Made by a program: the position numbers and the translations under genes. 64,000 bases of DNA from Solirubrobacteraceae bacterium (GTDB taxonomy: Bacteria; Actinomycetota; Thermoleophilia; Solirubrobacterales; Solirubrobacteraceae). Position 1 is the stretch's first letter, and the number at the start of each line of letters is the position of its first letter. Below are positions 1 to 64,000 of the stretch, one piece after another. The stretch is from the NCBI GenBank assembly GCA_035484215.1, contig DATHPE010000008.1, positions 27,326 through 91,325 of the forward strand. Reading direction: 5' to 3'. The notes under the pieces are model-generated. The model was not told where the DNA came from and did not search any database. It saw nothing but the letters and a program-made list of their open reading frames with translations.

Positions 1-2
1 TC

Positions 3-1265
3 ACGCCGGCCAGCCGCTCCAACGCGCTGCTGGAGCTCGCCGAGCTGCTCGACGAGCACGCCGAGGAGCTCGCGCTGCTGGAGTCGCGCAACACCGGCAA
101 GCCCGCCACCCTGACCGGCGAAGAACTGCCCCTGTGCGTGGACAGCCTGCGCTTCTTCGCCGGCGCCGCGCGCTGCCTCGACGGGCTGCCGGCGGGCGAG
201 TACCTCAGCGGCTACACCTCGATGGTGCGCCGCGAGGCGCTCGGCGTGGTCGGGCAGATCACGCCGTGGAACTACCCGCTGATGATGGCCGTGTGGAAGA
301 TCGGCCCGGCTCTGGCGACGGGCAACACGATCGTGCTGAAGCCCTCCGAGCTGACGCCGCTGAGCACGCTGCGCCTGGCCGAGCTGGCAGGGGAGGTGCT
401 GCCGGCGGGCGTCCTGAACGTCGTCTGCGGAGACGGCGCGGCCGGGGCGGCCATGGTCGAGCATCCCGATATCCGCATGGTCTCGCTGACCGGCAGCGTC
501 GAGACGGGCAGGCGCGTGGCGGCGGCGGCCGCGCGCACGCTCAAGCGCGTGCACCTGGAGCTCGGCGGCAAGGCGCCGATGATCGTCTTCGCCGACGCCG
601 ATCTGGAGGCGGTGGCCGCGGGCGCGCGCGCGGGAGCGTTCACGAACTCCGGGCAGGACTGCACGGCGGCCACGCGCGTGCTGGTGGCCGAGGAGATCTA
701 CGACAGCGCGCTCGAGCAGATCGTCGCGGCGGCCGGCTCGCTGGTGGTGGGCGACCCGGCCGACGGCGAGAGCGTCGAGATGGGCCCCGTGATCTCCGAG
801 CGCCAGCGCGAGCGCGTGCTCGGCTTCGTCGATCGCGCGAGCGCCGACGGGCGCGTGCTGTGCGGCGGCTCGGCCCCGCGGCGCGCGGGCTTCTTCGTCG
901 AGCCGACCGTCGTGGCTGACGTGCGCCAGGACTCGGAGCTCGTCCAGGAGGAGGTCTTCGGCCCGGTGCTGAGCGTGCAGCGCTTCGCCGACGAGGACGA
1001 GGCGATCGCGCTCGCCAACGACGTCCGCTACGGCCTTTCGGCATCGGTGTGGACCCAGAGCCTCGACCGCGCGATGCGCGCGACGCGCGAGCTCGAGTTC
1101 GGCGCGGTGTGGGTCAACGACCACCTGCCGTTCCTGTCGGAGATGCCCCACGGCGGCTTCAAGGAATCGGGCTACGGCAAGGACCTTTCCATTTACGCGG
1201 TGCAGGAGTACACCGAGATCAAGCATGTGATGGTCAGGCACGACCAGAGAGGGGAGAAGCTGTGA
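3..1265 (+). CDS. Aldehyde dehydrogenase, aminobutyraldehyde dehydrogenase-like; 5' end lies outside the window
   Basis: Open frame from nt 3 (TPASRSNALLELAELL..ESRNTGKP); motifs PWNYP, LELGGK, NSGQDC (catalytic Cys), EEVFGP, GGFKESGYG. Confidence 0.93.
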   Translation, partial: TPASRSNALLELAELLDEHAEELALLESRNTGKPATLTGEELPLCVDSLRFFAGAARCLDGLPAGEYLSGYTSMVRREALGVVGQITPWNYPLMMAVWKIGPALATGNTIVLKPSELTPLSTLRLAELAGEVLPAGVLNVVCGDGAAGAAMVEHPDIRMVSLTGSVETGRRVAAAAARTLKRVHLELGGKAPMIVFADADLEAVAAGARAGAFTNSGQDCTAATRVLVAEEIYDSALEQIVAAAGSLVVGDPADGESVEMGPVISERQRERVLGFVDRASADGRVLCGGSAPRRAGFFVEPTVVADVRQDSELVQEEVFGPVLSVQRFADEDEAIALANDVRYGLSASVWTQSLDRAMRATRELEFGAVWVNDHLPFLSEMPHGGFKESGYGKDLSIYAVQEYTEIKHVMVRHDQRGEKL

Positions 1266-2665
1266 ACGGCACCCAACGCACGGCCGAGGATCTGCAGCGC
1301 GTGGCACGCGAGCACCTGTGGATGCATTTCAGTCGCATGGGCTCCTACGGCGCCGACGCGGAGATCCCGATCATCGCCGGCGGCGATGGCTGCTACGTCA
1401 CCGACCAGCACGGCAAGCGCTATCTCGACGCGCTCGCCGGCCTGTTCGCCGTCCAGATCGGCTACGGCCACGGCGAGGAGATCGGGCAGGCGGCGCTCGA
1501 GCAGATGCGCGAGCTGCCCTTCTACACCGTCTGGGGCTACGGCCACCCCCGCGCGATCGAGCTCGCCAGCGAGATCTCCGCGCTCTCTCACGGTGAGCGC
1601 AGCCGCGTGTTCTTCACCTCCGGCGGGTCGGAGGCGGTCGACACCGCCTGGAAGATGGCGCGCCAGTACCACACGCTGCGCGGAGAGCGCCGCTGGAAGG
1701 CGATCTCGCGCGACGTCGCCTACCACGGCACGACGATGGGAGCGCTGTCGATCAACGGCGTGCCCGCGCTGCGCGAGCCGTTCGAGCCGCTCGTGCCGTC
1801 GGTGGCGCGCGTATCGAACACCAACTCCTTCCGCCGGCCCGATGGCGAGTCCGAGCAGGAGTTCGCCGCCTTCCTGCTGGACGAGCTCGAGCGCACGATC
1901 TTGCGTGAGGGCCCGTCGACGATCGCGATGGTGATCATGGAGCCCGTGCAGAACTCCGGCGGCGCGTTCACCGCTCCCGCCGGCTACTGGGCGGGCGTGC
2001 GCGAGCTGTGCGACCGCTACGGCATCCTGCTGTGCGCCGACGAGGTGATCACGGGCTTCGGGCGCATCGGCGAGTGGTTCGCCTCGCAGCGCTACGACAT
2101 CAAACCCGACCTGATGACGATGGCCAAGGGCCTGTCCTCGGCGTACGCGTCGATCGGCGCGGTCGCGGCGAGCGAGTCGGTGATGGAGCCGTTCACCGAG
2201 CAGGGGGCGGTGTTCGCGCACGGGATCACCTTCGGTGGGCATCCGGTGGCGGCGGCGATCGCGCTGAAGAACCTCGAGATCATGCGCCGCGAAGCGCTGA
2301 TCCCCCGCGTGCGGGCGAACGAACAGGCCTTCCGCGCCACGCTCGAGCAGCTCGCGGAGCTGCCGATCGTGGGGGACATCAGGGGCGCCGGCTACTTCTG
2401 GGCGATCGAGCTCGTCGCGGACAAGGACACGCGCACGACGTTCACCGCGGAGGAGAGCGAGTGGCTGCTGCGCGGCTTCCTCTCGCATCGCATGTACGAC
2501 GCCGGGCTCATCTGCCGCGCCGACGATCGCGGCGACCCCGTCATCCAGCTCTCCCCGCCGCTGATCGCGGGCCAGCCCGAGTTCGACCGGATCGTCGCGA
2601 TCCTCGGCGAGGTGCTGCTCGAGGCCCAGCAGCGGATGCTGACCACCAGCGCCGCGGCCTCCTAG
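1262..2665 (+). CDS. Class III PLP aminotransferase (omega-amine/putrescine:pyruvate type)
   Basis: GTG start overlaps the ALDH TGA, with a GGGGAG RBS; motifs FTSGGSEA, YHGTT, EPVQN, DEVITGFGR, MAKG, HGITFGGHP. Confidence 0.92.
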   Translation: MNGTQRTAEDLQRVAREHLWMHFSRMGSYGADAEIPIIAGGDGCYVTDQHGKRYLDALAGLFAVQIGYGHGEEIGQAALEQMRELPFYTVWGYGHPRAIELASEISALSHGERSRVFFTSGGSEAVDTAWKMARQYHTLRGERRWKAISRDVAYHGTTMGALSINGVPALREPFEPLVPSVARVSNTNSFRRPDGESEQEFAAFLLDELERTILREGPSTIAMVIMEPVQNSGGAFTAPAGYWAGVRELCDRYGILLCADEVITGFGRIGEWFASQRYDIKPDLMTMAKGLSSAYASIGAVAASESVMEPFTEQGAVFAHGITFGGHPVAAAIALKNLEIMRREALIPRVRANEQAFRATLEQLAELPIVGDIRGAGYFWAIELVADKDTRTTFTAEESEWLLRGFLSHRMYDAGLICRADDRGDPVIQLSPPLIAGQPEFDRIVAILGEVLLEAQQRMLTTSAAAS

Positions 2666-2703
2666 CCGCCCGCGCGCCCTCACGCAATCCAGGAAAGGTG
2701 AAC

Positions 2704-3798
2704 ATGCAACCAGCACAACCCAACGACGGCGTGCGACGCCACCGCATCGCCGTGATCGGCGGCGACGGCGTCGGTCCGGAAGTGGTCGCGGCGGGCCTGC
2801 GCGTGCTGCGCCGTGCGGCGGAGCTCGACGGCGGCTTCGAACTGGTCACCGACGAGCTGCCCTGGGGCAGCGACTACTACGGCGAGCACGGCGCGATGGC
2901 GCCGGAGGACTTCCTCGAGACCCTGCGCGGCTACGACGCGATCTACCTGGGCGCGGTCGGCTCGCCGGCGGTGCCCGACCACGTGACGCTGTGGGGCCTT
3001 CTGCTGCCGATCCGCCAGGTGTTCGACCTGTACGTGAACCTGCGCCCGGTGAGGCTGATGGCCGGCATCGACGGCCCGCTGCGCGAGAAGGGCGTCGAGG
3101 ACATCCAGATGATGTGCGTGCGCGAGAACACCGAGGGCGAGTACTGCGGCGCCGGCGGGCGCGTGCACGAGGGCTTGGACATGGAGGTCGGACTGCAGAC
3201 CGACGTGTTCACGCGTGTGGGCGTAGAGCGGATCGCGCGCTACTCCTTCGAGTTGGCGCGCACGCGCTCGAAGCGCCTCGCGAGCGTGACCAAGTCCAAC
3301 GCGGGGCGCCACGCGTTCGTCTTCTGGGACAAGATCGTGGCCGAGGTCGCGCGCGACTACCCCGACGTCGAGCTGGAACGCGTGCTGGTCGACGCCGCGG
3401 CGGCGCACTTCGTGACCGACCCGGCGCGCTTCGACGTGGTGGTCGGCTCGAACCTGTTCATGGACGTGCTGACCGACCTCGGCGCGGTGATCCAGGGGGG
3501 CATGGGCGTCGCCGCGAGCGCGAACGTGAACCCGCAGGGCGGCGTGCCGGGCATGTTCGAACCCGTGCACGGCTCAGCACCCGACATAGCCGGCCAGGGA
3601 ATCGCCAACCCGATCGGCGCGGTGTGGTCGGGGGCGATGATGCTCGAGCACCTCGGCGAGAGCGCCGCCGGCGAGACGGTGCGCGAGGCGATGGAGCAGG
3701 TCCTCGAGAGCCGCCGCGCCCACACCCGTGACCTTGGGGGCACCGCCAGCACGTCCGAGGTGGCGGACGCGCTCGTGGCGGCGATGGAGCAGAGCTGA
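2704..3798 (+). CDS. Beta-decarboxylating dehydrogenase, tartrate/D-malate dehydrogenase-like (IPMDH/IDH family)
   Basis: ATG after AGGAAAGG; IAVIGGDGVGPEV, LWGLLLPIRQ, RENTEGEY, TKSNA, NLFMDVLTD, FEPVHGSAPDIAG. Confidence 0.88.
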   Translation: MQPAQPNDGVRRHRIAVIGGDGVGPEVVAAGLRVLRRAAELDGGFELVTDELPWGSDYYGEHGAMAPEDFLETLRGYDAIYLGAVGSPAVPDHVTLWGLLLPIRQVFDLYVNLRPVRLMAGIDGPLREKGVEDIQMMCVRENTEGEYCGAGGRVHEGLDMEVGLQTDVFTRVGVERIARYSFELARTRSKRLASVTKSNAGRHAFVFWDKIVAEVARDYPDVELERVLVDAAAAHFVTDPARFDVVVGSNLFMDVLTDLGAVIQGGMGVAASANVNPQGGVPGMFEPVHGSAPDIAGQGIANPIGAVWSGAMMLEHLGESAAGETVREAMEQVLESRRAHTRDLGGTASTSEVADALVAAMEQS

Positions 3799-3819
3799 CA
3801 TGACTACGACAGGAGCGCG

Positions 3820-4950
3820 ATGACAACCATTGGAGTACCGAGCGAGATCAAGAAGGACGAGTACCGCGTGGCGATCACGCCGGCGGGCGTACGCGAGCTG
3901 ACCGACCGGGGCCACCGGCTGCTGATCCAGGCGGGCGCGGGCGAGGGCTCGAGCATCGCCGACGGCGACTACGCCGAGCAGGGCGCGAGCATCGTCGCGG
4001 ACGCCCCGGCGGTGTTCGCGCAGGCGGATCTGATCGTGAAGGTCAAGGAGCCCCAGCCGCAGGAGGTCGCCCTGCTGGAGGCGCGCCACACGCTGTTCAC
4101 CTACCTGCACCTGGCAGCCGACGAGAGCCTGACGCGCGCGCTGATGAGCTCCGGCGCGACGTGCGTCGCGTATGAGGCCGTCGAGGACAGCCACGGGCGC
4201 CTGCCGCTGCTAGCGCCGATGAGCGAGGTGGCCGGCAAGATCGCCACGCAGGCGGGCGCGTTCATGCTGGAGAAGCCGCTGGGCGGGCGCGGACTGCTGC
4301 TGGGCGGGGTGCCGGGCGTGGCCGCCGGCAAGGTGATGGTGATCGGCGGCGGCATCGTCGGGCAGAACGCCGCCCAGGTGGCGATCGGGCTCGGCGCGGA
4401 GGTGTACGTGTACGACCGCTCGATCGACCGGCTGCGCGAACTTGAGATCCAGCTCGGCGGCGCGTGCTCGACGTGCTTCGCCTCGACGCTGACGATCGAG
4501 CAGGGCCTGGCCGACGCCGACCTCGTGATCGGCGCTGTCCTCGTCCGCGGCGCGAAGGCTCCGCACGTGATCACCCGCGCGCAGCTCGCGCTGATGAAGC
4601 CGGGCGCGGTGCTGGTCGACGTGAGCATCGACCAAGGCGGCTGCTTCGAGACCTCGCGCCCGACGACGCACTCCGACCCGACGTACGAGGTCGACGGGAT
4701 CACCCACTACTGCGTGGCGAACATGCCGGGCGCGGTGCCGATCACCTCGACGTGGGCGCTGACGAACGCGACGATGCCCTACGTGGTGCGGCTCGCGGAC
4801 GCGGACGGGGACGCGCTGACGGCGACCGCCGGCGACCCGGGCTTCCGCGAAGGGCTGAACGTGTGCGCCGGCGCGATCACGTATGGACCGGTGGCGGAGG
4901 CGTTCGGCGAGACGGCGGTTCCCCCGGCGGAGGCGCTCGCGGCGGCGTAG
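3820..4950 (+). CDS. ald: Alanine dehydrogenase
   Basis: IGVPSEIK..EYRVAITP, VKVKEP, YLHLAA, PLLAPMSEVAG, DVSIDQGGCFETS, YCVANMPGAVP. Confidence 0.95.
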   Translation: MTTIGVPSEIKKDEYRVAITPAGVRELTDRGHRLLIQAGAGEGSSIADGDYAEQGASIVADAPAVFAQADLIVKVKEPQPQEVALLEARHTLFTYLHLAADESLTRALMSSGATCVAYEAVEDSHGRLPLLAPMSEVAGKIATQAGAFMLEKPLGGRGLLLGGVPGVAAGKVMVIGGGIVGQNAAQVAIGLGAEVYVYDRSIDRLRELEIQLGGACSTCFASTLTIEQGLADADLVIGAVLVRGAKAPHVITRAQLALMKPGAVLVDVSIDQGGCFETSRPTTHSDPTYEVDGITHYCVANMPGAVPITSTWALTNATMPYVVRLADADGDALTATAGDPGFREGLNVCAGAITYGPVAEAFGETAVPPAEALAAA

Positions 4951-4968
4951 GCAGGGCGGAGGCACAGG

Positions 4969-4992
4969 GCGCCCCCACCGAGGTGGGGGCGT
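4969..4992. terminator. GC-rich hairpin downstream of ald
   Basis: GCGCCCCCACC-GA-GGTGGGGGCGT inverted repeat; no U-tract. Confidence 0.4.
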
Positions 4993-5029
4993 CGGCGGGC
5001 GGAAAGCGCGAGGATGAAGCCAGAGCACG

Positions 5030-5611
5030 ATGCCGAAGGTGACCTTCTACTTCGACCTGGGTTCGCCGTACGCGTACCTGGCCGCCGAGCGGCTGGACAC
5101 GCTGCTGCCCGAGCCGGTCGAGTGGCAGCCGATCCTGCTGGGCGGCCTGTTCAAGGCGACGGGGCGCAGCTCGTGGTCGCTGGGCGACGAGGGGCGCAGG
5201 CGGGCGGGCATGGCCGAGATCGAGCGCCGTGCCCGCGCGTACGGGCTGCCGCCGGTGCGCTGGCCGGAGCCGTGGCCGACGAACTACCTGACAGCGATGC
5301 TGGCTACGACGTTCGCGTTCAGGGCCGGGCGCGGGCGGGAGTTTGCGCTGCGGGCCTTTCGCAACGCTTTTCAGGAGGGGTCGGATCTGAGTGTGCCGGA
5401 GCGCGTGTTCGAGGTCGGCGGGCAGGTCGGGCTCGATCGGGATCGGCTGGAGGCGGCGACGCAGGATGCGGAGGTCAAACGGGCGCTGCGTGCGGCCACC
5501 GATGCGGCGTACGAGCTCGGCGTGATCGGTGTTCCGACGATCGCGATCGACGATGAGCTGTTCTGGGGCGACGATCGGCTCGAGGACGCCGCCGCGCATC
5601 TCAAGGCGTGA
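5030..5611 (+). CDS. DsbA-like thioredoxin-fold protein (2-hydroxychromene-2-carboxylate isomerase / GST-kappa family)
   Basis: FYFDLGSPYAYL N-terminus, WQPILLGG, GVIGVPT..IDDELFWGDDRL C-terminus. Confidence 0.88.
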   Translation: MPKVTFYFDLGSPYAYLAAERLDTLLPEPVEWQPILLGGLFKATGRSSWSLGDEGRRRAGMAEIERRARAYGLPPVRWPEPWPTNYLTAMLATTFAFRAGRGREFALRAFRNAFQEGSDLSVPERVFEVGGQVGLDRDRLEAATQDAEVKRALRAATDAAYELGVIGVPTIAIDDELFWGDDRLEDAAAHLKA

Positions 5612-5930
5612 TGGCGGGCGTGGTCGATCCGAGCACGCTGGCGGAGCCGATCGTGCAGGCGCCGATGGCCGGAGGGCCCGCCATGCCGAGCTGAGGATCG
5701 CCGTGAACGAGGTGGGCGGGCTGGGGTTCTTGGCCGCTGGCCATAGGCGGGCGCAGGATGTGCGCGAAGAGACGCCCGCGAGCGGCGAGGCAGGCGAGCC
5801 TGACATGCTTGTGGCAGTCAGCCGCTCTGTCCCGAGATCGGCACAGCTTGTGGTTTCCCGTGGAGGTCGCGCTGGCGCAGTTGCCTGGGGACGGGCTGAT
5901 GAGCTCGTTGACGCGCAATCGCCGCCGTGA
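5608..5930 (+). pseudogene. Nitronate monooxygenase-family remnant (frameshifted and truncated)
   Basis: Frame 1 reads PIVQAPMAGGP, then TGA at 5692-5694; the shifted frame continues ELRIAVNEVGGLGFLAAG. Together these match the family N-terminus; similarity then decays. Confidence 0.65.
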
Positions 5931-6035
5931 TCGCACGCTGAGGACGCCCAGCCCAAGCGTTGACTAGTCTTTCGAATCCGGTGAGGCGATGGGCGACACA
6001 GAAAGACGCGGGCTCGATGGCCGACGGCGGATCTC

Positions 6036-7412
6036 TTGACTAAGCATCGCAAGACGGCCAGGGTGATACCGGGCGCGCGACGGCTGATCATCTCAATGCG
6101 CGACCTCGGCTACGGCCCCACAGAGGCCATCGCGGATCTGGTCGACAATAGCGTCGCCGCGGGCGCTCATAGCGTGGAGATAACTCTCCACTTCGATGGT
6201 GGTGACTCCTGGATCCGGATCGCCGATGACGGTCGAGGGATGGACGCTGAGATGATCACGGAGGCGATGCGATACGGCGCGGCGCGCGATTACGGGGCCG
6301 ATGATCTCGGCAAGTTCGGGCTAGGCCTCAAGACGGCATCGATGTCCCAATGCCGTTGCCTCACTGTCGCGAGCCGAACCTCGAAGTCCGTGGCACGCGT
6401 GGAGGCGCGCCAACTCGACCTCGATTACATCGAGGACCACGATGCCTGGGACATCCTGATTGTCGGTGCTGCCGAACGCTCGGAGTCGCTCATCGGTCCC
6501 CTCAAGGAGCACCGCGGAACAGTTGTCCTCTGGGAGGACCTCGATCGGATCCTGACCTACCAGGACCCTGGCGGCGGTTGGGCGCGTCGTCACATGATCA
6601 AGCTCGCCGAGCGCCTTGACGCGCATCTAGGAATGGTGTTCCACAGATTTCTTGCTGGGGAGGTGCCGCGCAAGAAGCTCAAGATCACGATCAACGATGT
6701 GATGGTCGATCCGTGGGATCCGTTCGCACGCGACGAGCCGCAGACGGAGGCCGGCAGATCCGAGGATGTCGAGCTCAACACCGCCGCCGGTTCGGGGATC
6801 GTGCACTTCGCCCCGTACACCCTTCCCCCGAAGGCGAGCTTCAGCAGCGATCCGGCATGGCGGCGGATGTCAGGCCCAAATTCCTGGAATCGCCAGCAAG
6901 GATTTTACATCTACCGAGCCAGCCGCTTGATCCAAAGCGGTGGCTGGTCGAACATGCGCACCGCTGATGAGCACACCAAGCTCGCCCGGATTGCGCTCCT
7001 CTTCTCCCCCGAGCTCGATGCGGCCTTCGGGATCAACGTTGCGAAGATGCGAGTAACGCTTCCCCCCGAGCTGAGCGATCGAATCGAGGCACCGGTGAAT
7101 AGGGCGGTCAAGCGTGCCCGCACCGTTTACGACGCCAAGCCCGACCAAGCAAGGCCCCAGAGGCCTTCCGGGAAAGCGACGGACGCCGCGGCGGCGCGCG
7201 GGCCTGGCTCGCACGGGAACGGTCATGTGGGTGAAAGCATCGTGAGCGGCGACGAACACCGTGCGGTCGCGGCCACCATTACGGTCGCTCAGATGCGTCG
7301 AGAGGCTCTGGAGAGCGCCGCAGGCGCTGCAGGGGAGCAGGCCGCGCTCAGGAGGATCATCAACGCACTCTCCAAAGAGGCACCAGAGGTAGCGAGAGAC
7401 CTTGGCTTCTGA
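6036..7412 (+). CDS. MORC/MutL-like GHKL ATPase (HATPase_c_3 type, MzaA-like), copy A
   Basis: ADLVDNS (N box), DDGRGM (G1), LGKFGLGLKTAS (G2), GTVVLW, QGFYIYR..RLIQ.GGW. Confidence 0.9.
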   Translation: MTKHRKTARVIPGARRLIISMRDLGYGPTEAIADLVDNSVAAGAHSVEITLHFDGGDSWIRIADDGRGMDAEMITEAMRYGAARDYGADDLGKFGLGLKTASMSQCRCLTVASRTSKSVARVEARQLDLDYIEDHDAWDILIVGAAERSESLIGPLKEHRGTVVLWEDLDRILTYQDPGGGWARRHMIKLAERLDAHLGMVFHRFLAGEVPRKKLKITINDVMVDPWDPFARDEPQTEAGRSEDVELNTAAGSGIVHFAPYTLPPKASFSSDPAWRRMSGPNSWNRQQGFYIYRASRLIQSGGWSNMRTADEHTKLARIALLFSPELDAAFGINVAKMRVTLPPELSDRIEAPVNRAVKRARTVYDAKPDQARPQRPSGKATDAAAARGPGSHGNGHVGESIVSGDEHRAVAATITVAQMRREALESAAGAAGEQAALRRIINALSKEAPEVARDLGF

Positions 7413-10113
7413 ACCTGGCGCCGACGCCTACCTACGCGTCGTGAACACCGCACTGGACTCGGGTGTTCACCCATCCTTCGAGGACGCGCTGACCGCGATC
7501 GTGCCCGCGGCGATGCGAAGCACGGTCCGTGAGCTTCACGAACAGCAAACGACACAGCAGATCAAGCGAGTGCGCGGGGTGGCGGTGGATGGCGGTCCCA
7601 AGGCCTGGTTCGCCGGTTGGGATCCAGCCGAAAGATATTACTGGCCCCGTCAGCGACGGTATCTGCTCGACCAGATTGGCAGAAGCCCCGAGGCTGTCGA
7701 GGCAACAGATGACGACAGTGACCGCGTCCTGTCCTATCTCGAGGATCCACGCGACAGTGGTCCCGATACCTTCAATACACGTGGGCTCGTGATCGGCCAC
7801 GTACAGAGCGGCAAGACCGAGAACTTCAGCGCCCTCATCGCGAAGGCGGCGGATGTCGGTTATCAGGTCATCATCGTCCTCGCAGGGGTCCACAACGGGC
7901 TGCGCCAGCAGACGCAGCGCCGACTTGAGCGAGAGCTCGGGCTCGAGAACGTGACCCCCGGCGTCGGTCTTCCTGAGCCCGGTCTTCGCTGGAATAACCC
8001 GACTACTGCCGACCTGCACGGCGACTTCGTTCCGGGTACCAGCGACCCGAGCATCCTCCAGGGTAACGAGAAGGTCATCTTCATCGTCAAGAAGTGGCAC
8101 ACCGTACTCGAGAGGCTGATCCGGTTCATAAGAGATGCGGAGGCACCGTCAAACCTGCCGGTGTTGGTGATCGACGACGAGGCCGACCAAGCCTCTGTCA
8201 ACACAGGCGGCAACAGGCAGCCGCTCAGTGACCTGATCGATGCCGACGACCCGCCCGTGGACTTGGAGGACGAGACCGATCCGTCGACTACCAACCGCCT
8301 CATCCGTGACCTGCTGACCCTCTTTCCCCGCGTCGCCTACGTGGCCTACACCGCGACGCCCTTCGCGAACGTGCTCATCGACCACCGTGCGGAGGATCGC
8401 GAGGTCTACGAAGACCTATATCCCCGTGACTTCCTGCTCACGCTGTTCCCCCGCCCAGGATATGTCGGAGCTTCCCGCCTGTTCGGCCACGACAGCCTGG
8501 ACGGCACGCCCGAGGGCACGGCCGAGGGCCTCGATGTCATTCGATTCATCCCCGAAGTCGACCTGCCGATCGTGACTCCCCAGGGTGTGAAGCTTGTCGA
8601 CTTCGTACCCGGGATGCCGCCGTCACTCGACGAAGCGATCGTGGACTGGCTGCTGGCTACCGGTGGACTGCTGGCACGCGCGGGCCGTGACCACCCCTCC
8701 TCCATGCTGATCCACATCCACCAGCGTACCGACGTTCAGAACGCACTGGCGCCACAGGTCGCGGATGCGGTGCGCGCTCTGCGCAACGAGTGGCGTTACG
8801 ACAGAGACGGACCCCTGCGCGAGCAGATGCGGGCCCGGTGGGACGATGACTTCCGGACAGTCACCCGCCGGATAGACGCTGACCGCGACATGCAGTTCGA
8901 CGACATCGAGGAGCACATCGACAAACTGCTCAAGGATGGGGTGTCGGTGCTCGCGCTGAACTCGCGGTCGACAGACGTGCTCGATTACGAGCAGGACCCC
9001 AATATAAAGGCCGTGCTCATCGGTGGAAACCGCCTCTCACGAGGCATGACGCTCGAAGGCCTCACCGTCTCCTATTACGTACGCGAAACCCCCTACATGG
9101 ACACGCTGCTGCAGATGGGCCGCTGGTTCGGCTACCGTGAGTGGTATGTCGACCTGACACGTCTGTGGACAACGCCAACGCTCGCGAGCTGGTTCCGCGA
9201 CATATCCCTCCGCGAGGATGAGCTTCGCGAGCAGATCATGCAGGCTGAGCTCGAGCACCTCTCCCCGCTGCAGGTCGGCTACCGCATCCGGTCACATCCC
9301 GCGATGATGGTCACTGCCCAGAACAAGATCGGTGCGGGACGCCAAGAGCGGCTGTCTTACGCCGGTCGCATGATCCAGACGACACGTTTCCGACTCCACG
9401 AGCGAGAGTGGCTCGAGGAAAACTTCGCGGCCGCTCGCGAACTCTTGGGCGGACTCGGCGAGCCCGGGAGAGATCCAAGCGGGGTGCCGCTCTGGAATAA
9501 CGTCCCATGGGAGTCCGTTCACAGATTTCTGAGTCGCTACCGTACCGTGCAGGATCGGACCTCGTTCGATGCGGAGGCGGCAGCCAGCTACCTTGAGGCA
9601 CAGGTACGCCACCACGAGCTTGTGCGCTGGAGTGTCGCCATCGCGGAGCAGACGCGGCCCGTCGAGCGGCTCGGCTCTGTCGATTTCGAAATCGACGACG
9701 TCGAGCCTGTGAACGCAATCTCACGCACCCGCCTGAAGAGTGACATTAACTCGATTGGTGTCCTGACCAATCCGGCGCAAAGCGGCGGGGCGACGCGGCG
9801 AGGAGACGAGGAGATCGGACTCACCGACGAGGACATTCTGCGCGCACGGCAGGAATTCGGTGACGAGAAGTACGAGCGCATACGCGACGCGCTCCTCGCA
9901 CAGCGCACCTCAGAGGAAGGACTGCTGGTTCTCTACCCCATCAGCCGCTACTCGCTGCCTCGCCCGGCGAGCAGCACACGCCTCGCGCTGTTCGACGACC
10001 CCCACCAAGGGGGTGAGACCGTGATCGGAGTCGCGCTCGGCTTTCCGCCATCTGCCAGCGAGGCCACGATCGAATATGTCGCCGGTTCGGTTGCACAGGA
10101 GAAAGACGAGTGA
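7402..10113 (+). CDS. Z1-domain protein with SF2 helicase-like N-terminus (MzaB-like)
   Basis: GHVQSGKT, LVIDDEADQAS, YTATP, IGGNRLSRGMTLEGL, DTLLQMGRWFGYR; TTG start overlapping the MORC end. Confidence 0.9.
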   Translation: MASEPGADAYLRVVNTALDSGVHPSFEDALTAIVPAAMRSTVRELHEQQTTQQIKRVRGVAVDGGPKAWFAGWDPAERYYWPRQRRYLLDQIGRSPEAVEATDDDSDRVLSYLEDPRDSGPDTFNTRGLVIGHVQSGKTENFSALIAKAADVGYQVIIVLAGVHNGLRQQTQRRLERELGLENVTPGVGLPEPGLRWNNPTTADLHGDFVPGTSDPSILQGNEKVIFIVKKWHTVLERLIRFIRDAEAPSNLPVLVIDDEADQASVNTGGNRQPLSDLIDADDPPVDLEDETDPSTTNRLIRDLLTLFPRVAYVAYTATPFANVLIDHRAEDREVYEDLYPRDFLLTLFPRPGYVGASRLFGHDSLDGTPEGTAEGLDVIRFIPEVDLPIVTPQGVKLVDFVPGMPPSLDEAIVDWLLATGGLLARAGRDHPSSMLIHIHQRTDVQNALAPQVADAVRALRNEWRYDRDGPLREQMRARWDDDFRTVTRRIDADRDMQFDDIEEHIDKLLKDGVSVLALNSRSTDVLDYEQDPNIKAVLIGGNRLSRGMTLEGLTVSYYVRETPYMDTLLQMGRWFGYREWYVDLTRLWTTPTLASWFRDISLREDELREQIMQAELEHLSPLQVGYRIRSHPAMMVTAQNKIGAGRQERLSYAGRMIQTTRFRLHEREWLEENFAAARELLGGLGEPGRDPSGVPLWNNVPWESVHRFLSRYRTVQDRTSFDAEAAASYLEAQVRHHELVRWSVAIAEQTRPVERLGSVDFEIDDVEPVNAISRTRLKSDINSIGVLTNPAQSGGATRRGDEEIGLTDEDILRARQEFGDEKYERIRDALLAQRTSEEGLLVLYPISRYSLPRPASSTRLALFDDPHQGGETVIGVALGFPPSASEATIEYVAGSVAQEKDE

Positions 10114-11132
10114 ATACGGCCGACCTAGACGCAGCTTGGCGAGCCGTCGATACGCCGGCCGTGGCTGGTGGCCTAGCGGGCAAGCCCGCGCCCGGCCTCG
10201 ACCCAGAGCTCGGTGTACTACTGGCGCTCGACTCAAGGCAGCTCCGCCACATCCTCATCCCGGTCGATGAGGCGGCTGAGCCGCCGGCGACAGTCGCGAC
10301 CAAGGGCTTGGAGGTCACCGTTGATGATCTACAGGCTGATGACAGGCCTCCCAGACGCTACCTCGACATCGCGTGCCGCGATACCACGATGCACGCGAAC
10401 TTCACCGTGGTCGCCGCCGAGATCGTTGAGGAGCTGGGAGCCGAGGCAGGCAACAGCCGGAAGATACTTGAGCGTATCCTCGCCCGTTGGCGCTGGTTCT
10501 GGGACACGCCGCCGGAGGGGCTCACGGACGCGGAGGCCGTCGGCCTGTTCGGTGAGTTGTGGTTCTTGGAGTACTGGCTTGACCCGATCGACGATGCGGT
10601 GCTACAAGCGTGGACGGGTCCGAACCGCGACCGCCACGATTTCAAGTGGCCCGCCGCCTCAGTGGAGGTGAAGGCGACGCGAGCCCGAAGCGACGGGTCC
10701 GCGAGTCACCGTATTTCAGCACTCGAGCAGCTGGAAGATCCAGAGCGGGGTCAGCTGTATCTATTTAGCCTCCGCGTTAGGCCCGACCCGATTGCGGCGC
10801 ACAGTCTCAATGCGAGCGTCGAGCGGATCAGGCGAACGCTCTCCGATCGTGCCGAGCTATTGCATGCATTCGACGAACGGCTCGCTCTGCTGGGCTACGG
10901 CCCCGTGCACCGAGATCGATACGACGCGCCGATTAGAGTCGTCGCAGAGGAGCTATTCCGAGTTGATGGGCAATTTCCTCGTCTCACGAGGAGCTCTTTC
11001 GTCGAGGGTGAGGTGCCCAGCGGGGTGGACCGCATCGGATACGATCTGGAGCTCGTCGCGTGCGTGCGTTGGCGTATCGCCACCGCCCCGGGTTCCCAGG
11101 CGCGGCAGCTGCGCGAGAGCTTGCACTCATGA
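10110..11132 (+). CDS. PD-(D/E)XK nuclease-like protein (DUF4420 type, MzaC-like)
   Basis: GLFGELWFL, WTGP..DRHDF, SVEVKAT, HRISALEQL; GTGA overlap with Z1. Confidence 0.85.
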   Translation: MNTADLDAAWRAVDTPAVAGGLAGKPAPGLDPELGVLLALDSRQLRHILIPVDEAAEPPATVATKGLEVTVDDLQADDRPPRRYLDIACRDTTMHANFTVVAAEIVEELGAEAGNSRKILERILARWRWFWDTPPEGLTDAEAVGLFGELWFLEYWLDPIDDAVLQAWTGPNRDRHDFKWPAASVEVKATRARSDGSASHRISALEQLEDPERGQLYLFSLRVRPDPIAAHSLNASVERIRRTLSDRAELLHAFDERLALLGYGPVHRDRYDAPIRVVAEELFRVDGQFPRLTRSSFVEGEVPSGVDRIGYDLELVACVRWRIATAPGSQARQLRESLHS

Positions 11133-11163
11133 CTCCGCACGGTGCCTCACATGGAAGACGGGT

Positions 11164-11655
11164 CTATTGCGCCGAGCGCTGGTGGTCGACCTTCGCTGTT
11201 GCAGCCAGCGTGGGCTGTGCCACGAAGTTCCTGACCACCTGAGCAATGCGTGCTGCGGCATCCTCGGGTGGCTCATGCTCCCACACGCGGATTACGTGCC
11301 ATCCACGGGCACGCAGCGCCGCATCAGCCCGACGGTCGCGCTCCACGTTGGCTTCCAGCTTCTCCTTCCACCATCGGCCGTTGCTCTTAGGGATGGTTCC
11401 GTGCGACGGGCAGCTGTGCCAGAAGCATCCGTCCACGAAGACCGCGGTCTTTGTGGGTCCGAAGACGACGTCTGGTGTAGTGCGTAGGTCGGGCTCTGCG
11501 CGGCGATGGATTCTGAATCGTAGGCCACGCCGGTGAAGTGCGGAGCGCAGGAGTATCTCAGGTGAGGTGTTCCGCGACCGGTTGGCCTTCATGGTTGCTG
11601 CTGCCGCCGGTGATGACGCCGGAGGCGTGCCTTGCTTGGCGCTTCGTCCTAGCAT
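11164..11655 (-). CDS. vsr: Very short patch repair endonuclease
   Basis: MKANRSRNTSPE, LHRRGLRFR, PDVVF, VFVDGCFWHSCP, WKEKLEANVERD, VWEHE. Confidence 0.93.
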   Translation of the reverse strand: MLGRSAKQGTPPASSPAAAATMKANRSRNTSPEILLRSALHRRGLRFRIHRRAEPDLRTTPDVVFGPTKTAVFVDGCFWHSCPSHGTIPKSNGRWWKEKLEANVERDRRADAALRARGWHVIRVWEHEPPEDAAARIAQVVRNFVAQPTLAATAKVDHQRSAQ

Positions 11656-12952
11656 CGTTCACGTGCGCCGAATCGTCGGGATCCGCGTTGGCGAGACGAA
11701 GCAGCACGGTATCGCGCAGGTATGGATCATGTCCGAGGACATCGTCGAGCGCTGCGATTATGGCAGGCCAGTCGCGACTGATGCTTATCGCCTCTGGGGC
11801 CGCGCGGAACGGTTGCTCTTTGAGTCCCGGATCGATCGCGTCGAGGTGATCCCTGTAGCGCTCCTGAGCGACCGCTACTACTCCTGAGGCGACGGTCCGA
11901 AGCGCAGGTCTGAGCTCGTCGGGGATCGATACGCGCATCTTCGCGACATCCACCCCGAACCCCTGCTCCTCGCCGAGGGGCAGGTCAACGGCGATGCGGG
12001 CCAGCTTCGCGTGCTCGTCGAGTGTCCGAAGACGATTCCAGCCACCTGGCTGGATGAGCCGGTCGCGACGGTAGATATAGAAGCCTTGGTGTCGGTTCCA
12101 GCGACGAGGTCCGGCAGCGGCCTGATGTGCCTCGGGCGATGAGAACAACTGCTGACTGGGGAGCACATACGGTTGCACATCCACGGCGACGGTTCGCCCT
12201 TCCGAGTCTTGGTACTCGAGCACCTGCCGCGGCAGCGTCCGCGTGTGCTGCTCATGCCTCGCAAATGGATCCCAGGCCTCTATACGGTCGCCATTGAGTG
12301 TCAGGACCAGCCGACCACGGCCGTCGTACGCCGTTTCGTCGAGGAAGCGGTGGAAGACCATGGCGAGGTGGTCGCGTATCTCGTCCACAGCCGTCCGCAG
12401 CACACGTGCTGTCATACCCTCGGTGGGCCTGCGCGGAAGCACGCGGTCCAGGTGCTCCCAGAGAACTACCGTTCCGTGGCCGGTCTCCGCGATCGGGCCT
12501 GTGAGACGCTCGGACGCGGCGCGGTGTGATAGGCGTTCAAGTTCCCAGGTGTCGCGTCTCAGGACTTCGTCGAGGTCCCAGCGGCGGATCGCCCTCTTGG
12601 ATGCTCCGCGTTCTCGCGACGCGATCGTGAGGCGTCGACACTGCGACAGCGAGGCCGTCTTGAGGCCGAGGCCGTAACGCCCCAGTGCTTCAGGTGAGTA
12701 GTCCACGCGCGTTCCGTAGCGCATGGCCTCATCGAGCCTGGCTGCCGACATGCCGATGCCATCATCGCTTACACGGATCCATGACTCTGAGCCATCTGCC
12801 ACGACATCCACGTTGACCGTGCTGGAGCTGGCATCGATGGCGTTGTCAACAAGATCTGCGACCGCGCTCGGCAGGTCATAGCCGATGTCACGAAGGGAAG
12901 ACATGAGACGACCTGCCGACGGCACGATCGCAATGCGGGATTCACGGCTCAT
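11558..12952 (-). CDS. MORC/MutL-like GHKL ATPase, copy B
   Basis: SLRDIGY, ADLVDNA, DDGIGM, LGRYGLGLKTASLSQC, QGFYIYRRDRLIQPGGW; ATGA overlap with the MTase stop. Confidence 0.9.
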   Translation of the reverse strand: MSRESRIAIVPSAGRLMSSLRDIGYDLPSAVADLVDNAIDASSSTVNVDVVADGSESWIRVSDDGIGMSAARLDEAMRYGTRVDYSPEALGRYGLGLKTASLSQCRRLTIASRERGASKRAIRRWDLDEVLRRDTWELERLSHRAASERLTGPIAETGHGTVVLWEHLDRVLPRRPTEGMTARVLRTAVDEIRDHLAMVFHRFLDETAYDGRGRLVLTLNGDRIEAWDPFARHEQHTRTLPRQVLEYQDSEGRTVAVDVQPYVLPSQQLFSSPEAHQAAAGPRRWNRHQGFYIYRRDRLIQPGGWNRLRTLDEHAKLARIAVDLPLGEEQGFGVDVAKMRVSIPDELRPALRTVASGVVAVAQERYRDHLDAIDPGLKEQPFRAAPEAISISRDWPAIIAALDDVLGHDPYLRDTVLLRLANADPDDSAHVNDARTKRQARHASGVITGGSSNHEGQPVAEHLT

Positions 12953-14922
12953 GCGGCCACGAGCCCTTCATGTTTGGCCCGTGGGGAGGCCAAACTGCGG
13001 TCGGCCTGAGCGGCTCTCGTTCGGCCCGTCGCACACCCGACGTGCAGTGGGCACATTTCGCAGCGAGGTTTTGCCGGGCGGCACAGCTCGCGCCCGAGGT
13101 CGAGCAACGCCCGATTGAATTCGGCGTCAGGACCTGCCGATCCGGCGAGACGGTGCAGATCTAGCCTGACCTGGAACCGTCGGGTATCTCCGTGTCGGGC
13201 CAGTCTCCCAGCGACACGCGCGGTCGTCTGATCGAGCAGCACCTGTCGGCGGCCGAATGCGAAGGTCAGGGCTGCTCCCCCTGTGTACTCGCCAACACCC
13301 GGGAGCAGCGGCAGCAAGGTCTCGTCGTTGGGGACAGCCCCGTCAAAGTAGGTCACGAGATCCTCCGCAAGCGCGAGAAGCGCGACGGCGCGCTCCTGCG
13401 TCAATCCGATCTCGGCCAAGAGGCGCTTCGGGTCGTCGTGAGCCAGCAGTGCAGTGGGACGTGGGGCGATCTCGGATAGCCTCTCGAACGTCCCCTCGGC
13501 ATCGCTCGGGCGCATCCGTGCCAGCACCAGCTCCGCTGCAAGCACCAGCCAGGGATCGCTACCATCCCTTCTCCATGGCGGCGACCACGTGTCTGACGCT
13601 CGGCGCCATCCGACTAGGAGCTCCCGGAAGCGCTCGCGCTCCGGCGACCGAAGCCGGCGGGACTGTTCGAGTGTCGTCTTCACGGACCGGCCTATGGCCT
13701 CACCGAGAAGCACCGGCACCGCATTTCCAACCTGGCGATACCTGTGTGACTGTGTGCCGGCGAAGCGGAAGTTGTCCGGGAAGCTCTGCACCCTTGCAGC
13801 CTCGCGAAGCGAGAGAGTCCGGTGCTGGTCAGGGTGTATGTACCAGTAGCCGTCCTTCGCGATGTGAGCGGTGATCGTACGACACAGCTCGGACCAGGAC
13901 AGACGCTTGTACTTGTCTGTGAAGACGTCTGAGCGATAACGACGTAGACGGTCCGGCAGATCAATATAGGTCTGCCCCTCGCCCAGCAGCCTGAAGGCCT
14001 CCATATCGTCTGGCCGCACGTCGCGGCATATATGTTCGAGCACGACATCGTGGTCCTCGGTCGGGAGATCCTGTCTCATGAGCCGCTGGTAGTCGGAAGT
14101 CTGGCGCCTGACGTCGTAGGGGAGGCGCTCGCAGCGTTGTGCCCTGGGAATTGGCGGTAGGTCGCCGATCGCGTCGCGGAGGGTCGTATATTGATCCGTG
14201 GGCTCGGGCCAGCGAGGGCGTCGGTTTCCGTCGATCCCTATGAGAATGAGCCGTTGGCGATGCTGGGGAATCCCGTACCGGAAGCCGTCGAGGACACGTG
14301 CCTCGACTTGGTAGCCGAGGGCGTCCAGCGAGTCATGAAGGCCCATCAGAACGGCGCCGTCGTTCCAGCGCACGAGGTCGGGCACGTTCTCTACGAGTAC
14401 CGCTGCTGGCCGGAGCGCCTCGACGACCTTTACGAACGATGACCACAGGTCGGCCCTGTGGTCGTGGGCGGCACGCTCGCCCGTGTCGACCAAGTCTCGG
14501 ATCCGCGAGCTGCCGGCGCGGCTGAACGGTTGGCAAGGCACGCCGCCTGCCAAGAGGTCGATCTGGCCGACCCCCCATACATTTAGTGTCGTGAGGAACT
14601 CTGTCGGGTCTGACAGGTCGCCGCACCAGCTGAGCCCGGGGAGGTTGGCATCGTGTGTGCGCACGGCCCACTGGTCTGAGTCTGCTCCGGCGAGTACGTC
14701 GAAGCCGGCGCGCTCGAGGCCGAGCGAGAGACCGCCGGCGCCGCAGAAGAGCTCGATCGCCGTTGGGCGTCCCGACGAGCGCGAGACGAAGGAACGAATG
14801 GCCTGCAGATCGGAGCCGTCGGGTGTCTGCGGGTGCTTCGCTGGCCGCTTGGGTGCACCCCGATGGTGCGCGACCATAGGTCGCGCACCTGTGCCACGTG
14901 CATTTTGTGTCGAATCGCCCAC
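12949..14922 (-). CDS. dcm: DNA (cytosine-5)-methyltransferase fused to a C-terminal HhH-GPD (MutY/MIG-like) domain; start codon uncertain
   Basis: Motifs I (ELFCGAGG), IV (GVPCQPFS), VI (ENV), VIII (PQHRQR), IX/X (REAARVQSFP, QVGNAVP); then PWLVLAAELVLAR, LPGVGEYT and CX6CX2CX5C. Confidence 0.9.
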   Translation of the reverse strand: MGDSTQNARGTGARPMVAHHRGAPKRPAKHPQTPDGSDLQAIRSFVSRSSGRPTAIELFCGAGGLSLGLERAGFDVLAGADSDQWAVRTHDANLPGLSWCGDLSDPTEFLTTLNVWGVGQIDLLAGGVPCQPFSRAGSSRIRDLVDTGERAAHDHRADLWSSFVKVVEALRPAAVLVENVPDLVRWNDGAVLMGLHDSLDALGYQVEARVLDGFRYGIPQHRQRLILIGIDGNRRPRWPEPTDQYTTLRDAIGDLPPIPRAQRCERLPYDVRRQTSDYQRLMRQDLPTEDHDVVLEHICRDVRPDDMEAFRLLGEGQTYIDLPDRLRRYRSDVFTDKYKRLSWSELCRTITAHIAKDGYWYIHPDQHRTLSLREAARVQSFPDNFRFAGTQSHRYRQVGNAVPVLLGEAIGRSVKTTLEQSRRLRSPERERFRELLVGWRRASDTWSPPWRRDGSDPWLVLAAELVLARMRPSDAEGTFERLSEIAPRPTALLAHDDPKRLLAEIGLTQERAVALLALAEDLVTYFDGAVPNDETLLPLLPGVGEYTGGAALTFAFGRRQVLLDQTTARVAGRLARHGDTRRFQVRLDLHRLAGSAGPDAEFNRALLDLGRELCRPAKPRCEMCPLHVGCATGRTRAAQADRSLASPRAKHEGLVAA

Positions 14923-15166
14923 GGCCGATGGAAACTACACGGCGTCTAGGACCGATCGTGGGGCGGCACCGGCGGAGATCCTCGAAAGACCTGTCCAAGC
15001 CAGTCGGCCCAGCTCGCAGACGAGGTACGAGGACAGATGTCGGCGCCGGGTAGACCGAAGGCACTTGTTCGTGGAGGCCACCGCGATGGGGACTATGGCC
15101 GCCATTCACGCGAGGTCACGTCGGCCTATACCGACGCGGTGATGGCCGATGTGATGTCCTCCACCG

Positions 15167-15718
15167 ATGCCGAACGCAAGACCCGCGACCTATCCGATGT
15201 GGAAGTTCTACCCATCTCGCATGGCTGCCCCCGAGTGGGTCCCGCGGGTGATAGCCGTGTTCGCACATGCAGCGAGCAAGATCGACTCCAAGTCCAATCA
15301 CGGCGTTAGCAGCGATGCGGTACTCGCTGCACTCCGTCCCGCGCTCGTCGAGCTCGGCTTTGCGATTGAGTCCAGCAAGAAGAAGGCGGACAAGATCTGG
15401 CGCCCAGTGCTTTTTGGCGAGGCCGGCGAATCAGTGGTCGCCTACGAGGTGGACGGCTTCCACCAAGAGCTCGGCATCATCCTCGAGATCGAGGCTGGTC
15501 GCGGCGCGATGAACAATGCCGACTATCGCGATCTCGTGAGAAGTAGCCTGATCGTCGACGCCGAGTTCCTGATACTCGGCCAGATGCTCGAATACAGAGC
15601 TGGCAAGAAAGACGCGGTCACCCCGAGCTACAAGCGGACACGCGACCAGCTTGACGCGATCTACGCAAGCGAGCGTCTCAAGCTACCTTTCAAGGGCGTC
15701 TTGCTCGTCGGCTATTGA
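15167..15718 (+). CDS. Putative type II restriction endonuclease (BglII/BstYI/BamHI-like PD-(D/E)xE fold)
   Basis: 183 aa; YEVDGF..GIILEIEAG..YRDL..SY..LPFKGVLLVGY pattern; divergent from the C5-MTase. Confidence 0.55.
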   Translation: MPNARPATYPMWKFYPSRMAAPEWVPRVIAVFAHAASKIDSKSNHGVSSDAVLAALRPALVELGFAIESSKKKADKIWRPVLFGEAGESVVAYEVDGFHQELGIILEIEAGRGAMNNADYRDLVRSSLIVDAEFLILGQMLEYRAGKKDAVTPSYKRTRDQLDAIYASERLKLPFKGVLLVGY

Positions 15719-15739
15719 ACTGGTTCTGCTTCGAATTGG

Positions 15740-15836
15740 ATGCCCTCCGGAAAGCCTCCAAGTCGCCATCGCGGCCCGCGAGCTTGAGCGGCTTGATGCC
15801 CGACCCGGGCGTGTACGGATTGAGGCGTTGATCCAT
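15740..15836 (-). pseudogene. Truncated N-terminus of an AAA/STAND-type ATP-binding protein
   Basis: MDQRLNPYTPGSGIKPLKLAGRDGDLEAF matches the NPY.PG.G..P..LAGR start of actinobacterial AAA ATPases; it stops before any Walker A motif. Confidence 0.6.
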
Positions 15837-15991
15837 CTCTATCTGTAAACGCAGACAAAAGCAGATGTTGCCGGTCGCGCGACGCGCGCTACCTGGTGGC
15901 ACGCATCATCGACCGTCGGGACCTGCACCGCGCCATCGACAGGCTCTGAGCCCAGGCCACCAGCATCGGCACGTCTACGATTGCCCGCCCA

Positions 15992-16327
15992 TCAGCCATG
16001 GCATTCGACGGCCACCTCGAGCGCCGCGCACACCTCCCGCATGCGGTCATCGCTCAGTCGTCCGAGGCGCTCCACGAGGACCGCGACCGACACGCTCTCC
16101 ACAGAGTCGAGGTTGATCGAGGATCGGCGGGGGACTGGATCGTCGTCGGGCTCTAGAACGACCTCGCTGGCCAGGCTGCGAATGGTGGTCGTGCATGGCG
16201 CGACAAGCGCTCGTCGCAAGCGAGGGATAGCCGCGTCGCGTGAGAGCACCACGACAGGCCGCCGGCCGATCTCCGGCAACTCACACCACCACATCTCTCC
16301 CCTCGCGGGAAGCGGGCCGCCGCTCAC
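15992..16327 (-). CDS. mazF: MazF/PemK endoribonuclease toxin
   Basis: [41 protein letters not shown]; GTGA overlap with the antitoxin. Confidence 0.9.
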
Positions 16328-16560
16328 GATGCCGCGGCCGCCTCTCGGAACGACGCCAGATCGCCCCACGCATCGGGCTCCTCGAGAGGGTGCTTGTCGT
16401 AGGCCGCGTATGCAGCATCGATCTCGGCCGCACGATGGCGGTCCAAGAGCGCCGCGAGCGCTTGGTCGAGGACGGCGGCATCCGTCAGCGGCGCGAGTGC
16501 CTGACGGGCCCTCTCCAAGAGCTGCTCGTCAACGGTAGTGCTCACCCTCGTCCTTGCCAT
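16324..16560 (-). CDS. mazE: Ribbon-helix-helix antitoxin (MazE5-like)
   Basis: [46 protein letters not shown]; directly upstream of mazF. Confidence 0.85.
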
Positions 16561-16590
16561 GCCACTATTATGCCACGTCTGTGCCATACT
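16555..16590 (-). promoter_or_regulatory. Leaderless mazEF promoter with TGCCAY repeats (probable antitoxin operator)
   Basis: Minus strand TGG-CATAAT-agtggc-ATG; four TGCCAY copies at 16555, 16560, 16571 and 16582. Confidence 0.5.
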
Positions 16591-16647
16591 TTGTCTGCCT
16601 TCGCAAACAAAGCCCGACACAGCCCGGCTGCCGTCGGCGCGCGCGCC

Positions 16648-17898
16648 TCACGGCGCGCTCAGCACCCGTTCGCGCTGGTAGCGCCGCCACGATCGCCGCC
16701 CGCCGACGAGCGCCGCGATCACCAGCGCGAGCGGCACGAGCACCGCAGCCATGATCAGGATCACGATCAACGCCACCAGCAGCACCCGGCCCGCGTCGTG
16801 AAGGCCTTTGTGGAGCGTCAGCCCTTCGCTGCCGGCGTGCGCGTCGCCGAGCACGCTGACTTCCACTTCAGCTGTGCTCGCGCGCTGGGAGACGGCGTTG
16901 ACCGAGGCCTGTGCTCTGGCGATCGCGCTCGCCGCCTGGGCGAGCCGTTCGTGCAGGCTGTCGATCTGGCCTTCGCTCGTCGCCGCCGCCAGTGCCCGCA
17001 GCAGCGCCCGGCGTTCCGCTTCCGCGTCGCTCAGCTGCCGGTGCGCCGCGTCGTAGGAGCTCGTGATGTCCTGCAGGGATTGGCTCTCCGCGCGCACCGG
17101 AGCCAGTCGGCCGATCGCCGCCAGCGCCGCCGCAAGTCGCGCGCTCGGCAGCCTCAGCGCCAGCGTCGCTTCGCTCGCGCCCTGCTGCTGCACCTGCACG
17201 TTCGAGGTCTGCACGTAGCCGCCTTCGCGCACCACCAGCTGCGACACCTTGTCGGATGTCGCCTGCACGTTCGCGGGGGTCGTGCTCAGCGTCACCGACG
17301 CCCCCAGCTGCTGCTCGCGCCCCGGCGCCGACGCCGCACCCGTGGGGCTCGGGGAGAGGATCGAAGGCGATGCCGCTTCGCCCGCAGAGGAGCCTGCCGA
17401 TGCGGACGGCTCCAGCTGAGCATTTTTGGAGCTCGATCTCGCCACGGGCGACGCCGCTCCGCCGTTCGTCCCGTGGCTGACGGCGCCCTGACCGGTGGCG
17501 GGTGCGCTCTCGACGGGTTTCGGCGTGGCGATCACCGGGCCCGACCCGCGCGGCGTGCCGCTGATCAGCAGCACCGCCACGAGCGCCGCGGCAACGGCCG
17601 CGACCGCGGCGAGAGCCGAGCGGCGATGGGCCGCCAGCGACCGGCGGGCGGGCACATCCACATCGTCCCCGTCCACGCCGCCGGGGCGGATAGCTCCCCG
17701 TCGCTCCAGCTCCGCCGCCAGGCGCGCCTCGAACTCCGGGGTCATCGGCGGGGCGAGCGTGCGCACGTCCTCGCGCAGCTCTCGCCACGCCTGCGCCGCG
17801 GGGTCGTGCAGCTCGCCGCCCAGCGCGCCCTCCAGCTCCGCGATCCACGCCTCCTGCCCGGGCAGCGGCTCGTCGGTCGGGAAGGGGACGATCCTCAT
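16648..17898 (-). CDS. DUF4349-like membrane protein, putative anti-sigma partner
   Basis: ATGA overlap with the ECF stop; TM segment ALAAVAAVAAALVAVLLI, Ser/Ala linker, LALRLPS..QDITSSY coiled coil, C-terminal TM. Confidence 0.7.
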   Translation of the reverse strand: MRIVPFPTDEPLPGQEAWIAELEGALGGELHDPAAQAWRELREDVRTLAPPMTPEFEARLAAELERRGAIRPGGVDGDDVDVPARRSLAAHRRSALAAVAAVAAALVAVLLISGTPRGSGPVIATPKPVESAPATGQGAVSHGTNGGAASPVARSSSKNAQLEPSASAGSSAGEAASPSILSPSPTGAASAPGREQQLGASVTLSTTPANVQATSDKVSQLVVREGGYVQTSNVQVQQQGASEATLALRLPSARLAAALAAIGRLAPVRAESQSLQDITSSYDAAHRQLSDAEAERRALLRALAAATSEGQIDSLHERLAQAASAIARAQASVNAVSQRASTAEVEVSVLGDAHAGSEGLTLHKGLHDAGRVLLVALIVILIMAAVLVPLALVIAALVGGRRSWRRYQRERVLSAP

Positions 17899-18479
17899 GC
17901 CGCCCGCTCCCCGTCGCCGTCCGCGCACTGCTCGCGAAGCCGCGTCAGCGCGCGGTGCAGACGCGTGCCCACATTGGACTCGCTGATCCCCATGGTCCGA
18001 GCGAGCTCGCCGTTGGACAGCTGACCGTGGAACTTCAGCAGCACCAGCTCGCGCTCGCGCAGCGGCAGCGACGCCAGCGCGTCGCGCACGCTCGCGCGTC
18101 GCTCCACGTCCTCAAGCGCGTCATCCGACCCGCGACCGCCCGCCGCGAGATCGTCTCCCACGTCGTAGCGGCTCCTGCGCCGCCGCTGGCGCAGCTCGTC
18201 GAGCGCCGCGTTGCGCGCGATCGCGAACAGCCACGCGCGCGGCGTTCCCCGGCGATGGTCGAGGCGCCCGCGCGACCGGTAGAGGCGCTCGAAGGCCATC
18301 GCCGTCACGTCCTCCGCCGCCGCACGGTCGCCCAGCAGCGAGATCAGGTACCCGTGCACGTCCGCCGCGCACTCCTTGAACAAGGCCTCGAACGCGCCCG
18401 CGTCCAGCACGCCCCGCGCAGGTCCCGCCGCGGGCTGTGGCGCTGGCTCCTCAGTTGCGGATACGAGCGGGCTCATCAC
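17895..18479 (-). CDS. ECF RNA polymerase sigma factor
   Basis: Region 2 AEDVTAMAF..AWLFAIARNAALD; region 4 LPLRERELVLLKF..ELARTMGISESNVGTRLHRA. Confidence 0.92.
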   Translation of the reverse strand: MMSPLVSATEEPAPQPAAGPARGVLDAGAFEALFKECAADVHGYLISLLGDRAAAEDVTAMAFERLYRSRGRLDHRRGTPRAWLFAIARNAALDELRQRRRRSRYDVGDDLAAGGRGSDDALEDVERRASVRDALASLPLRERELVLLKFHGQLSNGELARTMGISESNVGTRLHRALTRLREQCADGDGERAA

Positions 18480-18572
18480 CTTAACTACGACACACCGGCC
18501 ACTCCATCACAGCCACCGCCACTCAGCGCCGCCTGCGCCAGCGCCGCACTCCGCGGTCGCCCGGGCGAACCC

Positions 18573-19271
18573 CTACTCCGCCGCGAAGAACTCCGGGTGG
18601 GCCGCCTTGATGTCCGGCAGGCTCGCCAGCACCATCTCCAGGTGGTGGCGCAGCGCCTTCTCGCCCTGGGCTGGCTTGTTGTGCGCGATCGCGTCCAGGA
18701 TCGCGTGGTGTTCGGCGATCATCTCGCTCGGGTAGTCGGGCTGGGTGAGGCTCAGGCGGCGGATGCGGTTGAGGTGGCCGCTCGCTCGCTGGCTCAGCGC
18801 CCACGCGATGCCGTGGCCGCTGAGGTCGCAGATCGCGCGGTGGAACTCATCGTCCAGGACGTACGAGCGATCGAGATCGCCGTCCGCGCTCGTCTCCGCC
18901 TGGCGGCGCAGGATCGCGCGCAGCGCCTCCACCGCTTCCGCGTCCGCGCGCTTGGCCGCGAGCTTCACCGCCGCGCATTCCAGCGACACGCGCACGAACT
19001 GCGCGTCCGCCACCGCCACCGGGCTGATGCGCGTCACGAACGTGCCCAGCTGGGGGACGATCTCCACCAGGCGGTCGTCGCGCAGGCGCACCAGCGCCTC
19101 ACGGATCGGCGTGCGGCTGACGCCGATCCGCAGCGCCAGGTCGTTCTCCGACAGCTGGTGTCCGGGCTCGAGCTCCACCGACACGATCGCCTCGCGCAGG
19201 AGCGCGTACACGTGCTGCCAGGTCGCGCCGCCGCGGAGGCGGTGCGCACGTGTGATCGCTAGCTCTGCCAT
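18573..19271 (-). CDS. GntR-family regulator (FCD domain)
   Basis: LEPGHQLSENDLALRIGVSRTPIREAL wHTH; DDEFH, EHHAILDAI. Confidence 0.92.
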   Translation of the reverse strand: MAELAITRAHRLRGGATWQHVYALLREAIVSVELEPGHQLSENDLALRIGVSRTPIREALVRLRDDRLVEIVPQLGTFVTRISPVAVADAQFVRVSLECAAVKLAAKRADAEAVEALRAILRRQAETSADGDLDRSYVLDDEFHRAICDLSGHGIAWALSQRASGHLNRIRRLSLTQPDYPSEMIAEHHAILDAIAHNKPAQGEKALRHHLEMVLASLPDIKAAHPEFFAAE

Positions 19272-19274
19272 ACC

Positions 19275-19290
19275 TGTATGCTTGCATACA
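19275..19290. promoter_or_regulatory. Palindromic GntR-type operator (likely autoregulation)
   Basis: Perfect inverted repeat TGTATGC-TT-GCATACA, 3 nt upstream of the GntR ATG. Confidence 0.7.
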
Positions 19291-19418
19291 AGTTGACCAG
19301 CTTCCCCCGCGCCGTCCGAGAGGGGCGCGCTGCGGGTAGAACTGCCGGCCTCATATCCCGCCGGTAGTAGTAGCACCCTCTCCTCCCCTCGCGGCCGGCG
19401 GGGCGACCGAACGTCGTC

Positions 19419-19444
19419 CCGCCGGCCGTATTTATGGCCGGCGG
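19419..19444 (-). terminator. Hairpin downstream of lpdA
   Basis: CCGCCGGCC-gtatttat-GGCCGGCGG, perfect 9-bp stem; no clear U-tract. Confidence 0.4.
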
Positions 19445-19476
19445 TGTTTCTGCGGGCGTGGTTGTACCGGTCGCAT

Positions 19477-20997
19477 TTATCGGCGGCGAGCCGGCGGCAG
19501 GTCCGTGATCGTGCCCTCCGCGACCTCGGCCGCCAGCGCGACCGTCTCGCTCAGCGTCGGGTGGGCGTGCACCGTCAGCGCCACGTCCTGCGTGTCCACG
19601 CCCAGCTCTAGCGCCAGGCCCGGCTCCGCGATCAGCTCGCCCGCGTTCGCGCCCACGATCCCCGCTCCCAGGAGCCTGTTCGTGTCGGGGTCGACGAGCA
19701 GCTTCGTCATGCCCTCCGTCGCGTCGCTCGCCAGCGCCCGGCCTGACGCGCTCCACGGGAACACCGCGCGCTTGTACTCAACGCCCGTGAGTTTCGCCTC
19801 CGTCTCCGTCAGGCCCACCCACGCGATCTCGGGGTCCGTGTACGCGACCGACGGGATCCCGCGGACGTCGAGCTCCACGTCCTCGCCCGCGATCACCTCC
19901 GCCGCCGCCTTGCCCTCGTGCGTCGCCTTGTGCGCCAGCATCGGCGGCCCCACCAGGTCGCCGATCGCGTAGATGTGCCGCGTGCTCGTGCGCTGCTGAG
20001 AGTCGACCGCCACGAAGCCGCGCCCGTCCACCGCCACGCCCACGTGCTCCAGGCCCAGCGACTGGCTGTTCGGCGCGCGCCCGACCGCCACCAGCACGCC
20101 GTCGAACACCTGCGGTTGCGGCGGGGAGGGCGCCGCGGCGGACTCGCCCCGCGCGCCGTACGCACCCGACGCGCTCGCATCCTCACCCGCGTCCGCGCTC
20201 GCGAAGCTCGCCCGCAGGCCACCCTCGACCGCCTCGATCGACGTCACGCGTGTGCGCAGGTGAATGCCCGCGTAGCGGTCCGTCAGACGGCGGCGCAGCG
20301 GCTCGACCAGGTCGGGGTCGCAGCCGGGCATCAGCTGCTCTGCGATCTCCACCACCGTTATCCGCGAGCCCAGCGCGTCGTACACCGTCGCCAGCTCCAG
20401 CCCGATGATGCCGCCGCCGATGACCAGCAGCCGCTCGGGGATCTCCTCCAGCTCCAGCGCGTCGGTCGAGTCCATCACGCGCGTGTCCTCGTAGGGGATG
20501 CCCGGGAGCCGGATCGCGCGCGAGCCAGTTGCCAGGATCGCGTGATCGAAGGACACCGTCGTCTCGCCCACCGCCAGCGTGTGGGGGCCGGTCAGCTGAC
20601 CCTCGCCGCGCAGCACCCGCACCCTGCGCAGCTTCGCCATCCCCGCGAGGCCCCCCGTCAGCTTCTCCACAGTCTCGCGCTTCCAGTCGCGCAGCTGCCC
20701 CAGCTCGATCCGCGGCGGCCCGAAGGAGATGCCGTGCGCCGCCGCGCGCTCGGCGTCAGCGATCACCTTCGCCACGTGCAGCAGCGCCTTCGACGGGATG
20801 CAGCCGACGTTCAGGCACACCCCGCCCAGCGTCTCGTGGCGCTCCACCAGGACAACCTCCAGACCGAGGTCCGCCGCGCGGAACGCGGCCGTGTAGCCGC
20901 CCGGGCCGGCGCCGAGGACCAGAACCTGCGCGTGGATCTCACCGCCCCGCTCGACCGCCTCGCCAGCCGCGCCCCGCGAGCGCTCGCCAGCGCTCAC
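19477..20997 (-). CDS. lpdA: Dihydrolipoamide dehydrogenase (E3)
   Basis: GAGPGGY, GGVCLNVGCIPSK, GGGIIGLE, LAHKATHEG, HAHPTLSE; GTG overlaps the aceF stop. Confidence 0.95.
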   Translation of the reverse strand: MSAGERSRGAAGEAVERGGEIHAQVLVLGAGPGGYTAAFRAADLGLEVVLVERHETLGGVCLNVGCIPSKALLHVAKVIADAERAAAHGISFGPPRIELGQLRDWKRETVEKLTGGLAGMAKLRRVRVLRGEGQLTGPHTLAVGETTVSFDHAILATGSRAIRLPGIPYEDTRVMDSTDALELEEIPERLLVIGGGIIGLELATVYDALGSRITVVEIAEQLMPGCDPDLVEPLRRRLTDRYAGIHLRTRVTSIEAVEGGLRASFASADAGEDASASGAYGARGESAAAPSPPQPQVFDGVLVAVGRAPNSQSLGLEHVGVAVDGRGFVAVDSQQRTSTRHIYAIGDLVGPPMLAHKATHEGKAAAEVIAGEDVELDVRGIPSVAYTDPEIAWVGLTETEAKLTGVEYKRAVFPWSASGRALASDATEGMTKLLVDPDTNRLLGAGIVGANAGELIAEPGLALELGVDTQDVALTVHAHPTLSETVALAAEVAEGTITDLPPARRR

Positions 20998-22337
20998 AGC
21001 AGCACCCGGCGCATGTCCGCCAGAAGCCCCGCCAGATGCGCGCAGAAGCGCGCCGCCGCCGCCCCGTCGATCACGCGGTGGTCGTAGGACAGCGACAGCG
21101 GCAGCATCAGGCGCGGCTGGAACTGCTGGCCGTCCCACACCGGCCTCATCGCCGCGCGCACCACGCCCAGGATCGCGACCTCCGGCGCGTTGACGATCGG
21201 CGTGAACGACGTCCCGCCGATGCCGCCCAGGCTCGAGATCGTGAACGTCGCGCCGCTCATCTCCTCCGCCGACAGGCGCCGCGCGCGCGCCTTCGCCGAC
21301 AGCTCCGTCAGCTCCCCCGCCAGCTCCAGCAGTCCCTTGCGCTCCACGTCGCGGATCACCGGCACGACCAGCCCCTGGGGGGTGTCCGCCGCGAAGCCCA
21401 GGTGGTAGTAGCGCTTGAGCACCAGCTCCTCGCCATCGAGCGACGCGTTGAACTGGGGGTACGCCTGCAACGCCGCCGCCGCAGCCTTCAACAGCAGCGC
21501 CACCATCGTCACCTTCACCTCCGACTGCTCCCCGTTCAGCCGCTTGCGAAACGCCTCCAGGTCGGTGATGTCCGCGTCCTCGTCGTGGGTGACGTGCGGG
21601 ATCCTCACCCAGTTGCGCGCCAGGTTCGCCCCTGTCAGCTGCTGGATGCGCGTCAGCGGCACCCGCTCGATCTCGCCGTACTTGGCGAAGTCCACGCTCG
21701 GCCACGGCGCCAGGCCGAGCGAGTCCGCGCCCGCGCCGGGAGTGCCGCCTGCACCATTCGCCGCGCCGGTGGCCGCGACCAGCGGTCGGTCGAGGTCCTC
21801 CAGCGTGATCCGTCCGCGCCGGCCGCTGCCCGTCACCGTGCGCAGGTCGATCCCACGCTCGCGGGCCACGCGGCGCACAGCCGGGCCGGCGTACACGTCG
21901 CCCCAGTCGCGTGCCGGCTCGGCCGGTGCCTCGTCCTCGCCGCCGGGGATCGTCGCGGCGTCGGCGCCATCCGTGGGCGCATCCGCCACGAGGGCGCCGT
22001 CGCCGGCCAAATCCTCGCCCCTCGCCGTGTCGGCGCCGGGCCGGACTTCGACCGCGCGCTCGGTTCCGCTCCCACGCGCATCGTCAACCGCCGCGCCATC
22101 CACATCAATCCTCAAGATCGGCGTCCCCTCAGACACCTTGTCGCCGACCGACACCAGGATCTCGCGCACCACCCCCGCCAGCGGCGCCGGGATCTCCATC
22201 GTGGCCTTGTCGGACTCGATCGCCACCAGCGGGTCCTCCACCGCGACCGCGTCGCCCACCGCGACCAGGATCTCGATCACGGGAACGTCCGCGAAGTCGC
22301 CGATGTCGGGGACGGCGATCTCTGTCAGCGTGTCCAT
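20994..22337 (-). CDS. aceF: Dihydrolipoamide acetyltransferase (E2), single lipoyl domain
   Basis: VPDIGDF, IESDKATMEIP, AGPAVRRVARE, TISSLGGIGG, LSYDHRVIDG. Confidence 0.93.
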   Translation of the reverse strand: MDTLTEIAVPDIGDFADVPVIEILVAVGDAVAVEDPLVAIESDKATMEIPAPLAGVVREILVSVGDKVSEGTPILRIDVDGAAVDDARGSGTERAVEVRPGADTARGEDLAGDGALVADAPTDGADAATIPGGEDEAPAEPARDWGDVYAGPAVRRVARERGIDLRTVTGSGRRGRITLEDLDRPLVAATGAANGAGGTPGAGADSLGLAPWPSVDFAKYGEIERVPLTRIQQLTGANLARNWVRIPHVTHDEDADITDLEAFRKRLNGEQSEVKVTMVALLLKAAAAALQAYPQFNASLDGEELVLKRYYHLGFAADTPQGLVVPVIRDVERKGLLELAGELTELSAKARARRLSAEEMSGATFTISSLGGIGGTSFTPIVNAPEVAILGVVRAAMRPVWDGQQFQPRLMLPLSLSYDHRVIDGAAAARFCAHLAGLLADMRRVLL

Positions 22338-24955
22338 GGCGGCGCCACCTCCGGGTCGATGTCGAAGTCCTCGATCGCCCTCTGCGCGTCCGCGGAGCGA
22401 CCGAGGGCGTGCAGGGCGGCGACCGTCACGTGGTGGCGGTCGACCTCGAAGAAGCGGCGCAGCACGCGCCTGTAGTCGCTGCGTCCGAAGCCGTCGGTGC
22501 CGAGCGTCGAGTACGGCCCGCCCACCCACGGGCGGATCTGCTCGGGCACCGAGCGCACGTAGTCGGTCGCCGCGATCACCGGCACCCCGCCCGCGCCCAG
22601 GCAGTCCTGGACGTAGCTGCCGCGCGGCGGCGCCGTCGGGTGCAGGCGGCTCGCGCGGTCGGCCTCGATGCCGTCGCGCGCCAGCTCCGAGAACGACGTC
22701 ACGCTCCACACCTCCGCGTCCACGCCGAAGCCCTCCAGCAGCGCCGCCGCGGCGATCACCTCGCGCAGGATCGTGCCCGAGCCGAGCAGGCGCACAGCCG
22801 GCGCGCCCGCGGCCGCGCGGATCCGGTGCAGCCCCCGCAGGATCCCCTCCTCGGCCCCCTCCGGCATCGCCGGCTGCGCGTAGTTCTCGTTCATCACCGT
22901 CAGGTAGTAGAACGCGTCCTGCTGCTCCTCCAGCAGCCGGCGCAGGCCGTCCTGCACGATCACCGCAACCTCGTACGCGAACGCCGGGTCATACGCGCGG
23001 CAGTTGGGGATCGCCGACGCCAGCAGGTGGCTGTGGCCGTCCTCGTGCTGCAGACCCTCGCCGTTGAGCGTCGTGCGCCCCGCCGTCCCGCCGATCAGAA
23101 AGCCGCGCGCGCGGCTGTCGCCCGCCGCCCACGCCAGATCGCCGATCCGCTGGAAGCCGAACATCGAGTAGAAGATGTAGAACGGGATCGTCGGGAAGTC
23201 GTGGTTGGAGTAGGACGTCGCCGCCGCGATCCACGAGGAGAACGCGCCCGGCTCGTTGATTCCCTCCTGCAGTATCTGCCCGCCGCGATCCTCGCGGTAG
23301 AACATCAGCTGCTCGGAGTCCTCCGGCTGATACAGCTGGCCGACCTGCGAGAAGATCCCCAGCTGGCGGAACATCCCCTCCATCCCGAACGTGCGCGACT
23401 CGTCGGGCACGATCGGGATGACCCGCTTGCCGATCTGCTTGTCGCGCACGAGCGCCGACAGGATGCGCACGAACGCCATCGTCGTCGAGATCTCGCGCTC
23501 GCCCGTGCCGTCCAGCTGCGACTGAAAGCTCGCCAGCGCCGGCGCGTGCAGGCGCTCGGCGCGGCGGCGGCGGGCGGGCAGCGCGCCGCCCAGCTCCGCG
23601 CGGCGCTCGCGCAGGTAGCTCAGCTCGGGGCCGTCGGCGGGCGGGAGGTAGAGGTCGCCCGCGCGCGCCTGCTCGTCGCTCAGCGGCAGCTCGAAGCGGT
23701 CGCGGAAGGCGATCAGCGCCTCCTCGGTCATCTTCTTCTGCTGGTGGGTGATGTTCTGGCCCTCGCCCGCCGCGCCCATGCCGTAGCCCTTGATCGTCTT
23801 CGCCAGGATCACCGTCGGCTGGCCGCGGTGCTCGGACGCCGAGCGGTACGCCGCGAACACCTTGCGCGGGTCGTGGCCGCCGCGGTTCAGCGCCCACACC
23901 TGCTCGTCGCTGAGATCCGCCACCAGCTCGCGCAGCGCCGGCGAGGCGCCGAAGAAGTGCTCGCGCACGTACGCGCCGTTGCGCGACTTGTACGTCTGGT
24001 AGTCGCCGTCCAGCGCCTCGTCCATGCGCCGCACCAGCGCGCCATCGGTGTCCGCCGCCAGCAGCGGGTCCCAGCGCGAGCCCCAGATCACCTTGATCAC
24101 GTTCCAGCCGGCGCCGCGGAAGTTGGTCTCCAGCTCCTGGATGATCTTGCCGTTGCCGCGCACCGGGCCGTCCAGGCGCTGCAGGTTGCAGTTGACCACG
24201 AACACCAGGTTGTCGAGGTGTTCGCGCGCCGCCAGCGAGATCGAGCCCATCGACTCCGGCTCGTCCATCTCGCCGTCGCCCATGAACGCCCACACCTTGC
24301 GCCCCTCCGTCTCACGCAGCTCGCGCGCCGACAGGTACTTCATGAAGCGGGCCTGGTAGATCGCCATCAGCGGCCCGAGCCCCATCGACACCGTCGGGAA
24401 CTGCCAGAGGTCGGGCATCAGCCACGGGTGCGGGTAAGAGGACAGCCCCTCGCCGCCGATCTCCTGACGGAAGTTGCGCACGCGGCGCTCGTCCAGGCGG
24501 CCTTCCAGGAACGCGCGTGCGTAGATGCCCGGAGCGGAGTGGCCCTGGATGTAGATCAGATCCCCTCCGTGGCCCTCGTGCGGCGCGTGCCAGAAGTGGT
24601 TGAAGCCGACCTCGTACAGCGTCGCCGCTGATTGGTAGCTGGCGATATGGCCGCCCAGCTCGGAGGACTCGCGGTTGGCCTGCACCACCATCGCCATCGC
24701 GTTCCAGCGCACGAGCGCGCGCAGGCGCTCTTCCATCGCGCCGTCACCCGGCATCGCCGGCTCGTCAGCCACCGCGATCGAGTTCACATACGGCGTCGTC
24801 AGATCACCGAGCGGGTACAGGCCTTCGATCCGTGCGTGCTCGAGCAGCGCCTCCAGGAGCTCCGCGCCGCGGTCGTGGCCCTCGTGGCGGAGCACGTCGT
24901 CGAGCGCGCTCAACCACTCGCTCGTCTCCAGCTCAACGTCCCCATCGGCCGGCAT
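22325..24955 (-). CDS. aceE: Pyruvate dehydrogenase E1, homodimeric AceE type
   Basis: ETSEWL, GGHIASYQS, QGHSAPGIYARA, FPTVSMGLGP, GDGEMDE, NCNLQRLDGPV, GTDGFGRSD. Confidence 0.95.
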   Translation of the reverse strand: MPADGDVELETSEWLSALDDVLRHEGHDRGAELLEALLEHARIEGLYPLGDLTTPYVNSIAVADEPAMPGDGAMEERLRALVRWNAMAMVVQANRESSELGGHIASYQSAATLYEVGFNHFWHAPHEGHGGDLIYIQGHSAPGIYARAFLEGRLDERRVRNFRQEIGGEGLSSYPHPWLMPDLWQFPTVSMGLGPLMAIYQARFMKYLSARELRETEGRKVWAFMGDGEMDEPESMGSISLAAREHLDNLVFVVNCNLQRLDGPVRGNGKIIQELETNFRGAGWNVIKVIWGSRWDPLLAADTDGALVRRMDEALDGDYQTYKSRNGAYVREHFFGASPALRELVADLSDEQVWALNRGGHDPRKVFAAYRSASEHRGQPTVILAKTIKGYGMGAAGEGQNITHQQKKMTEEALIAFRDRFELPLSDEQARAGDLYLPPADGPELSYLRERRAELGGALPARRRRAERLHAPALASFQSQLDGTGEREISTTMAFVRILSALVRDKQIGKRVIPIVPDESRTFGMEGMFRQLGIFSQVGQLYQPEDSEQLMFYREDRGGQILQEGINEPGAFSSWIAAATSYSNHDFPTIPFYIFYSMFGFQRIGDLAWAAGDSRARGFLIGGTAGRTTLNGEGLQHEDGHSHLLASAIPNCRAYDPAFAYEVAVIVQDGLRRLLEEQQDAFYYLTVMNENYAQPAMPEGAEEGILRGLHRIRAAAGAPAVRLLGSGTILREVIAAAALLEGFGVDAEVWSVTSFSELARDGIEADRASRLHPTAPPRGSYVQDCLGAGGVPVIAATDYVRSVPEQIRPWVGGPYSTLGTDGFGRSDYRRVLRRFFEVDRHHVTVAALHALGRSADAQRAIEDFDIDPEVAPPWTR

Positions 24956-24958
24956 CAG

Positions 24959-24972
24959 ACTAGTATACTAGT
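24959..24972. promoter_or_regulatory. Perfect 14-bp palindrome overlapping a -10 element for leaderless aceE
   Basis: ACTAGTATACTAGT in an 18-bp intergenic gap; minus strand reads TATACT-agtctg-ATG. Confidence 0.65.
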
Positions 24973-24973
24973 A

Positions 24974-25882
24974 TCACACGCCGAGCTCGTCCATATAGCG
25001 ATCCAGGATACGCCGGCCCACCGCGTCGAGCGGGACATCCGGTGCACGCAGGTCCGCGACGGTCAGCACGCCGCGCTTGCACAGGACGTACTTGGCCGTG
25101 GCGTTGTAGTGGTCGATCGTCTGCATCTGGAAGGTGAGCATCGGCAGCAGCGCGCGCATGCGCGCGCGTGCCTCCTCGACGTTCTCGGCGCTCCACAGCT
25201 CGTAGACGTCAACCAGTCGATCGACGAGATCCACGCCCGGAGCGACGCCGCCGGCGCCCTCTTCAAGGCAGTCGAGCAGGTACAGCCCGCCGCTGCCGCA
25301 GAACAGCGTGACGCGCCCGTCGAAGACGGATGACCAGCTGGCGAGACCGCACGCGCCCACCTCCAGCTTGACCGCCGCCAGGTTGGGGATGCTCTCGAGC
25401 AGCTCCTGCACGACCTCCGGGCCGACCTCGACGCTGAGGTACTCGGGGGCGTCCTGGATCATCACGGGCAGGTCTGTGGCGGCGGCGATCTCCTGGAAGT
25501 AGCGCACGAGCGCCGGCCGCGACGCCGGGGCGGTCAGCGGCGGCGGGATCACCACTCCGTCGGCGCCCGCGTCCGCGGCGGCCTTGGCGAGGCGCACGGA
25601 CGTGTGCGTGGCCTCCGTTCCCACGCCGGCGAGCACCGGCACCGCTCCGTTGGTCTCCTGCGCGATCGCGCGCAGCAGCTCGATGCGCTCCTGCGGCGTG
25701 ATGCGGAACACCTCGCCCGCGAGCCCGAAGCAGATGAGCCCGTGAGCGCCGCCGTCGAGAGCGAACCTCGTGATCGCCCGCTGGCCCGCGAGGTCGAGAT
25801 CCCCGGTGTCCGTGAAGGGTGTCGCAAGGCTCGGGAAGATGCCTCGCCACGCGGTGGGATGTTGGGCCTCGGTCATAGACAT
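24974..25882 (-). CDS. DapA/NAL-family class I aldolase or lyase (not a canonical DHDPS)
   Basis: GIFPSLATPF, GLAGE (in place of GTTGE), MIQDAP, VKLE (Schiff-base Lys). Confidence 0.85.
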   Translation of the reverse strand: MSMTEAQHPTAWRGIFPSLATPFTDTGDLDLAGQRAITRFALDGGAHGLICFGLAGEVFRITPQERIELLRAIAQETNGAVPVLAGVGTEATHTSVRLAKAAADAGADGVVIPPPLTAPASRPALVRYFQEIAAATDLPVMIQDAPEYLSVEVGPEVVQELLESIPNLAAVKLEVGACGLASWSSVFDGRVTLFCGSGGLYLLDCLEEGAGGVAPGVDLVDRLVDVYELWSAENVEEARARMRALLPMLTFQMQTIDHYNATAKYVLCKRGVLTVADLRAPDVPLDAVGRRILDRYMDELGV

Positions 25883-26062
25883 ATGATCACCATGTGAGAT
25901 GGTCAGCGCCCAGGCTACACGCTGGCGTCCTGGAAATCAAGGCCCTGGGTCGTGAAATCTGCGATCCACAAGCTGAATGTTGACATCTCTGCATATGACT
26001 ATATATGCTTGTCCACGTTCGAGACAAGCAGTTCGAGCCTCAAGGGGAGACAAGGGGAGATC

Positions 26063-27643
26063 ATGAGAAACAGCAGATACTGCGTGGCGTTCCTGGCAGC
26101 CATCGCGACCGCGCTGCTGGCAGCCGGATGTGGAGGAAGCTCCTCGACGAGCAACTCCGCGGCCAGCACCAGCTCCGAAGCGCCACATCGCGGCGGCAAC
26201 CTGATCTTCGCGCGCGCCTACGAGCCGATCACCTTCGATCCGCTGAAGACCGAGGGCGACAACGGCTCGCTCTGGGACATGATGCAGATCTACGACCAGC
26301 TCGTGGAGTACCGGCCGGGCACGTACAACGTCCAGCCCGGGCTGGCGAGCTCGTGGACGATCTCCCCCAACGGCCTCCGCTACACGTTCAAGCTGCGCAA
26401 AGCGCGCTTCTCCAACGGCGAACCGGTGACCGCGCAGGACGTCAAGTTCTCGGTCGACCGCTTCGCCAGCCCCAAGACCGACGCCGCGTACGCGGAATTC
26501 CTGGCCGCGGAGTTCAAGTCGAGCTCGGCGCCGAACCCCGAAACCTTCGTCATCGAACTGAAGAAGCCCGACGCCGGCTTTCTCGCCGCGCTCGCCGTGC
26601 CCGTCGCCTCGATCGTGCCACAGGCCGTCGTGGAACGCGAGGGCAGCGAATTCAGCAGCCATCCGGTCGGCAGCGGGCCGTTCATGCTCGCCAGCTGGGT
26701 GCGCGGGCAGTACGTCAAGCTCGTGCGCAACCCCTACTACTGGCGCACCGGTCTGCCGTATCTGAACAGCGTCACGATCAACTACGTGCCCAACGACAAC
26801 ACGCGCGTGCTGCAGGTGACCTCCGGACAGGCCGACGTGGCCGAGTCGATCCCCTACACGCAGGTGTCGGAGCTCTCCGCGCAGCCCGACGTGAGCGTGC
26901 AGAGCGCGCCGATCGTCGCGTATGACGCGATCTGGCTGAACGACAGCTACGGCCCTCTCTCGGAAGTCAAGGTTCGCCAAGCGCTCAACTACGCGCTGAA
27001 CAAGCAGGCCATCAACCAGTCCGTCTACGCCGGCAAGGCCGAAGTCAACAACAGCACGCTCGCCCAGACCAAGTTCTGGTCCTCCAAAGTCTCGGCCTAC
27101 GCCTACGACGTGGCGAAGGCCAAGGAACTGATGGCCGCGTCGAAGTACCCCAAGGGCTTCAGCCTGTCACTGAAAGTGCCCGCCGGCGACACCGTCTACG
27201 GCGCCCTGGCGCTGATCGCCAAGGAAGAGTGGAGCCAGATCGGCGTCAACGTCACGATTGAGCCCGTGGAAACCAACACCCTGTTCTCCGAATACTCCTC
27301 CGGTAACTACCAGGCCGCGATCCCGCAGCCGGCGACCACCAGCGACGTGCTCGTGCCCGAGGAGCTCGCGCTCGCCTGGCTGGTCTACACGCCCAGCTAC
27401 CAGAGCTACTTCACGCAGTACAAGGACCCCGCGGTCGAGTCGCTCGTGCTGCAGGCCGACAGGTCCACCAGCGAAGCCGAACAGGCCAAGCTGTGGCCCG
27501 AAATCCAGGAGAAGTCGTTGGCCGACGCTCCCTGGGTGCCCGTCGTGTTCCCGCCGGAGCTGACCGCGGTGCGCAGCAACGTCGCGCACTTCCAGACGCT
27601 GCGGACCGGTTGGTGGGAACTGGCCGAAACCTGGCTTCGATAA
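26063..27643 (+). CDS. ABC transporter substrate-binding lipoprotein (family 5, Dpp/Opp-like)
   Basis: LLAAGC lipobox; YTFKLRKARFSNGEPVTAQDV, PVGSGPF, VRQALNYA; duplicated CAAGGGGAGA RBS at 26041-26060. Confidence 0.93.
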   Translation: MRNSRYCVAFLAAIATALLAAGCGGSSSTSNSAASTSSEAPHRGGNLIFARAYEPITFDPLKTEGDNGSLWDMMQIYDQLVEYRPGTYNVQPGLASSWTISPNGLRYTFKLRKARFSNGEPVTAQDVKFSVDRFASPKTDAAYAEFLAAEFKSSSAPNPETFVIELKKPDAGFLAALAVPVASIVPQAVVEREGSEFSSHPVGSGPFMLASWVRGQYVKLVRNPYYWRTGLPYLNSVTINYVPNDNTRVLQVTSGQADVAESIPYTQVSELSAQPDVSVQSAPIVAYDAIWLNDSYGPLSEVKVRQALNYALNKQAINQSVYAGKAEVNNSTLAQTKFWSSKVSAYAYDVAKAKELMAASKYPKGFSLSLKVPAGDTVYGALALIAKEEWSQIGVNVTIEPVETNTLFSEYSSGNYQAAIPQPATTSDVLVPEELALAWLVYTPSYQSYFTQYKDPAVESLVLQADRSTSEAEQAKLWPEIQEKSLADAPWVPVVFPPELTAVRSNVAHFQTLRTGWWELAETWLR

Positions 27644-27665
27644 GGGTGAATGGGGCGGGCGAGCG

Positions 27666-28613
27666 GTGACGAGCGCGAAAGCCAGCCGGCGTGTCCTTCA
27701 GTCACTGCTGGTCCTGGTCGGCGTCTCGATCGTCTCGTTCGCCCTCATTCACCTAGTGCCCGGAGATCCGGCGCGCATCGCCCTCGGCCCCCGTGCCACG
27801 TTGAGGGCGGTCGACGCCGCACGGCGCACCCTGGGCCTGGACAAGCCGCTCATCACCCAGTACCTGGACTTCGTCACGGGCGCGCTGCGCGGCAACCTCG
27901 GCTACTCGATCCAGCAGCGCGCGAGCGTGAGCAGCCTGCTCGCCAACCGCATCCTGCCGAGCATCCTGCTGGTGCTCTACGCGACCGTGCTCGCTGTCCT
28001 TCTGGCGGTGCCCCTTGGCCTGATCTCAGCGCTGAAGCGCGATCGCCTGCCCGACCACGTGATCAGGATCGTGACCATGGTCACCTTCGCGATGCCGGCG
28101 TTCTGGCTCGGGCTGGTGCTCGTCGAGCTGCTCAGCCTGCGCGCCCACCTGCTGCCGGTCTCCGGGTACGGCGGGAGCTTCGCGGAAAAGCTGAAGGACC
28201 TCCTGCTTCCCGCGCTGACGATCGCCCTCTACCTCGCGCCGATGCTCATCAGGACGCTGCGCAGCAGCGTCATCGACGTGCTCGACAGCGACTTCGTCGA
28301 GGCGGCCCGCGCGCGGGGCCTGTCCGAGCGGCGTGTGGTTCTCAAGCACGTGCTGCGCAACGCGAGCATCGCCACCGTGACCGTGCTCGCCGTCAACCTC
28401 GGCTTCCTCATCAGCGGCACCGTGGTGATCGAGGTCGTGTTCGACATCCCGGGCCTCGGCTCGCTGATAGTGACAGCCGTGGAGTCGCGGGACTTCCCCG
28501 TCGTGCAGGCGCTCACGCTGATCTTCGGCGCGTTCGTCATCGCCGTCAACCTGCTCGCGGATCTCGCCTACGCGGTGATCGATCCACGGGTGCGCCAGGC
28601 ATCGGCGACATGA
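27666..28613 (+). CDS. ABC permease (DppB-like)
   Basis: LVPGDPA, GLDKPLITQY, EAARARGL (EAA motif), IEVVFDIPGLG. Confidence 0.93.
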   Translation: MTSAKASRRVLQSLLVLVGVSIVSFALIHLVPGDPARIALGPRATLRAVDAARRTLGLDKPLITQYLDFVTGALRGNLGYSIQQRASVSSLLANRILPSILLVLYATVLAVLLAVPLGLISALKRDRLPDHVIRIVTMVTFAMPAFWLGLVLVELLSLRAHLLPVSGYGGSFAEKLKDLLLPALTIALYLAPMLIRTLRSSVIDVLDSDFVEAARARGLSERRVVLKHVLRNASIATVTVLAVNLGFLISGTVVIEVVFDIPGLGSLIVTAVESRDFPVVQALTLIFGAFVIAVNLLADLAYAVIDPRVRQASAT

Positions 28614-29500
28614 GCCAGGCCGCTCGCCAGGAGATCGTGCTCGCGGGCGCGCGCGCCCTGCGCCGTCAGGTCGACCGCCAGAACCGCTGGGCCGACCTGA
28701 CGCTATGGGCGGGTGCTGGCATCCTCGCGGTGCTCGTCCTCGCCGCCGTCTTCGCCAGCGTGATCGCGCCCTACCAGCCGGACACGCAACACCTCACCGA
28801 AGGCTTCCTGCACCCATCCGGCGCGCACCTGTTCGGGACCGACGCCTTCGGCCGCGACATCTTCTCGCGCGCTCTGTACGGCCTGCGCGTGGACCTGCTG
28901 CTCGGCATCATCGCGACATACGTGCCGCTCGTGGTCGGGATGGCGCTCGGAGCGGTGGCGGGCTACTACCGCGGCTGGCCCGAGACGGTGATCATGCGTC
29001 TCACCGACGTCACCATCGCGCTGCCGTTCATCGTGCTGATCCTCGCGATCGTCGCGATCGTCGGGCCTGGTCTCACCGGTGTCTACATCGGTGAGATCGC
29101 CGTCTCGTGGGCGCTGTACGCGCGGCTCACGCGGGCCGAGATGCTCGTCCTGCGCGAGAAGCAGTTCATCGTCGCCGCGCAGGCGCTCGGCTACTCCACG
29201 CCACGCATCCTGTTCAAGCACGCCCTGCCCCACCTGGTCCGCCCCAACCTCGTGTTCTCGATGGCGGACATCGTGCTCAACATCCTCGTGCTGGCTTCGC
29301 TCTCGTTCCTTGGAGTGGGCGTTCAACCGCCGACCCCCGAGCTCGGGGCGATGATCGCCGAAGGCGGGCAGTACCTGCTCAGCGCGTGGTGGATAGCGAC
29401 GCTGCCCGGCCTGGTGCTCGTGCTCCTGGGCTCCGGCTTCTCGCTGATCGGCGACGCGCTGGCCGACCGCTTCGGGCAGCGCCTGGAGCTCCCGCGTTGA
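28610..29500 (+). CDS. ABC permease (DppC-like)
   Basis: HLFGTDAFGRDIFSR, FIVAAQALG, LSFLGVGVQPPTPELG; ATGA overlap. Confidence 0.93.
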   Translation: MSQAARQEIVLAGARALRRQVDRQNRWADLTLWAGAGILAVLVLAAVFASVIAPYQPDTQHLTEGFLHPSGAHLFGTDAFGRDIFSRALYGLRVDLLLGIIATYVPLVVGMALGAVAGYYRGWPETVIMRLTDVTIALPFIVLILAIVAIVGPGLTGVYIGEIAVSWALYARLTRAEMLVLREKQFIVAAQALGYSTPRILFKHALPHLVRPNLVFSMADIVLNILVLASLSFLGVGVQPPTPELGAMIAEGGQYLLSAWWIATLPGLVLVLLGSGFSLIGDALADRFGQRLELPR

Positions 29501-30537
29501 GCGCGCTCGGGCACGGCGGAGCCGCCCGGCCGGAGGCGGAGCGCGCCGAGGTCGACAACACGCTGGAGCTGCGCCGCCTGACGGTCGCGTTTCCCACACG
29601 CGACGGCCTGGCGGTCGCCGTCAACGACGTGTCGCTGAGCATCGCGCCCGGTCAGGTCACGGGCATCGTGGGCGAGTCCGGCTCGGGCAAGACGATGATC
29701 TGCCGCGCCATCCTCGGCCTCGTTCCCCGGCCCGGGGCGATCCTGGCCGGCGAGATCCTCTGGCGCGGGCGCGATCTCGCCAGCGCCAGCCCCAGCGGCC
29801 TGCGCCGCGTGCGCGGGCGCGAGGTCGCCATGATCTTCCAGGACCCCTCGAGCGCGCTGGACCCGCTGTTCACGATCGGCGACCAGATAGCCGAGCCGCT
29901 GCGAGCCCATCGCGGGCTCTCCCGCTCGGCGGCCGAGACGGAAGCGATCGAGCTGCTCGGGCGCGTGGGCATCCCATCCCCGCGCGAGCGCGTCAACGCA
30001 TACCCCCACCAGCTCAGCGGCGGCATGCGCCAGCGCGCGATGATCGCGATCGCGATCTCGTGCAAGCCCGCCCTCGTGCTGGCCGACGAGCCCACCACCA
30101 GCCTCGACGTGACGATCCAGGATCAGATCCTCGGCCTGCTGGCCGAGTTGCGCGACGAGTACGGCATGAGCATGGTGCTCGTGTCCCACGACCTGGGGGT
30201 CATCGCCCAGAACGCCGACACGGTGGCGGTGATGTACAGCGGCTCGATCGTCGAGACCGCGCCGACCGCCAAGATCTTCTCCGCCACGCGCCACCCCTAC
30301 ACCGCGGCCTTGATTCAGGCGCTGCCCACGATCCACGTGCAGGAGCGGCGCAGCGGGCTGGAGCCGATCCCCGGGCAACCGCCGTCGCTCGACGACCTGC
30401 CGCCCGGCTGCCCCTTCGGGCCCCGCTGCCAATACGCCACCGACGCCTGCCAGGCGGTGGACATGACGCGTGTCGCCGTGGGCGACGGGCACGACAGCGC
30501 CTGCCCGTTCGCCGAGACCGTGATGGTGGCATCGTGA
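29497..30537 (+). CDS. ABC ATPase (DppD-like)
   Basis: GESGSGKT, LSGGMRQR, LADEPTT, HPYT, PGCPFGPRC; TTG start inferred from the overlap. Confidence 0.92.
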   Translation: MSALGHGGAARPEAERAEVDNTLELRRLTVAFPTRDGLAVAVNDVSLSIAPGQVTGIVGESGSGKTMICRAILGLVPRPGAILAGEILWRGRDLASASPSGLRRVRGREVAMIFQDPSSALDPLFTIGDQIAEPLRAHRGLSRSAAETEAIELLGRVGIPSPRERVNAYPHQLSGGMRQRAMIAIAISCKPALVLADEPTTSLDVTIQDQILGLLAELRDEYGMSMVLVSHDLGVIAQNADTVAVMYSGSIVETAPTAKIFSATRHPYTAALIQALPTIHVQERRSGLEPIPGQPPSLDDLPPGCPFGPRCQYATDACQAVDMTRVAVGDGHDSACPFAETVMVAS

Positions 30538-31597
30538 GCGCGCCGGCAGACGCGCGGTCCGCCGGCGCGCGGCCCGACGCCGCGCCGATCCTCGAGGTCG
30601 AGGGGCTGCGCAAGAGCTTCGCCGTGTCACGCTCCCCGCTGCAGTGGGCGCGCCGGGAGCCGGCGCGCGCGCTCGTGGCCGTGGACGGGGTCTCGCTGGA
30701 GCTGCGTCGCGGCGAAGTGCTGGGCGTGGTGGGCGAGTCGGGCTGCGGCAAGACCACGCTCGCGCGCTGCGTGCTGCGCCTGCTCGAGCCCGACGAGGGC
30801 AGCATCCGCCTCGAGGGCAGCGAGCTGCTCACGCTCGGCCGCGCGGAGCTCAGATCGATGCGCAAGCGCGTGCAGATGGTCTTCCAGGATCCGTACGCCT
30901 CGCTCAACCCCCGCATGACCATCGGCGCGGCGATCGGCGAAGCAGCGCGCGTGCACCGACTCGTGGATCGCGCCGGCGAGCGGCGATACGTCGAGGAGCT
31001 GCTCGAGCTCGTCGGGCTGCCGGCCTCCGCGTACGGGCGTGCGCCCAAGGCGCTCAGCGGAGGCCAGCGCCAGCGCGCGGTCATCGCGCGCGCGCTCGCG
31101 CTGAAACCGGACGTGCTGATCGCCGACGAGGCGGTCTCGGCTCTGGACGTCTCGATCCAAGCCCAGATCCTCGGTCTGCTGCGCAGGCTCACCGACGAGC
31201 TCGGGCTGGCCACGCTGTTCATCGCCCATCAGCTCGCGGTGATCGCGCAGATATCCGACTCGGTGGCCGTCATGTACCTCGGCCAGATCGTCGAGCAGGG
31301 CCCGACGGCGGCGGTGTTCAGCGCCCCGCGCCACCCCTACACCCGCGCGTTGCTGGACGCCCACCCGGAGCCCGACCCGACCAGACGTCGAGACGCCCCC
31401 GCCGTGGCCGGCGACATCCCCTCGCCGCTGGACATGCCGAGCGGCTGCCGCTTCCACACGCGTTGCGCGTACGCGCAGGAGCGCTGCATGCAGGCCCAGC
31501 CGCTGACCGACTTCGGCGACGGTCGCCGCGCCCGCTGCGTGGTGCTTCCGCTCAGCGCCGGCGCGGCGGGCGAAGACGAGATCGAAGCTGCGCAGCC

Positions 31598-31601
<4 letters not shown>
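30534..31601 (+). CDS. ABC ATPase (DppF-like)
   Basis: GESGCGKT, LSGGQRQR, IADEAVSALD, HPYT, SGCRFHTRC. Confidence 0.92.
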
Positions 31602-32422
<821 letters not shown>

Positions 32423-32439
32423 CGCAGCGTCCGCGCCCT

Positions 32440-33438
32440 TCAGGCGCCCGGCGGGCGCAGCACGATCTTGGTCGCCTCATCGGGCCGCTCGACGAGCGTC
32501 TGAAACGCCGCCTGCCCGTCGTCGAGCGGGCGCTCGGTGATCCAGTGCCCGTAGGGCACGGCGCCGGCTCGCAGCAGCTCCAGGGCGGCATCGAAGTCGG
32601 CCTGGGTGTACGCGTAGGAGCACTGCAGTCGCAGCTCCTTGGCGACCGCCGCGTTGACGGCGAGCTCGCTGACCGCGCTGTGCAGGCCGAGCAGCACCAC
32701 GCAGCCGCCCGCGTCACAGCGCTCGATCGCCGTGCCGCGAGAGCCGCTGGTGCCGGCGGCGTCGACCACGTGGTCGAACAGCATGCCCTCCAGGCCCCCG
32801 TCATCCGGCGCCAGCGCGGCGTGCGCGCCGCTGGCGAGCGCCGCCTGTCGCCGTGCCCGCACCGGGTCGACCGCCGTGATGCGCGCCGCGCCGGCGACCC
32901 GCAGGACGGCGACGACGCTCAGCCCGATCGCCCCCGCGCCGAGCACGGCCACGTGACGGCCGAGCGTCGCCGGCAGCAGCGCGGCGACGTGAACCGCGTT
33001 GGCGATCGGCTCGGCCATCGCGCCCGCGAGCTCGTCGAGCGAGCCGAGCGCCGTGAGGCCCGTGTACGGCACCGCCACGAGCTCGGCGAAGCCGCCATCC
33101 ACCTGCATCCCCAGCAGCACGCGCTCGGGGCACACGTTGGAGCGCCCCGATCTGCACTGCTCGCAGCGGCCGCAGGGGTGCAGCGGGTTGACCGCCACGC
33201 GCTCGCCCAGCAGCTCCTTGGGAGCGGCCGAGCCGAGCGCCTCGACGACACCCGCCAGCTCGTGGCCGAAGATCCGCCCCGGCGGCCGGCGCGTGCTGTG
33301 CCCGGTGAAGCTCGTCAGCTCCGAGCCGCAGATGCCCGCCGCCGCCACCCGCACGAGCACCTCGTCCGCACGTGGCTCCGGACACGGCCGGCTCTCGGCG
33401 GCCATCTCGCCTGTGCCCTTGAAGACAAGTGCTTGCAT
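32440..33438 (-). CDS. Zn-dependent alcohol/polyol dehydrogenase (MDR family)
   Basis: GICGSE, GHE, CGRCEQC..SNVC structural Zn site, GAGAIG. Confidence 0.9.
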   Translation of the reverse strand: MQALVFKGTGEMAAESRPCPEPRADEVLVRVAAAGICGSELTSFTGHSTRRPPGRIFGHELAGVVEALGSAAPKELLGERVAVNPLHPCGRCEQCRSGRSNVCPERVLLGMQVDGGFAELVAVPYTGLTALGSLDELAGAMAEPIANAVHVAALLPATLGRHVAVLGAGAIGLSVVAVLRVAGAARITAVDPVRARRQAALASGAHAALAPDDGGLEGMLFDHVVDAAGTSGSRGTAIERCDAGGCVVLLGLHSAVSELAVNAAVAKELRLQCSYAYTQADFDAALELLRAGAVPYGHWITERPLDDGQAAFQTLVERPDEATKIVLRPPGA

Positions 33439-33630
33439 GTTCGACATAACATCACTGATGATAAGCGACAGAGATGCTAAGTGCAACCAGCCGCTGGCGC
33501 AGCCACTCGTATGGGTTCCTAAACTTATGGGTCATCCGGTGTCGATAGCTGTATACTCAAATGCTGATATGACATCTCGTGCGGAAAGCAACGCCGGGTT
33601 CGATCGTCAACCGCCGGTCGGTGGCCGCTC

Positions 33631-34395
33631 ATGAGCGGCTCGGTGAGCACCCGCGCCCAGTCGGCGCAGCTGGCCGCCGCGGGGCTGCGCGAACCGCGTC
33701 TGCACGAGCGTGTGGCCGTGGCGCTCGCGTGCGAGGTGATCAACGGCAGCCTGGCTCCCGGAGACCAGTTCCCATCGGCAGAGGAGATCGTCGAGCGCTT
33801 CGCGGTCTCGCGAACGGTGGCGCGGGAGACGGTCCAGACGCTCTCGATGGTGGGCCTGGTGCGAGTGCACCACGGCAAGCGCTCCGACGTGCGCCCGTCG
33901 GAGGAGTGGAACGTGCTGACACCGGTGGTGCAGGAGGCGCTGCGGCGCGAGGATCGACTGCAGCCGCTGTGGCACGACCTCTACGACTTCCGCCTGCTGA
34001 TAGAGCCGACGGCGGCTGCGTGGATGGCCGAGCGCGGCGCCGACCGCGAGCTGGCCCAGCTGTCCGCTCTCGCCACAGAGATGCGCGTGCTCACCGAGGA
34101 CATCGCCAACATCAGCCGCGTGCTCGCGGCCGACCAGGCGTTCCACCGGCTGATCGCCCAGGCCTCGAGCAACCTCGTGCTCGCCGCCGTCAGCCGCAGC
34201 TTCTGGGAGGCGCTGTCGGTCGTGTGGCTGGAGTCCCACCTGGGCGTCGAGGAGCTCCACGACGTCGCCGAGCAGCACCTGCTGATCGCCGAGGCGGTCG
34301 TACGTCGAGACGCTCCCGCCGCGGCGGAGGCGATGGAAAGCCATCTCAAGGCCGCCTCGACTATGGACATCGGCCACTTCCCGACAGAGCGCTAG
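33631..34395 (+). CDS. FadR/GntR-family regulator
   Basis: PGDQFPS..FAVSRTVARE wHTH; DQAFH..ASSN, QHLLIAEAV. Confidence 0.9.
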   Translation: MSGSVSTRAQSAQLAAAGLREPRLHERVAVALACEVINGSLAPGDQFPSAEEIVERFAVSRTVARETVQTLSMVGLVRVHHGKRSDVRPSEEWNVLTPVVQEALRREDRLQPLWHDLYDFRLLIEPTAAAWMAERGADRELAQLSALATEMRVLTEDIANISRVLAADQAFHRLIAQASSNLVLAAVSRSFWEALSVVWLESHLGVEELHDVAEQHLLIAEAVVRRDAPAAAEAMESHLKAASTMDIGHFPTER

Positions 34396-34427
34396 CGCTC
34401 ACGCGGCCTGCGAGCGAACGGACACGA

Positions 34428-36458
34428 GTGGCACTGCACGCCGGCATCGACACGGGGGGAACCTTCACCGACCTGGTGGCGCTGGACGCGACCGAGGGCA
34501 CGCTGCGCGCCCTGAAGACCTCCTCGCGCCCCGACCAGCCCGGGCGCGCGATCACCACCGCGCTGGCCGACGCCGGGATCGCGGGGGAGGCGCTCGAGCG
34601 TTTCACGCACGGGACGACCGTGGGCACCAACACGCTGATCGAGCGCACCGGCTGCCGTGTCGGGCTGCTCACCACCCAGGGGTTCGAGGACACGCCCTAC
34701 ATCCAACGCATCAACCGCAAGGTCCTCTACGACCTCAGCTGGACCAAGCCCAAGCCGCTCGTCGCCACCCGTCGCGCATGCCTCGGAGTGAGCGAGCGGC
34801 TGTCGGCCAGCGGCGAGATCGTCCGCGCCCTCGACGAGGACCAGGTGCGCGAGCTCTGCGCCGAGCTGCGCGAGCAGGGCATCGAGGCGGTCGCCATCTG
34901 CCTGCTGTTCTCCTATGCCTACACCGAGCACGAGCAGGCCGTCAAGCGCATCGTCGAAGAGGAGCTCGGAGCGATACCGGTGTCGGTCTCGCACGAGGTC
35001 GCGCCGATCTGGCGCGAGTACGAGCGCTCGAACACGACCGTCGCGGACGCCTACCTGAAGCCGCTGCTGCGTCGCTACGTGGCCAGCCTCAGCGACGAGC
35101 TCGTCGCATACGGGATGACGCGCACGTGGACGATCATGAAGTCCAACGGCGGCGCCATGCTGTCCTCGGCCGCCGCCACGTCGCCGATCCAGACGGTGAT
35201 GTCCGGGCCGGCCGGCGGCATGATCGCGGCCGAGCGCGTGGCCGCGCGAGAGGGCATCGCCAACGTGATCACGTTCGACATGGGCGGCACCAGCGCCGAC
35301 GTCGGCCTGATCGTCGACGGCCAGCAACGACACACCACCGAGTACGAGATCGAGTGGGGCCTGCCCGCCTCGGTGCCGGTCATCGACATCAAGTCGATCG
35401 GAGCCGGCGGAGGCTCCGTCGCGTGGGTCGACCGCGGCGGCTTCCTACGGGTGGGACCGCGCAGCGCCGGCGCCCAGCCGGGCCCCGCCTGCTACGGGCG
35501 CGGCGGCGAGGAGGCGACGGTGACAGACGCGAACCTGCTGCTCGGTCGCCTCGACCCCGGCTACTTCCTCGGCGGGCGCATGAGCCTCGAGCACAACCTC
35601 GCGCGAGCGGCGATCGAGCGCCTGGCGGGGCAGCTCGACATGGAGCCCCTGGAGCTGGCCGCCTCGATCGTGGAGATCGCCAACGAGAACACCGCCAACG
35701 CGATCAAGATGGTCTCGCTGGAGCGCGGCCACGATCCGCGGCGCTTCACGCTGCTCGGCTTCGGCGGCGCCGGCCCGCTGCACGCGGCCGCGGTCGCGCG
35801 CTCGCTGGACATCCCGCGCGTGCTGATCCCGCCGTTCCCCGGCGTGTTCTCCGCGGTCGGGCTGCTGCTCGCGGACCTGCGCGTGGACAAGATCTGGACG
35901 AAGGCCTTCCGCTCGACCGACGTCGACGCCGGCGAAGTGCAGCGCCAGTTCGCGCTGATCGCCGAGCGGGCGCTCGCGGAGCTCCGCCAGGAGGGCTTCA
36001 GCGGGAAGCCGGAGACGCGGCGCGCGATCAACATGCGCTACCTCGGCCAGAACTACGAGCACGAGCTCGAGCTGCCCGACGGCGAGGTGAGCGAGAGGAC
36101 GCTCGCCGACGCGTTCACGCGCTTCGCCGAGATGCACCAGGAGCGCTACGGCTACGCGATCGACGGCGAGACGATCGAGCTGGTCAGCTTCAAGGTCACC
36201 GCGATCGGCCGCCGGCCGCCGGTGCGACTCGTGGACGCGCCACCCGAGCACGTGCGCGAGCCCGCTCGGCGCGAGGTCTACTTCCGCGGCCTCGGCTTCC
36301 TCGACACCGCGCTCGTGCACCGCTCGAGCCTCGAGCTGGGCCAGGTCCTGCGCGGACCGGCGCTCGTGCAGGAGGACAGCTCCACCACGCTCGTGGCGCC
36401 CGAGATGACCGTGCGGCGCAGCGAGAACGGCAGCCTGCTGGTCGAGGTGCGGCCATGA
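34428..36458 (+). CDS. Hydantoinase/oxoprolinase family subunit A (ATP-dependent lactam hydrolase)
   Basis: IDTGGTFTD, HGTTVGTN, SGPAGG, DMGGTS, IGAGGGS, GPRSAGAQPGPACYG, VTDANL. Confidence 0.93.
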   Translation: MALHAGIDTGGTFTDLVALDATEGTLRALKTSSRPDQPGRAITTALADAGIAGEALERFTHGTTVGTNTLIERTGCRVGLLTTQGFEDTPYIQRINRKVLYDLSWTKPKPLVATRRACLGVSERLSASGEIVRALDEDQVRELCAELREQGIEAVAICLLFSYAYTEHEQAVKRIVEEELGAIPVSVSHEVAPIWREYERSNTTVADAYLKPLLRRYVASLSDELVAYGMTRTWTIMKSNGGAMLSSAAATSPIQTVMSGPAGGMIAAERVAAREGIANVITFDMGGTSADVGLIVDGQQRHTTEYEIEWGLPASVPVIDIKSIGAGGGSVAWVDRGGFLRVGPRSAGAQPGPACYGRGGEEATVTDANLLLGRLDPGYFLGGRMSLEHNLARAAIERLAGQLDMEPLELAASIVEIANENTANAIKMVSLERGHDPRRFTLLGFGGAGPLHAAAVARSLDIPRVLIPPFPGVFSAVGLLLADLRVDKIWTKAFRSTDVDAGEVQRQFALIAERALAELRQEGFSGKPETRRAINMRYLGQNYEHELELPDGEVSERTLADAFTRFAEMHQERYGYAIDGETIELVSFKVTAIGRRPPVRLVDAPPEHVREPARREVYFRGLGFLDTALVHRSSLELGQVLRGPALVQEDSSTTLVAPEMTVRRSENGSLLVEVRP

Positions 36459-38209
36459 CGCCCTCCCAGGGTGCGACGGATGCGCCGGCCGCGCTCGATC
36501 CGGTCACGCTGACGGTGCTCGACAACTACCTCACGAGCACCTGCCGCGACATGGGCGTGACGATGATGACCACCGCCTACTCGCCGATCTTCAACGAGTC
36601 GCTGGACTTCTCGTGCGTGATCTTCGACCCCCGCGGCCAGATGCTCGCGCAGGCGGAGTTCTGCCCGTCGCAGATCGGCACGATCAAGTTCACCGTCGAG
36701 TGGACGATCGCCGAGCTCGGCCTGGAGGCGTTCGAGCAGGGCGACGTGGTGATCCACAACGACCCCTACCGGGGATCCGGTCACGTGCCCGAGCACATGC
36801 TGCTGAGGCCCGTCTTCTGGGAGGGCGAGCTGGTCGCGTTCGTGGCCAACGTGGCCCACATGTCCGAGGTGGGAGCCAAGACGCCCGGGGGCCTGTCGGG
36901 GGACGCGACGGAGATCTTCCAGGAGGGACTGCTGATCCCGCCGGTCAAGATCAAGCGCCGCGGCGAGGACGTCCCCGACATCTGGAAGATGGTGCTGGCC
37001 AATCACCGCACGCCGCGCGTCACCTACGGCGACTTCCACGCGATGATGGCGTCACTGGAGCTCGCCGAGCGCCGCCTGCACGCGCTGATCGCCGAGCAGG
37101 GCCTCGACACGTTCACGGCCGGCGGAGATGAGCTGATCGCGATCGCCGAGCGGCGCATGCGCGCCGAGATCGAGGAGATACCCGATGGCGTCTACAGGTT
37201 CGAAGACGCGATCGAGGACGACGGGATCGGCGAGGGCTCCTTCCCGATGAAGCTCGAGCTGACGATCGACGGCAGCGAGGTGATCGCCGACTTCACCGGC
37301 TCGGCGCGCCAGGCCGTCGGACCCGTCAACGCCATCTACGCGGTCACCGCATCGGCGATCTACAACGCCTTCCTGCACCTCACCGACCCGACGATCCCTC
37401 GCAACGAGGGCTGCTACCGGCCGTTCACGATCGTCGCCCCGCGCGGCACGATCGTCAACTGCGAGTTCCCCGCGCCCGTCGCCGGCGGCAACACCGAGAC
37501 GAGCCCGCGGATCACCGACATGGTCTTCGGCGCGCTCGCCGACGCGATCCCCGAGCGCGTGGTCGCCTCCTGCGGCGGCACCTCCTCGCCCTTCCTGTTC
37601 GGCGGACGCGACGCCCGCAGTGGCGAGCCGTACGCCCACTTCCACTTCGAGGGCGTCGGCTGGGGCGGGCGCCACGACGCCGACGGCAACGACATGATCG
37701 TGACGATCAACGGCAACTGCCGCAACACGCCCGTCGAGGTCTTCGAGACCCGCTATCCGGCGTTTCGGATCGAGTCCTATCGCCTGACCACTGACTCGGG
37801 CGGCCCGGGCACCTTCCGCGGCGGCCTCGGTGGCGAGCGGATCTTCACGGTCACGGTCGCGGAGGTCACCGTGGGCGCGCTGCTGAACCGCATGCGCGCC
37901 GATCCGTGGGGCACCCTCGGCGGCGCGGCCGGCGCCCGTGGCGGGCTGTGGGTCCGTCGCGCCGGCAACGGTGAGTGGCGCACGTTCGTGGAGGAGTTCG
38001 GCACGGCGTCCCCGTCGAAGTTCTCGGGAGTCACCCTGCACGACGGCGACCAGGTGAAGATCGTGATGCCTGGCGGCGGCGGCTACGGCGACCCGCGCAA
38101 GCGCGATCGCGAGCGCGTCGAGCGCGACATCCACGAGGGCTTCGTCGGCATCGAGGCCGCGCGCGAGCACTACGGCTACGAGCTGGAGCGGGACGGCGCG
38201 GATGGGTGA
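36455..38209 (+). CDS. Hydantoinase/oxoprolinase family subunit B
   Basis: YSPIFNESLDFS, NDPY.G.GH.PE, HMSEVG, EIFQEG, NTPVEVFE, DSGGPG.FRGG, GGGGYGDP. Confidence 0.93.
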   Translation: MTPSQGATDAPAALDPVTLTVLDNYLTSTCRDMGVTMMTTAYSPIFNESLDFSCVIFDPRGQMLAQAEFCPSQIGTIKFTVEWTIAELGLEAFEQGDVVIHNDPYRGSGHVPEHMLLRPVFWEGELVAFVANVAHMSEVGAKTPGGLSGDATEIFQEGLLIPPVKIKRRGEDVPDIWKMVLANHRTPRVTYGDFHAMMASLELAERRLHALIAEQGLDTFTAGGDELIAIAERRMRAEIEEIPDGVYRFEDAIEDDGIGEGSFPMKLELTIDGSEVIADFTGSARQAVGPVNAIYAVTASAIYNAFLHLTDPTIPRNEGCYRPFTIVAPRGTIVNCEFPAPVAGGNTETSPRITDMVFGALADAIPERVVASCGGTSSPFLFGGRDARSGEPYAHFHFEGVGWGGRHDADGNDMIVTINGNCRNTPVEVFETRYPAFRIESYRLTTDSGGPGTFRGGLGGERIFTVTVAEVTVGALLNRMRADPWGTLGGAAGARGGLWVRRAGNGEWRTFVEEFGTASPSKFSGVTLHDGDQVKIVMPGGGGYGDPRKRDRERVERDIHEGFVGIEAAREHYGYELERDGADG

Positions 38210-38402
38210 GTGGCGCGACAGCGAGGTCACCTACCTGCAGCCCTACCGGGTGGTGTGCGCGCTATGTGGACAGCTCGTCCCGGGGCGCTACTGGCTGGAG
38301 CTGGCGGCCGGCGAGCAAAGGATCTTCTGCAACCCCGACCACGCGGCCAAGTACGAGAGCTACTGGCTGCCCCGTCACGGACAACCGGAGGCGTCACGAT
38401 GA
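38202..38402 (+). CDS. Small putative metal-binding protein (CxxC-x20-C-x3-H, TRASH-like)
   Basis: 66 aa; overlaps subunit B by 8 nt and RidA by ATGA, i.e. translationally coupled on both sides. Confidence 0.7.
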   Translation: MGEWRDSEVTYLQPYRVVCALCGQLVPGRYWLELAAGEQRIFCNPDHAAKYESYWLPRHGQPEASR

Positions 38403-38776
38403 GCATGCGTCCGATCACCACAACCGGCGCCCCCGCGCCCTCCGGCGGCTACTCGCAGGGGATCGTGGCGGAGCCATTCCTGTTCCTCTCCGGTCAGGGC
38501 CCCTTCGACGAGGCGGGCAAGCTCGTGGACAGCTCGATCGAGGCGCAGGTTCGCCAGGTGTTCGCGAACCTCCAGGCCGTGGCCGAGGCCGCGGGCACCT
38601 CGCTCACGCGAGCGCTGCGCGTCGGCGTGTACCTCAGCGACCTGGAGCACTTCGACGCGATGGACCGTGTCTACCGCGAGATCTTCAGCGAGCCACGCCC
38701 GGCGCGCACCACGATCCAGACCAACATCGCCGGCTTTGACGTCGAGGCCGACGCGGTAGTGCTGCTTGACCGCTGA
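38399..38776 (+). CDS. RidA/YjgF/UK114 family imine deaminase
   Basis: APAPSGGYSQG, LFLSGQGP, VFANL, VYL.D..F..MD.VY, RPARTTI, VEADAV. Confidence 0.9.
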   Translation: MSMRPITTTGAPAPSGGYSQGIVAEPFLFLSGQGPFDEAGKLVDSSIEAQVRQVFANLQAVAEAAGTSLTRALRVGVYLSDLEHFDAMDRVYREIFSEPRPARTTIQTNIAGFDVEADAVVLLDR

Positions 38777-39839
38777 GCCGCTCCCACCCGGTGGCGCAGA
38801 CACGCCATACGCGAGCGTCGACCTCGACGCCGTCACGCGCAACGTCGAGCGGATGCAGGCGTACTGCGACAGCCACGGCCTCGCGTGCCGGCCGCACGTC
38901 AAGACCCACAGGCTGCCCGCGATCGCCCACCAGCAGATCCGCGCAGGCGCCGTGGGGATCACCTGCCAGAAGCTCAGCGAAGCGGCGATCATGGTGGCGG
39001 CCGGCATCGAGGACGTGCTCATCGCCTACCCCGTGCTCGGCGAGGCCAAGCTCGAGCGCCTCTGCGGGCTGGCGGCGCTCGCGCGGATCTCGATCGCCGC
39101 CGACTCAGCGGAGATCGCGGTCGGCGTCTCCCACGCGCTCGCGCGCAGAGGATTGGAGCTGGACTTCCTGATCGAGTGCGACACCGGGCTGGGCCGCACG
39201 GGCGTGCAGAGCCCGGAGCAGGCGCTGGAGCTCGCGACCCTCGTCGACGGCCTGCCGGGGCTGCGCTTCGCCGGGCTGATGACCTACCCGACCAGTCCGC
39301 GCACCGAGCCGTTCTTCGCCGACGCGCGCGAGCGGATCGAGCGGGCGGGCCTGGAGGTGCGCACGCTCAGCGGGGGCGGCACGGAGACCGCCCTGCATAC
39401 GCACGAGCTGGCCAACCTCACGGAGTTGCGCACGGGGACCTACGTGTTCGGCGATCGCGCGTGCATCGCCAACGGCAGCGTCGCACTCGAAGACTGCGCG
39501 CTGCGCGTCCACGCCACCGTGGTCAGCCGCCCGACGCCTCGCCGGGCGATCCTCGACGCCGGCTCCAAGGTGCTCACCAAAGACCCGGTGGAGGCGGCCG
39601 GTGCGCACGGTTACGGACTGCTGCTCGAGCGTCCCGGAGCGCTGATCGACGAGCTCTTCGAGGAGCACGCCCGCGTGGAGCTCTCCAGCGAGGAAGCCCC
39701 GCTGGAGCTGGGCGAGGTCGTGAGCATCGTGCCCAACCACGCCTGCGGCACGACGTACATGCAGCCGCGGGTGCTCGTCCACCGCGGCGGGGAGGCCGCC
39801 GGCTGGTGGCCGGTCACCGGCCGCGGAGCAGTGCGATGA
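38766..39839 (+). CDS. Fold-type III PLP enzyme (D-threonine aldolase / D-serine dehydratase-like)
   Basis: TPYASVD, RPHVKTH, ECDTGLGRTG, SGGGT, ELRTGTYVFGD, LDAGSK, PNHAC. Confidence 0.88.
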   Translation: MTAEPLPPGGADTPYASVDLDAVTRNVERMQAYCDSHGLACRPHVKTHRLPAIAHQQIRAGAVGITCQKLSEAAIMVAAGIEDVLIAYPVLGEAKLERLCGLAALARISIAADSAEIAVGVSHALARRGLELDFLIECDTGLGRTGVQSPEQALELATLVDGLPGLRFAGLMTYPTSPRTEPFFADARERIERAGLEVRTLSGGGTETALHTHELANLTELRTGTYVFGDRACIANGSVALEDCALRVHATVVSRPTPRRAILDAGSKVLTKDPVEAAGAHGYGLLLERPGALIDELFEEHARVELSSEEAPLELGEVVSIVPNHACGTTYMQPRVLVHRGGEAAGWWPVTGRGAVR

Positions 39840-40507
39840 CGTCACCGGCCGGGCTGATGGCGCTGCGCCCGGGGAAGATCGTCGCCATCGGGCTGAACTA
39901 CCTCGACCACATCCGCGAGGCGAAGCTGGAGGCGCCCAAGCGCCCGCTGGTGTTCGCCAAGTTCACGACGAGCGTGATCGGCGACGGCGAGGAGATCGTG
40001 ATCGACCGCGAGCTGACCGCCCGCGTCGACTGGGAGGTCGAGCTGGCGGTCGTGATCGGCACGCGCATGTCGCGCGTGGGTGTGGGGGATGCGCTCGATC
40101 ATGTGTTCGGCTACACGGTCGCCAACGACGTGTCCGCCCGCGATCTGCAGTTCTCCGACGGGCAGTGGGTGCGCGCCAAGAGCCTCGACACGTTCTGCCC
40201 GCTCGGCCCGGTGGTCGTGACCGCCGATGAGATCCCCGACCCCCAGCGGCTGGCGCTGCGCACACGGGTCAACGGCGAGACGGTGCAGGACTCGAGCACC
40301 TCCGAGATGCTGTTCGGGGTGGCTGAGCTGCTGTCGTTCTGCTCGCACAGCTTTGTGTTGGAGCCCGGCGACGTCGTGCTGACGGGCACGCCGTGGGGGT
40401 GCGGAGAGTTCATGTCGCCGCCTCGCTCGCTGCAGGCCGGCGACGTCGTCGAAGTCGAGGTCGAGGGGATCGGCACGCTGCGCAACCCGGTCGTCGAGCT
40501 TGGCTGA
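39836..40507 (+). CDS. Fumarylacetoacetate hydrolase family protein
   Basis: KIVAIGLNY, DWEVEL, ANDVSARD, KSLDTFCPLGP, GDVVLTGTP. Confidence 0.92.
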   Translation: MTSPAGLMALRPGKIVAIGLNYLDHIREAKLEAPKRPLVFAKFTTSVIGDGEEIVIDRELTARVDWEVELAVVIGTRMSRVGVGDALDHVFGYTVANDVSARDLQFSDGQWVRAKSLDTFCPLGPVVVTADEIPDPQRLALRTRVNGETVQDSSTSEMLFGVAELLSFCSHSFVLEPGDVVLTGTPWGCGEFMSPPRSLQAGDVVEVEVEGIGTLRNPVVELG

Positions 40508-41877
40508 TGAGCGAGACGCTCGAGCGCGCCCTGCGCCGCATCCTCGGTGATGACGGGGTCGGCTCGGTAGAGGACGCGCGCTTTCATCGCGACGCCACCG
40601 AGGCGCAGGGTCTCAGCGGGATCCCGAGCGCGGTCGCGCTGCCCGGCAGCAGCACGGACGTCGCGGCGGTCGTGCGCTGGTGCTACGAGCACGACGTCGG
40701 GATCGTGCCGCGCGGAGGCGGGACCGGCTTCGCCGGCGGCAGCGTGGCGGTGGACGGCGGCGTGGTCGTCGACCTGAAACGGATGAGCCGCGTGCTCGCC
40801 TTCGACCCGCCACTGTGGCGCATGCACGTCGAGGCCGGGCTGCGCACGAGCGAGGTGCACCGCCTGGCGCGCGAGAACGGGCTGCTGTTCCCCCCCGACC
40901 CGGGCGCCGCCGAGCAGTCGCAGATCGGCGGAAACGTCGCCACCAACGCCGGCGGGCCGCACGCCTTCAAGTACGGCGTCACCGGCCATTGGGTGACCGG
41001 GCTGGAGGCGGTCATGGCGCCGGGTGAGGTGATCGTTGTTGGTGGCGCGATCCGCAAGGACGTCGCGGGCTATGACCTCAAGAGCCTGCTCGTCGGCTCC
41101 GAGGGCACGCTCGGGATCATCACGTCGGTGTGGCTGCGGCTGACGCCCGCCCCGGCTGCGCGCGCGCCGGTGATCGCTGCCTATGGGAGCGCGGCGGAGG
41201 GGTGTGAGGCGATCGAGGCGGTGCTCGCCAACGGGATCGTGCCCGCCGCGCTCGAGTTCCTCGACGCCGGCGCCTTGGACGCCGCCCGCGGGGCGTATCC
41301 CTTCGAGCTGGCTGCGGATGCTCGTTTCATGGTCGTGGCTGAGGTCGACGGCTCAACGGCTGAGACCGATGCGTGCGTCGCCGAGCTGCTGGAGGTGCTC
41401 GCGGAGCGCGCGCTGCACGTCGCCTCGCCGGCGAGCGCGCGGGAGATCGCGGCGCTGTGGCGCTGGCGCGACGGGCTGTCGCTGGCGGTCGAGGCCAGGC
41501 GGGGCGGCAAGATCAGCGAGGACATCGTCGTGCCGCTCGATCGGCTGCGGGATGCGATCGAGGCGACGCTCGAGATCGCCCGCGAGCACGAGCTCGAGGC
41601 ATGCAGCTGGGGCCATGCCGGGGACGGAAACCTGCACTCCACGTTCATGGTCGATCCGCGTGATAGTGACGAGGTGAGCCGTGCGCGCGCAGCCGCGCAT
41701 CAGCTCTACGCGGTCGCGGTTGGGTACGGCGGATCGATCTCCGGCGAGCACGGGCTCGGGTGGGTCAGGCGGGGTCAGCTTGTGGCGCAGTGCAGTCCCG
41801 CGACGCTGGCGGTGCACCACGCGGTCAAGCGGTCGTTCGATCCCAAGGGGTTGATGAACCCGGGGAAGAAGTTGTAG
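40507..41877 (+). CDS. FAD-linked oxidoreductase (GlcD / D-2-hydroxyacid dehydrogenase-like)
   Basis: PRGGGTG..GG, FPPDPGA, IGGNVATNAGG, GSEGTLGII, GHAGDGNLH, SGEHGLG. Confidence 0.9.
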   Translation: MSETLERALRRILGDDGVGSVEDARFHRDATEAQGLSGIPSAVALPGSSTDVAAVVRWCYEHDVGIVPRGGGTGFAGGSVAVDGGVVVDLKRMSRVLAFDPPLWRMHVEAGLRTSEVHRLARENGLLFPPDPGAAEQSQIGGNVATNAGGPHAFKYGVTGHWVTGLEAVMAPGEVIVVGGAIRKDVAGYDLKSLLVGSEGTLGIITSVWLRLTPAPAARAPVIAAYGSAAEGCEAIEAVLANGIVPAALEFLDAGALDAARGAYPFELAADARFMVVAEVDGSTAETDACVAELLEVLAERALHVASPASAREIAALWRWRDGLSLAVEARRGGKISEDIVVPLDRLRDAIEATLEIAREHELEACSWGHAGDGNLHSTFMVDPRDSDEVSRARAAAHQLYAVAVGYGGSISGEHGLGWVRRGQLVAQCSPATLAVHHAVKRSFDPKGLMNPGKKL

Positions 41878-41878
41878 G

Positions 41879-41947
41879 GAGGCACTGGCCGAGCGCTGGC
41901 GACCGTATCGCGCGTACGCTGTCCAGCATCTGTGGGCGACAAGATGA
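41879..41947 (+). pseudogene. alkA: 3' remnant of DNA-3-methyladenine glycosylase II
   Basis: Reads EALAERWRPYRAYAVQHLWATR*, matching the AlkA C-terminal W.P.R.YA...LW motif; no start codon; TGA overlaps the next ATG. Confidence 0.72.
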
Positions 41948-42756
41948 CCACGCACGCTGAAAAGGCCACTCGCTTCCTCGAGCTCCACCGTCAGGAGCGT
42001 CCGCTGCTGCTGGCCAACGCCTGGGACGTCGGCTCGGCCAGGCTGCTGGCTTCAGTCGGCTATCAGGCTCTAGCGACCACCAGCAGCGGCTACGCCGCGA
42101 GCCTCGGCCGGCTCGACTACGGGGTCACCCGCGATGAGGCGCTCGCACATGCCGCCGCGCTCGTCGCCGCGACCGACGTGCCCGTCTCGGCGGACCTCGA
42201 GGAGTGCTTCGCCGTGGACTCCGCTGGCGTCGCCGAGACCGTGCGTCTTGCGCTTGACGTCGGCCTCGCCGGCTGCTCGGTCGAGGACTGGAACCCGCGC
42301 GGGCAACGCCTGTACGACATCGATGAGGCCGCCGAGCGCGTCGCGGCGGCAGCCGAGGCCGCGCACGCCGGTCCCGTGCACCTCGTGCTCACCGCGCGCG
42401 CCGAGAACCACCTGCGTGGGAACCCCGACGTGCAGGACACGATCTCGCGCCTGCTCGCCTATCAGCAGGCCGGCGCTGACGTGCTGTACGCCCCCGCGCT
42501 CGATCGACCCGAGGACCTGCGCGAGCTGCTCGCCGCGGTCGAGTTGCCGGTCAACGTACTCGCGCGCGCCGCCACGCCGCCGGTGGCGGAGCTCGCGGCG
42601 TTGGGGGTCAAGCGCATCTCCGTCGGCGGTGGGTTCGCGTTCGCGGCTTACGGGGCAGCGGTCAAGGTCGCGAGCGAGCTGCTCGGCCAGGGGACCTACG
42701 GCTTCACGGAGCTGTCGGCTGCAGGTGCGAAGGCTGTGCGCGCGGCGTTCGACTGA
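41944..42756 (+). CDS. Isocitrate lyase / PEP mutase family protein
   Basis: NAWDVGSA, LATTSSG, CSVED, LTARAE, AGADVLY. Confidence 0.88.
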   Translation: MTTHAEKATRFLELHRQERPLLLANAWDVGSARLLASVGYQALATTSSGYAASLGRLDYGVTRDEALAHAAALVAATDVPVSADLEECFAVDSAGVAETVRLALDVGLAGCSVEDWNPRGQRLYDIDEAAERVAAAAEAAHAGPVHLVLTARAENHLRGNPDVQDTISRLLAYQQAGADVLYAPALDRPEDLRELLAAVELPVNVLARAATPPVAELAALGVKRISVGGGFAFAAYGAAVKVASELLGQGTYGFTELSAAGAKAVRAAFD

Positions 42757-43050
42757 GCTAGTGAGTTCGAGCCACCGGGCGTTGAACGGCGTCGACCGGA
42801 TCAGGCTGCTGTCAGACGCTCGCAGGCGCACCAGACGTCGCTCGTTCGGGCGGAGTTGGCAAAGACGCCGGCAGGGCATTTCATCGGGGTTAGACGTAGG
42901 TACCTATACCCGAGCGACGGTACCGGCCGCGTTGACGGCTAACGTTTCTCGATGCTGCGATCTGCCATCAGCCGAAAAGGCTCGGTTTTTGCGTGTATGG
43001 GCACCCCGCTTGCTCCCAACAACCGCGAAGATGCATAGGAAGGCACGGCC

Positions 43051-44151
43051 GTGACCACGCTGACCACCCGCACGCACCAGTTTCGCTATAGCGTCAGTCT
43101 CGACGAGATCGAGGCGCGCCTTCTTAGCTGGTCAGCGGACAGCGACGGCGAAGCGGAGACGGTGCTTGATCTCTCCGAGTGCCGCCACGTGGACCCAGGT
43201 GCCGGCATGCGTCTGACGAATGCCATGCGGCGGTGGTCGGCAGGTCGCTTGGTTGTGTGGGTGCCTCCGGACGTTGATCTGCAGGGCAGCGACTGGTTTC
43301 GGCTATTCACGCGGTCGGGGCTCGGTTGGGCGATGGCCGCGCACGCTTGTGCTGTGTACTCCGGCAGCCGGGACATCGCTGAGGACATCAGGGCGTACTA
43401 CGAGGCGACATCATCATCACACGCTGTCAACTGCGTGATGTTCCGAGACATAGAGGACGGCGCGCTCGTCCCAACCCAGGATCGTTTCGTCAGCACGATG
43501 CTTCAGGCGATACGGCACCACTTGCAGCACGCCTATGCTTCCATCGAAGCCGGTGATCGTCGCTTGCTTGCTCGTTTGGCGCACGAGGCAGTCACGAACG
43601 TGGTCGACCATGCGTTTGCGGCACCGTGGCACGACGCCGGGACGCTACTGAGCTACCTCTCCGTCCGTTGGTATCGCACAATAAGCGCTAAGAACGACGA
43701 GCTGGGCGGCCTGCGCAGCTATATCTCAGCGCACCGCGAGGGCCTAGCGCCAACGGACACCATTGCCGGATGGATGGAGATCGTTGTGGCAGATGACGGC
43801 GTGGGCATCGCTGCCCGCCATGCCCTTATCGATGAAACGACGATGTACTCGGGATCCATCTCCGCCGAGGATGAGGCACTGCGCGAAGCACTGCGTAGCA
43901 GCTCCACAGTCAAGCTCCGCGCACTCGACGCCCAGCTCCGCGGGGAGCCAGGCTACGGCACGTCCATCATGCTTGAGTGCCTAAAGGGCATCAAGGCATA
44001 CGCTGCTCTGCGCACCGGCCGACGACTGGTGGAGTTCGATCCGTGGCGACACGAGCGATTCGAACTCCATGAGTCTGACCTCGGCTGGCTTCCTGGTACA
44101 GCGATGCAGGTCCTATTGCCCGTGCTGGACCCTCAGCTGCGCATCACGTAG
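43051..44151 (+). CDS. Uncharacterised STAS-like plus GHKL (histidine kinase-like ATPase) protein
   Basis: VLDLSECRHVDP (STAS-like); HEAVTNVVDHA (N box), ADDGVGI (G1), GEPGYG (G2); AGGAAGG RBS. Confidence 0.7.
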   Translation: MTTLTTRTHQFRYSVSLDEIEARLLSWSADSDGEAETVLDLSECRHVDPGAGMRLTNAMRRWSAGRLVVWVPPDVDLQGSDWFRLFTRSGLGWAMAAHACAVYSGSRDIAEDIRAYYEATSSSHAVNCVMFRDIEDGALVPTQDRFVSTMLQAIRHHLQHAYASIEAGDRRLLARLAHEAVTNVVDHAFAAPWHDAGTLLSYLSVRWYRTISAKNDELGGLRSYISAHREGLAPTDTIAGWMEIVVADDGVGIAARHALIDETTMYSGSISAEDEALREALRSSSTVKLRALDAQLRGEPGYGTSIMLECLKGIKAYAALRTGRRLVEFDPWRHERFELHESDLGWLPGTAMQVLLPVLDPQLRIT

Positions 44152-44167
44152 CCATAGCGACTATTCC

Positions 44168-46327
44168 GTGTCTCTGCGGTGTCTCAGCTTCCAACATTAC
44201 GAGCACCTGTTCGACGAGGAGAGCATCGCGACCGGCCCCGAGCCATTTCCAGGCCATCGCGTCATGCTGTTCGATCCGCGAGTGGAGCGCGGTAGCCGGT
44301 CGATCGGCGAGCGCTGGCGTCAACTCGATGCGGCGAAGCGAACGGCAGACCTGATCATCGTCCGAGGCAGCACCAAGCACTTCGCGGTCAGTGTCGAGGA
44401 GGACACACTGCTACGCGACACGGTTGCCGAGGTGCCATTGATCACGTTGACGGGCAGTTGGAATGCCGCCAAGCGAGCCCCACAGCTCGGAGCCCCCAGC
44501 TGGGCGTCCGCGAATGACATCGTGCTTGACCTAGATCAGCTGCGAACCTTCGAACTCCTTACGCTGATTCTTGAGAGCAAGGCTGTTTACCGAGAGCTTG
44601 GTTGCCACTTCCGCCTGCCATCGTCCAGGTTCCACGCGGCGGCGTTTATTCGCCTCGCCGATGCGCTTGATGACCATACTGACTTGGTCCGCGTCGCAGA
44701 CTGGGTTCTGCCAAGACTCGATGACGGGACGGCGCTGCTCGGCGACAACGGGTCTCTGATCGGCCTGCTAAGCGTGGTAAGCCGCGAGGCGCTGGTCCGC
44801 TTCGACTGGGAAGTGCCCGTGGCAACACTCAACGAGTACCCATCCGATTCGGAGATGATTCGCTCATTCATCGATGGCTTCCGTGCGCAGGACTGGGAGC
44901 GTTTGCTGTTCCTGATCACGGTGAGTTCGAGTGGATCGATCGCCTCGCGTGTCAGCGCACTGGATGATGTCGACATTGATGTTGTGGTGCTCTGCGGCAC
45001 CGATCCGCCTGGTGAGGGGCCCGCAACTTGCTTCACCCGTCATTGTGTTGAGCGTTGGGATGCCGGCTCCGACCAGTCTTGCCCTCAGTGCACAAGTCTT
45101 CACTGCCTCGTGGTCGACCCGCAGACCTATGAGGTGCGTACTCTTCTTTACGGAAATCAGCGGAGCGTCGATATTGACGAGGCTGGTCGATGTGCCCCGT
45201 TCTGGGAGGCAGCAGACCGCCAAGACGCCGTCTCCCTGCATGCACAAGTGCCCACCGCCGATGGGAACCCCGCCGGAAGCCGCCATCACGCCGTTGCCCT
45301 CGATGTCCCCCGGCTCCTTGAAGACCCGTGGTTCCGAGATCAATGCCTTGAGGTGCTGCGCCGTCAGCCGTGCCCCGATCTCGTGCTAATCCCACGACAT
45401 AGCGCAGGCGCACCGTTGGCCGAGCTCGTCTGCGAGGCTCACCATCTCGAGCAGTCCGCCGTCCTCCACGTGTCCATCGGCGACTTTGAGCCGAAACTCA
45501 TCGAAAGGTTGCGAACCTGCGAACGCGTTCTTGTTGCCGATGACGTCGTGATCACCGCAGAGACCATGGTGGCGCTGCGCCGTCGCGTCTACGACGCGAC
45601 GAGCGGCAGCGGTGACATCGAGGTGTGGGGCTTTACGGCGGTGATGCGCCCACCATCCAAGCTCGAGCTCAACCACGTCCGTCGTCCCTTTCGCGGTCCT
45701 GCCGCCGACGGCGGCTCCGAGGTCCGCCTCGCGACAGGCTTCGAGGTCTTCCTGCCCGCTCCCGGGAGCCAGGCGTGCCCGTGGTGCGCCGAGCGCGACC
45801 TGCTCAACAATCGGCTCGCCGGTCTTGCAGGACGGGCACGGCAGGTCGCGCAAGCTCGGCTTACGCGCCTGAGGGCCAGCGGCGGCCTTGAGCCACCGCT
45901 CTTGCTTGTGGGCGACGCCGGGACAACGCGGACCGACGGCTCCTACTTCGGCGCTCTGTACCCCAAGGCTGCCTTTGCGGCTGCCACTGCGGTAGCGCAA
46001 CGCCAGAAGGACACCTTTCTGCGCGATCGCCAAGTCAACGAACTGTGTGTTTTCAATGTCCCCCTTGCACTTGATGCCTTCTTCGACACGATCGTGCTGG
46101 CCGGGCTGCTGCGCACATTCGATCGCCGTGACTTGCGAGACGTCACGCACGACGCTGAGGTAGACCGCGCACTCGGCGAGTACCAAATGCGGCCTGGTAC
46201 GCTCATTGAGGCCGGGCTCGCTGCAGTCAACGGCAAGGTGCCACCCGAGTCCGTCCGGCACCGCCTTGAGAACAGTGATCTCGGCGAGGTCGCTGAGCTA
46301 CTACTCGCCTTGCTCGGCAGCGAATAG
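44168..46327 (+). CDS. Uncharacterised protein with two tandem PyrE-like phosphoribosyltransferase folds; start uncertain
   Basis: CHFRLPS.RFH..FI and LLFLITVSSSGS..SCPQC, then RHH..LD, VLVADDVVITAET..ACPWC. Confidence 0.6.
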   Translation: MSLRCLSFQHYEHLFDEESIATGPEPFPGHRVMLFDPRVERGSRSIGERWRQLDAAKRTADLIIVRGSTKHFAVSVEEDTLLRDTVAEVPLITLTGSWNAAKRAPQLGAPSWASANDIVLDLDQLRTFELLTLILESKAVYRELGCHFRLPSSRFHAAAFIRLADALDDHTDLVRVADWVLPRLDDGTALLGDNGSLIGLLSVVSREALVRFDWEVPVATLNEYPSDSEMIRSFIDGFRAQDWERLLFLITVSSSGSIASRVSALDDVDIDVVVLCGTDPPGEGPATCFTRHCVERWDAGSDQSCPQCTSLHCLVVDPQTYEVRTLLYGNQRSVDIDEAGRCAPFWEAADRQDAVSLHAQVPTADGNPAGSRHHAVALDVPRLLEDPWFRDQCLEVLRRQPCPDLVLIPRHSAGAPLAELVCEAHHLEQSAVLHVSIGDFEPKLIERLRTCERVLVADDVVITAETMVALRRRVYDATSGSGDIEVWGFTAVMRPPSKLELNHVRRPFRGPAADGGSEVRLATGFEVFLPAPGSQACPWCAERDLLNNRLAGLAGRARQVAQARLTRLRASGGLEPPLLLVGDAGTTRTDGSYFGALYPKAAFAAATAVAQRQKDTFLRDRQVNELCVFNVPLALDAFFDTIVLAGLLRTFDRRDLRDVTHDAEVDRALGEYQMRPGTLIEAGLAAVNGKVPPESVRHRLENSDLGEVAELLLALLGSE

Positions 46328-47896
46328 CCGGCGGCGACTCTCAGACCGGATCTCGGAGAGAATCCGCTCTAGACGTGGCTCATCGGTCATGTCGACGTAC
46401 TTCATGGCGTCGCCGACAGCGGGATGCACCTCGCGAATCAGGCGGTGCATCTCATGTGCAATCGCTCGGTAGCTCGGGTGCCCCTCGCGACCGGACCGCA
46501 ACTCGACTACGTGCATAGCCTCTCGCGCGTTGAGGTCGAGCACGTATCGAACGCGATAAGCCAAGCACAGGGCATAAGGCGCATGGAGAGAGTCACCAGC
46601 CTCAACAAGCGCCCGCCAAGCTTCGCGCGAGCGTGTCACGGCCGCACGATAGTCATCGGTGAGACCGGCGGCGGAGATCTCCTCGGGCACGGAGGCACCC
46701 AGGTGCGGACTTAGCGTCTGCCACTGGACCGTGAGCATGCGGTGGCGCTGGAGATCGCGGAAGGCTCCGTAGTCAGAGACGATCTCGAAGCGGTACCGTA
46801 GCGCCTCAAAGCCTCGCCCCGGACGGTGACGCCGGTTCTCGCGGAGACCGATAAGCGCTGCGATGCTGGCGGTCCGCTCGTCGGCACTCAGCTGTGCGAC
46901 GTGCCGGCGGATCTCGTCCCCCCCGACGTCGGAGGCCTCAAACAGCAGCGCTGTCAGCAGCAGCTCTTCGGTCCCGTCGACGTGCACAAGCCGCACGCTT
47001 GGTCCTTCATGGGTGGCGTCGCGATCGAGTCCGAAGCGACTAGCGATGATGCCGGCCTCCTCGGTCCGCCGACGCAGGAACGCTAGCCATCGCCCCCCCC
47101 GGTCTGGGTGCTCGATGCGCGAGACGAAACTGGGCATTGTCGCCTTCATGGCCGAGAGCATCATCTCGCCGTAGTTACGCGCCTCCGGCAGCGGGTGCGC
47201 CAGCAGGTGCAGAATTAGGGACTCGAAGGTTTGGCCGCTAGCGAAGATACCCATGTGGGACAGTGAGGCGGCCGGCAGCAGGCCACGGACAAGATCCAAA
47301 GCCTTGGCCTTTATCGCCCTAGAGTGAGCGGCCGGCGACTCGTCCAGGCCAGCGGGAAACTGCTCTGCGGCCCAGGCAGACACGCGAGGTAGCAATGACG
47401 CATAGGTATCGAACAGGTAATCCATCGCCTGTTCATATGATGGCCCGAGTTCGGAATTGCGGTAGTAACGGTAGCCGCCGTCTGGCACCGGCTGGTCGTA
47501 GGCGATATAGCGTGTCGACTGCTCGAGATACGAACCGAGTCGTGGGCGCTGCAGGATCTTGGTCATGATGTTGGATACCCACTCGCACGCGATGTGGGCC
47601 CCGCCTAGCTGTGCGACGGAATCGTCGCCATAACCTAGGAAGATGCGGTCATAAAGCGCGGACGCGCGCTTTCCCTCCGCGGATACCTTCGGCGCGACGT
47701 CAGACGGGAGGTCGTCAGCGAACTCGTCGAGCAGAAGTCGGCGCAGCGTGCCGGGATAGCGCGAGTACCGCGCGAACAGCGCACCCTTGACCGTCTCGGG
47801 GAGGTTAACGAGCGCAAACACGGGAGCATCGACATCGGTGACGAACTGGGCGAGCGTGGCGCGCTCGGCGTCGGTGAACTCTTCGACGGGAAGCAC
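46301..47896 (-). CDS. thyX: FAD-dependent thymidylate synthase, long tandem-domain form
   Basis: ALFARYSR, YG.DSVAQL, SYLEQSTRY, RGLLPAA, FRDLQRHR, ELRS; overlaps the PRTase gene convergently by 27 bp. Confidence 0.85.
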   Translation of the reverse strand: MLPVEEFTDAERATLAQFVTDVDAPVFALVNLPETVKGALFARYSRYPGTLRRLLLDEFADDLPSDVAPKVSAEGKRASALYDRIFLGYGDDSVAQLGGAHIACEWVSNIMTKILQRPRLGSYLEQSTRYIAYDQPVPDGGYRYYRNSELGPSYEQAMDYLFDTYASLLPRVSAWAAEQFPAGLDESPAAHSRAIKAKALDLVRGLLPAASLSHMGIFASGQTFESLILHLLAHPLPEARNYGEMMLSAMKATMPSFVSRIEHPDRGGRWLAFLRRRTEEAGIIASRFGLDRDATHEGPSVRLVHVDGTEELLLTALLFEASDVGGDEIRRHVAQLSADERTASIAALIGLRENRRHRPGRGFEALRYRFEIVSDYGAFRDLQRHRMLTVQWQTLSPHLGASVPEEISAAGLTDDYRAAVTRSREAWRALVEAGDSLHAPYALCLAYRVRYVLDLNAREAMHVVELRSGREGHPSYRAIAHEMHRLIREVHPAVGDAMKYVDMTDEPRLERILSEIRSESRRRLFAAEQGE

Positions 47897-47951
47897 GTTG
47901 ACATCCTCGCAGGGACCGCTGGTGTAGGTCGGCGTAACCAGCTCGCGGCGC

Positions 47952-49331
47952 TCAGGCCGACCCCACGGCCACCGTATCCAAGCGCGCCGGTGTCCGCCTG
48001 GCGAGCACCCGCACCCGCGTACCCCCGCGCGGCCTGAGCGTCGGCCCTCCCGGCACGGGGCGCGCCGGCGTCGCCGACACCCGCTCGAGCTCGACGCGCG
48101 CGAGCATCTCGCGCAGCACGATCTTCATCTCCAGCAGCGCCAGCGACGCGCCGAGGCAGCGATGCGCGCCGCCGCCGAACGGCAGGAACGAGTAGCCGTC
48201 GGGCTGCTCGTCGAGGAAGCGCTCGGGGCGAAACACGTGCGGCTCTGGATACGTGCGCGGGTCGTGGTGCACGCCGTAGGCGTCGACGAGCACCGCCACG
48301 TCGAACGGGATCGTCCAGGGGCCGATCGTGAACGGCTCGAGCATGTGGCGGGCGCTGGTGATCGGGATCGGCGAGCGGATGCGCAGGATCTCCTTCACGA
48401 GCGCCTCAAGATAGGCGTCGTCGCCCTCGCGCGCCCTGACCATCACGGCGGGATTGTGCACCAGCAGTTCGACCCCCCACGCGGTCGCCGTGGCGGTCGT
48501 CTCGTGGCCGGCCGCGATCAGCGTGATCAGTTCGTCGCGCAGCTGCTCGTCGTTCAAACCGTCTCCGTCCTCGTCGCGTGCGCCGACCATCAGCGCGAGG
48601 ATGTCCTCGCGCTCGCCCAGCAGCGGGTCCGAGCGGGTCGCCGCGATGTGCTCGAACAGGAGCGCGTCGAGTTCGTCTTTCAAGCGCCACGGGCGCCGCG
48701 AGAGCAGGTTCCAGCGGGCGCGGCGCGTGAGCTGCGGCACGAACATCGCGAAGCTGTTCAGCGGCGTGTTCAGCTGGTCGAAGATGTCCCGCAGCCGCCT
48801 GCGCATGGCCACGTCGGAGACCCCCAGCACCGCCTGCAGGATCACGTCGAGCGTCAGCGCCTGGGCGATCGGCTGCACCTTCACCACCTCGCCCGGGCGC
48901 AGGCGATCGAGCTCCGCGGCGGTCAGCCGCTGCATCAGGCGCGCGTAGGACTGCACGCGCTCGCCGTGGAAGGGCGGCAGCAGCATCTTGCGCCGCGTGA
49001 GGTGCTCCGGCGGCTCGAGCATCAGCATCGAGTGCTCGCCCAGGAACGTGCTCAGCAGGTCGTTGCCGTGGCGCTTGCCCAGCGGGTCGCCGGTGTACAG
49101 GCGCCGGATCACATCGCGGTCGCGCGTGAGCACCGCCGTCGGCGAGCTGCCGACGCGGACGGTGAACGTGTCCCCGTAGCGTTCGTGACCGCGATCGCTG
49201 AACTGCGCGTAGCGCCAGATCCGCGCCAGCGCCTGCACGGACCGCGGCATGCGCGGCCCGGGCGGCAGCGAGCTGCTGGCGCCGAGCGGCGCGCCTGCGT
49301 CCTCAGCCGGGGTCGCGAGGGCGGCGGACAT
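47952..49331 (-). CDS. Cytochrome P450
   Basis: AGHETT (I helix), EILR (K helix), FRPERF, FGGGAHRCLG (haem Cys). Confidence 0.95.
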   Translation of the reverse strand: MSAALATPAEDAGAPLGASSSLPPGPRMPRSVQALARIWRYAQFSDRGHERYGDTFTVRVGSSPTAVLTRDRDVIRRLYTGDPLGKRHGNDLLSTFLGEHSMLMLEPPEHLTRRKMLLPPFHGERVQSYARLMQRLTAAELDRLRPGEVVKVQPIAQALTLDVILQAVLGVSDVAMRRRLRDIFDQLNTPLNSFAMFVPQLTRRARWNLLSRRPWRLKDELDALLFEHIAATRSDPLLGEREDILALMVGARDEDGDGLNDEQLRDELITLIAAGHETTATATAWGVELLVHNPAVMVRAREGDDAYLEALVKEILRIRSPIPITSARHMLEPFTIGPWTIPFDVAVLVDAYGVHHDPRTYPEPHVFRPERFLDEQPDGYSFLPFGGGAHRCLGASLALLEMKIVLREMLARVELERVSATPARPVPGGPTLRPRGGTRVRVLARRTPARLDTVAVGSA

Positions 49332-49362
49332 CTACGACAACGGTAGTGGTATATCCCGTGCG

Positions 49363-50910
49363 ATGTCCAGCAACGCCACTGGGGGGCAATCGCGCAACCT
49401 GGTCCTGGCGGCCATGATCTTCGCGGTCGCGATGACGTTCATCGACCAGACGATCGTGTCGATCGCGGCGCCCGAGATCCGCAAGGAGCTGGGCCTGACG
49501 AGCACGGGCGTGCAGTGGGCGATCAACGCCTACCTGCTGTCGCTGGCGGCGCTGTTCGCGTTCGGCGGCCGCGTGGCAGACACCGTCGGGCATCGCAAGA
49601 TGGTGACGCTCGGTGTGATCGTGTTCGCCGGCGCCTCGGCGCTGTGCGGGCTGACCCCGAAGGGAAGCATCGCGGAGGCCTGGATCGTCGTCTTCCGCGT
49701 CGTCCAGGGCGCGGGCGGGGCGATCATGTTCCCGGCGGCGCTGGCGATCGTGGTGCAGACGTTCCCCCTGCGCGAACGCGGCAAGGCGCTGGCGATCTTC
49801 TTCGGCATCGCCGGCGGCCTCACCGCGATCGGCCCGATCCTTGGCGGCTATCTCACGCAGTGGACCTGGCGCGCGATCTTCTGGGTGAACATTCCCGTGG
49901 CGATCATCGCGCTGTTGCTGATCGCCGTCTCCAAGCCGGTCACGGTGCACCGTCCGGCCCGCATGGACTACCGGGGCCTGGTGCTGATCGCCGCGGGCGT
50001 CGCCCTCAGCGTGTTCGGATTCCAGCAGTCGGCGATCTGGGGATGGAGCGATCCCGCGACGGGTGCGTGCATCGCCGCGGGCGTGGCGCTGCTGGTCGCG
50101 TTCTACTTCGTCGAGGTCGGCGTCTCCTCGCCGCTGATCGAGGTGAGCATCTTCCGCATCCGCCCGTTCCTCGTCGAGAACGTCGTGCTCGGCATCGCCA
50201 TGCTCGTGTTCATCCCGGTGTTCTTCTTCGGCAGCGAGTACGCGCAGATCGCGCTCGGCAAGACGCCCGCGGAAGCCGGCCTGGTGCTGCTGTACTTCTT
50301 CATCGGGTTCGTCGTCGCGGCGCAGGTCGGTGGGAGGATGCTCGACCGTATCGGCGCCAAGCGCCCGGTCGTGCTCGGCTGCACGCTCGCAGCGATCGGG
50401 TTCTGGCTGTGGGGCGGGAAGGTCACGGGACTGGACTTCCGCGCCCAGGAGTGGGACATCATCATCGCCGGGGCCGGCATGGGGTTGATGCTCGGCCCCG
50501 CCAGCACCGACGCCGTCAATCGCGCCTCGCGGCTCTCATACGGCGAGGCGACGGGCATCACCCAGACGGTCCGCAACTACGCCGCCAGCCTCGGCCTGGC
50601 GATTCTCGGCACGATCCTCGTCTCTCAGACGCGCGATCGTGTCACCAGCTCGCTGCTCGCGCGCGGCCTCTCACCTGCGCGGGCGCACGCCGTGGCGTCG
50701 AGCCTCGCCCAGTCGCAGGGTGGGAACGGCAGCGTGTCGTCGATTCCCCATTTCGTGCGCCTGGACTTCGCCTACGCCACGCGCTCGGTGTTCTACGTCA
50801 TGGCGGCGATCATGGCTGCCGCCGCGATCGCGGCGTTCGCCGGCCTGCGCGCGGGGGCGCAGGAGGAAGTGGCAGCCGGGACGGAGCCCGAAGACGGGGT
50901 CTTGGCCTGA
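49363..50910 (+). CDS. MFS efflux transporter (DHA2 type)
   Basis: FIDQTIV, GRVADTVGHRK, GPILGGYL, GRMLDRIGAK; many TM segments. Confidence 0.92.
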   Translation: MSSNATGGQSRNLVLAAMIFAVAMTFIDQTIVSIAAPEIRKELGLTSTGVQWAINAYLLSLAALFAFGGRVADTVGHRKMVTLGVIVFAGASALCGLTPKGSIAEAWIVVFRVVQGAGGAIMFPAALAIVVQTFPLRERGKALAIFFGIAGGLTAIGPILGGYLTQWTWRAIFWVNIPVAIIALLLIAVSKPVTVHRPARMDYRGLVLIAAGVALSVFGFQQSAIWGWSDPATGACIAAGVALLVAFYFVEVGVSSPLIEVSIFRIRPFLVENVVLGIAMLVFIPVFFFGSEYAQIALGKTPAEAGLVLLYFFIGFVVAAQVGGRMLDRIGAKRPVVLGCTLAAIGFWLWGGKVTGLDFRAQEWDIIIAGAGMGLMLGPASTDAVNRASRLSYGEATGITQTVRNYAASLGLAILGTILVSQTRDRVTSSLLARGLSPARAHAVASSLAQSQGGNGSVSSIPHFVRLDFAYATRSVFYVMAAIMAAAAIAAFAGLRAGAQEEVAAGTEPEDGVLA

Positions 50911-50934
50911 GGGCAGGCGCTCGCGGGGGTGACA

Positions 50935-51167
50935 CCCCTTCGGCGTGGTGTATAACCATAGCAATACACCCTGCTGGCGAGTGACCGCGGGGGCATGTCC
51001 CTTCAAGCGTGGTGTATGACCATGGCGATACACCACGCTGGCGAGTGACCGCGCCCCTTCAAGCATGGTGTATACCCATGGCGATACACCACGCTGGCGA
51101 GTGACCGAGGGGGGTGCACGGAGGTGCGCCCCCTTCAAGCGTGGTGTATAGCCATAGCAGTACACCA
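50935..51167. repeat. Array of four ~52-bp hairpin repeats (REP/BIME-like)
   Basis: CCCTTC(AA)GCGTGGTGTAT-nnCCATrGCr-ATACACCACGCTGGCGAGTGACCG at 50936, 50999, 51055 and 51131 (last copy partial); spacers of unequal length. Confidence 0.85.
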
Positions 51168-51187
51168 TCCACCACAACTTGTCGGCC

Positions 51188-52651
51188 CTACGCCGCCGCC
51201 GCCCTGTAGACCGACTGCAGCTGCAGGTAGGCAGCCAGGCCCTCGGGCCCGAGCTCGCGCCCGATGCCGCTGGCCTTGACGCCGCCGAACGGGGCGGCGG
51301 GATCGAGCATGTAGTGGTTGATGCCGATGCTGCCGGTCTGCACGCGCATGGCGAGATCCTGGCCGCGCTCGGGGTCGCTCGTCCAGATGCTGCCGCCGAG
51401 CCCGAATTCGGAGTCGTTGGCGATGGCGATGGCATCGTCGACGCCGTCGTAGGGGATCACGGCGAGGACCGGCCCGAAGATCTCCTCGCGGGCGATCGTC
51501 TGGCTGTTCTCGACGTCGGCGAAGATCGTGGGCGTCACGAACCAGCCGCGCTCGTGGTCATCCGGGCGCCCGCCACCGACGACGACCCGCCCGCCCTCGG
51601 CGCGCCCCTTCGCGATGTAGCCCTCGACGCGATCGCGCTGCCGGGCGCTGACCATCGGGCCGATCTGCGTGGCGGGGTCGAGCGAGTCGCCGACCTGCAG
51701 CGCGCCGGCGAGCGCGCCGAACAGCCCGACGATCTCGTCGTAGCGCGAGCGCGGCGCGAGCACGCGCGTGCCGAGGTAGCACGTCTGGCCGTTGTTGGCG
51801 AGCGTCGCGCCGAAGAGCGCTTCGGCGGACTCGGACAGGTCGGCGTCGTCGAGGACGATGGCGGCGGACTTGCCGCCGAGCTCGAGCGTGACCGGGCGCA
51901 GCAGCTCGCCGCAGCGCCGGGCGATCGAGCGCCCGGCGGCGGTGGAGCCGGTGAACGCGATCTTGTCGACGCGCGGGTGCTCCACCAGATACGCGCCGAG
52001 CTCTCGCCCTCCGGGCACGATGTTGACGACGCCGGCGGGCAGCCCGGCCTCGATGATCGCGTCGGCGAGCAGCAGGCTGTCGAGCACGGTCTCCGGGCTC
52101 GGCTTGATCACGACGGTGCAGCCGGCGGCGAGCAGCGGTGCGAGCTTGAACATGGTCAGGCACTGCGGGTAGTTCCACGGCACGATCGCGCCGACGACGC
52201 CGACGGGCTTGGAGAGGACGTGGATGGTGCCGCCGAGCAGCCCCTGGCGATCTTCCTCGAGCGGGGTCTGTCGGATCATCCCCGCGTAGTAGCGCGCGAG
52301 CACCGCTGGGAAGATGGCCTCGGTGGCGAGCGCGATCGAGATCGGCATGCCGTTCTGCAGCGACACGCGGTGCGCGCTCTCCTCGCTGCGGCTTTCCAGC
52401 GCGGTGGCGAGGCGCTCGAGCGCCTGCGCGCGGTCCTCGGCTGGCCAGGATGACCATCCGCTCGGGTCGTCGAACGCGGCGCGGGCGGCGCTGACGGCGG
52501 CGTCGATGTCGGCGTTGGTGCCCTCCGGCACGGAGCCGGCGGGCTCCTCGGTGCTGGCGGCGATCACGGCGATGCGCTCGGAGCCGCGCGGTTCGATCCA
52601 CTCGCCACCGATGAACAGCTCGTCGCTGTCGATGGTCGTTTGCGTGCTCAT
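51188..52651 (-). CDS. Aldehyde dehydrogenase
   Basis: LFIGGEW, PWNYP, KPSPET, FTGST, LELGGK, NNGQTC, EEIFGP. Confidence 0.94.
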   Translation of the reverse strand: MSTQTTIDSDELFIGGEWIEPRGSERIAVIAASTEEPAGSVPEGTNADIDAAVSAARAAFDDPSGWSSWPAEDRAQALERLATALESRSEESAHRVSLQNGMPISIALATEAIFPAVLARYYAGMIRQTPLEEDRQGLLGGTIHVLSKPVGVVGAIVPWNYPQCLTMFKLAPLLAAGCTVVIKPSPETVLDSLLLADAIIEAGLPAGVVNIVPGGRELGAYLVEHPRVDKIAFTGSTAAGRSIARRCGELLRPVTLELGGKSAAIVLDDADLSESAEALFGATLANNGQTCYLGTRVLAPRSRYDEIVGLFGALAGALQVGDSLDPATQIGPMVSARQRDRVEGYIAKGRAEGGRVVVGGGRPDDHERGWFVTPTIFADVENSQTIAREEIFGPVLAVIPYDGVDDAIAIANDSEFGLGGSIWTSDPERGQDLAMRVQTGSIGINHYMLDPAAPFGGVKASGIGRELGPEGLAAYLQLQSVYRAAAA

Positions 52652-52768
52652 GACAGTTACCCCCATATCCTCGGAAAAGGCCTCTCCCTCGCCATCGGAC
52701 GAGGACCTCCAGCGTAGACCCCTTCGCGCGGCGATGGTAGGATCGGCGCGCGTCGGGTGCTTCCGGCG

Positions 52769-52863
52769 TGGCGTTGAGCGCAGCGAAGTCCGGTCAGACT
52801 CCGGCGCTGTCCCGCAACGGTAAAGCCCCCTTGGGGACGAGCCCGGTCGCCTACCTCAGCGTC
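52769..52863 (+). ncRNA. Cobalamin riboswitch (compact form)
   Basis: GAAGT-CCGGT..TCCGG-CGCTG-TCCCGCAACGGTAA..GAGCCCG..CGCCT core; closing helix GGCGTTGAG/CTCAGCGTC; upstream of NiCoT and cob genes. Confidence 0.85.
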
Positions 52864-52951
52864 GCGAATCCAGTCCCTCGGATGAAGGGCGGTTCGTGCG
52901 CCACCGGTGGGAGCAGATGCGTCTCCAATCGGCCAGCATGGGCTCCTTCGT

Positions 52952-52971
52952 CCTCCAGGCCCAGGCGGAGG
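52952..52971 (+). promoter_or_regulatory. RBS-sequestering hairpin (riboswitch expression platform)
   Basis: CCTCC-aggcccaggc-GGAGG pairs the Shine-Dalgarno 6 nt before the NiCoT ATG. Confidence 0.55.
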
Positions 52972-52977
52972 ATGACG

Positions 52978-54099
52978 ATGACGGGAAAAGCAGCGCGCAT
53001 CGGATCGGCCTGGCGATCGTTGACGGGCAAGGAGCGCGCGCGCGTGGCCGTGATGCTGTCGATCATCGTCGCGGTCAACGCGCTGGGCTGGGGGATCTTC
53101 GCGCTGGCGATACTGCCGCGCCACTTCCGCTACGACGGCTTGGGTGTGGGGATCGGGGTGGCGGTCACAGCGTGGACGCTGGGGCTGCGCCACGCGTTCG
53201 ACGCCGACCACATCGCGGCGATCGACAACTCGACGCGCAAGCTGATGGCCGATGGCGGGCGCCCGCTGGGCACGGGGTTCTTCTTCGCGCTCGGGCACTC
53301 GAGCGTGATCATGGTGGTGGGCGTGGGGATCACGATCGCGGCGAAGGCGGTGTTCAAGGCGGTGGTGACGCCGAGCTCGGGCTTCGAGACCGCGGGCGGG
53401 GTCGCGGGAACGCTGCTGTCGGCGACGTTCCTGTGGCTGATCGCGGCGCTGAACCTGGTGGTGCTGGTGGGGATCGTGCGCGTCTTTCGCGACATGCGCC
53501 GCGGCGTGTACGACGAACAGGAGCTCGAGGCGCAGCTGCTCGCGCGCGGTCTCATGTACCGCTTCTTCGGGCGCATGATGAGCTCGATCGAGCACACGTG
53601 GCAGCTGTTCTTCGTGGGCTTCGTGTTCGGCATCGGCTTCGACACCGCGACGGAGGTGCTGCTGCTGGCGGGCACGGCGGCGGCGGTCACGGAGGGGCTT
53701 CCGTGGTACGCGGTGCTGACGCTGCCGCTGCTGTTCTCGGGCGGCATGATGCTGTGCGACAGCATCGACGGCCTGTTCATGAACTTCGCGTACGGCTGGG
53801 CGTTCGCGCGCCCGGTGCGCAAGGTCTATTACAACATCACGATCACGGCGCTGTCGATCGGCGTGGCCTTCCTGGTGGGCGGGATCGAGATCACGGGCCT
53901 GCTGTCGAACGAGCTGCACCTGCACGGCTGGCTGGGCGACTACATGGCGACGTTCGACCTGAACACGGCCGGCTATATGGTTGTCGGGTTGTTCGTGTTC
54001 ATCTGGGCGCTCGCGCTGACGATCTGGCGCTTCGGCAAGGTCGAGGCGCGCTGGGAAGCGGCGGCGGCGCGCAGCGTCGAGCAGCGGGGAGGGCAGTGA
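52978..54099 (+). CDS. NiCoT (HoxN/HupN/NixA) nickel/cobalt permease, probably cobalt uptake
   Basis: RHAFDADHI, GFFFALGHS, FGIGFDTATE signatures. Confidence 0.93.
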   Translation: MTGKAARIGSAWRSLTGKERARVAVMLSIIVAVNALGWGIFALAILPRHFRYDGLGVGIGVAVTAWTLGLRHAFDADHIAAIDNSTRKLMADGGRPLGTGFFFALGHSSVIMVVGVGITIAAKAVFKAVVTPSSGFETAGGVAGTLLSATFLWLIAALNLVVLVGIVRVFRDMRRGVYDEQELEAQLLARGLMYRFFGRMMSSIEHTWQLFFVGFVFGIGFDTATEVLLLAGTAAAVTEGLPWYAVLTLPLLFSGGMMLCDSIDGLFMNFAYGWAFARPVRKVYYNITITALSIGVAFLVGGIEITGLLSNELHLHGWLGDYMATFDLNTAGYMVVGLFVFIWALALTIWRFGKVEARWEAAAARSVEQRGGQ

Positions 54100-55313
54100 T
54101 GCGGGACGCATGCCCGGGCATCCTGCGCCTGCACGCCGCAGCCGACGGTCACCTGGCGCGCGTGCGCCTGCCGGGTGGGCGGCTGGACGCGCGCGCGCTG
54201 GACGCGCTCGCGGACGCGGCGGCGTGCGGCAACGACATCGTGGAGCTGACCTCGCGCGCGGGGCTGCAGGTGCGGGGGCTGCCCGAGGACGGCGCGGCGG
54301 CGCTGGCGAGCATCCTGTCGGCGGGCGGCTTGCTGCCGTCGCTCACCCACGAGAGGGTGCGCAACATCCTCGCCGCCCCGCTGGCTGGGCGCAGCCCGGC
54401 GGCGCTGGCGCGGGTGGACGGGATCGTGGACGCGCTCGACCGCGAGCTGTGCGCGGACGCGGCGCTGGCGGAGCTCCCAGGTCGCTTCCTGTTCGCCGTC
54501 GACGACGGCACGCGGGCGCTTGAGTCGCTGCGCGCGGACGTCGAGCTGGCGGCGGAGGGCGACGGTCTGCGCCTGTTCCTGGATGGCCTCGCCACGAGCC
54601 TCGTCGCCGTGCCCGCGCGGGCACCGGACGCCGCGTTGCGGGCCGCGCATGCGTTCCTGGCACTGCAGGGCGGGGACGCGGGCCGCGCCTGGCGCGTGCG
54701 TGAGCTGGAGGGCGGCGCTCGCCGGCTGGCGCGGGAGCTCGGTCTCGAAGTCCTCGATGGCGCCGACATCTTGGGCGGCTCCGAGCGGCCGAGTGGGACG
54801 GGAGCGGGCGACGCACGGCGTCTTGGCGTCAGCCTCCAGCGCGACGGCCTGTGCGCGGTCGCGGTGCTGCCGCCGCTGGCACGACTCGGCCACGCGCAGC
54901 TGCTGCGCCTGGCGGAGCTCGCGCGTGGGCTCGGTGCAGGCGTGCGTGTCTCACCATGGCGCACACTGACGTTCGTGGATGTGCTCCCTTCCGCGGCGGC
55001 GACGCTGCTGGACGACCTGCGGGAGATCGGACTGATCGTCTCCAACGAGTCGGGTTGGACGGGACTGTCGGCGTGCGCGGGGTTGGGCGCGTGCGCGCGG
55101 GCGCGCATGGATGTTCGCGCGGCGGCCGCGCGGCGCGCGCTGGTGCGCGACGAGGCATCGCCCACGGAGCACTGGTCGGGCTGCGAGCGGCGCTGCGGCG
55201 AGCCGCCGGACACGGGTATTCGCGTGATGGCGTGCGAGCACGGCCCGGAGGTGCACGGCGGCGAGGAGCGCGTCGTGGCGCAGGCGGTCGCGGCGGCGGC
55301 GGTGCCGGCGTGA
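54099..55313 (+). CDS. cobG: Precorrin-3B synthase
   Basis: CPGILRLHAAADGHLARVRLPGG, VRNILA.P, GRFLFAVDDG, SACAG.GAC, HWSGCERRCG. Confidence 0.88.
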   Translation: MRDACPGILRLHAAADGHLARVRLPGGRLDARALDALADAAACGNDIVELTSRAGLQVRGLPEDGAAALASILSAGGLLPSLTHERVRNILAAPLAGRSPAALARVDGIVDALDRELCADAALAELPGRFLFAVDDGTRALESLRADVELAAEGDGLRLFLDGLATSLVAVPARAPDAALRAAHAFLALQGGDAGRAWRVRELEGGARRLARELGLEVLDGADILGGSERPSGTGAGDARRLGVSLQRDGLCAVAVLPPLARLGHAQLLRLAELARGLGAGVRVSPWRTLTFVDVLPSAAATLLDDLREIGLIVSNESGWTGLSACAGLGACARARMDVRAAAARRALVRDEASPTEHWSGCERRCGEPPDTGIRVMACEHGPEVHGGEERVVAQAVAAAAVPA

Positions 55314-55945
55314 TCAAGTACGAGCGCGACGGCGCGGAGATCTACCGCCGCTCGTTCGCGACGATCCGCGCGGAGGCGGACCTCGACGGGCTCGACGCGA
55401 TTCTCGAACGGGTGGTGGTGCGCATGATCCACGCTTGCGGGATGGTCGATCTCGTCTCCGACGTGGCCGCGTCACCCGGCTTCGGCCCGGCGGCGCAGGC
55501 GGCGCTGCGGAGCGGCGCGCCGATCCTGTGCGACACGGCGATGGTCGCGGCGGGCGTCACGCGCACGCGGCTGCCGGCGGGCAACGAGGTGCTGTGCACG
55601 CTGTCGGATCCGCAGGTGGCGGAGCTGGCCGCGCACATGAGGACGACGCGCACGGCGGCGGCGCTGGAGCTTTGGCGCGAGCGGCTGCAGGGCGCGTTGG
55701 TGGTCGTGGGCAACGCGCCGACGGCTCTTTTCCGTCTGCTGGAGATGATGGAGGAGGACGACGATGAGGAGGGCCGGCCGGCTGCGGTCATCGGCGTTCC
55801 GGTCGGCTTCATCGGCGCGGCGGAGTCAAAGGCCGCCCTGGCCGAGCACCCGGCGGCGCTCGAGCACCTGGTCGTCCACGGCCGGCGCGGCGGCAGCGCG
55901 ATGGCGGTCGCGGCAGTGAACGCCCTCGCGAGCGAGACGGAGTGA
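55310..55945 (+). CDS. cobH: Precorrin-8X methylmutase
   Basis: YERDGAEIYRRSF, VRMIHACG, TAAALELW, IGNAPTALF-type motif, GRRGGSAMA. Confidence 0.93.
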   Translation: MIKYERDGAEIYRRSFATIRAEADLDGLDAILERVVVRMIHACGMVDLVSDVAASPGFGPAAQAALRSGAPILCDTAMVAAGVTRTRLPAGNEVLCTLSDPQVAELAAHMRTTRTAAALELWRERLQGALVVVGNAPTALFRLLEMMEEDDDEEGRPAAVIGVPVGFIGAAESKAALAEHPAALEHLVVHGRRGGSAMAVAAVNALASETE

Positions 55946-57513
55946 GAGTGATGAGTGAGGCGGGGCAGACAGCCGGCACGGCTGGGGCGGGCAGGCTGTT
56001 CGGCGTGGGGGTGGGGCCGGGCGATCCGGAGCTGATGACGGTGAAGGCCTGCCAGGTGATCGCGGCGGTGGACGTGATCGCGTACCCGAACGCGCGCCAC
56101 GGGCGCAGCGTGGCCAGGCGGATCGCGGCGTCGCACCTGCGCGCGGATCACGTAGAGCTGCCGCTGGAGTTCCCGGTGACGACGGAGATGACAGACCACC
56201 CGGGCGGCTACGAGGCGGCGCTGGGCGAGTTCTACGACGAGGCGGCGGCGGCGCTCGCGGCCCACCTCGACGCCGGGCGCGACGTGGCGGTGCTGTGCGA
56301 GGGCGACCCCCTGTTCTACGGCTCGTATATGTACCTGCACGAGCGCCTGGCGGACCGCTACGCGACGACGGTGGTTCCGGGGGTGACGGGCTTCAGCGCG
56401 GCGGCTGCGGCTGCGGGCACGCCGCTGGTCAAGCGCGACGACGTGTTCATGGCGCTGCCGGGGACGCTGGCGGCGCAGGAGCTGACGGCGCGGCTGCGCG
56501 GCGCGGACGCGGCGGTGGTGATGAAGCTGGGGCGCACGTTCGCGAAGGTGCGGGGCGCGATCGAGGCGGCGGGCGCGGGCGGGCGCGGCGTCTACGTCGA
56601 GCGCGCAAGCTCGGAGGAGGAGCGGATCGCGCCGCTGCGCGAGGTGGACGGCGAGGTGCCGTACATGTCGCTGGTGCTGGTGCCGACGCGCGAGCGTGTG
56701 GAGGAGGAGCGCTTCGAGGCGGCCCGCTCGGAGGCCGATGGGGCTCTCGATCGGGGCGCCGCGCGCGGCTCGGTGGCGGTGGTGGGCCTGGGGCCGGCGG
56801 GCCCGGACTGGCTGACGCCGGAGGCGTACGGCGAGCTCGCGGGCGCGGACGACCTGGTCGGCTACGAGACGTACCTGGCGCGCGTGCCCGAGCGCCGCGG
56901 GCAGCGCAGGCACGCGAGCGAGAACCGCGTGGAGGCACAGCGGGCGCGCCACGCGCTGGAGCTGGCGGCGGCGGGCTCGCGCGTGGCGGTGGTGTCCTCG
57001 GGCGACCCGGGGATCTTCGCGATGGCGGCGGCGGTGCTCGAGGCCTTGGAGCAGGACCAGTCGCTGGCGGACGTGGAGGTGCGCGTGGTGCCGGGAGTGT
57101 CGGCGATGCAGGCGGCGGCGGCGCGCGTGGGCGCGCCGTTGGGCCACGACTTCTGCGTGCTGTCGTTGTCGGACCAGCTGAAGCCGTGGGACGTGCTCGA
57201 GCGCCGCCTGGACGCGGCGGGCGCGGCGGACCTGGTGCTGGCGCTGTACAACCCCGCCTCGCGCACACGCCGCGAGCAGCTTGCGCGCGCGCTGGCGGTG
57301 CTGCGCCGCCATCGCGCGAACACGACTCCGGTGGTGGTGGCACGGGCGGTGGGCGCGCAGGACGAGTCGGTCACGGTGACGACGCTGGGCGCGCTGGACG
57401 TGGAGGTGGTCGACATGCGCACGCTGCTGATCGTGGGCTCGTCGACGACGCGCACGATGCAGCACGACGGGCGCCCGCCACGCGTGTACACGCCGAGGCG
57501 CTATCCCGCGTGA
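55942..57513 (+). CDS. cobIJ: Fused precorrin-2 C20-methyltransferase / precorrin-3B C17-methyltransferase
   Basis: GVGVGPGDPEL, EGDPLFYGSY, PYMSL; then VVGLGPAG, SSGDPGIFAM, LGHDFC..SLSD, YTPRRY. Confidence 0.92.
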   Translation: MRVMSEAGQTAGTAGAGRLFGVGVGPGDPELMTVKACQVIAAVDVIAYPNARHGRSVARRIAASHLRADHVELPLEFPVTTEMTDHPGGYEAALGEFYDEAAAALAAHLDAGRDVAVLCEGDPLFYGSYMYLHERLADRYATTVVPGVTGFSAAAAAAGTPLVKRDDVFMALPGTLAAQELTARLRGADAAVVMKLGRTFAKVRGAIEAAGAGGRGVYVERASSEEERIAPLREVDGEVPYMSLVLVPTRERVEEERFEAARSEADGALDRGAARGSVAVVGLGPAGPDWLTPEAYGELAGADDLVGYETYLARVPERRGQRRHASENRVEAQRARHALELAAAGSRVAVVSSGDPGIFAMAAAVLEALEQDQSLADVEVRVVPGVSAMQAAAARVGAPLGHDFCVLSLSDQLKPWDVLERRLDAAGAADLVLALYNPASRTRREQLARALAVLRRHRANTTPVVVARAVGAQDESVTVTTLGALDVEVVDMRTLLIVGSSTTRTMQHDGRPPRVYTPRRYPA

Positions 57514-58244
57514 GCCCGCTCGCGCTCCAGCGACCAGGCGAGCGCGTCGGCGACGGTCGCGACCGTGTCGACGTCCGGACGCGGCGGGCGCCGCACGACG
57601 ATCACGGGCAACCCGCGCAGGCTGGCGGCGTCGAGCTTGGCCTCGGTGAGCGCACCGCCGCTGTCCTTGGTGACGACGAGCTCGATGCGGTGCCGGTCGA
57701 TGAGCGCGAGTTCGCGGTCGAGTGTGTAGGGGCCGCGGTCGAGCAGCAGCAGGTGATGTGCGGGCAGCGGCAGGTCGGGCTGCTCGACGCAGCGCACGAG
57801 AAACCACGCGTCGCGCACGCCGGCGAAAGCGGCGAGGCCCTGGCGCCCGGTGGTCAGCAGCACGCGCTCGCCCAGCGACGGGATCGCGTCGGCGGCCGCG
57901 TGGAGGTCGTCGACCCAGTGCCAGTAATCGCCCGGTCGCTCACTCCAGCCCGGTCGCTGCAGGCGCAGCAGCGGCACGCCAGCGCGCTGGCACGCGGTGG
58001 CAGCCGACTCGGAGATGCGCTCGGCGAAGGGATGCGTGGCGTCGACGACCGCCGCGGCGCCACGCTCGGTGATCCACCGCGCGAGCCCATCGGGTCCGCC
58101 GAAGCCGCCGATGCGCACGCTGCCGGCGGGCAGGCGCGGGCGCGAGACGCGACCGGCGAGCGAGGAGGTGACGTGCACGCCGTCAGCGTCCAGTGCGTCG
58201 GCGAGCTCACGCGCCTCGGCGGTGCCGCCGAGCACGAGGATCAC
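57501..58244 (-). CDS. cobK: Precorrin-6A reductase
   Basis: ILVLGGTAEA, SSLAGRV, IGGFGG, DATHPFA, VTKDSGG, KLDAA; AAGGAG RBS. Confidence 0.93.
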   Translation of the reverse strand: MILVLGGTAEARELADALDADGVHVTSSLAGRVSRPRLPAGSVRIGGFGGPDGLARWITERGAAAVVDATHPFAERISESAATACQRAGVPLLRLQRPGWSERPGDYWHWVDDLHAAADAIPSLGERVLLTTGRQGLAAFAGVRDAWFLVRCVEQPDLPLPAHHLLLLDRGPYTLDRELALIDRHRIELVVTKDSGGALTEAKLDAASLRGLPVIVVRRPPRPDVDTVATVADALAWSLERERAHAG

Positions 58245-58309
58245 GCGGCGCTCCTTCGACGCGAGCGCAGCCGCGACGCGCGAGCGCAGCCGATCCGGGG
58301 GCGCGGGCG

Positions 58310-59068
58310 ATGAGGCGGCTGCTGGTGATCGGCATCGGCGCGGGCGATCCCGAGCACGTGACCGTGCAGGCGATCAGGGCGCTGAACGAGGTGGACGTGT
58401 TCTTCGTGATTGATAAGGGGCATCAGGAAGATGAGCTGGTGCGCCTGCGCAGGGAGATCTGCGAGCGCTACATCGACGGGCATACCTACAGGATCGTCGA
58501 GATCCCCGATCCGCCGCGCGACCGCACGACGCCCGCCTACTCGCGGGCGGTGGAGGACTGGCGCGACCGGCGGGCCGAGCGCTGGGAGCGCGCGATCGTG
58601 GACGAGCTCGAGGAGGACGAATGCGGAGCGTTCCTGGTGTGGGGCGACCCGTCGCTGTACGACAGCACGCTGGCGGTCCTCGATCGCATCCTCGCACGGG
58701 GGAGCCTGGAGTTCGAGCACGAGGTGCTGCCGGGGATCACGAGCGTGCAGGCGCTGACCGCGCGCCACCGCATCCCGCTCAACCGCGTCGGCCGGGCGGT
58801 GCAGATAACGACCGGCCGCCGCCTCGCGGCGGGCTTCCCGGAGGGCGTGGACGAAGTGGTGGTGATGCTCGACGCAGACTGCTCGTTCAGGCACCTGCAG
58901 GACGGGGAGATCGAGATCCACTGGGGCGCCTACCTTGGGATGGACGACGAGATCCTCGTGTCGGGCACGCTGCGCGAGGTGGGCGAGGAGATCGAGCGCG
59001 TGAGGCGCGAGGCGCGAGAGCGCAAGGGCTGGATCATGGACGCGTACCTGCTGCGGCGCAGTCTCTGA
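58310..59068 (+). CDS. cobF: Precorrin-6A synthase (deacetylating)
   Basis: LLVIGIGAGDPEH, FLVWGDPSLYDS, VLPGITS, WGAYLG, GWIMDAYLL. Confidence 0.92.
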   Translation: MRRLLVIGIGAGDPEHVTVQAIRALNEVDVFFVIDKGHQEDELVRLRREICERYIDGHTYRIVEIPDPPRDRTTPAYSRAVEDWRDRRAERWERAIVDELEEDECGAFLVWGDPSLYDSTLAVLDRILARGSLEFEHEVLPGITSVQALTARHRIPLNRVGRAVQITTGRRLAAGFPEGVDEVVVMLDADCSFRHLQDGEIEIHWGAYLGMDDEILVSGTLREVGEEIERVRREARERKGWIMDAYLLRRSL

Positions 59069-60242
59069 GCGCACACTTCTTCGCAACCTCACCGACGATG
59101 AGCAGCGAGCGACCGCCAGCGTGCGACTAACTTCTAAATGTGACGCGCGAGAGCCAGCCAGTCGCGCCGGACGCGGTGTCCCACCACACGCTGGGCGCCT
59201 TGAGGTGTGGTCGTGGCCACCTGCGCAGGTTCGCGCTCAGGCTGCTGGTCTTCGGCGTGCTCGCGTTCCTGTTGTTGCGGCTCGTCCCGAGCCTGGCGCA
59301 GGCGCTGCACGATCTCGAGCGGGTCAGCTGGCTGTGGCTGGCGGCCGCGCTTGCGCTGGAGACGCTGTCTGAGATCGGATACGTGGTCGCGTGGCGCCAG
59401 ATCGTTGACCCTGAGCGCGTGCTCGAGCAGGAGGGGCGGGGCCGGCGGCTTGACGCTCGACTCGCCTGGGCGCAGCTCGGCGGTGGCCTGCTCGTTCCCG
59501 CGGGGTCGTTCTCGGGGGTCGGCGCCGGTGCGGTTCTCCTACACCGGTTCGGGTTGCCGCTGAAGACGGTCACCGAGCGCGAGTTCAACCTCAGCTTCCT
59601 GAACACGACGATCGACGCGCTCGCGTTGATCTCGTTCGGTGTCCTGCTCGGGCTCGGGATCTTCGCTGGCAAAAACGATTTGACGCTTACAATCCTGCCC
59701 GCGGTGGTTGCTGGCGCCTGCGTCGCTGCGGCAATCGTGATCGCACGCCGCGCGGACCATTTCGCCGCACAGCTCGAAGGCCGCCGTCCACGTATCGCCG
59801 GGGGGATCGCAACCGTCGCCCGAGCCGTCGAGGACACCGACGCGCTCGTCTTCGGCAGAGGCGACTGGCGCAGTCTGCTCGGCGCACTCGTCTACCTCTT
59901 CTTCGACGTGCTCGTGCTCTGGACGGCGTTCTTCGCGTTGCATGCGCACAGCGTGCCCGCGTTCGCTCCAGTGCTGATGGCCTACATCATCGGGGCGCTG
60001 GGAGGTTCGCTGCCGCTGCCTGCCGGGCTTGGCGCGATCGGGGGGATAGGTGGCTGCCTGATCCTCTACGGCGCCGGGCGCAACGCGGCGGTTGGCGCGG
60101 CCGTCATCTACGGCGCGATCGGGCTCATAGTGCCGTTCGTCGGCGGCCTCGTCGCCTATCTGCTGCTGACACACCAGGCCCGCAACCTACGCGGGGACAC
60201 CGGCTGGCGAACACGACGCAGTCCGTGAGCGCACATCTTCGC
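59057..60242. repeat. Imperfect ~27-bp direct repeats at 59057-59084 and 60217-60242 flanking the YbhN-like gene
   Basis: CGCAGTC-tc-TGAGCGCACA-ct-TCTTCGC versus CGCAGTC-cg-TGAGCGCACA-TCTTCGC; each copy contains a stop codon. Confidence 0.7.
59140..60228 (+). CDS. YbhN/UPF0104 (lysylphosphatidylglycerol synthase TM / flippase-like) membrane protein
   Basis: Multiple TM helices; SLPLPAGLGAIGG motif; leaderless-type TAACTT-6 nt-GTG start. Confidence 0.7.
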   Translation: MTRESQPVAPDAVSHHTLGALRCGRGHLRRFALRLLVFGVLAFLLLRLVPSLAQALHDLERVSWLWLAAALALETLSEIGYVVAWRQIVDPERVLEQEGRGRRLDARLAWAQLGGGLLVPAGSFSGVGAGAVLLHRFGLPLKTVTEREFNLSFLNTTIDALALISFGVLLGLGIFAGKNDLTLTILPAVVAGACVAAAIVIARRADHFAAQLEGRRPRIAGGIATVARAVEDTDALVFGRGDWRSLLGALVYLFFDVLVLWTAFFALHAHSVPAFAPVLMAYIIGALGGSLPLPAGLGAIGGIGGCLILYGAGRNAAVGAAVIYGAIGLIVPFVGGLVAYLLLTHQARNLRGDTGWRTRRSP

Positions 60243-60243
60243 G

Positions 60244-62091
60244 TCAGCGGACGGTGACCGACTTCGCGAGGGCACGCGGCTGGTCTATCTCGCGGCCGAG
60301 CGAGACCGCGCAGTGGTAGGCGAACAGCTGGCCAGCCAGCAGCTGGATGATTACGTCTGTAGCGTCCTGCTCGAGGTACGGTAGAGCGATATAGGAGCGA
60401 ATATTAGAGAGATCGTCTGATTCCAGATGTGCGGGGCCGAACGCGAGGACGGGTCCGTTGCGCGCGGCGATCTCGCTCACGTTTGCGAGCGTCGCATGGA
60501 AGCGACGTGGCGCGGCGAGCTTGGATGGGAGAAGCGCGACGGTAAAGAATTCCTCGTCGATCAACGAGATCGTGCCGTGCTTGAAGAATCCGGCTGGTAG
60601 TCCCTCGGCGTGTCGGTAGGAGACCTCCTTGAACTTCAGTGCTGACTCGAGAGCTAGGGGATAGTAGGGGCCGCGCCCGATGAAGAACCAGTGCTCGAAC
60701 TCGCTGTGCAGCTCCGCCAGGGCCTGAATCTGCTCTTTATCATGGCCTAGTACATGCTCGAGCGCGCTGGGTAGTCGCTCGAGCGCGTCACAGATCGTTC
60801 GGTAGCGCTCTGATGGAAGATGTCCGTTGCGTCGGCCGAGCTCGAGCGCTGAGCGGATCAGGATCGTTACCTGGCTGACGATCGACTTCGTGCTGAGCAC
60901 ACATATCTCCGGCCCGGATGCCTGGGGCAGTTGGTGGTGGCTGAGCCGGTCGAGGCTTGAATGGGGTACGTTGGCGAGCGAGGTGAGGAATGCGCCGCGT
61001 TCGACCGCTTCGCGGCCAATCTCGAGCGTGTCGAACGTCTCTCCCGATTGGGAGATGGCAATGGCTGCGTCCTGATCGTCGAATGAGATCCATTCGGCTG
61101 CCTCGTCTGATGGCACGGCATCCGCGCGGATGCCGGCGAGTGTCCGGAAGAAGTACTGACCGAGACGTGCCACGTAGAAGGCGCTCCCAGAGCCGAACAG
61201 CGTTAGGCGGGCGGAGGAGGCGGGAAGGACACCGGCGAGTTGCTCGTCGGTGAGTTCGAGTCCGGCGCGTACCGCTGCAGGTGTTTCGTGCATCTCCTTG
61301 AGCATGTAGTGCGCATAACCTGCCTTGTCGGGAGCTGTGTAGCTTTGATCGAGCAGAACAGCTGCTCGGATGACCTCTGTTGGCTGGTGACCGGCGGCCG
61401 AGAACACCGTCGCGTGACCGGCGGTCGCTCGTACGATGTCCTCGTCGTTGAGGTGGGTCACTTCGCTGCCGATCGCGATGGCTGCCAGCTGGTCTGATGC
61501 GATGAGGGTGTCTTCTGGTCCGGTCGCGAAGAGCAGCGGGCTCTTGTACTTGAACGCATATACGGCGTGCGGATCATCGAGCGTGACACAGACGACCGCG
61601 TACTCGCCCTCGAGTCGCTGCATGACGGACGCGATTGCCGTAGTGATCGAGGTGGCCTCGGGAACCGCTCTTGCGATCAAGTGTGCGATGACCTCTGAGT
61701 CCGTTTCGGAGGCAAGCTGGACGCCTTCGTCTTCTAGCTCGCGGCGTAGCGAGAGATAGTTCTCGATAACCCCGTTGTGAACAATGGCGACCCTCCCGTC
61801 GAATGAGAGGTGAGGGTGTGCGTTCTTCTCGCTGACGCCGCCGTGAGTCGCCCACCGGGTATGGCCGAGCGCCAGATTGGCGGGCGCGAGATTGCTGTGC
61901 GGGCCGTCGCCAAAAATGCCTGTCTGGTGCGCCCTGCTTACGGAGCCGACACCCCTGAGGCGGTCAAGGGTGTCACCACGCACACTGACGAGGCCCCACG
62001 AGTCGTAGCCTCGGTACTCGAGGGTCTCGAGCCCTTCCATTACATCGGTGACGATGTCTCGGGTCGAGGCTCTGCCAATTATTCCGCACAT
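60244..62091 (-). CDS. glmS: Glutamine--fructose-6-phosphate aminotransferase (isomerizing), in an AT-richer block
   Basis: MCGIIG, GHTRWATHG, HNGVIEN, SQSGET, LKFKEVSYRHAEG, QPRALAKSVTV. Confidence 0.93.
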   Translation of the reverse strand: MCGIIGRASTRDIVTDVMEGLETLEYRGYDSWGLVSVRGDTLDRLRGVGSVSRAHQTGIFGDGPHSNLAPANLALGHTRWATHGGVSEKNAHPHLSFDGRVAIVHNGVIENYLSLRRELEDEGVQLASETDSEVIAHLIARAVPEATSITTAIASVMQRLEGEYAVVCVTLDDPHAVYAFKYKSPLLFATGPEDTLIASDQLAAIAIGSEVTHLNDEDIVRATAGHATVFSAAGHQPTEVIRAAVLLDQSYTAPDKAGYAHYMLKEMHETPAAVRAGLELTDEQLAGVLPASSARLTLFGSGSAFYVARLGQYFFRTLAGIRADAVPSDEAAEWISFDDQDAAIAISQSGETFDTLEIGREAVERGAFLTSLANVPHSSLDRLSHHQLPQASGPEICVLSTKSIVSQVTILIRSALELGRRNGHLPSERYRTICDALERLPSALEHVLGHDKEQIQALAELHSEFEHWFFIGRGPYYPLALESALKFKEVSYRHAEGLPAGFFKHGTISLIDEEFFTVALLPSKLAAPRRFHATLANVSEIAARNGPVLAFGPAHLESDDLSNIRSYIALPYLEQDATDVIIQLLAGQLFAYHCAVSLGREIDQPRALAKSVTVR

Positions 62092-62243
62092 ATAGTCGAG
62101 TGGAGTGCCAGCGTCGGCGCTTCATAGGCACCCAGAACGGACCCCGAAGGCCATCCTACCATGGACTCGAACGGGTCATCCAAGGGCCCCGTCCGGCTGA
62201 TGAATGACCCTGAATGGGTCATCTCGCTTGGCTCATGCTGGGA

Positions 62244-63824
62244 TCATGCCGCGTCTGAGCCGATGTGCGCGAGGGCCGCTACCTCGGAGAGCTGTGCGTG
62301 GGGACGTGGCCCCACGCGCTCGGGCGTGGTCGGCGATGTCTGTCGGGCGGCGGCTGTACGTGGCGATCCGCGAAGCCCTAGTTCAGTCCACACTCGACCG
62401 GCGAACACGGGCGTCACAGGGGCAGCTAGCAACGTGACCCCTGTGAGCCACGAACGGGCTTGCGCGGCGCTCGCGAGGTCGACGTCGGGGCGCTCTAGCC
62501 ATCGGTCAAGGATCGTCGTCGCCTCGGTCATCCGAACATGGCTTGGGTCCAGCTGCTCAGCTTGGCGTTCGGTTTGCGTGATCGCCGCGTCGAGCAACGC
62601 TGGGGCGTGCTCGGCGCCCGCGGTGGCGAGCGCGGTTTGGACTCGATTGGCATCAAGGTCCCGCAGCCGATTCACGTGCCGAACCAGCTCGGCCATCGCA
62701 AGTGAGCACAATTCGTCTTCGAGCGGAAGATGGCTGAGGCAGTAGCGGAGCTCGTCGCCGGTGATTGAGCTGCCTTCGATCAGCTCGCTGACCCAGATCC
62801 CATGTCGTTTGCTTGTGGAGCACTTGCTGCCCTCAAAGCTGAGGAGGTGGTTGACGGCGAGCGTGTCGAACCCGCGGTACCGATCAGAGCAGCTCGAGAT
62901 CACATATGGGGCGACGAGCCCTATGCCTGCGTTGTCCTTTCCGAATAGGGCGACGACATGCGTGGCGGAGTCGCGGTCCAGGTCGTTGCCCTCCTCGCCG
63001 CGGATCGCCGTGGAGACCTGGGCACAGTACAAACAGTATGAGTAGAACGTGTTCGTCAGGACACATCGTTCGCTGACCAGTGGGCTCCGAAGGCCCCAAT
63101 CTCCCGGCTGCGACAGTCGCACGCTCGTGCCGGAGCGATGGAGGTGACGGCGGGCGATCGACAAGAACTCGTCATCCAGCCCCGTTTCGGCGAGATTGGC
63201 CAGGATGCTCTCGGTGTTGCCGGGATCGACAAACCAGCTGTCCTCGTGCGTCCATCGCAGTTCGCCCTCATCGAGCCGAGACCGGGGTTCCAGGATCTCC
63301 GCAGGCTGGAATCCGGCGCCGCATCGCACGCACGAGTTGCCCGCCACATCGCTTCCGCACTCCGGACACCGACCGAGGATCCAGACCCCGACGACGTACC
63401 GGCCCGACGCGGCCGAGCGAGGTACGCGCTCAGCTACGAGCTTCGCCGTACCGGCGCGGCGTAGCTCCTCGACGAGCTGCTCGTGGATGTGGCGGTAGGC
63501 ACCCGCGTGATCCGGCGTGAGCGGGTTGATCCAGGCGTCCAGATCAACGTTGAGGTTCGCTAGGTCCTGGGCGATGAGCCCGTGAAGTCGCGTACATGTC
63601 TGCTCTGGCGTCTCGTTGCTTTGCAGTGCCTCCACAAGGATCCAGTTCTCGTATACGTCGGTGCCTGTTATGACTTGTACCTGAGACCCGTCTCTTCGCA
63701 GGCGACGGGCGAGCGCGTCAGCTCGAAGGTAAGGGCCCGCGGCGTGCCCGATGTGCATACGACCGTTCGGGGTCGGCTGCATCGGCAGGAGCAAATGCCG
63801 GCGAGTGGACTCACCGGTGCTCAT
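62244..63824 (-). CDS. Methionyl-tRNA synthetase-like paralog (class I ligase fold, degenerate C-terminus)
   Basis: PTPNGRMHIGHAAGPYL, GTD, CPEC-x8-CVRC knuckle, FGKDN, KCSTSK (KMSKS-like); AAAGGA RBS. Confidence 0.8.
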   Translation of the reverse strand: MSTGESTRRHLLLPMQPTPNGRMHIGHAAGPYLRADALARRLRRDGSQVQVITGTDVYENWILVEALQSNETPEQTCTRLHGLIAQDLANLNVDLDAWINPLTPDHAGAYRHIHEQLVEELRRAGTAKLVAERVPRSAASGRYVVGVWILGRCPECGSDVAGNSCVRCGAGFQPAEILEPRSRLDEGELRWTHEDSWFVDPGNTESILANLAETGLDDEFLSIARRHLHRSGTSVRLSQPGDWGLRSPLVSERCVLTNTFYSYCLYCAQVSTAIRGEEGNDLDRDSATHVVALFGKDNAGIGLVAPYVISSCSDRYRGFDTLAVNHLLSFEGSKCSTSKRHGIWVSELIEGSSITGDELRYCLSHLPLEDELCSLAMAELVRHVNRLRDLDANRVQTALATAGAEHAPALLDAAITQTERQAEQLDPSHVRMTEATTILDRWLERPDVDLASAAQARSWLTGVTLLAAPVTPVFAGRVWTELGLRGSPRTAAARQTSPTTPERVGPRPHAQLSEVAALAHIGSDAA

Positions 63825-63898
63825 CCGTACACATCCTTTGCGGTTGCTGGAGGGCGGTTATCAAGAGGCTTTCGACGCAGCTGTGTCCGGCGTAACTC

Positions 63899-64000
63899 TC
63901 ATACTAGGGTGAGGATCTCCGCGATGTTCTCGATTTGCGTCGCTGGGAAGCCGTCACCTTTTCGGCTCGTGAGCTTGACGGCGGTCAGCCCGAGGGCAGC
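63899..64000 (-). CDS. 3' end of a probable HAD-like hydrolase; the rest lies outside the window
   Basis: Minus frame reads AALGLTAVKLTSRKGDGFPATQIENIAEILTLV*, resembling HAD C-termini (A..AG...V....I..L.EL..L). Confidence 0.45.
   Translation of the reverse strand, partial: AALGLTAVKLTSRKGDGFPATQIENIAEILTLV

Follow-up and report, generated by a model that had tools for sequence, protein, structure and literature searches.

Does the run of catabolic genes at this Solirubrobacteraceae locus encode one pathway and, if so, on what kind of substrate would it act? The locus lies in a 64,000-nucleotide stretch of DNA (the window, to which all coordinates refer), for which a first-pass annotation had proposed a self-contained route from a cyclic amide or amino-sugar-acid-like compound, through a hydroxy-amino acid and a 2-keto acid, to pyruvate.

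Gene content of the locus

Gene calls based on codon-position GC analysis and Pfam/NCBIfam scans recovered all gene families claimed for positions 24974–41877, tightly packed and in places overlapping. A DHDPS-family (DapA-like) gene on the minus strand (24974–25882; Pfam DHDPS, 142 bits) is separated by a divergent control region (25883–26062) from a plus-strand importer operon, which comprises a family 5 solute-binding protein of the peptide/nickel/opine type (SBP_bac_5, 26063–27643; 312 bits), two ABC permeases (27666–28613 and 28610–29500; BPD_transp_1, OppC_N) and two ABC ATPases (29497–30537 and 30534–31601; ABC_tran with the oligo_HPY C-terminal region). The four permease and ATPase genes are joined by start/stop overlaps of 4–11 nt. 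Genes for an SDR (31598–32386; adh_short_C2, 242 bits) and a Zn-ADH (32440–33447; ADH_N and ADH_zinc_N) follow on the minus strand. On the plus strand are a GntR/FCD regulator of the FadR subfamily (33631–34395; Pfam GntR and FCD), hyuA (34428–36458; Hydant_A_N, Hydantoinase_A and Hydant_A_C), hyuB (36455–38209; Hydantoinase_B, 591 bits), a conserved ORF for a Cys-rich protein of 66 residues (38202–38402), ridA (38399–38776; Ribonuc_L-PSP, 90 bits), a fold-III PLP enzyme gene (38766–39839; Ala_racemase_N and D-ser_dehydrat), an FAH-family gene of the FAA_hydrolase type (39836–40507, inside a longer ORF at 38885–40507) and a glcD-like gene (40507–41877; FAD_binding_4 and FAD-oxidase_C). From hyuA to glcD these genes are likewise chained through 4–11 nt overlaps, the small ORF overlapping the hyuB stop at one end and the ridA start at the other.

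Two genes were absent from the earlier gene list, namely the 66-residue ORF and a PEP-mutase/isocitrate-lyase-superfamily gene (41932–42756, plus strand; PEP_mutase, 239 bits) that starts 55 nt past glcD. The latter scores 75 bits against the prpB model (cutoff 354) and has no homologue among the related loci, being found in the window only; it may be part of the cluster. Contigs from a soil metagenome run carry this sequence without differences at ∼14x word depth, and soil metatranscriptome contigs of 85–93% identity cover the hyuA–hyuB junction, hyuB, the SDR and FAH, which is a weak sign of cluster expression.

Conservation of the cluster

The operon hyuA–hyuB–small ORF–ridA–PLP enzyme recurs in ∼30 Thermoleophilia MAG species, usually with the SDR, DapA-like and GntR/FCD genes alongside. 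The core was found in 5–6 of the 6 Solirubrobacteraceae loci; of 23 further Thermoleophilia-type loci, 21 have the small ORF, 20 HyuB, 18 the SDR, 17 the DapA-like protein, 17 GntR and 16 the PLP enzyme, which is also represented by 3 fragments. The complete hyuA–hyuB–small–ridA–PLP order is seen in each of the five contexts for which the PLP enzyme served as anchor. A rearranged variant occurs in 12 Acidimicrobiia loci, five of which have another fold-III PLP enzyme, one that bears an SHPC motif. Co-occurrence of this kind is far beyond chance, and the genes form a coherent catabolic cluster of uncultured soil Actinomycetota. The term self-contained does not suit the cluster throughout: hyuAB–small–ridA–PLP, SDR, DapA-like and GntR alone are conserved across orders, FAH, GlcD and Zn-ADH are restricted to Solirubrobacteraceae, and the Opp-type importer is also lineage-specific.

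It could be argued that the locus encodes no single pathway, and that the lactamase operon merely happens to lie beside a peptide importer and genes for sugar-acid enzymes. Accessory genes and transporter types do vary among relatives, and synteny between close relatives can be inherited without a functional link. However, the core functions stay together in Acidimicrobiia in another gene order and with a non-orthologous fold-III PLP enzyme, the block is inverted as a unit, its genes overlap start to stop and a single regulator sits between the two arms, and we regard mere adjacency as quite improbable.

Downstream pyruvate dehydrogenase (PDH) genes had also been connected with the pathway. 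They are indeed co-oriented, lying 3′ of the DapA-like gene after an 18 nt gap on the minus strand (aceE 22325–24955, aceF 20994–22337, lpd 19477–20997; the aceF model score, 551.1 bits, is just short of the 552.1-bit cutoff), but the functional tie is weak. In sister genomes the block from DapA to GlcD is inverted as one unit relative to the PDH flank, so that PDH adjoins its opposite end, after glcD, in three loci (L001, L002 and L052), and in three others (L051, L056 and L087) PDH is missing at that position. These genes form a complete housekeeping-type aceE–aceF–lpd operon, which is probably a neighbour of the cluster rather than a dedicated part of it.

A predicted ATP-dependent lactamase with a third small protein

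HyuA is predicted to be the alpha subunit of an ATP-dependent lactamase. It contains the ATP motifs DTGGTFTD, DMGGT and GAQPGP (as defined in PMC8453981), and its scores against solved structures fall from N-methylhydantoinase (463 bits) through caprolactamase alpha (368 bits; 6YRA_A, which bears the PDB title '5-oxoprolinase') to acetophenone carboxylase (303 bits) and acetone carboxylase (231 bits). HyuB, the predicted metal-dependent, hydrolytic beta subunit, scores 306 bits against N-methylhydantoinase, 260 against CapB and 109 and 68 against the carboxylases, and the CapB metal ligands Asp41/His99/Asp102/His124 (PMC8453981) align with its Asp51/His110/Glu113/His135. The far higher scores against N-methylhydantoinase and caprolactamase, together with the retained ATP motifs and metal ligands, argue for a lactamase rather than a carboxylase. 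The same two-subunit architecture, ATP motifs and metal site are shared by caprolactamase CapAB, P. putida OplAB, N-methylhydantoinase and 5-oxoprolinase (PMC8453981). HyuA reaches 513 bits with the CapA model, but the scores of 513 and 330 bits are far short of the equivalog cutoffs of 1000. Specific NCBIfam models were in fact all below cutoff, with generic exceptions in the window SDR and a Chloroflexota ArgE/DapE deacylase.

Unlike these lactamases, the window cluster adds a conserved third component, the 66-residue zinc-ribbon-like protein (CxxC...C), whose ORF was found in 30 loci, 8 more, of Acidimicrobiia type, having a related form. No family was matched in Pfam, NCBIfam or PADLOC, and a weak L24e-type zinc-ribbon match was obtained (E = 0.004). 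Its gene lies 3′ of hyuB in Shinella and 5′ of hyuA in Halalkalicoccus, and in the A. vitis plasmid pAtS4c it is fused to the HyuB N-terminus; the protein is a candidate third (gamma-like) lactamase subunit.

Both plasmid systems resemble the window in HyuB (47–49% identity), the small Cys-rich protein and an accompanying regulator and ABC importer. The Shinella sumterensis plasmid (CP132317) reads GntR–hyuA–hyuB–small–gabT–SSADH; its three-part homologue, 49% identical, thus adjoins gabT and succinate-semialdehyde dehydrogenase, an arrangement whose annotation suggests a layout from lactam to omega-amino acid. The A. vitis cluster (NC_011984) encodes a CUT2 ABC system, an SDR, gluconokinase, HyuA, the small::HyuB fusion, an aminotransferase and LacI, and so shares SDR and sugar-acid genes with the window. 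On functions read from annotation, both plasmids carry an aminotransferase in place of RidA and the fold-III dehydratase.

A small Cys-rich zinc third subunit has so far been described for carboxylases only (PMC5214803), which raises the alternative that the three proteins form an alpha-beta-gamma ketone carboxylase of the acetone/acetophenone type. We consider this very unlikely: the scores favour the hydrolase branch clearly, as those of HyuB show; the small protein matched no Pfam family and hence not the acetone-carboxylase gamma family; the Shinella homologue lies among GABA-catabolic genes; and RidA and a D-amino-acid dehydratase downstream need an amine product.

Ordinary utilisation of 5-oxoproline (pyroglutamate) is suggested by the family name, and 5-oxoprolinases are indeed members, but in NCBIfam and PDB it is lactamases and hydantoinases that come closest, glutamate-specific enzymes are missing, and glutamate use has no place for a D-specific beta-hydroxy-amino-acid dehydratase, a DapA-like protein or an SDR. 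This possibility is extremely remote, and our literature searches found no other described pathway onto which the cluster maps.

Since among solved structures N-methylhydantoinase comes closest to each subunit, HyuAB might instead open a 5-substituted hydantoin to an N-carbamoyl-D-amino acid, with decarbamoylation and deamination to follow. In Chloroflexota, in some Gaiellales and in Halalkalicoccus, HyuAB does have M20-family hydrolases as neighbours. However, neither a carbamoylase nor an M20 gene is present in the window or in the conserved Thermoleophilia core, and the M20 protein fits the ArgE/DapE deacylase subfamily without matching any model of a carbamoylase, making a hydantoin route improbable.

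Predicted deamination by the fold-III PLP enzyme and RidA

The first-pass annotation had left beta-elimination and aldol cleavage side by side for the step after ring opening. Metal ligands distinguish the two, His-x-Cys being found in D-serine and D-threo-3-hydroxyaspartate dehydratases and His-x-Asp in D-threonine aldolases (PMC4401734). The PNHACG motif of the window enzyme aligns with PNHACA of D-threo-3-hydroxyaspartate dehydratase (3WQC), where aldolases have SHVDP or GHCDP, and His-x-Cys is kept in 26/26 orthologues and in 3 fragments. Furthermore, AxDTA His193 is opposite a gap in the alignment. The His-x-Cys metal site and the lack of a His193 equivalent point to beta-elimination and against cleavage of the D-threonine-aldolase type, even though the overall score is higher for D-threonine aldolases (181 bits) than for the dehydratases (117 bits). 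The window enzyme is predicted to be a metal-dependent D-2-amino-3-hydroxy-acid dehydratase (ammonia-lyase), sharing fold III, the His/Cys metal site and the PNHAC motif with 3WQC and the eukaryotic zinc D-serine dehydratase 3ANU. This is consistent with the adjoining RidA, which scores 99 bits against TIGR00004 (cutoff 106) and has the C-terminal Arg (PARTT) that marks the RidA subfamily.

For the later steps of the proposed pathway, the nearest system with experimental proof is the ong cluster of Pseudoalteromonas prydzensis for oxidised chitin, encoding the deacetylase OngB, the fold-III PLP deaminase OngC, the RidA protein OngD and KdgK; OngC/OngD convert D-glucosaminate to the 2-keto-3-deoxy acid KDG and ammonia (PMC9537276). 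Compared by description rather than by sequence, the two share the PLP deaminase–RidA pair in a regulated operon (with a repressor in ong). The window lacks counterparts of the deacetylase, the hexosaminidase, the SSS transporter and KDG kinase; the predicted lactamase, driven by ATP, takes the place of the deacetylase, and the DapA-like protein and SDR that of the kinase route. It likewise differs from caprolactam and valerolactam routes, which transaminate an omega-amino acid, whereas the window enzymes would deaminate by PLP-dependent beta-elimination.

The ong precedent allows another reading, in which the cluster degrades oxidised amino sugars much as the ong pathway degrades N-acetyl-D-glucosaminate, and HyuAB is a rescue enzyme. 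An amino-sugar acid, or the intermediate left after its deacylation, would close by itself to a dead-end lactam, and HyuAB would reopen it for the PLP deaminase, RidA and the keto-deoxy-acid enzymes. Prokaryotic 5-oxoprolinase reportedly clears a spontaneously formed lactam in this manner, polysaccharide-deacetylase-like genes occur in Gaiellales and Halalkalicoccus contexts, and the orthologous Chloroflexota HyuAB (HyuA 59–65%, HyuB 75–78% identical) adjoin an ArgE/DapE deacylase and a DgaE-family (D-glucosaminate-6-P ammonia-lyase-like) enzyme. However, deacylase, hexosaminidase and KDG kinase are all missing from the window, D-glucosaminate itself is unable to lactamise, and hyuAB is the first and best-conserved operon pair, suggestive of a step on the main line rather than of side repair. 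Such a repair role is unlikely, if the one we would take most seriously after main-line lactam opening.

DapA-like protein and accessory enzymes

Cleavage to pyruvate by a DapA-like lyase, as formerly suggested, is not the best reading. The DapA-like protein scores 101 bits against NCBIfam dapA (cutoff 206), and its motifs IQDAP and K-L-E place Gln at the position of the catalytic Tyr in an alignment with 3FKK, 3DZ1, YagE and DHDPS. This Gln-for-Tyr and K-x-E signature, present in 32/32 orthologues, is that of L-2-keto-3-deoxyarabonate (L-KDA) dehydratase (3FKK, also 7C0C), which shares QDAP and K-x-E with it; without the catalytic Tyr, aldol cleavage to pyruvate is doubtful. The protein is predicted to be a Schiff-base enzyme of the DHDPS/NAL family, L-KDA-dehydratase-like and not a true DapA, an assignment drawn from two motif positions at about 27–30% identity, with scores below cutoff.

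The SDR belongs by score to NCBIfam subfamily PRK07231 'glucose 1-dehydrogenase' (263 bits, cutoff 215), and its orthologues adjoin the core in Gaiellales (57–65% identity) and Acidimicrobiia (53–58%). Three predicted accessory enzymes complete the set. The Zn-ADH, specific to Solirubrobacteraceae, is closest to YdjJ-like, IolM, Tdh and IdnD models (all below cutoff) and is probably a polyol/sugar-acid-type dehydrogenase. The putative FAH-family hydrolase/decarboxylase is shortened at its N-terminus (223 residues against 272–274 in sister genomes), the gene having a ∼200 bp deletion relative to L001, L002 and L087; its closest model is 2,4-didehydro-3-deoxy-L-rhamnonate hydrolase (218 bits, cutoff 500) and its structural matches are HpcE (214 bits) and 8GSR (183 bits). 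The glcD-like gene, seen in close relatives only, would encode an FAD-linked D-2-hydroxy-acid dehydrogenase (TIGR00387 glcD 342 bits, cutoff 568).

In pairing an SDR with an FAH-family protein, the window is similar to the dehydrogenase/hydrolase branch of non-phosphorylative pentonate and 6-deoxyhexonate routes, from which it differs in having no sugar dehydrogenase, lactonase and aldonate dehydratase set. The chemistry of keto-deoxy-acid 4-dehydrogenase and FAH-type diketo hydrolase is presumed to be transferable to this cluster.

Importer and regulation

The best PDB match of the binding protein is AapF (7KZ8, 238 bits), and the agropinic-acid binder AgaA (6HLX, 168 bits) is the fourth best. 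The agropinic acid locus of octopine Ti plasmids, for an opine lactam, combines an Opp-like importer with HyuA/HyuB-like proteins for which opening of an N-substituted pyroglutamate lactam derived from sugar has been proposed, and AgaA places it among the solved relatives of the window binding protein; to our knowledge it has other downstream enzymes and no RidA–fold-III dehydratase pair. Among relatives of the window the importer class varies between Opp-type, CUT1 and CUT2, a sugar-type CUT1 or CUT2 system standing in place of the Opp-type importer.

The regulator gene lies directly 5′ of hyuA in Thermoleophilia loci, and its closest NCBIfam models are NanR, LldR, PdhR, GlcC and ExuR, all below cutoff. 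In the divergent control region a conserved, operator-like inverted repeat (ACCAT-N5-ATGGT, 25889–25903) and a promoter-like TTGACA-N18-TATGCT (25980–26009) were found; the footprint is kept in the window and in L001, L002, L051 and L052, and partly in L056. A motif common to both promoter regions does not exceed chance expectation (∼0.25 shared 9-mers expected, estimated from region lengths).

Proposed pathway and substrate

Several lines of evidence point to a polyhydroxylated lactam as the substrate. The sugar-acid character already suggested for it finds support in several independent hints: the importer swaps, the Chloroflexota neighbours and the nearest enzyme models, those of the Zn-ADH, SDR, FAH, DapA-like protein and regulator all being sugar or sugar-acid enzymes. 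As a simple 2-amino-aldonic acid cannot lactamise, the ring must include a second carboxyl or amine group or an additional carbonyl.

On balance, we judge it probable that the locus forms a single catabolic regulon whose substrate is a cyclic amide, small, polar and probably polyhydroxylated (sugar-acid-like), with every step predicted from sequence. The Opp/Dpp-type system would import the cyclic amide, and its ring would be opened through ATP-dependent activation by HyuA and metal-dependent hydrolysis by HyuB, probably with the small protein. The product, or a close derivative, would be a D-2-amino-3-hydroxy acid, from which the PLP enzyme would remove water across C2–C3, and RidA would hydrolyse the resulting enamine/imine to a 2-keto-3-deoxy acid and ammonium. 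The originally proposed order from lactam opening to hydroxy-amino acid to 2-keto acid agrees with the predicted functions. The DapA-like enzyme is more likely to perform a second, L-KDA-type dehydration of the keto-deoxy acid, to a 2,5-dioxo acid, than an aldol cleavage. The SDR would contribute a redox step, which may come before or after ring opening, with either the ring-bearing substrate or the keto-deoxy acid as its target. In Solirubrobacteraceae the polyol-type Zn-ADH could add a further redox step, FAH could split a 2,4-diketo acid into pyruvate and a hydroxy acid, and the GlcD-like enzyme could oxidise the latter. The GntR/FCD protein would control both divergent promoter regions. 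Given that accessory genes vary by lineage, the downstream route may vary likewise; the carbon handled by the cluster most likely ends in central metabolism.

Organization of the cluster

The window has a G+C content of ∼70% and shadow ORFs crowd its raw ORF lists; a single gene per stretch was settled by codon-position GC together with Pfam and NCBIfam scans. Each gene family named in the first-pass annotation was recovered in place. Two pairs of divergently oriented transcription units make up the cluster. In the first, a DapA-like gene (24974-25882, minus strand) diverges from a five-gene Opp-type importer (26063-31601, plus strand). In the second, the SDR (31598-32386) and Zn-ADH (32440-33447) genes on the minus strand diverge from a plus-strand unit comprising the GntR/FCD regulator (33631-34395), hyuA (34428-36458), hyuB (36455-38209), a small ORF, ridA (38399-38776), the gene for a fold-III PLP enzyme (38766-39839), FAH (39836-40507) and glcD (40507-41877). 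Overlaps of 4-11 nt join most adjacent genes inside each unit. Two genes had been overlooked: the small ORF, which is Cys-rich, encodes 66 aa and lies between hyuB and ridA (38202-38402), and a PEP-mutase/ICL-superfamily gene starting 55 nt past glcD.

The regulator belongs to the FadR subfamily of GntR proteins, and the models closest to it are regulators of hydroxy-acid and sugar-acid metabolism. Phylogenetic footprinting picked out a conserved palindromic repeat, ACCAT-N5-ATGGT, in the DapA/importer intergenic region, where a promoter-like site is also present. A shared operator for both divergent promoter regions was rejected, as they have one 9-mer in common where ∼0.25 is expected by estimate, which is not above chance. 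A terminator scan gave none above the shuffled background, and metatranscriptome mapping returned only relatives' contigs at 85-93% identity, too weak for operon definition.

Contigs of a soil metagenome cover the window sequence without differences, and the nearest genomes are Solirubrobacteraceae MAGs. The FAH gene, which is concealed towards the 3' end of a longer, spurious ORF, lacks ∼200 bp (at 39780-39920) relative to the sister loci L001, L002 and L087. This deletion spans the PLP-FAH spacer and the first ∼55 codons, leaving a protein of 223 aa, compared with 272-274 aa in the sister loci, whose ATG overlaps the stop codon of the PLP enzyme gene. The shortened protein matches FAHD1/YcgM-type enzymes in length and may have retained activity.

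A predicted ATP-dependent lactamase and its probable small partner

HyuA has Hydant_A_N and Hydantoinase_A domains by Pfam and carries all three ASKHA-type ATP motifs (DTGGTFTD at 8, DMGGT at 284 and GAQPGP at 348), corresponding to the DxGGTxxD, DxGGT and GxxPGP motifs defined for caprolactamase (PMC8453981). The four metal ligands of the caprolactamase beta subunit CapB align with Asp51, His110, Glu113 (replacing Asp102) and His135 of HyuB, three being identical and one a conservative change. Both subunits score far higher against hydrolases (N-methylhydantoinase and caprolactamase; 463 and 368 bits for HyuA, 306 and 260 for HyuB) than against acetophenone and acetone carboxylases (303 and 231 bits for HyuA, 109 and 68 for HyuB). 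Against the CapAB equivalogs NF050156 and NF050157 they reach 513 and 330 bits, about half and a third of the curated cutoff of 1000; caprolactamase proper was thus rejected, leaving the window proteins as its relatives. By these comparisons HyuAB is a hydrolase-branch member of the hydantoinase/oxoprolinase family with a predicted substrate of its own, and its predicted activity is ATP-dependent hydrolysis of a cyclic amide.

Conservation of the small ORF extends to 30 loci, Acidimicrobiia having a related form, and its invariant pattern is G-W..YL..CxxCG..W..G..FC. It matched no family in Pfam, NCBIfam or PADLOC, and a profile search of the PDB gave only weak zinc-ribbon matches (L24e-type). 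On a Shinella plasmid the gene for the small protein comes after hyuB, and in Halalkalicoccus it comes before hyuA. On Agrobacterium vitis plasmid pAtS4c the small protein forms an N-terminal fusion with HyuB, which is good evidence for physical association of the two. The lactamase probably has three subunits. Hydantoinase-type enzymes have been described as having two subunits only, without a gamma orthologue (PMC5214803), and a small zinc-ribbon partner runs against this view of the hydrolase branch; for that reason the small ORF is in itself a minor new point.

Predicted deamination by the PLP enzyme and RidA

The PLP enzyme contains Ala_racemase_N and D-ser_dehydrat domains with the PLP lysine in a conserved RPHVKT motif, and is overall nearest to D-threonine aldolases. 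Its metal site, PNHACG, resembles the PNHACA of D-threo-3-hydroxyaspartate dehydratase, whereas the aldolases have SHVDP or GHCDP; this His/Cys versus His/Asp difference between dehydratase and aldolase metal sites is stated in the D-threonine aldolase structure paper. The His-x-Cys is kept in 26 of 26 orthologues and in all three fragments, and the position aligned with His193, the proposed base of the aldolases, is a gap. RidA has the Ribonuc_L-PSP fold and the C-terminal Arg (PARTT), and scores slightly below the TIGR00004 cutoff (99.3 versus 106.25).

Either beta-elimination or aldol cleavage, with clean-up by RidA, had been proposed for this step. The His-x-Cys site, the gap at His193 and a ridA gene translationally coupled upstream support beta-elimination, while the absence of His-x-Asp argues against aldol cleavage. 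Assignment as D-threonine aldolase or BhcC was rejected on the same residues and on a BhcC model score of 176 bits against a cutoff of 690. The PLP enzyme is thus predicted to release ammonia from a D-2-amino-3-hydroxy acid. An experimentally proven analogue exists in the ong pathway for oxidised chitin, in which OngC, a fold-III PLP enzyme, deaminates D-glucosaminate to the keto-deoxy acid KDG and also takes D-Ser and D-Thr (PMC9537276); OngC and the RidA protein OngD correspond to the window pair. This pair is, however, the only part that the two systems share: none of the ong companions (OngB-type D-aminoacylase, GH20 hexosaminidase, KDG kinase) was found in the 19-43 kb section of the window.

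The DapA-like enzyme and the remaining catabolic genes

The DapA-like protein had been expected to cleave a keto-deoxy acid as a lyase; its active-site residues would fit dehydration better. The Schiff-base Lys is retained, but Gln (IQDAP) replaces the catalytic Tyr of DHDPS and pyruvate aldolases, K-L-E stands in place of their K-D, and GLAGE in place of the GTTGE-type Thr motif. The protein thus lacks the Y(N/D)xP motif and GTTGE Thr of true DapA and NAL-type pyruvate aldolases, and the dapA model gives 101 bits against a cutoff of 206. Both the Gln-for-Tyr exchange and K-x-E are shared with L-2-keto-3-deoxyarabonate dehydratase (3FKK; VQDAP and K-I-E) and with the uncharacterised 3DZ1 (LQDYP and K-H-E). 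All 32 orthologues keep the Lys and carry Gln instead of the Tyr (Q-[D/E]-A-[P/S]), with the Lys motif K-[L/P/A]-E. We infer that these two positions mark an L-KDA-dehydratase-like subgroup of the DHDPS family to which the DapA-like protein would belong. On the strength of these two residues, and at low identity, we prefer dehydration of a 2-keto-3-deoxy acid to aldol cleavage as the probable reaction type.

For the SDR, Zn-ADH, FAH and GlcD-like proteins the nearest models are sugar or sugar-acid enzymes, and their roles are putative. The SDR falls above cutoff in the glucose 1-dehydrogenase subfamily. Below cutoff are the matches of Zn-ADH to IolM, IdnD and Tdh, of FAH to diketo-deoxy-rhamnonate hydrolase and of the GlcD-like protein to GlcD (342 bits versus 568). 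The cluster contains no GlcE or GlcF gene and so does not encode a glycolate oxidase of the GlcDEF kind; the GlcD-like protein is, by homology, a stand-alone D-2-hydroxy-acid dehydrogenase-type protein.

Conservation of the cluster

A scan for HyuA in one genome per species yielded 78 loci, in all of which genes were called, their products clustered and occurrences counted by lineage. In Solirubrobacteraceae five to six of the six loci retain everything between the DapA-like and PLP genes, both included, while FAH is present in four and GlcD in three. A further 23 Thermoleophilia-type loci, mostly from Gaiellales and with HyuA identities of 65-72%, mostly have the SDR, DapA-like, GntR, hyuA, hyuB, small ORF, ridA and PLP genes together with a second Rid-family gene; they are without FAH, GlcD and Zn-ADH, and their transporter is often of another kind. 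Look-ups anchored on five PLP homologues (61-86% identity) found hyuA-hyuB-small-ridA-PLP in all five. Acidimicrobiia have the same functions in another gene order, and the Thermoleophilia PLP enzyme is replaced by a distinct one, also of fold III (Pfam D-ser_dehydrat, SHPC motif). This replacement is the strongest sign that the link between the genes is functional rather than inherited. Failure of the genes to co-occur elsewhere, which would have refuted a pathway, is not what these loci show.

PLP orthologues alone form >100 clusters at 90% identity, mostly from JGI metagenome records. An exact-sequence look-up of the window PLP protein gave no record, and the only metagenome runs containing the window sequence were from soil and peat.

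Identities for HyuB are 80-84% between Solirubrobacteraceae and Gaiellales and 75-78% with its Chloroflexota counterparts, while HyuA in the same loci reaches just 58-75%. Such unusual conservation suggests that the hydrolytic subunit is either strongly constrained or has been transferred horizontally.

In Gaiellales (L079/L080, L004-L015) and Acidimicrobiia (L040-L048) the core sits inside a broader group of conserved genes, encoding E1alpha/E1beta with E2 or a lipoyl protein, an abhydrolase-cupin fusion, a PhyH-family dioxygenase, polysaccharide-deacetylase-like, NicX-like and RraA-like proteins, and a fused HyuAB paralogue, with an amidohydrolase and a dimethylformamidase-beta-like protein additionally in Acidimicrobiia. 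The window carries none of these extra genes.

The PDH operon and flanking regions

The DapA-like gene is followed by a complete aceE-aceF-lpd operon and a second GntR/FCD gene. AceF scores 551.1 against a cutoff of 552.1 for the long-form PDH E2 equivalog, and the operon with its PdhR-like gene looks like the organism's main PDH. The co-oriented position reported earlier holds, but a link to the pathway is weak. The neighbour of PDH is the DapA-like gene in the window, glcD in three sister genomes (L001, L002 and L052) and other genes in L051, L056 and L087, so that the adjacency is best read as a flank. The switch of this flank from one end to the other in L001, L002 and L052 indicates that the block from DapA to GlcD has been inverted between fixed flanks and acts as a unit; block and PDH operon together occupy 19477-41877 in the window. 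Proteobacterial E1alpha/beta genes beside fused HyuAB (L062, L064) were rejected as support for a PDH link, belonging to a housekeeping pdhA-pdhB-pdhC-lpdA-lipA operon. In the Gaiellales and Acidimicrobiia versions a dedicated E1alpha/beta-lipoyl-abhydrolase set lies nearby, and a thiamine-dependent final step may exist.

Elsewhere in the window, a low-GC island (6036-14877; 63-64% GC versus ∼71% around it) matches the Mza defence system, with an MzaB-like ATPase (6036-7412), an MzaC-like Z1-domain protein (7789-10113), an MzaD-like DUF4420 protein (10161-11132), and a second MzaB-like fragment (11558-12403); the island also encodes a C5 cytosine methyltransferase (12949-14877). A second lower-GC stretch directly past the cluster (43051-47896; 63-66% GC) may be foreign DNA; it holds three large ORFs of weak coding signal, of 366 aa (sub-threshold TetR_C match only), 719 aa (no family) and 531 aa (ThyX (Thy1) in the C-terminal third only), and none matched in PADLOC. 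Past this island, the genes at 47952-60228 include those for a cytochrome P450 (47952-49331), MFS and NicO nickel/cobalt transporters, an aldehyde dehydrogenase (51188-52666), a ferredoxin-like protein of the nitrite/sulfite-reductase kind and a double tetrapyrrole methylase (55942-57513). Of these, the aldehyde dehydrogenase, 9 kb off, is a candidate that could serve a 2,5-dioxo-acid product.

The substrate

A polyhydroxylated molecule about the size of a monosaccharide is suggested by several independent hints, although we hold a sugar-like lactam only tentatively, at somewhat below an even chance. In relatives, the Opp-type importer is swapped for CUT1 or CUT2 sugar-type systems, and the redox and keto-acid enzymes of the cluster are similar to those acting on sugar acids. 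Gene contexts in Chloroflexota and on the A. vitis plasmid, given below, are further hints. Because lactam formation is not open to a simple 2-amino-aldonic acid, ring closure must draw on an additional carboxyl, an additional amine or an added carbonyl.

Chloroflexota loci (L016-L053, e.g. L021 and L038; HyuA 59-65% and HyuB 75-78% identical to the window proteins) have a fixed context of an ArgE/DapE-family deacylase, a CUT1 sugar-type ABC importer, hyuA, hyuB and a DgaE-family (D-glucosaminate-6-P ammonia-lyase-like) PLP enzyme, which looks like a parallel, non-orthologous answer to the same chemistry. On A. vitis pAtS4c (NC_011984, 88-100 kb; L082), a CUT2 ABC importer, SDR, gluconokinase, hyuA, the small::hyuB fusion, an aminotransferase and a LacI regulator suggest catabolism from aldonolactam through amino-aldonate and keto-aldonate to gluconate; we know of no description of this cluster. 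In Shinella the same three-part lactamase adjoins gabT and SSADH, which suggests that the family handles simple lactams too and that specificity varies. The Halalkalicoccus context differs and did not help to name the substrate.

Among named compounds we weighed 3-hydroxy- and 3,4-dihydroxy-5-oxoproline, D-cycloserine, hydroxyornithine lactams, polyhydroxyalkyl hydantoins, glucaro-delta-lactam-type compounds and muramic delta-lactam, none of which is preferable from sequence alone. An unlikely but far-reaching reading is that the cluster would be the first catabolic route for a common soil sugar-derived lactam, combining a previously unrecognised alpha-beta-gamma ATP-dependent lactamase with D-glucosaminate-type PLP/RidA deamination. 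Candidate lactams would then include C1-oxidised muramic delta-lactam originating in spore cortex, an iminosugar-type aldaro- or aldono-lactam, or a diamino-sugar-acid lactam, and the zinc-ribbon protein, HyuB-fused in some bacteria, would fill the role of the ketone-carboxylase gamma subunit.

Implications

The locus had been proposed to encode a self-contained catabolic pathway for a cyclic amide or an amino-sugar-acid-like substrate. The overall logic of this proposal stands, with several step assignments and the PDH link revised; the general mechanism, which we infer at every step, appears to us somewhat more likely than not. Its first half is related to caprolactamase and N-methylhydantoinase, and its second half would operate similarly to the OngC/OngD step and to non-phosphorylative keto-deoxy-acid routes. 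It does not map wholly onto a known pathway: the window lacks the defining sets of the ong, 5-oxoproline, hydantoin utilisation, caprolactam, glycolate oxidase and true DapA systems. A literature search on the gene combination and related pathways found no description of the cluster, and one on AapF was uninformative. What is new is the gene combination, with a predicted new entry reaction into deamination of the D-amino-sugar-acid type.

So wide a conservation among soil-dwelling Thermoleophilia implies that these bacteria repeatedly meet a natural substrate containing nitrogen, so far unnamed, and the recurrence of the cluster in many soil-derived metagenome assemblies likewise points to an unnamed soil metabolite. 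Its identity could provide an ATP-driven lactamase for polar lactams, which would be of biocatalytic value. It would also carry the newly described chemistry of D-glucosaminate deamination to a new entry reaction, and would give functions to several large 'hydantoinase/oxoprolinase', 'D-serine deaminase-like' and 'DapA-like' groups that are now annotated by family only.

Follow-up and report, generated by a model that had tools for sequence, protein, structure and literature searches.

A horizontally acquired cassette of a STAS-GHKL protein, a tandem PRTase-fold protein and ThyX in a soil actinobacterium

The stretch of DNA that was analysed (the window) comprises 64,000 nucleotides of contig DATHPE010000008.1 from a Solirubrobacteraceae bacterium. 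It contains a cassette of three genes that has been horizontally acquired and is transcribed. The features are listed in Table 1. Genes 1 and 2 are co-oriented and closely spaced, as a preliminary description of the locus had stated, and their start codons are consistent with full-length homologues. That description presented a two-gene module in an AT-richer island. The island is real, with a GC content of 0.61-0.66 vs approximately 0.70, but its end had been placed too early. It extends through a third gene that had been missed, the convergent thyX, of which the 3′ end overlaps gene 2 by 27 nt. The GC3 values of gene 1, gene 2 and thyX are 0.730, 0.713 and 0.744, respectively, compared to 0.87-0.95 in 10 flanking genes. 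The neighbors within 5 kb in the window are ordinary metabolic genes.

Table 1. Features of the cassette (positions in the window; res, residues).
Feature	Position	Strand	Remarks
5′ untranslated/promoter region of operon	42962-43050	+	RNA contig starts; GGAAGG before GTG
Gene 1	43051-44151	+	GTG start, 366 aa; STAS-like domain and GHKL (Bergerat-fold) ATPase/kinase
STAS-like domain	43051-43455	+	res 1-135; boundary approximate
STAS-like motif LDLSECRHVDPGAG	43165-43206	+	no Ser/Thr at usual phospho-acceptor position (VDPGAG)
GHKL domain	43540-44151	+	N, G1 and G2 boxes intact; coordinates verified
N box EAVTNVVDHA	43585-43614	+	GHKL domain
G1 box DDGVG	43792-43806	+	GHKL domain
G2 box GEPGYG	43942-43959	+	GHKL domain
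Intergenic spacer	44152-44167	+	16 nt
Gene 2	44168-46327	+	GTG start, 719 aa; N-domain, pseudo-PRTase, CPxC, PRTase, CPxC, helical C-domain
N-terminal alpha/beta domain	44168-44524	+	res 1-119; secondary structure from AF2 model
PRTase-like domain A	44525-45067	+	res 120-300; OPRT-like motif, degenerate PRPP loop
OPRT/PyrE-like motif HF.LPSG.HA..F.RLADAL	44600-44671	+	domain A; HFRLPSSRFHAAAFIRLADAL in gene 2
Degenerate PRPP loop LFLITVSSSG	44906-44935	+	domain A; acidic PRPP pair gone
First CPxC, CPQC	45080-45091	+	C305/C308; both Cys >=90% conserved in 103 sequences
PRTase domain B	45230-45757	+	res ~355-530; canonical PRPP loop
Canonical PRPP loop VLVADDVVITAET	45527-45565	+	domain B; acidic pair kept
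Second CPxC, CPWC	45776-45787	+	C537 (102/103), C540 (101/103), followed by E542 (103/103)
C-terminal helical domain	45788-46327	+	res 541-719; all-helical in AF2 model
Gene 3, ThyX	46301-47896	-	fused (pseudo-dimeric) flavin-dependent thymidylate synthase, 531 aa
ThyX RHR motif	46730-46747		

RNA contigs from two soil metatranscriptomes start at 42962 (X4) and 42973 (X3), and the latter spans 42973-44366, crossing the junction between genes 1 and 2. The isocitrate-lyase-family gene upstream has an RNA depth of 0 in the same data, and the thyX region is covered by RNA contigs over 47132-48046. The sequence GGAAGG lies 8-13 nt upstream of the GTG of gene 1; a scan that was not tuned for Actinobacteria found no sigma-70 consensus upstream of this gene. 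Genes 1 and 2 are real genes and not chance open reading frames, because full-length homologues number from dozens to hundreds for each, both have confident AF2 models, and RNA contigs from soil cover them.

For gene 1, 39 homologues were identified and 31 sequences were aligned. In the PDB, every Foldseek match of the AF2 model (pLDDT 87.6, pTM 0.88) is a GHKL protein (ParE, GyrB, Hsp90, KinB; E about 2e-3). Pfam HATPase_c matches 19/31 members (best 7.6e-5) and HATPase_c_2 matches 16/31, with sub-threshold matches of gene 1 to HATPase_c_2 and RsbW. The GHKL boxes are invariant or almost so, including E179, N183, H187, D248, G250, G252, G298, G301 and G303, which are identical in all 31 sequences; the ATP-lid region (residues 287-301) has a low pLDDT. 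The N-terminus shows alternating strands and helices in the model, compatible with a STAS fold. STAS_2 matches are sub-threshold (7/31 members, best 0.0025), and G50, A51, G52 and R54 are conserved. The STAS-like segment without phospho-Ser and the GHKL fold had both been recognized correctly, and no His-kinase or His-phosphotransfer region was found in gene 1, as had also been claimed.

When clustered at 50% identity, the family of gene 2 (AF2 model with pLDDT 90.3) has 1,030 clusters at E<=1e-3 and 421 at E<=1e-30; its members are mostly 700-800 aa long and range from Actinobacteria to Betaproteobacteria. The two PyrE-like repeats that end in CPxC, of which the first has a degenerate and the second an intact PRPP loop, are confirmed; the OPRT-like, loop and CPxC motifs of Table 1 are all conserved across 103 diverse relatives. 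PRTases account for 38 of the 39 PDB profile matches (best E=4e-4). The motif of domain A resembles the N-terminal motif of OPRT (PyrE), the gene 2 profile (A4) matching orotate PRTase (4paw; positions 121-168, E=0.0099), while domain B matches APRT (Apt) in its core and PRPP loop (6fsp/5zgo, positions 369-472, E=4e-4). In Foldseek, domain B reaches a probability of 1.0 with PyrR (1ufr), HGPRT (7san) and APRT (4m0k) at rmsd 4-7 Å, and also with viral PRTases. Domain A has the same order of strands and helices as domain B in the AF2 model, and the first CPxC segment aligns with the second (hhalign, E=0.008). Each CPxC, capping its PRTase domain, probably binds zinc. Unlike PyrE and Apt, gene 2 is fused, duplicated and placed within a larger chain, outside a biosynthetic or salvage context, and identity is about 10-18%, below every curated family threshold.

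Conservation in gene 2 is not confined to the PRPP loop of domain B, in which D458 (100/103), D459 (93/103), G464 (92/103) and T466 (89/103) are retained and which reads TAET, not TGxT, in the window's clade. The strictest invariance is seen at R66, H147, H156, W179, E542 and R649, all of which lie outside this loop. D36 and R66 are conserved in the N-terminal domain, and R564, R649 and E681 in the C-terminal domain. In domain A, H147, H156 and W179 are invariant and V252 and G256 are at least 90% conserved; this domain is probably regulatory. No DNA- or RNA-binding domain was detected in gene 2.

The GHKL-PRTase pair forms a two-gene operon that is widespread and has not been named. Every locus fetched through gene 2, including 17/17 independent loci found by a gene 2-specific DNA pattern, has a homologue of gene 1 immediately before gene 2; outside the window, the two genes are spaced by -19 to +41 nt. 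Distant versions in Gordonia, Cupriavidus and Ralstonia have partners of 376-389 aa at the position of gene 1: the Gordonia partner has a sub-threshold HATPase_c match, the one on Cupriavidus necator pHG1 aligns weakly with the GHKL boxes, and the Ralstonia partner has no family match. No family above threshold was found for the module in Pfam, NCBIfam or PADLOC, and no description of such a pair was found in the literature, in line with the earlier failure to recognize a named system. Searching 50,697 phage records gave no match to the module either.

In most other loci, the pair forms a low-GC two-gene island with a GC3 far under that of its flanks, and its distribution is patchy, close-family patterns being present in 2 of 185,579 GTDB species. 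On pHG1 (H16_RS32265/H16_RS35355), the pair lies beside Avs1b and Avs1c (AVAST), an AbiJ-like protein (AbiJ_NTD3) and IS66. Elsewhere it is found near a SMODS CD-NTase (CBASS) in one locus, near AbiEi/AbiEii, an integrase and a group II intron reverse transcriptase in another, and near an integrase, a C5 methyltransferase with SmaI and an AbiEii-like gene in a third. Further neighbors include an integrase with DUF6079, IS21, and restriction-modification, HNH, PIN and helicase genes. These settings give circumstantial support to the possible anti-phage role raised in the preliminary description, but many loci lie among ordinary metabolic genes, and in short metagenomic loci most of 47 neighbors are metabolic.

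Gene 3 matches Pfam Thy1 (1.7e-32) and shares about 70% identity with ordinary ThyX proteins (530 aa) from Conexibacter and Solirubrobacteraceae; no fixed differences between pair-linked and ordinary ThyX were found. ThyX is linked to the pair in 9 of about 28 loci, and these linked loci come from two distinct clades of gene 2. The linked ThyX proteins are of three types that are not related to each other (531, 256 and 311 aa). Their genes take at least four positions relative to the pair: convergent and overlapping, downstream in the same direction, upstream, or four genes away. In one locus (L006), thyX but not the pair is split, and in another (L012) the ThyX type has been replaced at the same position. 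Two further loci, L003 and L013, have the pair with a host-like GC3 inside a thymidylate locus with ThyX, ThyA, DHFR, a dCMP-deaminase-like gene, a nucleotidyltransferase and a canonical stand-alone STAS protein with DSTG (TIGR00377, 6e-18). The recurrence of ThyX as a partner implicates pyrimidine/thymidylate metabolism and opens a regulatory explanation outside defense. The capture of ThyX by the pair in the window's clade is read as chemistry that would touch the dUMP/dTMP branch.

Several known systems resemble parts of the module. PRTase effectors are known in ShosTA, PsyrTA, type III retrons and Ophion (bioRxiv 10.1101/2025.09.30.679545; PMC11961720). As in the module, the effector presumed to target nucleotides in ShosTA, PsyrTA, type III-A3 retrons (Retron-Eco11) and Ophion (OpnC) is a protein with a type I PRTase fold, and a regulatory partner is encoded in the same small mobile operon, often in defense islands. 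However, a PADLOC search against these effectors gave no match at E<=1, and gene 2 differs by its tandem pseudo-PRTase and PRTase, its CPxC motifs and its extra terminal domains. Its partner is a STAS-GHKL protein instead of a DprA-like antitoxin, a reverse transcriptase with ncRNA or a radical-SAM and PHP pair, and among these systems ThyX linkage is unique to the GHKL-PRTase module. Gene 1 recalls RsbW/SpoIIAB with RsbV/SpoIIAA, in which a GHKL kinase/ATPase without DHp/His domain is combined with STAS; in L003 and L013, the canonical DSTG protein is also encoded close to the pair. Unlike in those modules, STAS and GHKL are joined in one chain, the STAS part lacks a phosphorylatable Ser, and the conserved partner is a PRTase-fold protein and not a sigma factor. 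In PyrR and PurR, the PRTase fold serves to sense the level of PRPP or nucleotides; PyrR ranks among the best matches of domain B by structure and by profile, and the module is likewise linked to pyrimidine metabolism, but PyrR is a single RNA-binding domain of ~180 aa, whereas gene 2 is a far longer, ATPase-paired tandem protein with no recognized nucleic-acid-binding element. Lastly, dCTP deaminase, dGTPase and the DefensePredictor system, in which a thymidylate-synthase domain has been validated, are also conflict units with a dNTP/thymidylate enzyme (PMC13092281). They have neither a STAS-GHKL protein nor a tandem PRTase, and ThyX here looks fully ordinary and accompanies the pair in only about a third of loci.

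The best reading, which we hold with about even confidence, is that of a new nucleotide-centered conflict module, most likely serving in anti-phage defense/abortive infection or in addiction of mobile islands. The pair probably acts on the nucleotide pool. Gene 2, a four-part protein with a degenerate PRTase-like domain before a PRTase domain with a complete PRPP/nucleotide-binding loop, would be the working part, binding PRPP or a pyrimidine (deoxy)nucleotide and, once released, making or destroying a nucleotide. Gene 1 would be the switch: its GHKL domain is predicted to bind ATP and, by analogy with RsbW/SpoIIAB partner switches, may either hold gene 2 inactive or phosphorylate it, with the invariant SSSG loop of domain A as candidate phospho-acceptor. 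The fused STAS-like domain, which lacks the acceptor Ser, could be a docking or ligand-sensing element. ThyX may act as a buffer or bypass limiting self-damage, or else be the guarded component. The kinase-gated, nucleotide-depleting effector proposed in the preliminary description remains an inference.

The main rival, which seems rather unlikely to us, is that the pair is an accessory regulator of thymidylate/pyrimidine metabolism without a role in immunity. Gene 2 would then be a PyrR/PurR-like sensor of PRPP or (d)UMP/dTMP using its two PRTase-fold domains, and gene 1 a partner-switching ATPase/kinase, together tuning the activity or expression of ThyX/ThyA. The recurrent linkage to three ThyX types and the complete thymidylate locus with host-like GC3 in L003 and L013 fit this, as do the PyrR match, the ordinary character of the adjacent ThyX, and the DSTG protein, which would be a natural substrate for an RsbW-like kinase. 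However, about two thirds of the loci have no thymidylate gene nearby, the pair stays intact where thyX is split, and it is typically a low-GC insertion in unrelated contexts, beside integrases, IS elements and defense genes. The patchy distribution is unlike that of a housekeeping regulator, and gene 2 has no detectable domain for binding DNA or RNA.

The remaining explanations are less probable. ComFC proteins carry a PRTase domain together with a zinc finger rich in Cys, and the two invariant CPxC motifs of gene 2 could accordingly suggest a DNA-uptake or processing factor that binds DNA and not free nucleotides. This is very remote, as competence genes occur in none of the neighborhoods examined, the tandem domains have CPxC after and not before each, and no ComF match was found in Pfam or NCBIfam. 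A duplicated housekeeping target beside biosynthetic enzymes is a signature of self-resistance, and the pair might be a minimal pathway converting a base analogue and PRPP to an NMP analogue that inhibits thymidylate synthesis of competitors, with ThyX as resistant or extra-dosage target copy. The joint acquisition of pair and thyX in the window fits, and the replacement in L012 suggests that ThyX activity itself is under selection, but the explanation is quite improbable: the island lacks exporter, tailoring and precursor-supply genes, ThyX is absent from most loci, and linked ThyX carries no resistance-like substitutions. Improbable, too, is a toxin-antitoxin-like module that stabilizes mobile islands (here supplying ThyX) without dedicated anti-phage function, with gene 2 as nucleotide-poisoning toxin and gene 1 as ATP-dependent antidote to it. 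The compact, tightly spaced operon, its low GC3 in the window and most other loci as a mark of horizontal acquisition, its position at the edges of integrase-bearing elements, the compositional unity with thyX in the window and the PRTase toxins of ShosTA and PsyrTA (bioRxiv 10.1101/2025.09.30.679545) agree with this; the size and multi-domain regulatory architecture of the proteins are more typical of sensor-effector immunity. This explanation overlaps with the conflict module, as many toxin-antitoxin systems are also anti-phage.

Some observations count against the conflict module itself. The absence of matches in PADLOC and the phage records and the metabolic neighbors in the window and, for the most part, in the short metagenomic loci are among them, as is the host-like pair in the thymidylate locus of L003 and L013, which is more like metabolism or regulation. 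The PRTase fold, with PyrR among the best structural matches, also occurs in pure sensors and regulators (PyrR, PurR). Finally, the loop of the window's clade reads TAET, and most of the strictly invariant residues of gene 2 are not part of the PRPP loop.

The STAS-like plus GHKL protein (gene 1) and the tandem PRTase-fold protein (gene 2), together referred to as the pair, constitute a self-contained, horizontally moving module. A word-indexed search suggested that gene 2 represents a rare family of 19 proteins. The exhaustive profile search retrieved 1,030 clusters (50% identity) at E<=1e-3, 421 of which at E<=1e-30, and nearly all members are 700–800 aa long. In every locus fetched via gene 2, a gene 1-type protein is encoded directly upstream on the same strand, at a distance of -19 to +41 nt; a DNA pattern derived from gene 2 alone recovered 17 loci, 17 of which have gene 1 upstream. 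The preliminary description had presented the two genes as one module, and this co-conservation bears it out. The pairing is also found in distant versions, i.e., in a Gordonia MAG, on the Cupriavidus necator H16 megaplasmid pHG1 and on Ralstonia solanacearum megaplasmids, where the partners are 376–389 aa long. The Gordonia partner has a sub-threshold HATPase_c match (E=0.0012), the pHG1 partner aligns, although weakly (E=0.02), over the full length of the gene 1 profile, with the GHKL boxes in register, and the Ralstonia partner gave no family match. The mobility of the pair is illustrated by its GC3, which is much lower than that of the flanks in most of the other loci (e.g., 0.52–0.54 vs. 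0.85–0.95 in L015, 0.37 vs. 0.65–0.68 in L016 and 0.31–0.34 vs. 0.70–0.83 in L022).

In the window, which has a GC content of 0.69 and whose nearest relatives are uncultured Solirubrobacterales, gene 1, gene 2 and the convergent thyX gene stand out in composition as a single island, with a GC3 of 0.730, 0.713 and 0.744, respectively, vs. 0.87–0.95 for the ten flanking genes checked. The starts of genes 1 and 2 match those of full-length homologues. The neighbors within 5 kb of the island are metabolic genes, and a search around the island for direct or inverted flanking repeats, att-like sites and tRNA genes found none. The features are listed in the table below, together with the gene arrangements at related loci.

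Features of the island in the window and gene arrangements at related loci (positions are window coordinates; L numbers denote other loci with relatives of the pair or of thyX)
Feature or locus	Position	Strand	Description
Isocitrate-lyase-family gene	41932-42756		Flank of the three-gene island
Gene 1	43051-44151	+	GTG start, 366 aa
Gene 2	44168-46327	+	GTG start, 719 aa, 16 nt past gene 1
thyX	46301-47896	-	531 aa; 3′ end overlaps gene 2 by 27 nt
ThyX RHR substrate-binding motif	46730-46747		RHRMLT
P450 gene	47952-49331		Other flank of the three-gene island
Window, L001/L002, L004, L006			ThyX convergent, overlapping or abutting gene 2
L012			ThyX convergent, canonical 256-aa type
L013, L018			ThyX co-directional, directly downstream (545 aa in L013, 311 aa in L018)
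L029			ThyX upstream of gene 1
L003			ThyX four genes away, within the same gene set
pHG1			Avs1b, Avs1c, AbiJ_NTD3 protein, pair, then IS66
L014			SMODS CD-NTase, two genes downstream
L006			AbiEi/AbiEii, transposase, integrase, group II intron reverse transcriptase
L005			Integrase abutting gene 2, then C5 methyltransferase with SmaI, AbiEii-like gene
L008			Integrase and DUF6079
L001			Three Fic genes
L003			PIN/VapB; genes 1 and 2 separated by an IS element
Ralstonia			IS21 and unknown low-GC ORFs

The DNA of the window is found in soil metagenomes, and two soil metatranscriptomes contain contigs that match the island exactly. One RNA contig (42973-44366) extends from the 5′ leader across the whole of gene 1 and the spacer and ends 200 nt into gene 2, and a contig from the second metatranscriptome begins at 42962. 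Further RNA contigs cover thyX (47132-48046), and the RNA depth over the upstream isocitrate-lyase-family gene is 0. This supports transcription of the gene 1-gene 2 operon in situ, although not absolutely, as RNA libraries may yield contigs that include some DNA. Scanning the island for sigma-70 promoters and intrinsic terminators returned nothing useful. The convergent coding 3′ ends of gene 2 and thyX overlap by 27 nt in the window (46301-46327), by 24 nt in L001, by 4 nt in L004 and by 0 nt in L006. Since there is no terminator between gene 2 and thyX, the operon and thyX may affect each other by antisense effects or transcriptional interference.

The pair does not belong to a named family, in line with the preliminary description, in which it was not recognized as a known system. 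Neither gene has a PADLOC match at E<=1, NCBIfam gives only hints at E>0.05 and Pfam only sub-threshold matches. All database names found for gene 2 are ‘hypothetical protein’, a phage database of 50,697 records contains no relative of the pair, and no description of this architecture was found in the literature on PRTases with GHKL/HATPase, ThyX, STAS or pHG1.

Judged by its motifs, gene 1 is a divergent branch of the GHKL ATPases. The N box (EAVTNVVDHA), the G1 box (DDGVG) and the G2 box (GEPGYG) are present in the correct order and are invariant across the 31 homologues of alignment A2, the invariant residues being E179-x3-N183-x3-H187, D248-x-G250-x-G252 and G298-x2-G301-x-G303. The AF2 model has a high confidence (pLDDT 87.6, pTM 0.88) and the top 50 Foldseek matches in the PDB are all GHKL proteins, i.e., GyrB/ParE, Hsp90 and the histidine kinase KinB, with weak scores (E 2e-3 to 1.5e-2, TM <=0.4). 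Pfam HATPase_c scores 16.6 bits on the window protein, below the gathering score of 26.4, and matches 19 of the 31 members (E<=1; best 7.6e-5); the RsbW-type HATPase_c_2 matches 16 of them, and all these matches are sub-gathering. RsbW models score E about 0.2. Shallow profiles (A1 and A2) were uninformative against the PDB, with TALE repeats and a substrate-binding protein as top matches. A match of the helical linker to TetR_C_15 (E=8.8e-4, 9 of 31 members) was discounted, being sub-threshold and lacking an HTH.

Upstream of the N box, the AF2 model contains a STAS-like domain followed by two helices. The order of strands and helices in the N-terminal 135 residues is compatible with STAS, and STAS_2 matches 7 of the 31 members, all sub-threshold (best E=0.0025). 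Where STAS domains of the SpoIIAA type have the phospho-Ser motif DSSG, the family reads V-[DEQ]-P-G-A-G (VDPGAG in the window, without Ser). None of the 31 members matches a HisKA/DHp region or H-box. The preliminary description of gene 1, i.e., a STAS-like segment without phospho-Ser joined to a GHKL domain without a His-phosphotransfer region, thus stands with regard to the boxes, the fold and the missing DHp region, while the sub-threshold STAS assignment is its weakest part. In L035, a locus without ThyX, the gene 1 homologue (6063-7823; putative ORF start) is 586 aa long owing to an N-terminal extension of about 220 aa with hydrophobic, membrane-like segments. In L004 (8245-8868) and L006 (9708-10004), a small ORF overlaps the gene 1 start. 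The encoded proteins of 207 and 98 aa are 55% identical and match no Pfam or NCBIfam family, and upstream of gene 1 in the window there is no comparable ORF. In a sub-clade, this ORF may represent a fourth component of the module.

The AF2 model of gene 2 is confident as well (pLDDT 90.3). It consists of an N-terminal α/β domain (residues 1–119), two α/β domains with an identical strand-helix order, i.e., domain A (about 120–300) and domain B (about 355–530), and a helical C-terminal domain. A PRPP loop was defined as four hydrophobic residues and two acidic ones, followed by xxxTGxT. Across 103 diverse relatives, the consensus of the domain B loop is ILxxDDAxVTGxTL, with D458 conserved in 100, D459 in 93, G464 in 92 and T466 in 89 of them; in the window protein the loop reads VLVADDVVITAET, in which the G is changed to A. 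When the profile of alignment A4 (60 sequences) was searched against the PDB, 38 of the 39 matches were PRTases, the best being the APRTs 6fsp/5zgo (E=4e-4) over about 125 residues, which is the whole core. This clean signal was obtained only with the deeper A4, not with A1 or A2. Foldseek yields matches to PyrR, HGPRT and APRT with probability 1.0 and an rmsd of 4–7 Å, and viral PRTases also match at probability 1.0 and low rmsd. Only such low-rmsd local matches were considered, as two-lobe matches of the whole chain (NMDA receptor ATD, LacI and periplasmic binding proteins) are spurious, with an rmsd above 25 Å. Pfam has no match in the window protein, so that the Pribosyltran gathering score is not reached; 7 of 60 diverse members match this family at E<=0.01 (best 1e-4). 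Domain B is assigned, from sequence and model, to the type I phosphoribosyltransferase fold with a complete PRPP loop and is a predicted enzyme.

Domain A is read as a putative pseudo-enzyme PRTase domain. Its loop (LF..SV.SSG) has no acidic pair in any clade, and its OPRT-like N-terminal motif HF.LPSG.HA..F.RLADAL matches the orotate PRTase 4paw (E=0.0099). An invariant CPxC motif follows each of the domains (C305/C308 and C537/C540). When domain A was compared with domain B by hhalign, only the CxxC segment aligned and the duplication was not recovered elsewhere. The two PyrE-like repeats of the preliminary description, with a degenerate loop in the first, an intact loop in the second and a CPxC behind each, were nevertheless recovered in the motifs, the A4 profile and the AF2 model, domain A remaining putative. 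R66, H147, H156, W179, E542, R649 and E681 are invariant throughout the family. Most of these residues are located away from the canonical PRPP loop, so that the site may be a composite one.

The third gene of the island encodes a bona fide ThyX. Pfam Thy1 matches with E=1.7e-32 and 113 bits (cut-off 24.8), while TIGR02170 scores 50.6 against a cut-off of 87.9, as expected of the fused 530-aa form. The protein shares about 70% identity with the ordinary fused form that Conexibacter and Solirubrobacteraceae encode and that has over 8,000 homologues. ThyX is encoded next to the pair in 9 of the approximately 28 distinct loci, counting the one located four genes away. The forms of 531, 256 and 311 aa all carry the Thy1 domain and show no relationship to one another by BLAST. 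A tree of gene 2 places L012 within the loci with the fused type, which indicates a replacement of the ThyX type at the same position, and L018 falls in a separate clade. The pair has captured three non-homologous forms of ThyX, repeatedly and independently.

Alternatively, thyX could be a resident housekeeping gene beside which the pair arrived by chance or because of an insertion hotspot. This is consistent with the comparison of pair-linked ThyX, including that of the window, with ordinary ThyX, in which no fixed or diagnostic substitutions were found. It also fits L009, where an island without the pair is located at the 3′ end of thyX. There (8001-17599), a thyX that is 78% identical to that of the window is followed by a tyrosine integrase, a CBASS-like set (SMODS, ThiF/E1, JAB), DUF6602 and AbiEi/AbiEii, so the 3′ flank of thyX may also be a hotspot for defence islands in this lineage. 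However, a hotspot cannot explain the varied ThyX types and orientations. Moreover, ordinary thyX genes of this lineage have a GC3 of 0.93–0.95 (L003, L010 and L011), whereas the thyX of the window shares the GC3 of the pair (0.74), from which it follows that it arrived with the pair. A resident thyX was therefore rejected as the full explanation.

Two loci with ThyX, L003 and L013, additionally carry ThyA, DHFR, a dCMP-deaminase-like gene, a cytidylyltransferase-family gene and a canonical STAS (DSTG); a stand-alone STAS with DSTG is found only there. Both are unusual thymidylate loci (L003 2122-7586, L013 5033-10842) with ThyX as well as ThyA-DHFR, in which one gene set occurs in two orders; L013 also encodes a HIT protein. 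The dCMP-deaminase domain is located at the C-terminus of a protein of 278–282 aa with a long unassigned N-terminus; this protein shows a partial match to NF041025, the model of the anti-phage dCTP deaminase (E=7e-16, well short of the cut-off). In L006, on a 4.7-Mb contig, the thyX beside the intact pair is split into ORFs of 409 and 118 aa (13286-14900), representing either a pseudogene or an assembly frameshift.

The neighborhoods of the pair were compared in about 28 loci, many of which are short. Known defence genes are present within 10 kb in about 7 of these and integrases or IS elements in about 6, both being raw counts. Among 47 neighbors in short metagenomic loci, a C5 methyltransferase, HNH, PIN and a DEAD helicase were encountered, the rest being mostly unrelated metabolic genes. 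A PHP-domain protein of about 270 aa is encoded near the pair in related genomes (L021 1272-2081, L024 3-566, L027 4251-5087 and L035 11962-12789). In Ophion, PHP is the partner of a PRTase (bioRxiv 10.1101/2025.09.30.679545). Near the pair, the PHP gene has a host-like GC3 and in L035 it lies beside ispD/ispF; it is probably host context.

A conflict role of the pair, be it in defence, abortive infection or addiction, may well be real, and we consider the case for it evenly balanced. Gene 2 would then be an effector that binds PRPP or a pyrimidine nucleotide and that catalyzes phosphoribosyl transfer or the reverse reaction, i.e., nucleotide breakdown. Gene 1 would gate it as a partner switch, either by phosphorylating it or by sequestering it until ATP turnover releases it. 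A candidate phospho-acceptor is the invariant SSSG loop in domain A, because this loop is positioned between strand and helix exactly as the STAS DSSG loop. ThyX would mark the dUMP/dTMP branch as the affected pathway and could itself be the guarded component or else serve as a buffer or bypass. A more elaborate version, in which the STAS-GHKL switch, the tandem-PRTase enzyme and thymidylate synthesis itself are three parts of one immune logic, is improbable. The switch would sense infection and unleash gene 2, the pyrimidine/dTMP branch would collapse or be poisoned, and the outcome would be a programmed ‘thymineless’ arrest of phage DNA synthesis. The co-transferred ThyX would then be either a guarded bait that is attacked by phage factors or a bypass that lets uninfected carriers tolerate leakage of the effector. 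As a refinement, the RsbW-like kinase would phosphorylate the SSSG pseudo-PRPP loop, a PRTase loop thereby being reused as a STAS-like phospho-switch.

The conflict role has to be weighed against a function of the pair as accessory regulator of thymidylate and pyrimidine metabolism, which we regard as clearly less probable. The remaining probability is shared by a plain addiction module, by nucleotide-analogue biosynthesis with ThyX conferring self-resistance, and by a ComF-like DNA function. Among known systems, the pair would work most like those with PRTase effectors, i.e., ShosTA, PsyrTA, type III-A3 retrons and Ophion, but it is a member of none, having no PADLOC match and no DprA-like, reverse-transcriptase or radical-SAM partner. 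Likewise, it resembles the RsbW/RsbV partner switches without being one of them, as its STAS and GHKL parts are fused, the acceptor Ser is missing and the surroundings contain no conserved sigma factor; a sigma-70 gene adjoins the pair only in L003. A thymidylate-synthase domain was recently validated as part of a defence system of E. coli (PMC13092281), in a gene set that differs from that of the pair.

If the pair is a true immune or addiction module, the nucleotide-centered defence repertoire would gain a family of considerable size, with about 1,000 clusters (50% identity) spanning Actinobacteria to Betaproteobacteria. The proposed architecture of this family, in which an ATPase of the partner-switch type controls a tandem of pseudo-enzyme and enzyme PRTase domains, is without known precedent. 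The repeated capture of ThyX is a rare comparative-genomic pointer to the pathway that is touched, which makes the mechanism directly testable via the dUMP, dTMP and PRPP pools. ThyX is an antibacterial target and is, to our knowledge, absent from humans, which would give broader significance to a natural system that guards or manipulates it. Should the pair regulate thymidylate synthesis instead, it would represent a novel sensor with the PRTase fold, linked to a STAS/GHKL switch. Owing to the homologous pair beside AVAST on pHG1 of C. necator H16 and the related pair of R. solanacearum, experiments do not depend on the uncultured Solirubrobacterales from soil.

Apart from the island, the window contains a second stretch of low GC content (0.63; 60244-63824). 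It encodes, on the - strand, a GlmS-like glutamine amidotransferase of 615 aa and a class I aminoacyl-tRNA synthetase-like protein of 526 aa (MetRS-like, with a HIGH-type motif), and it may be part of a biosynthetic cluster.
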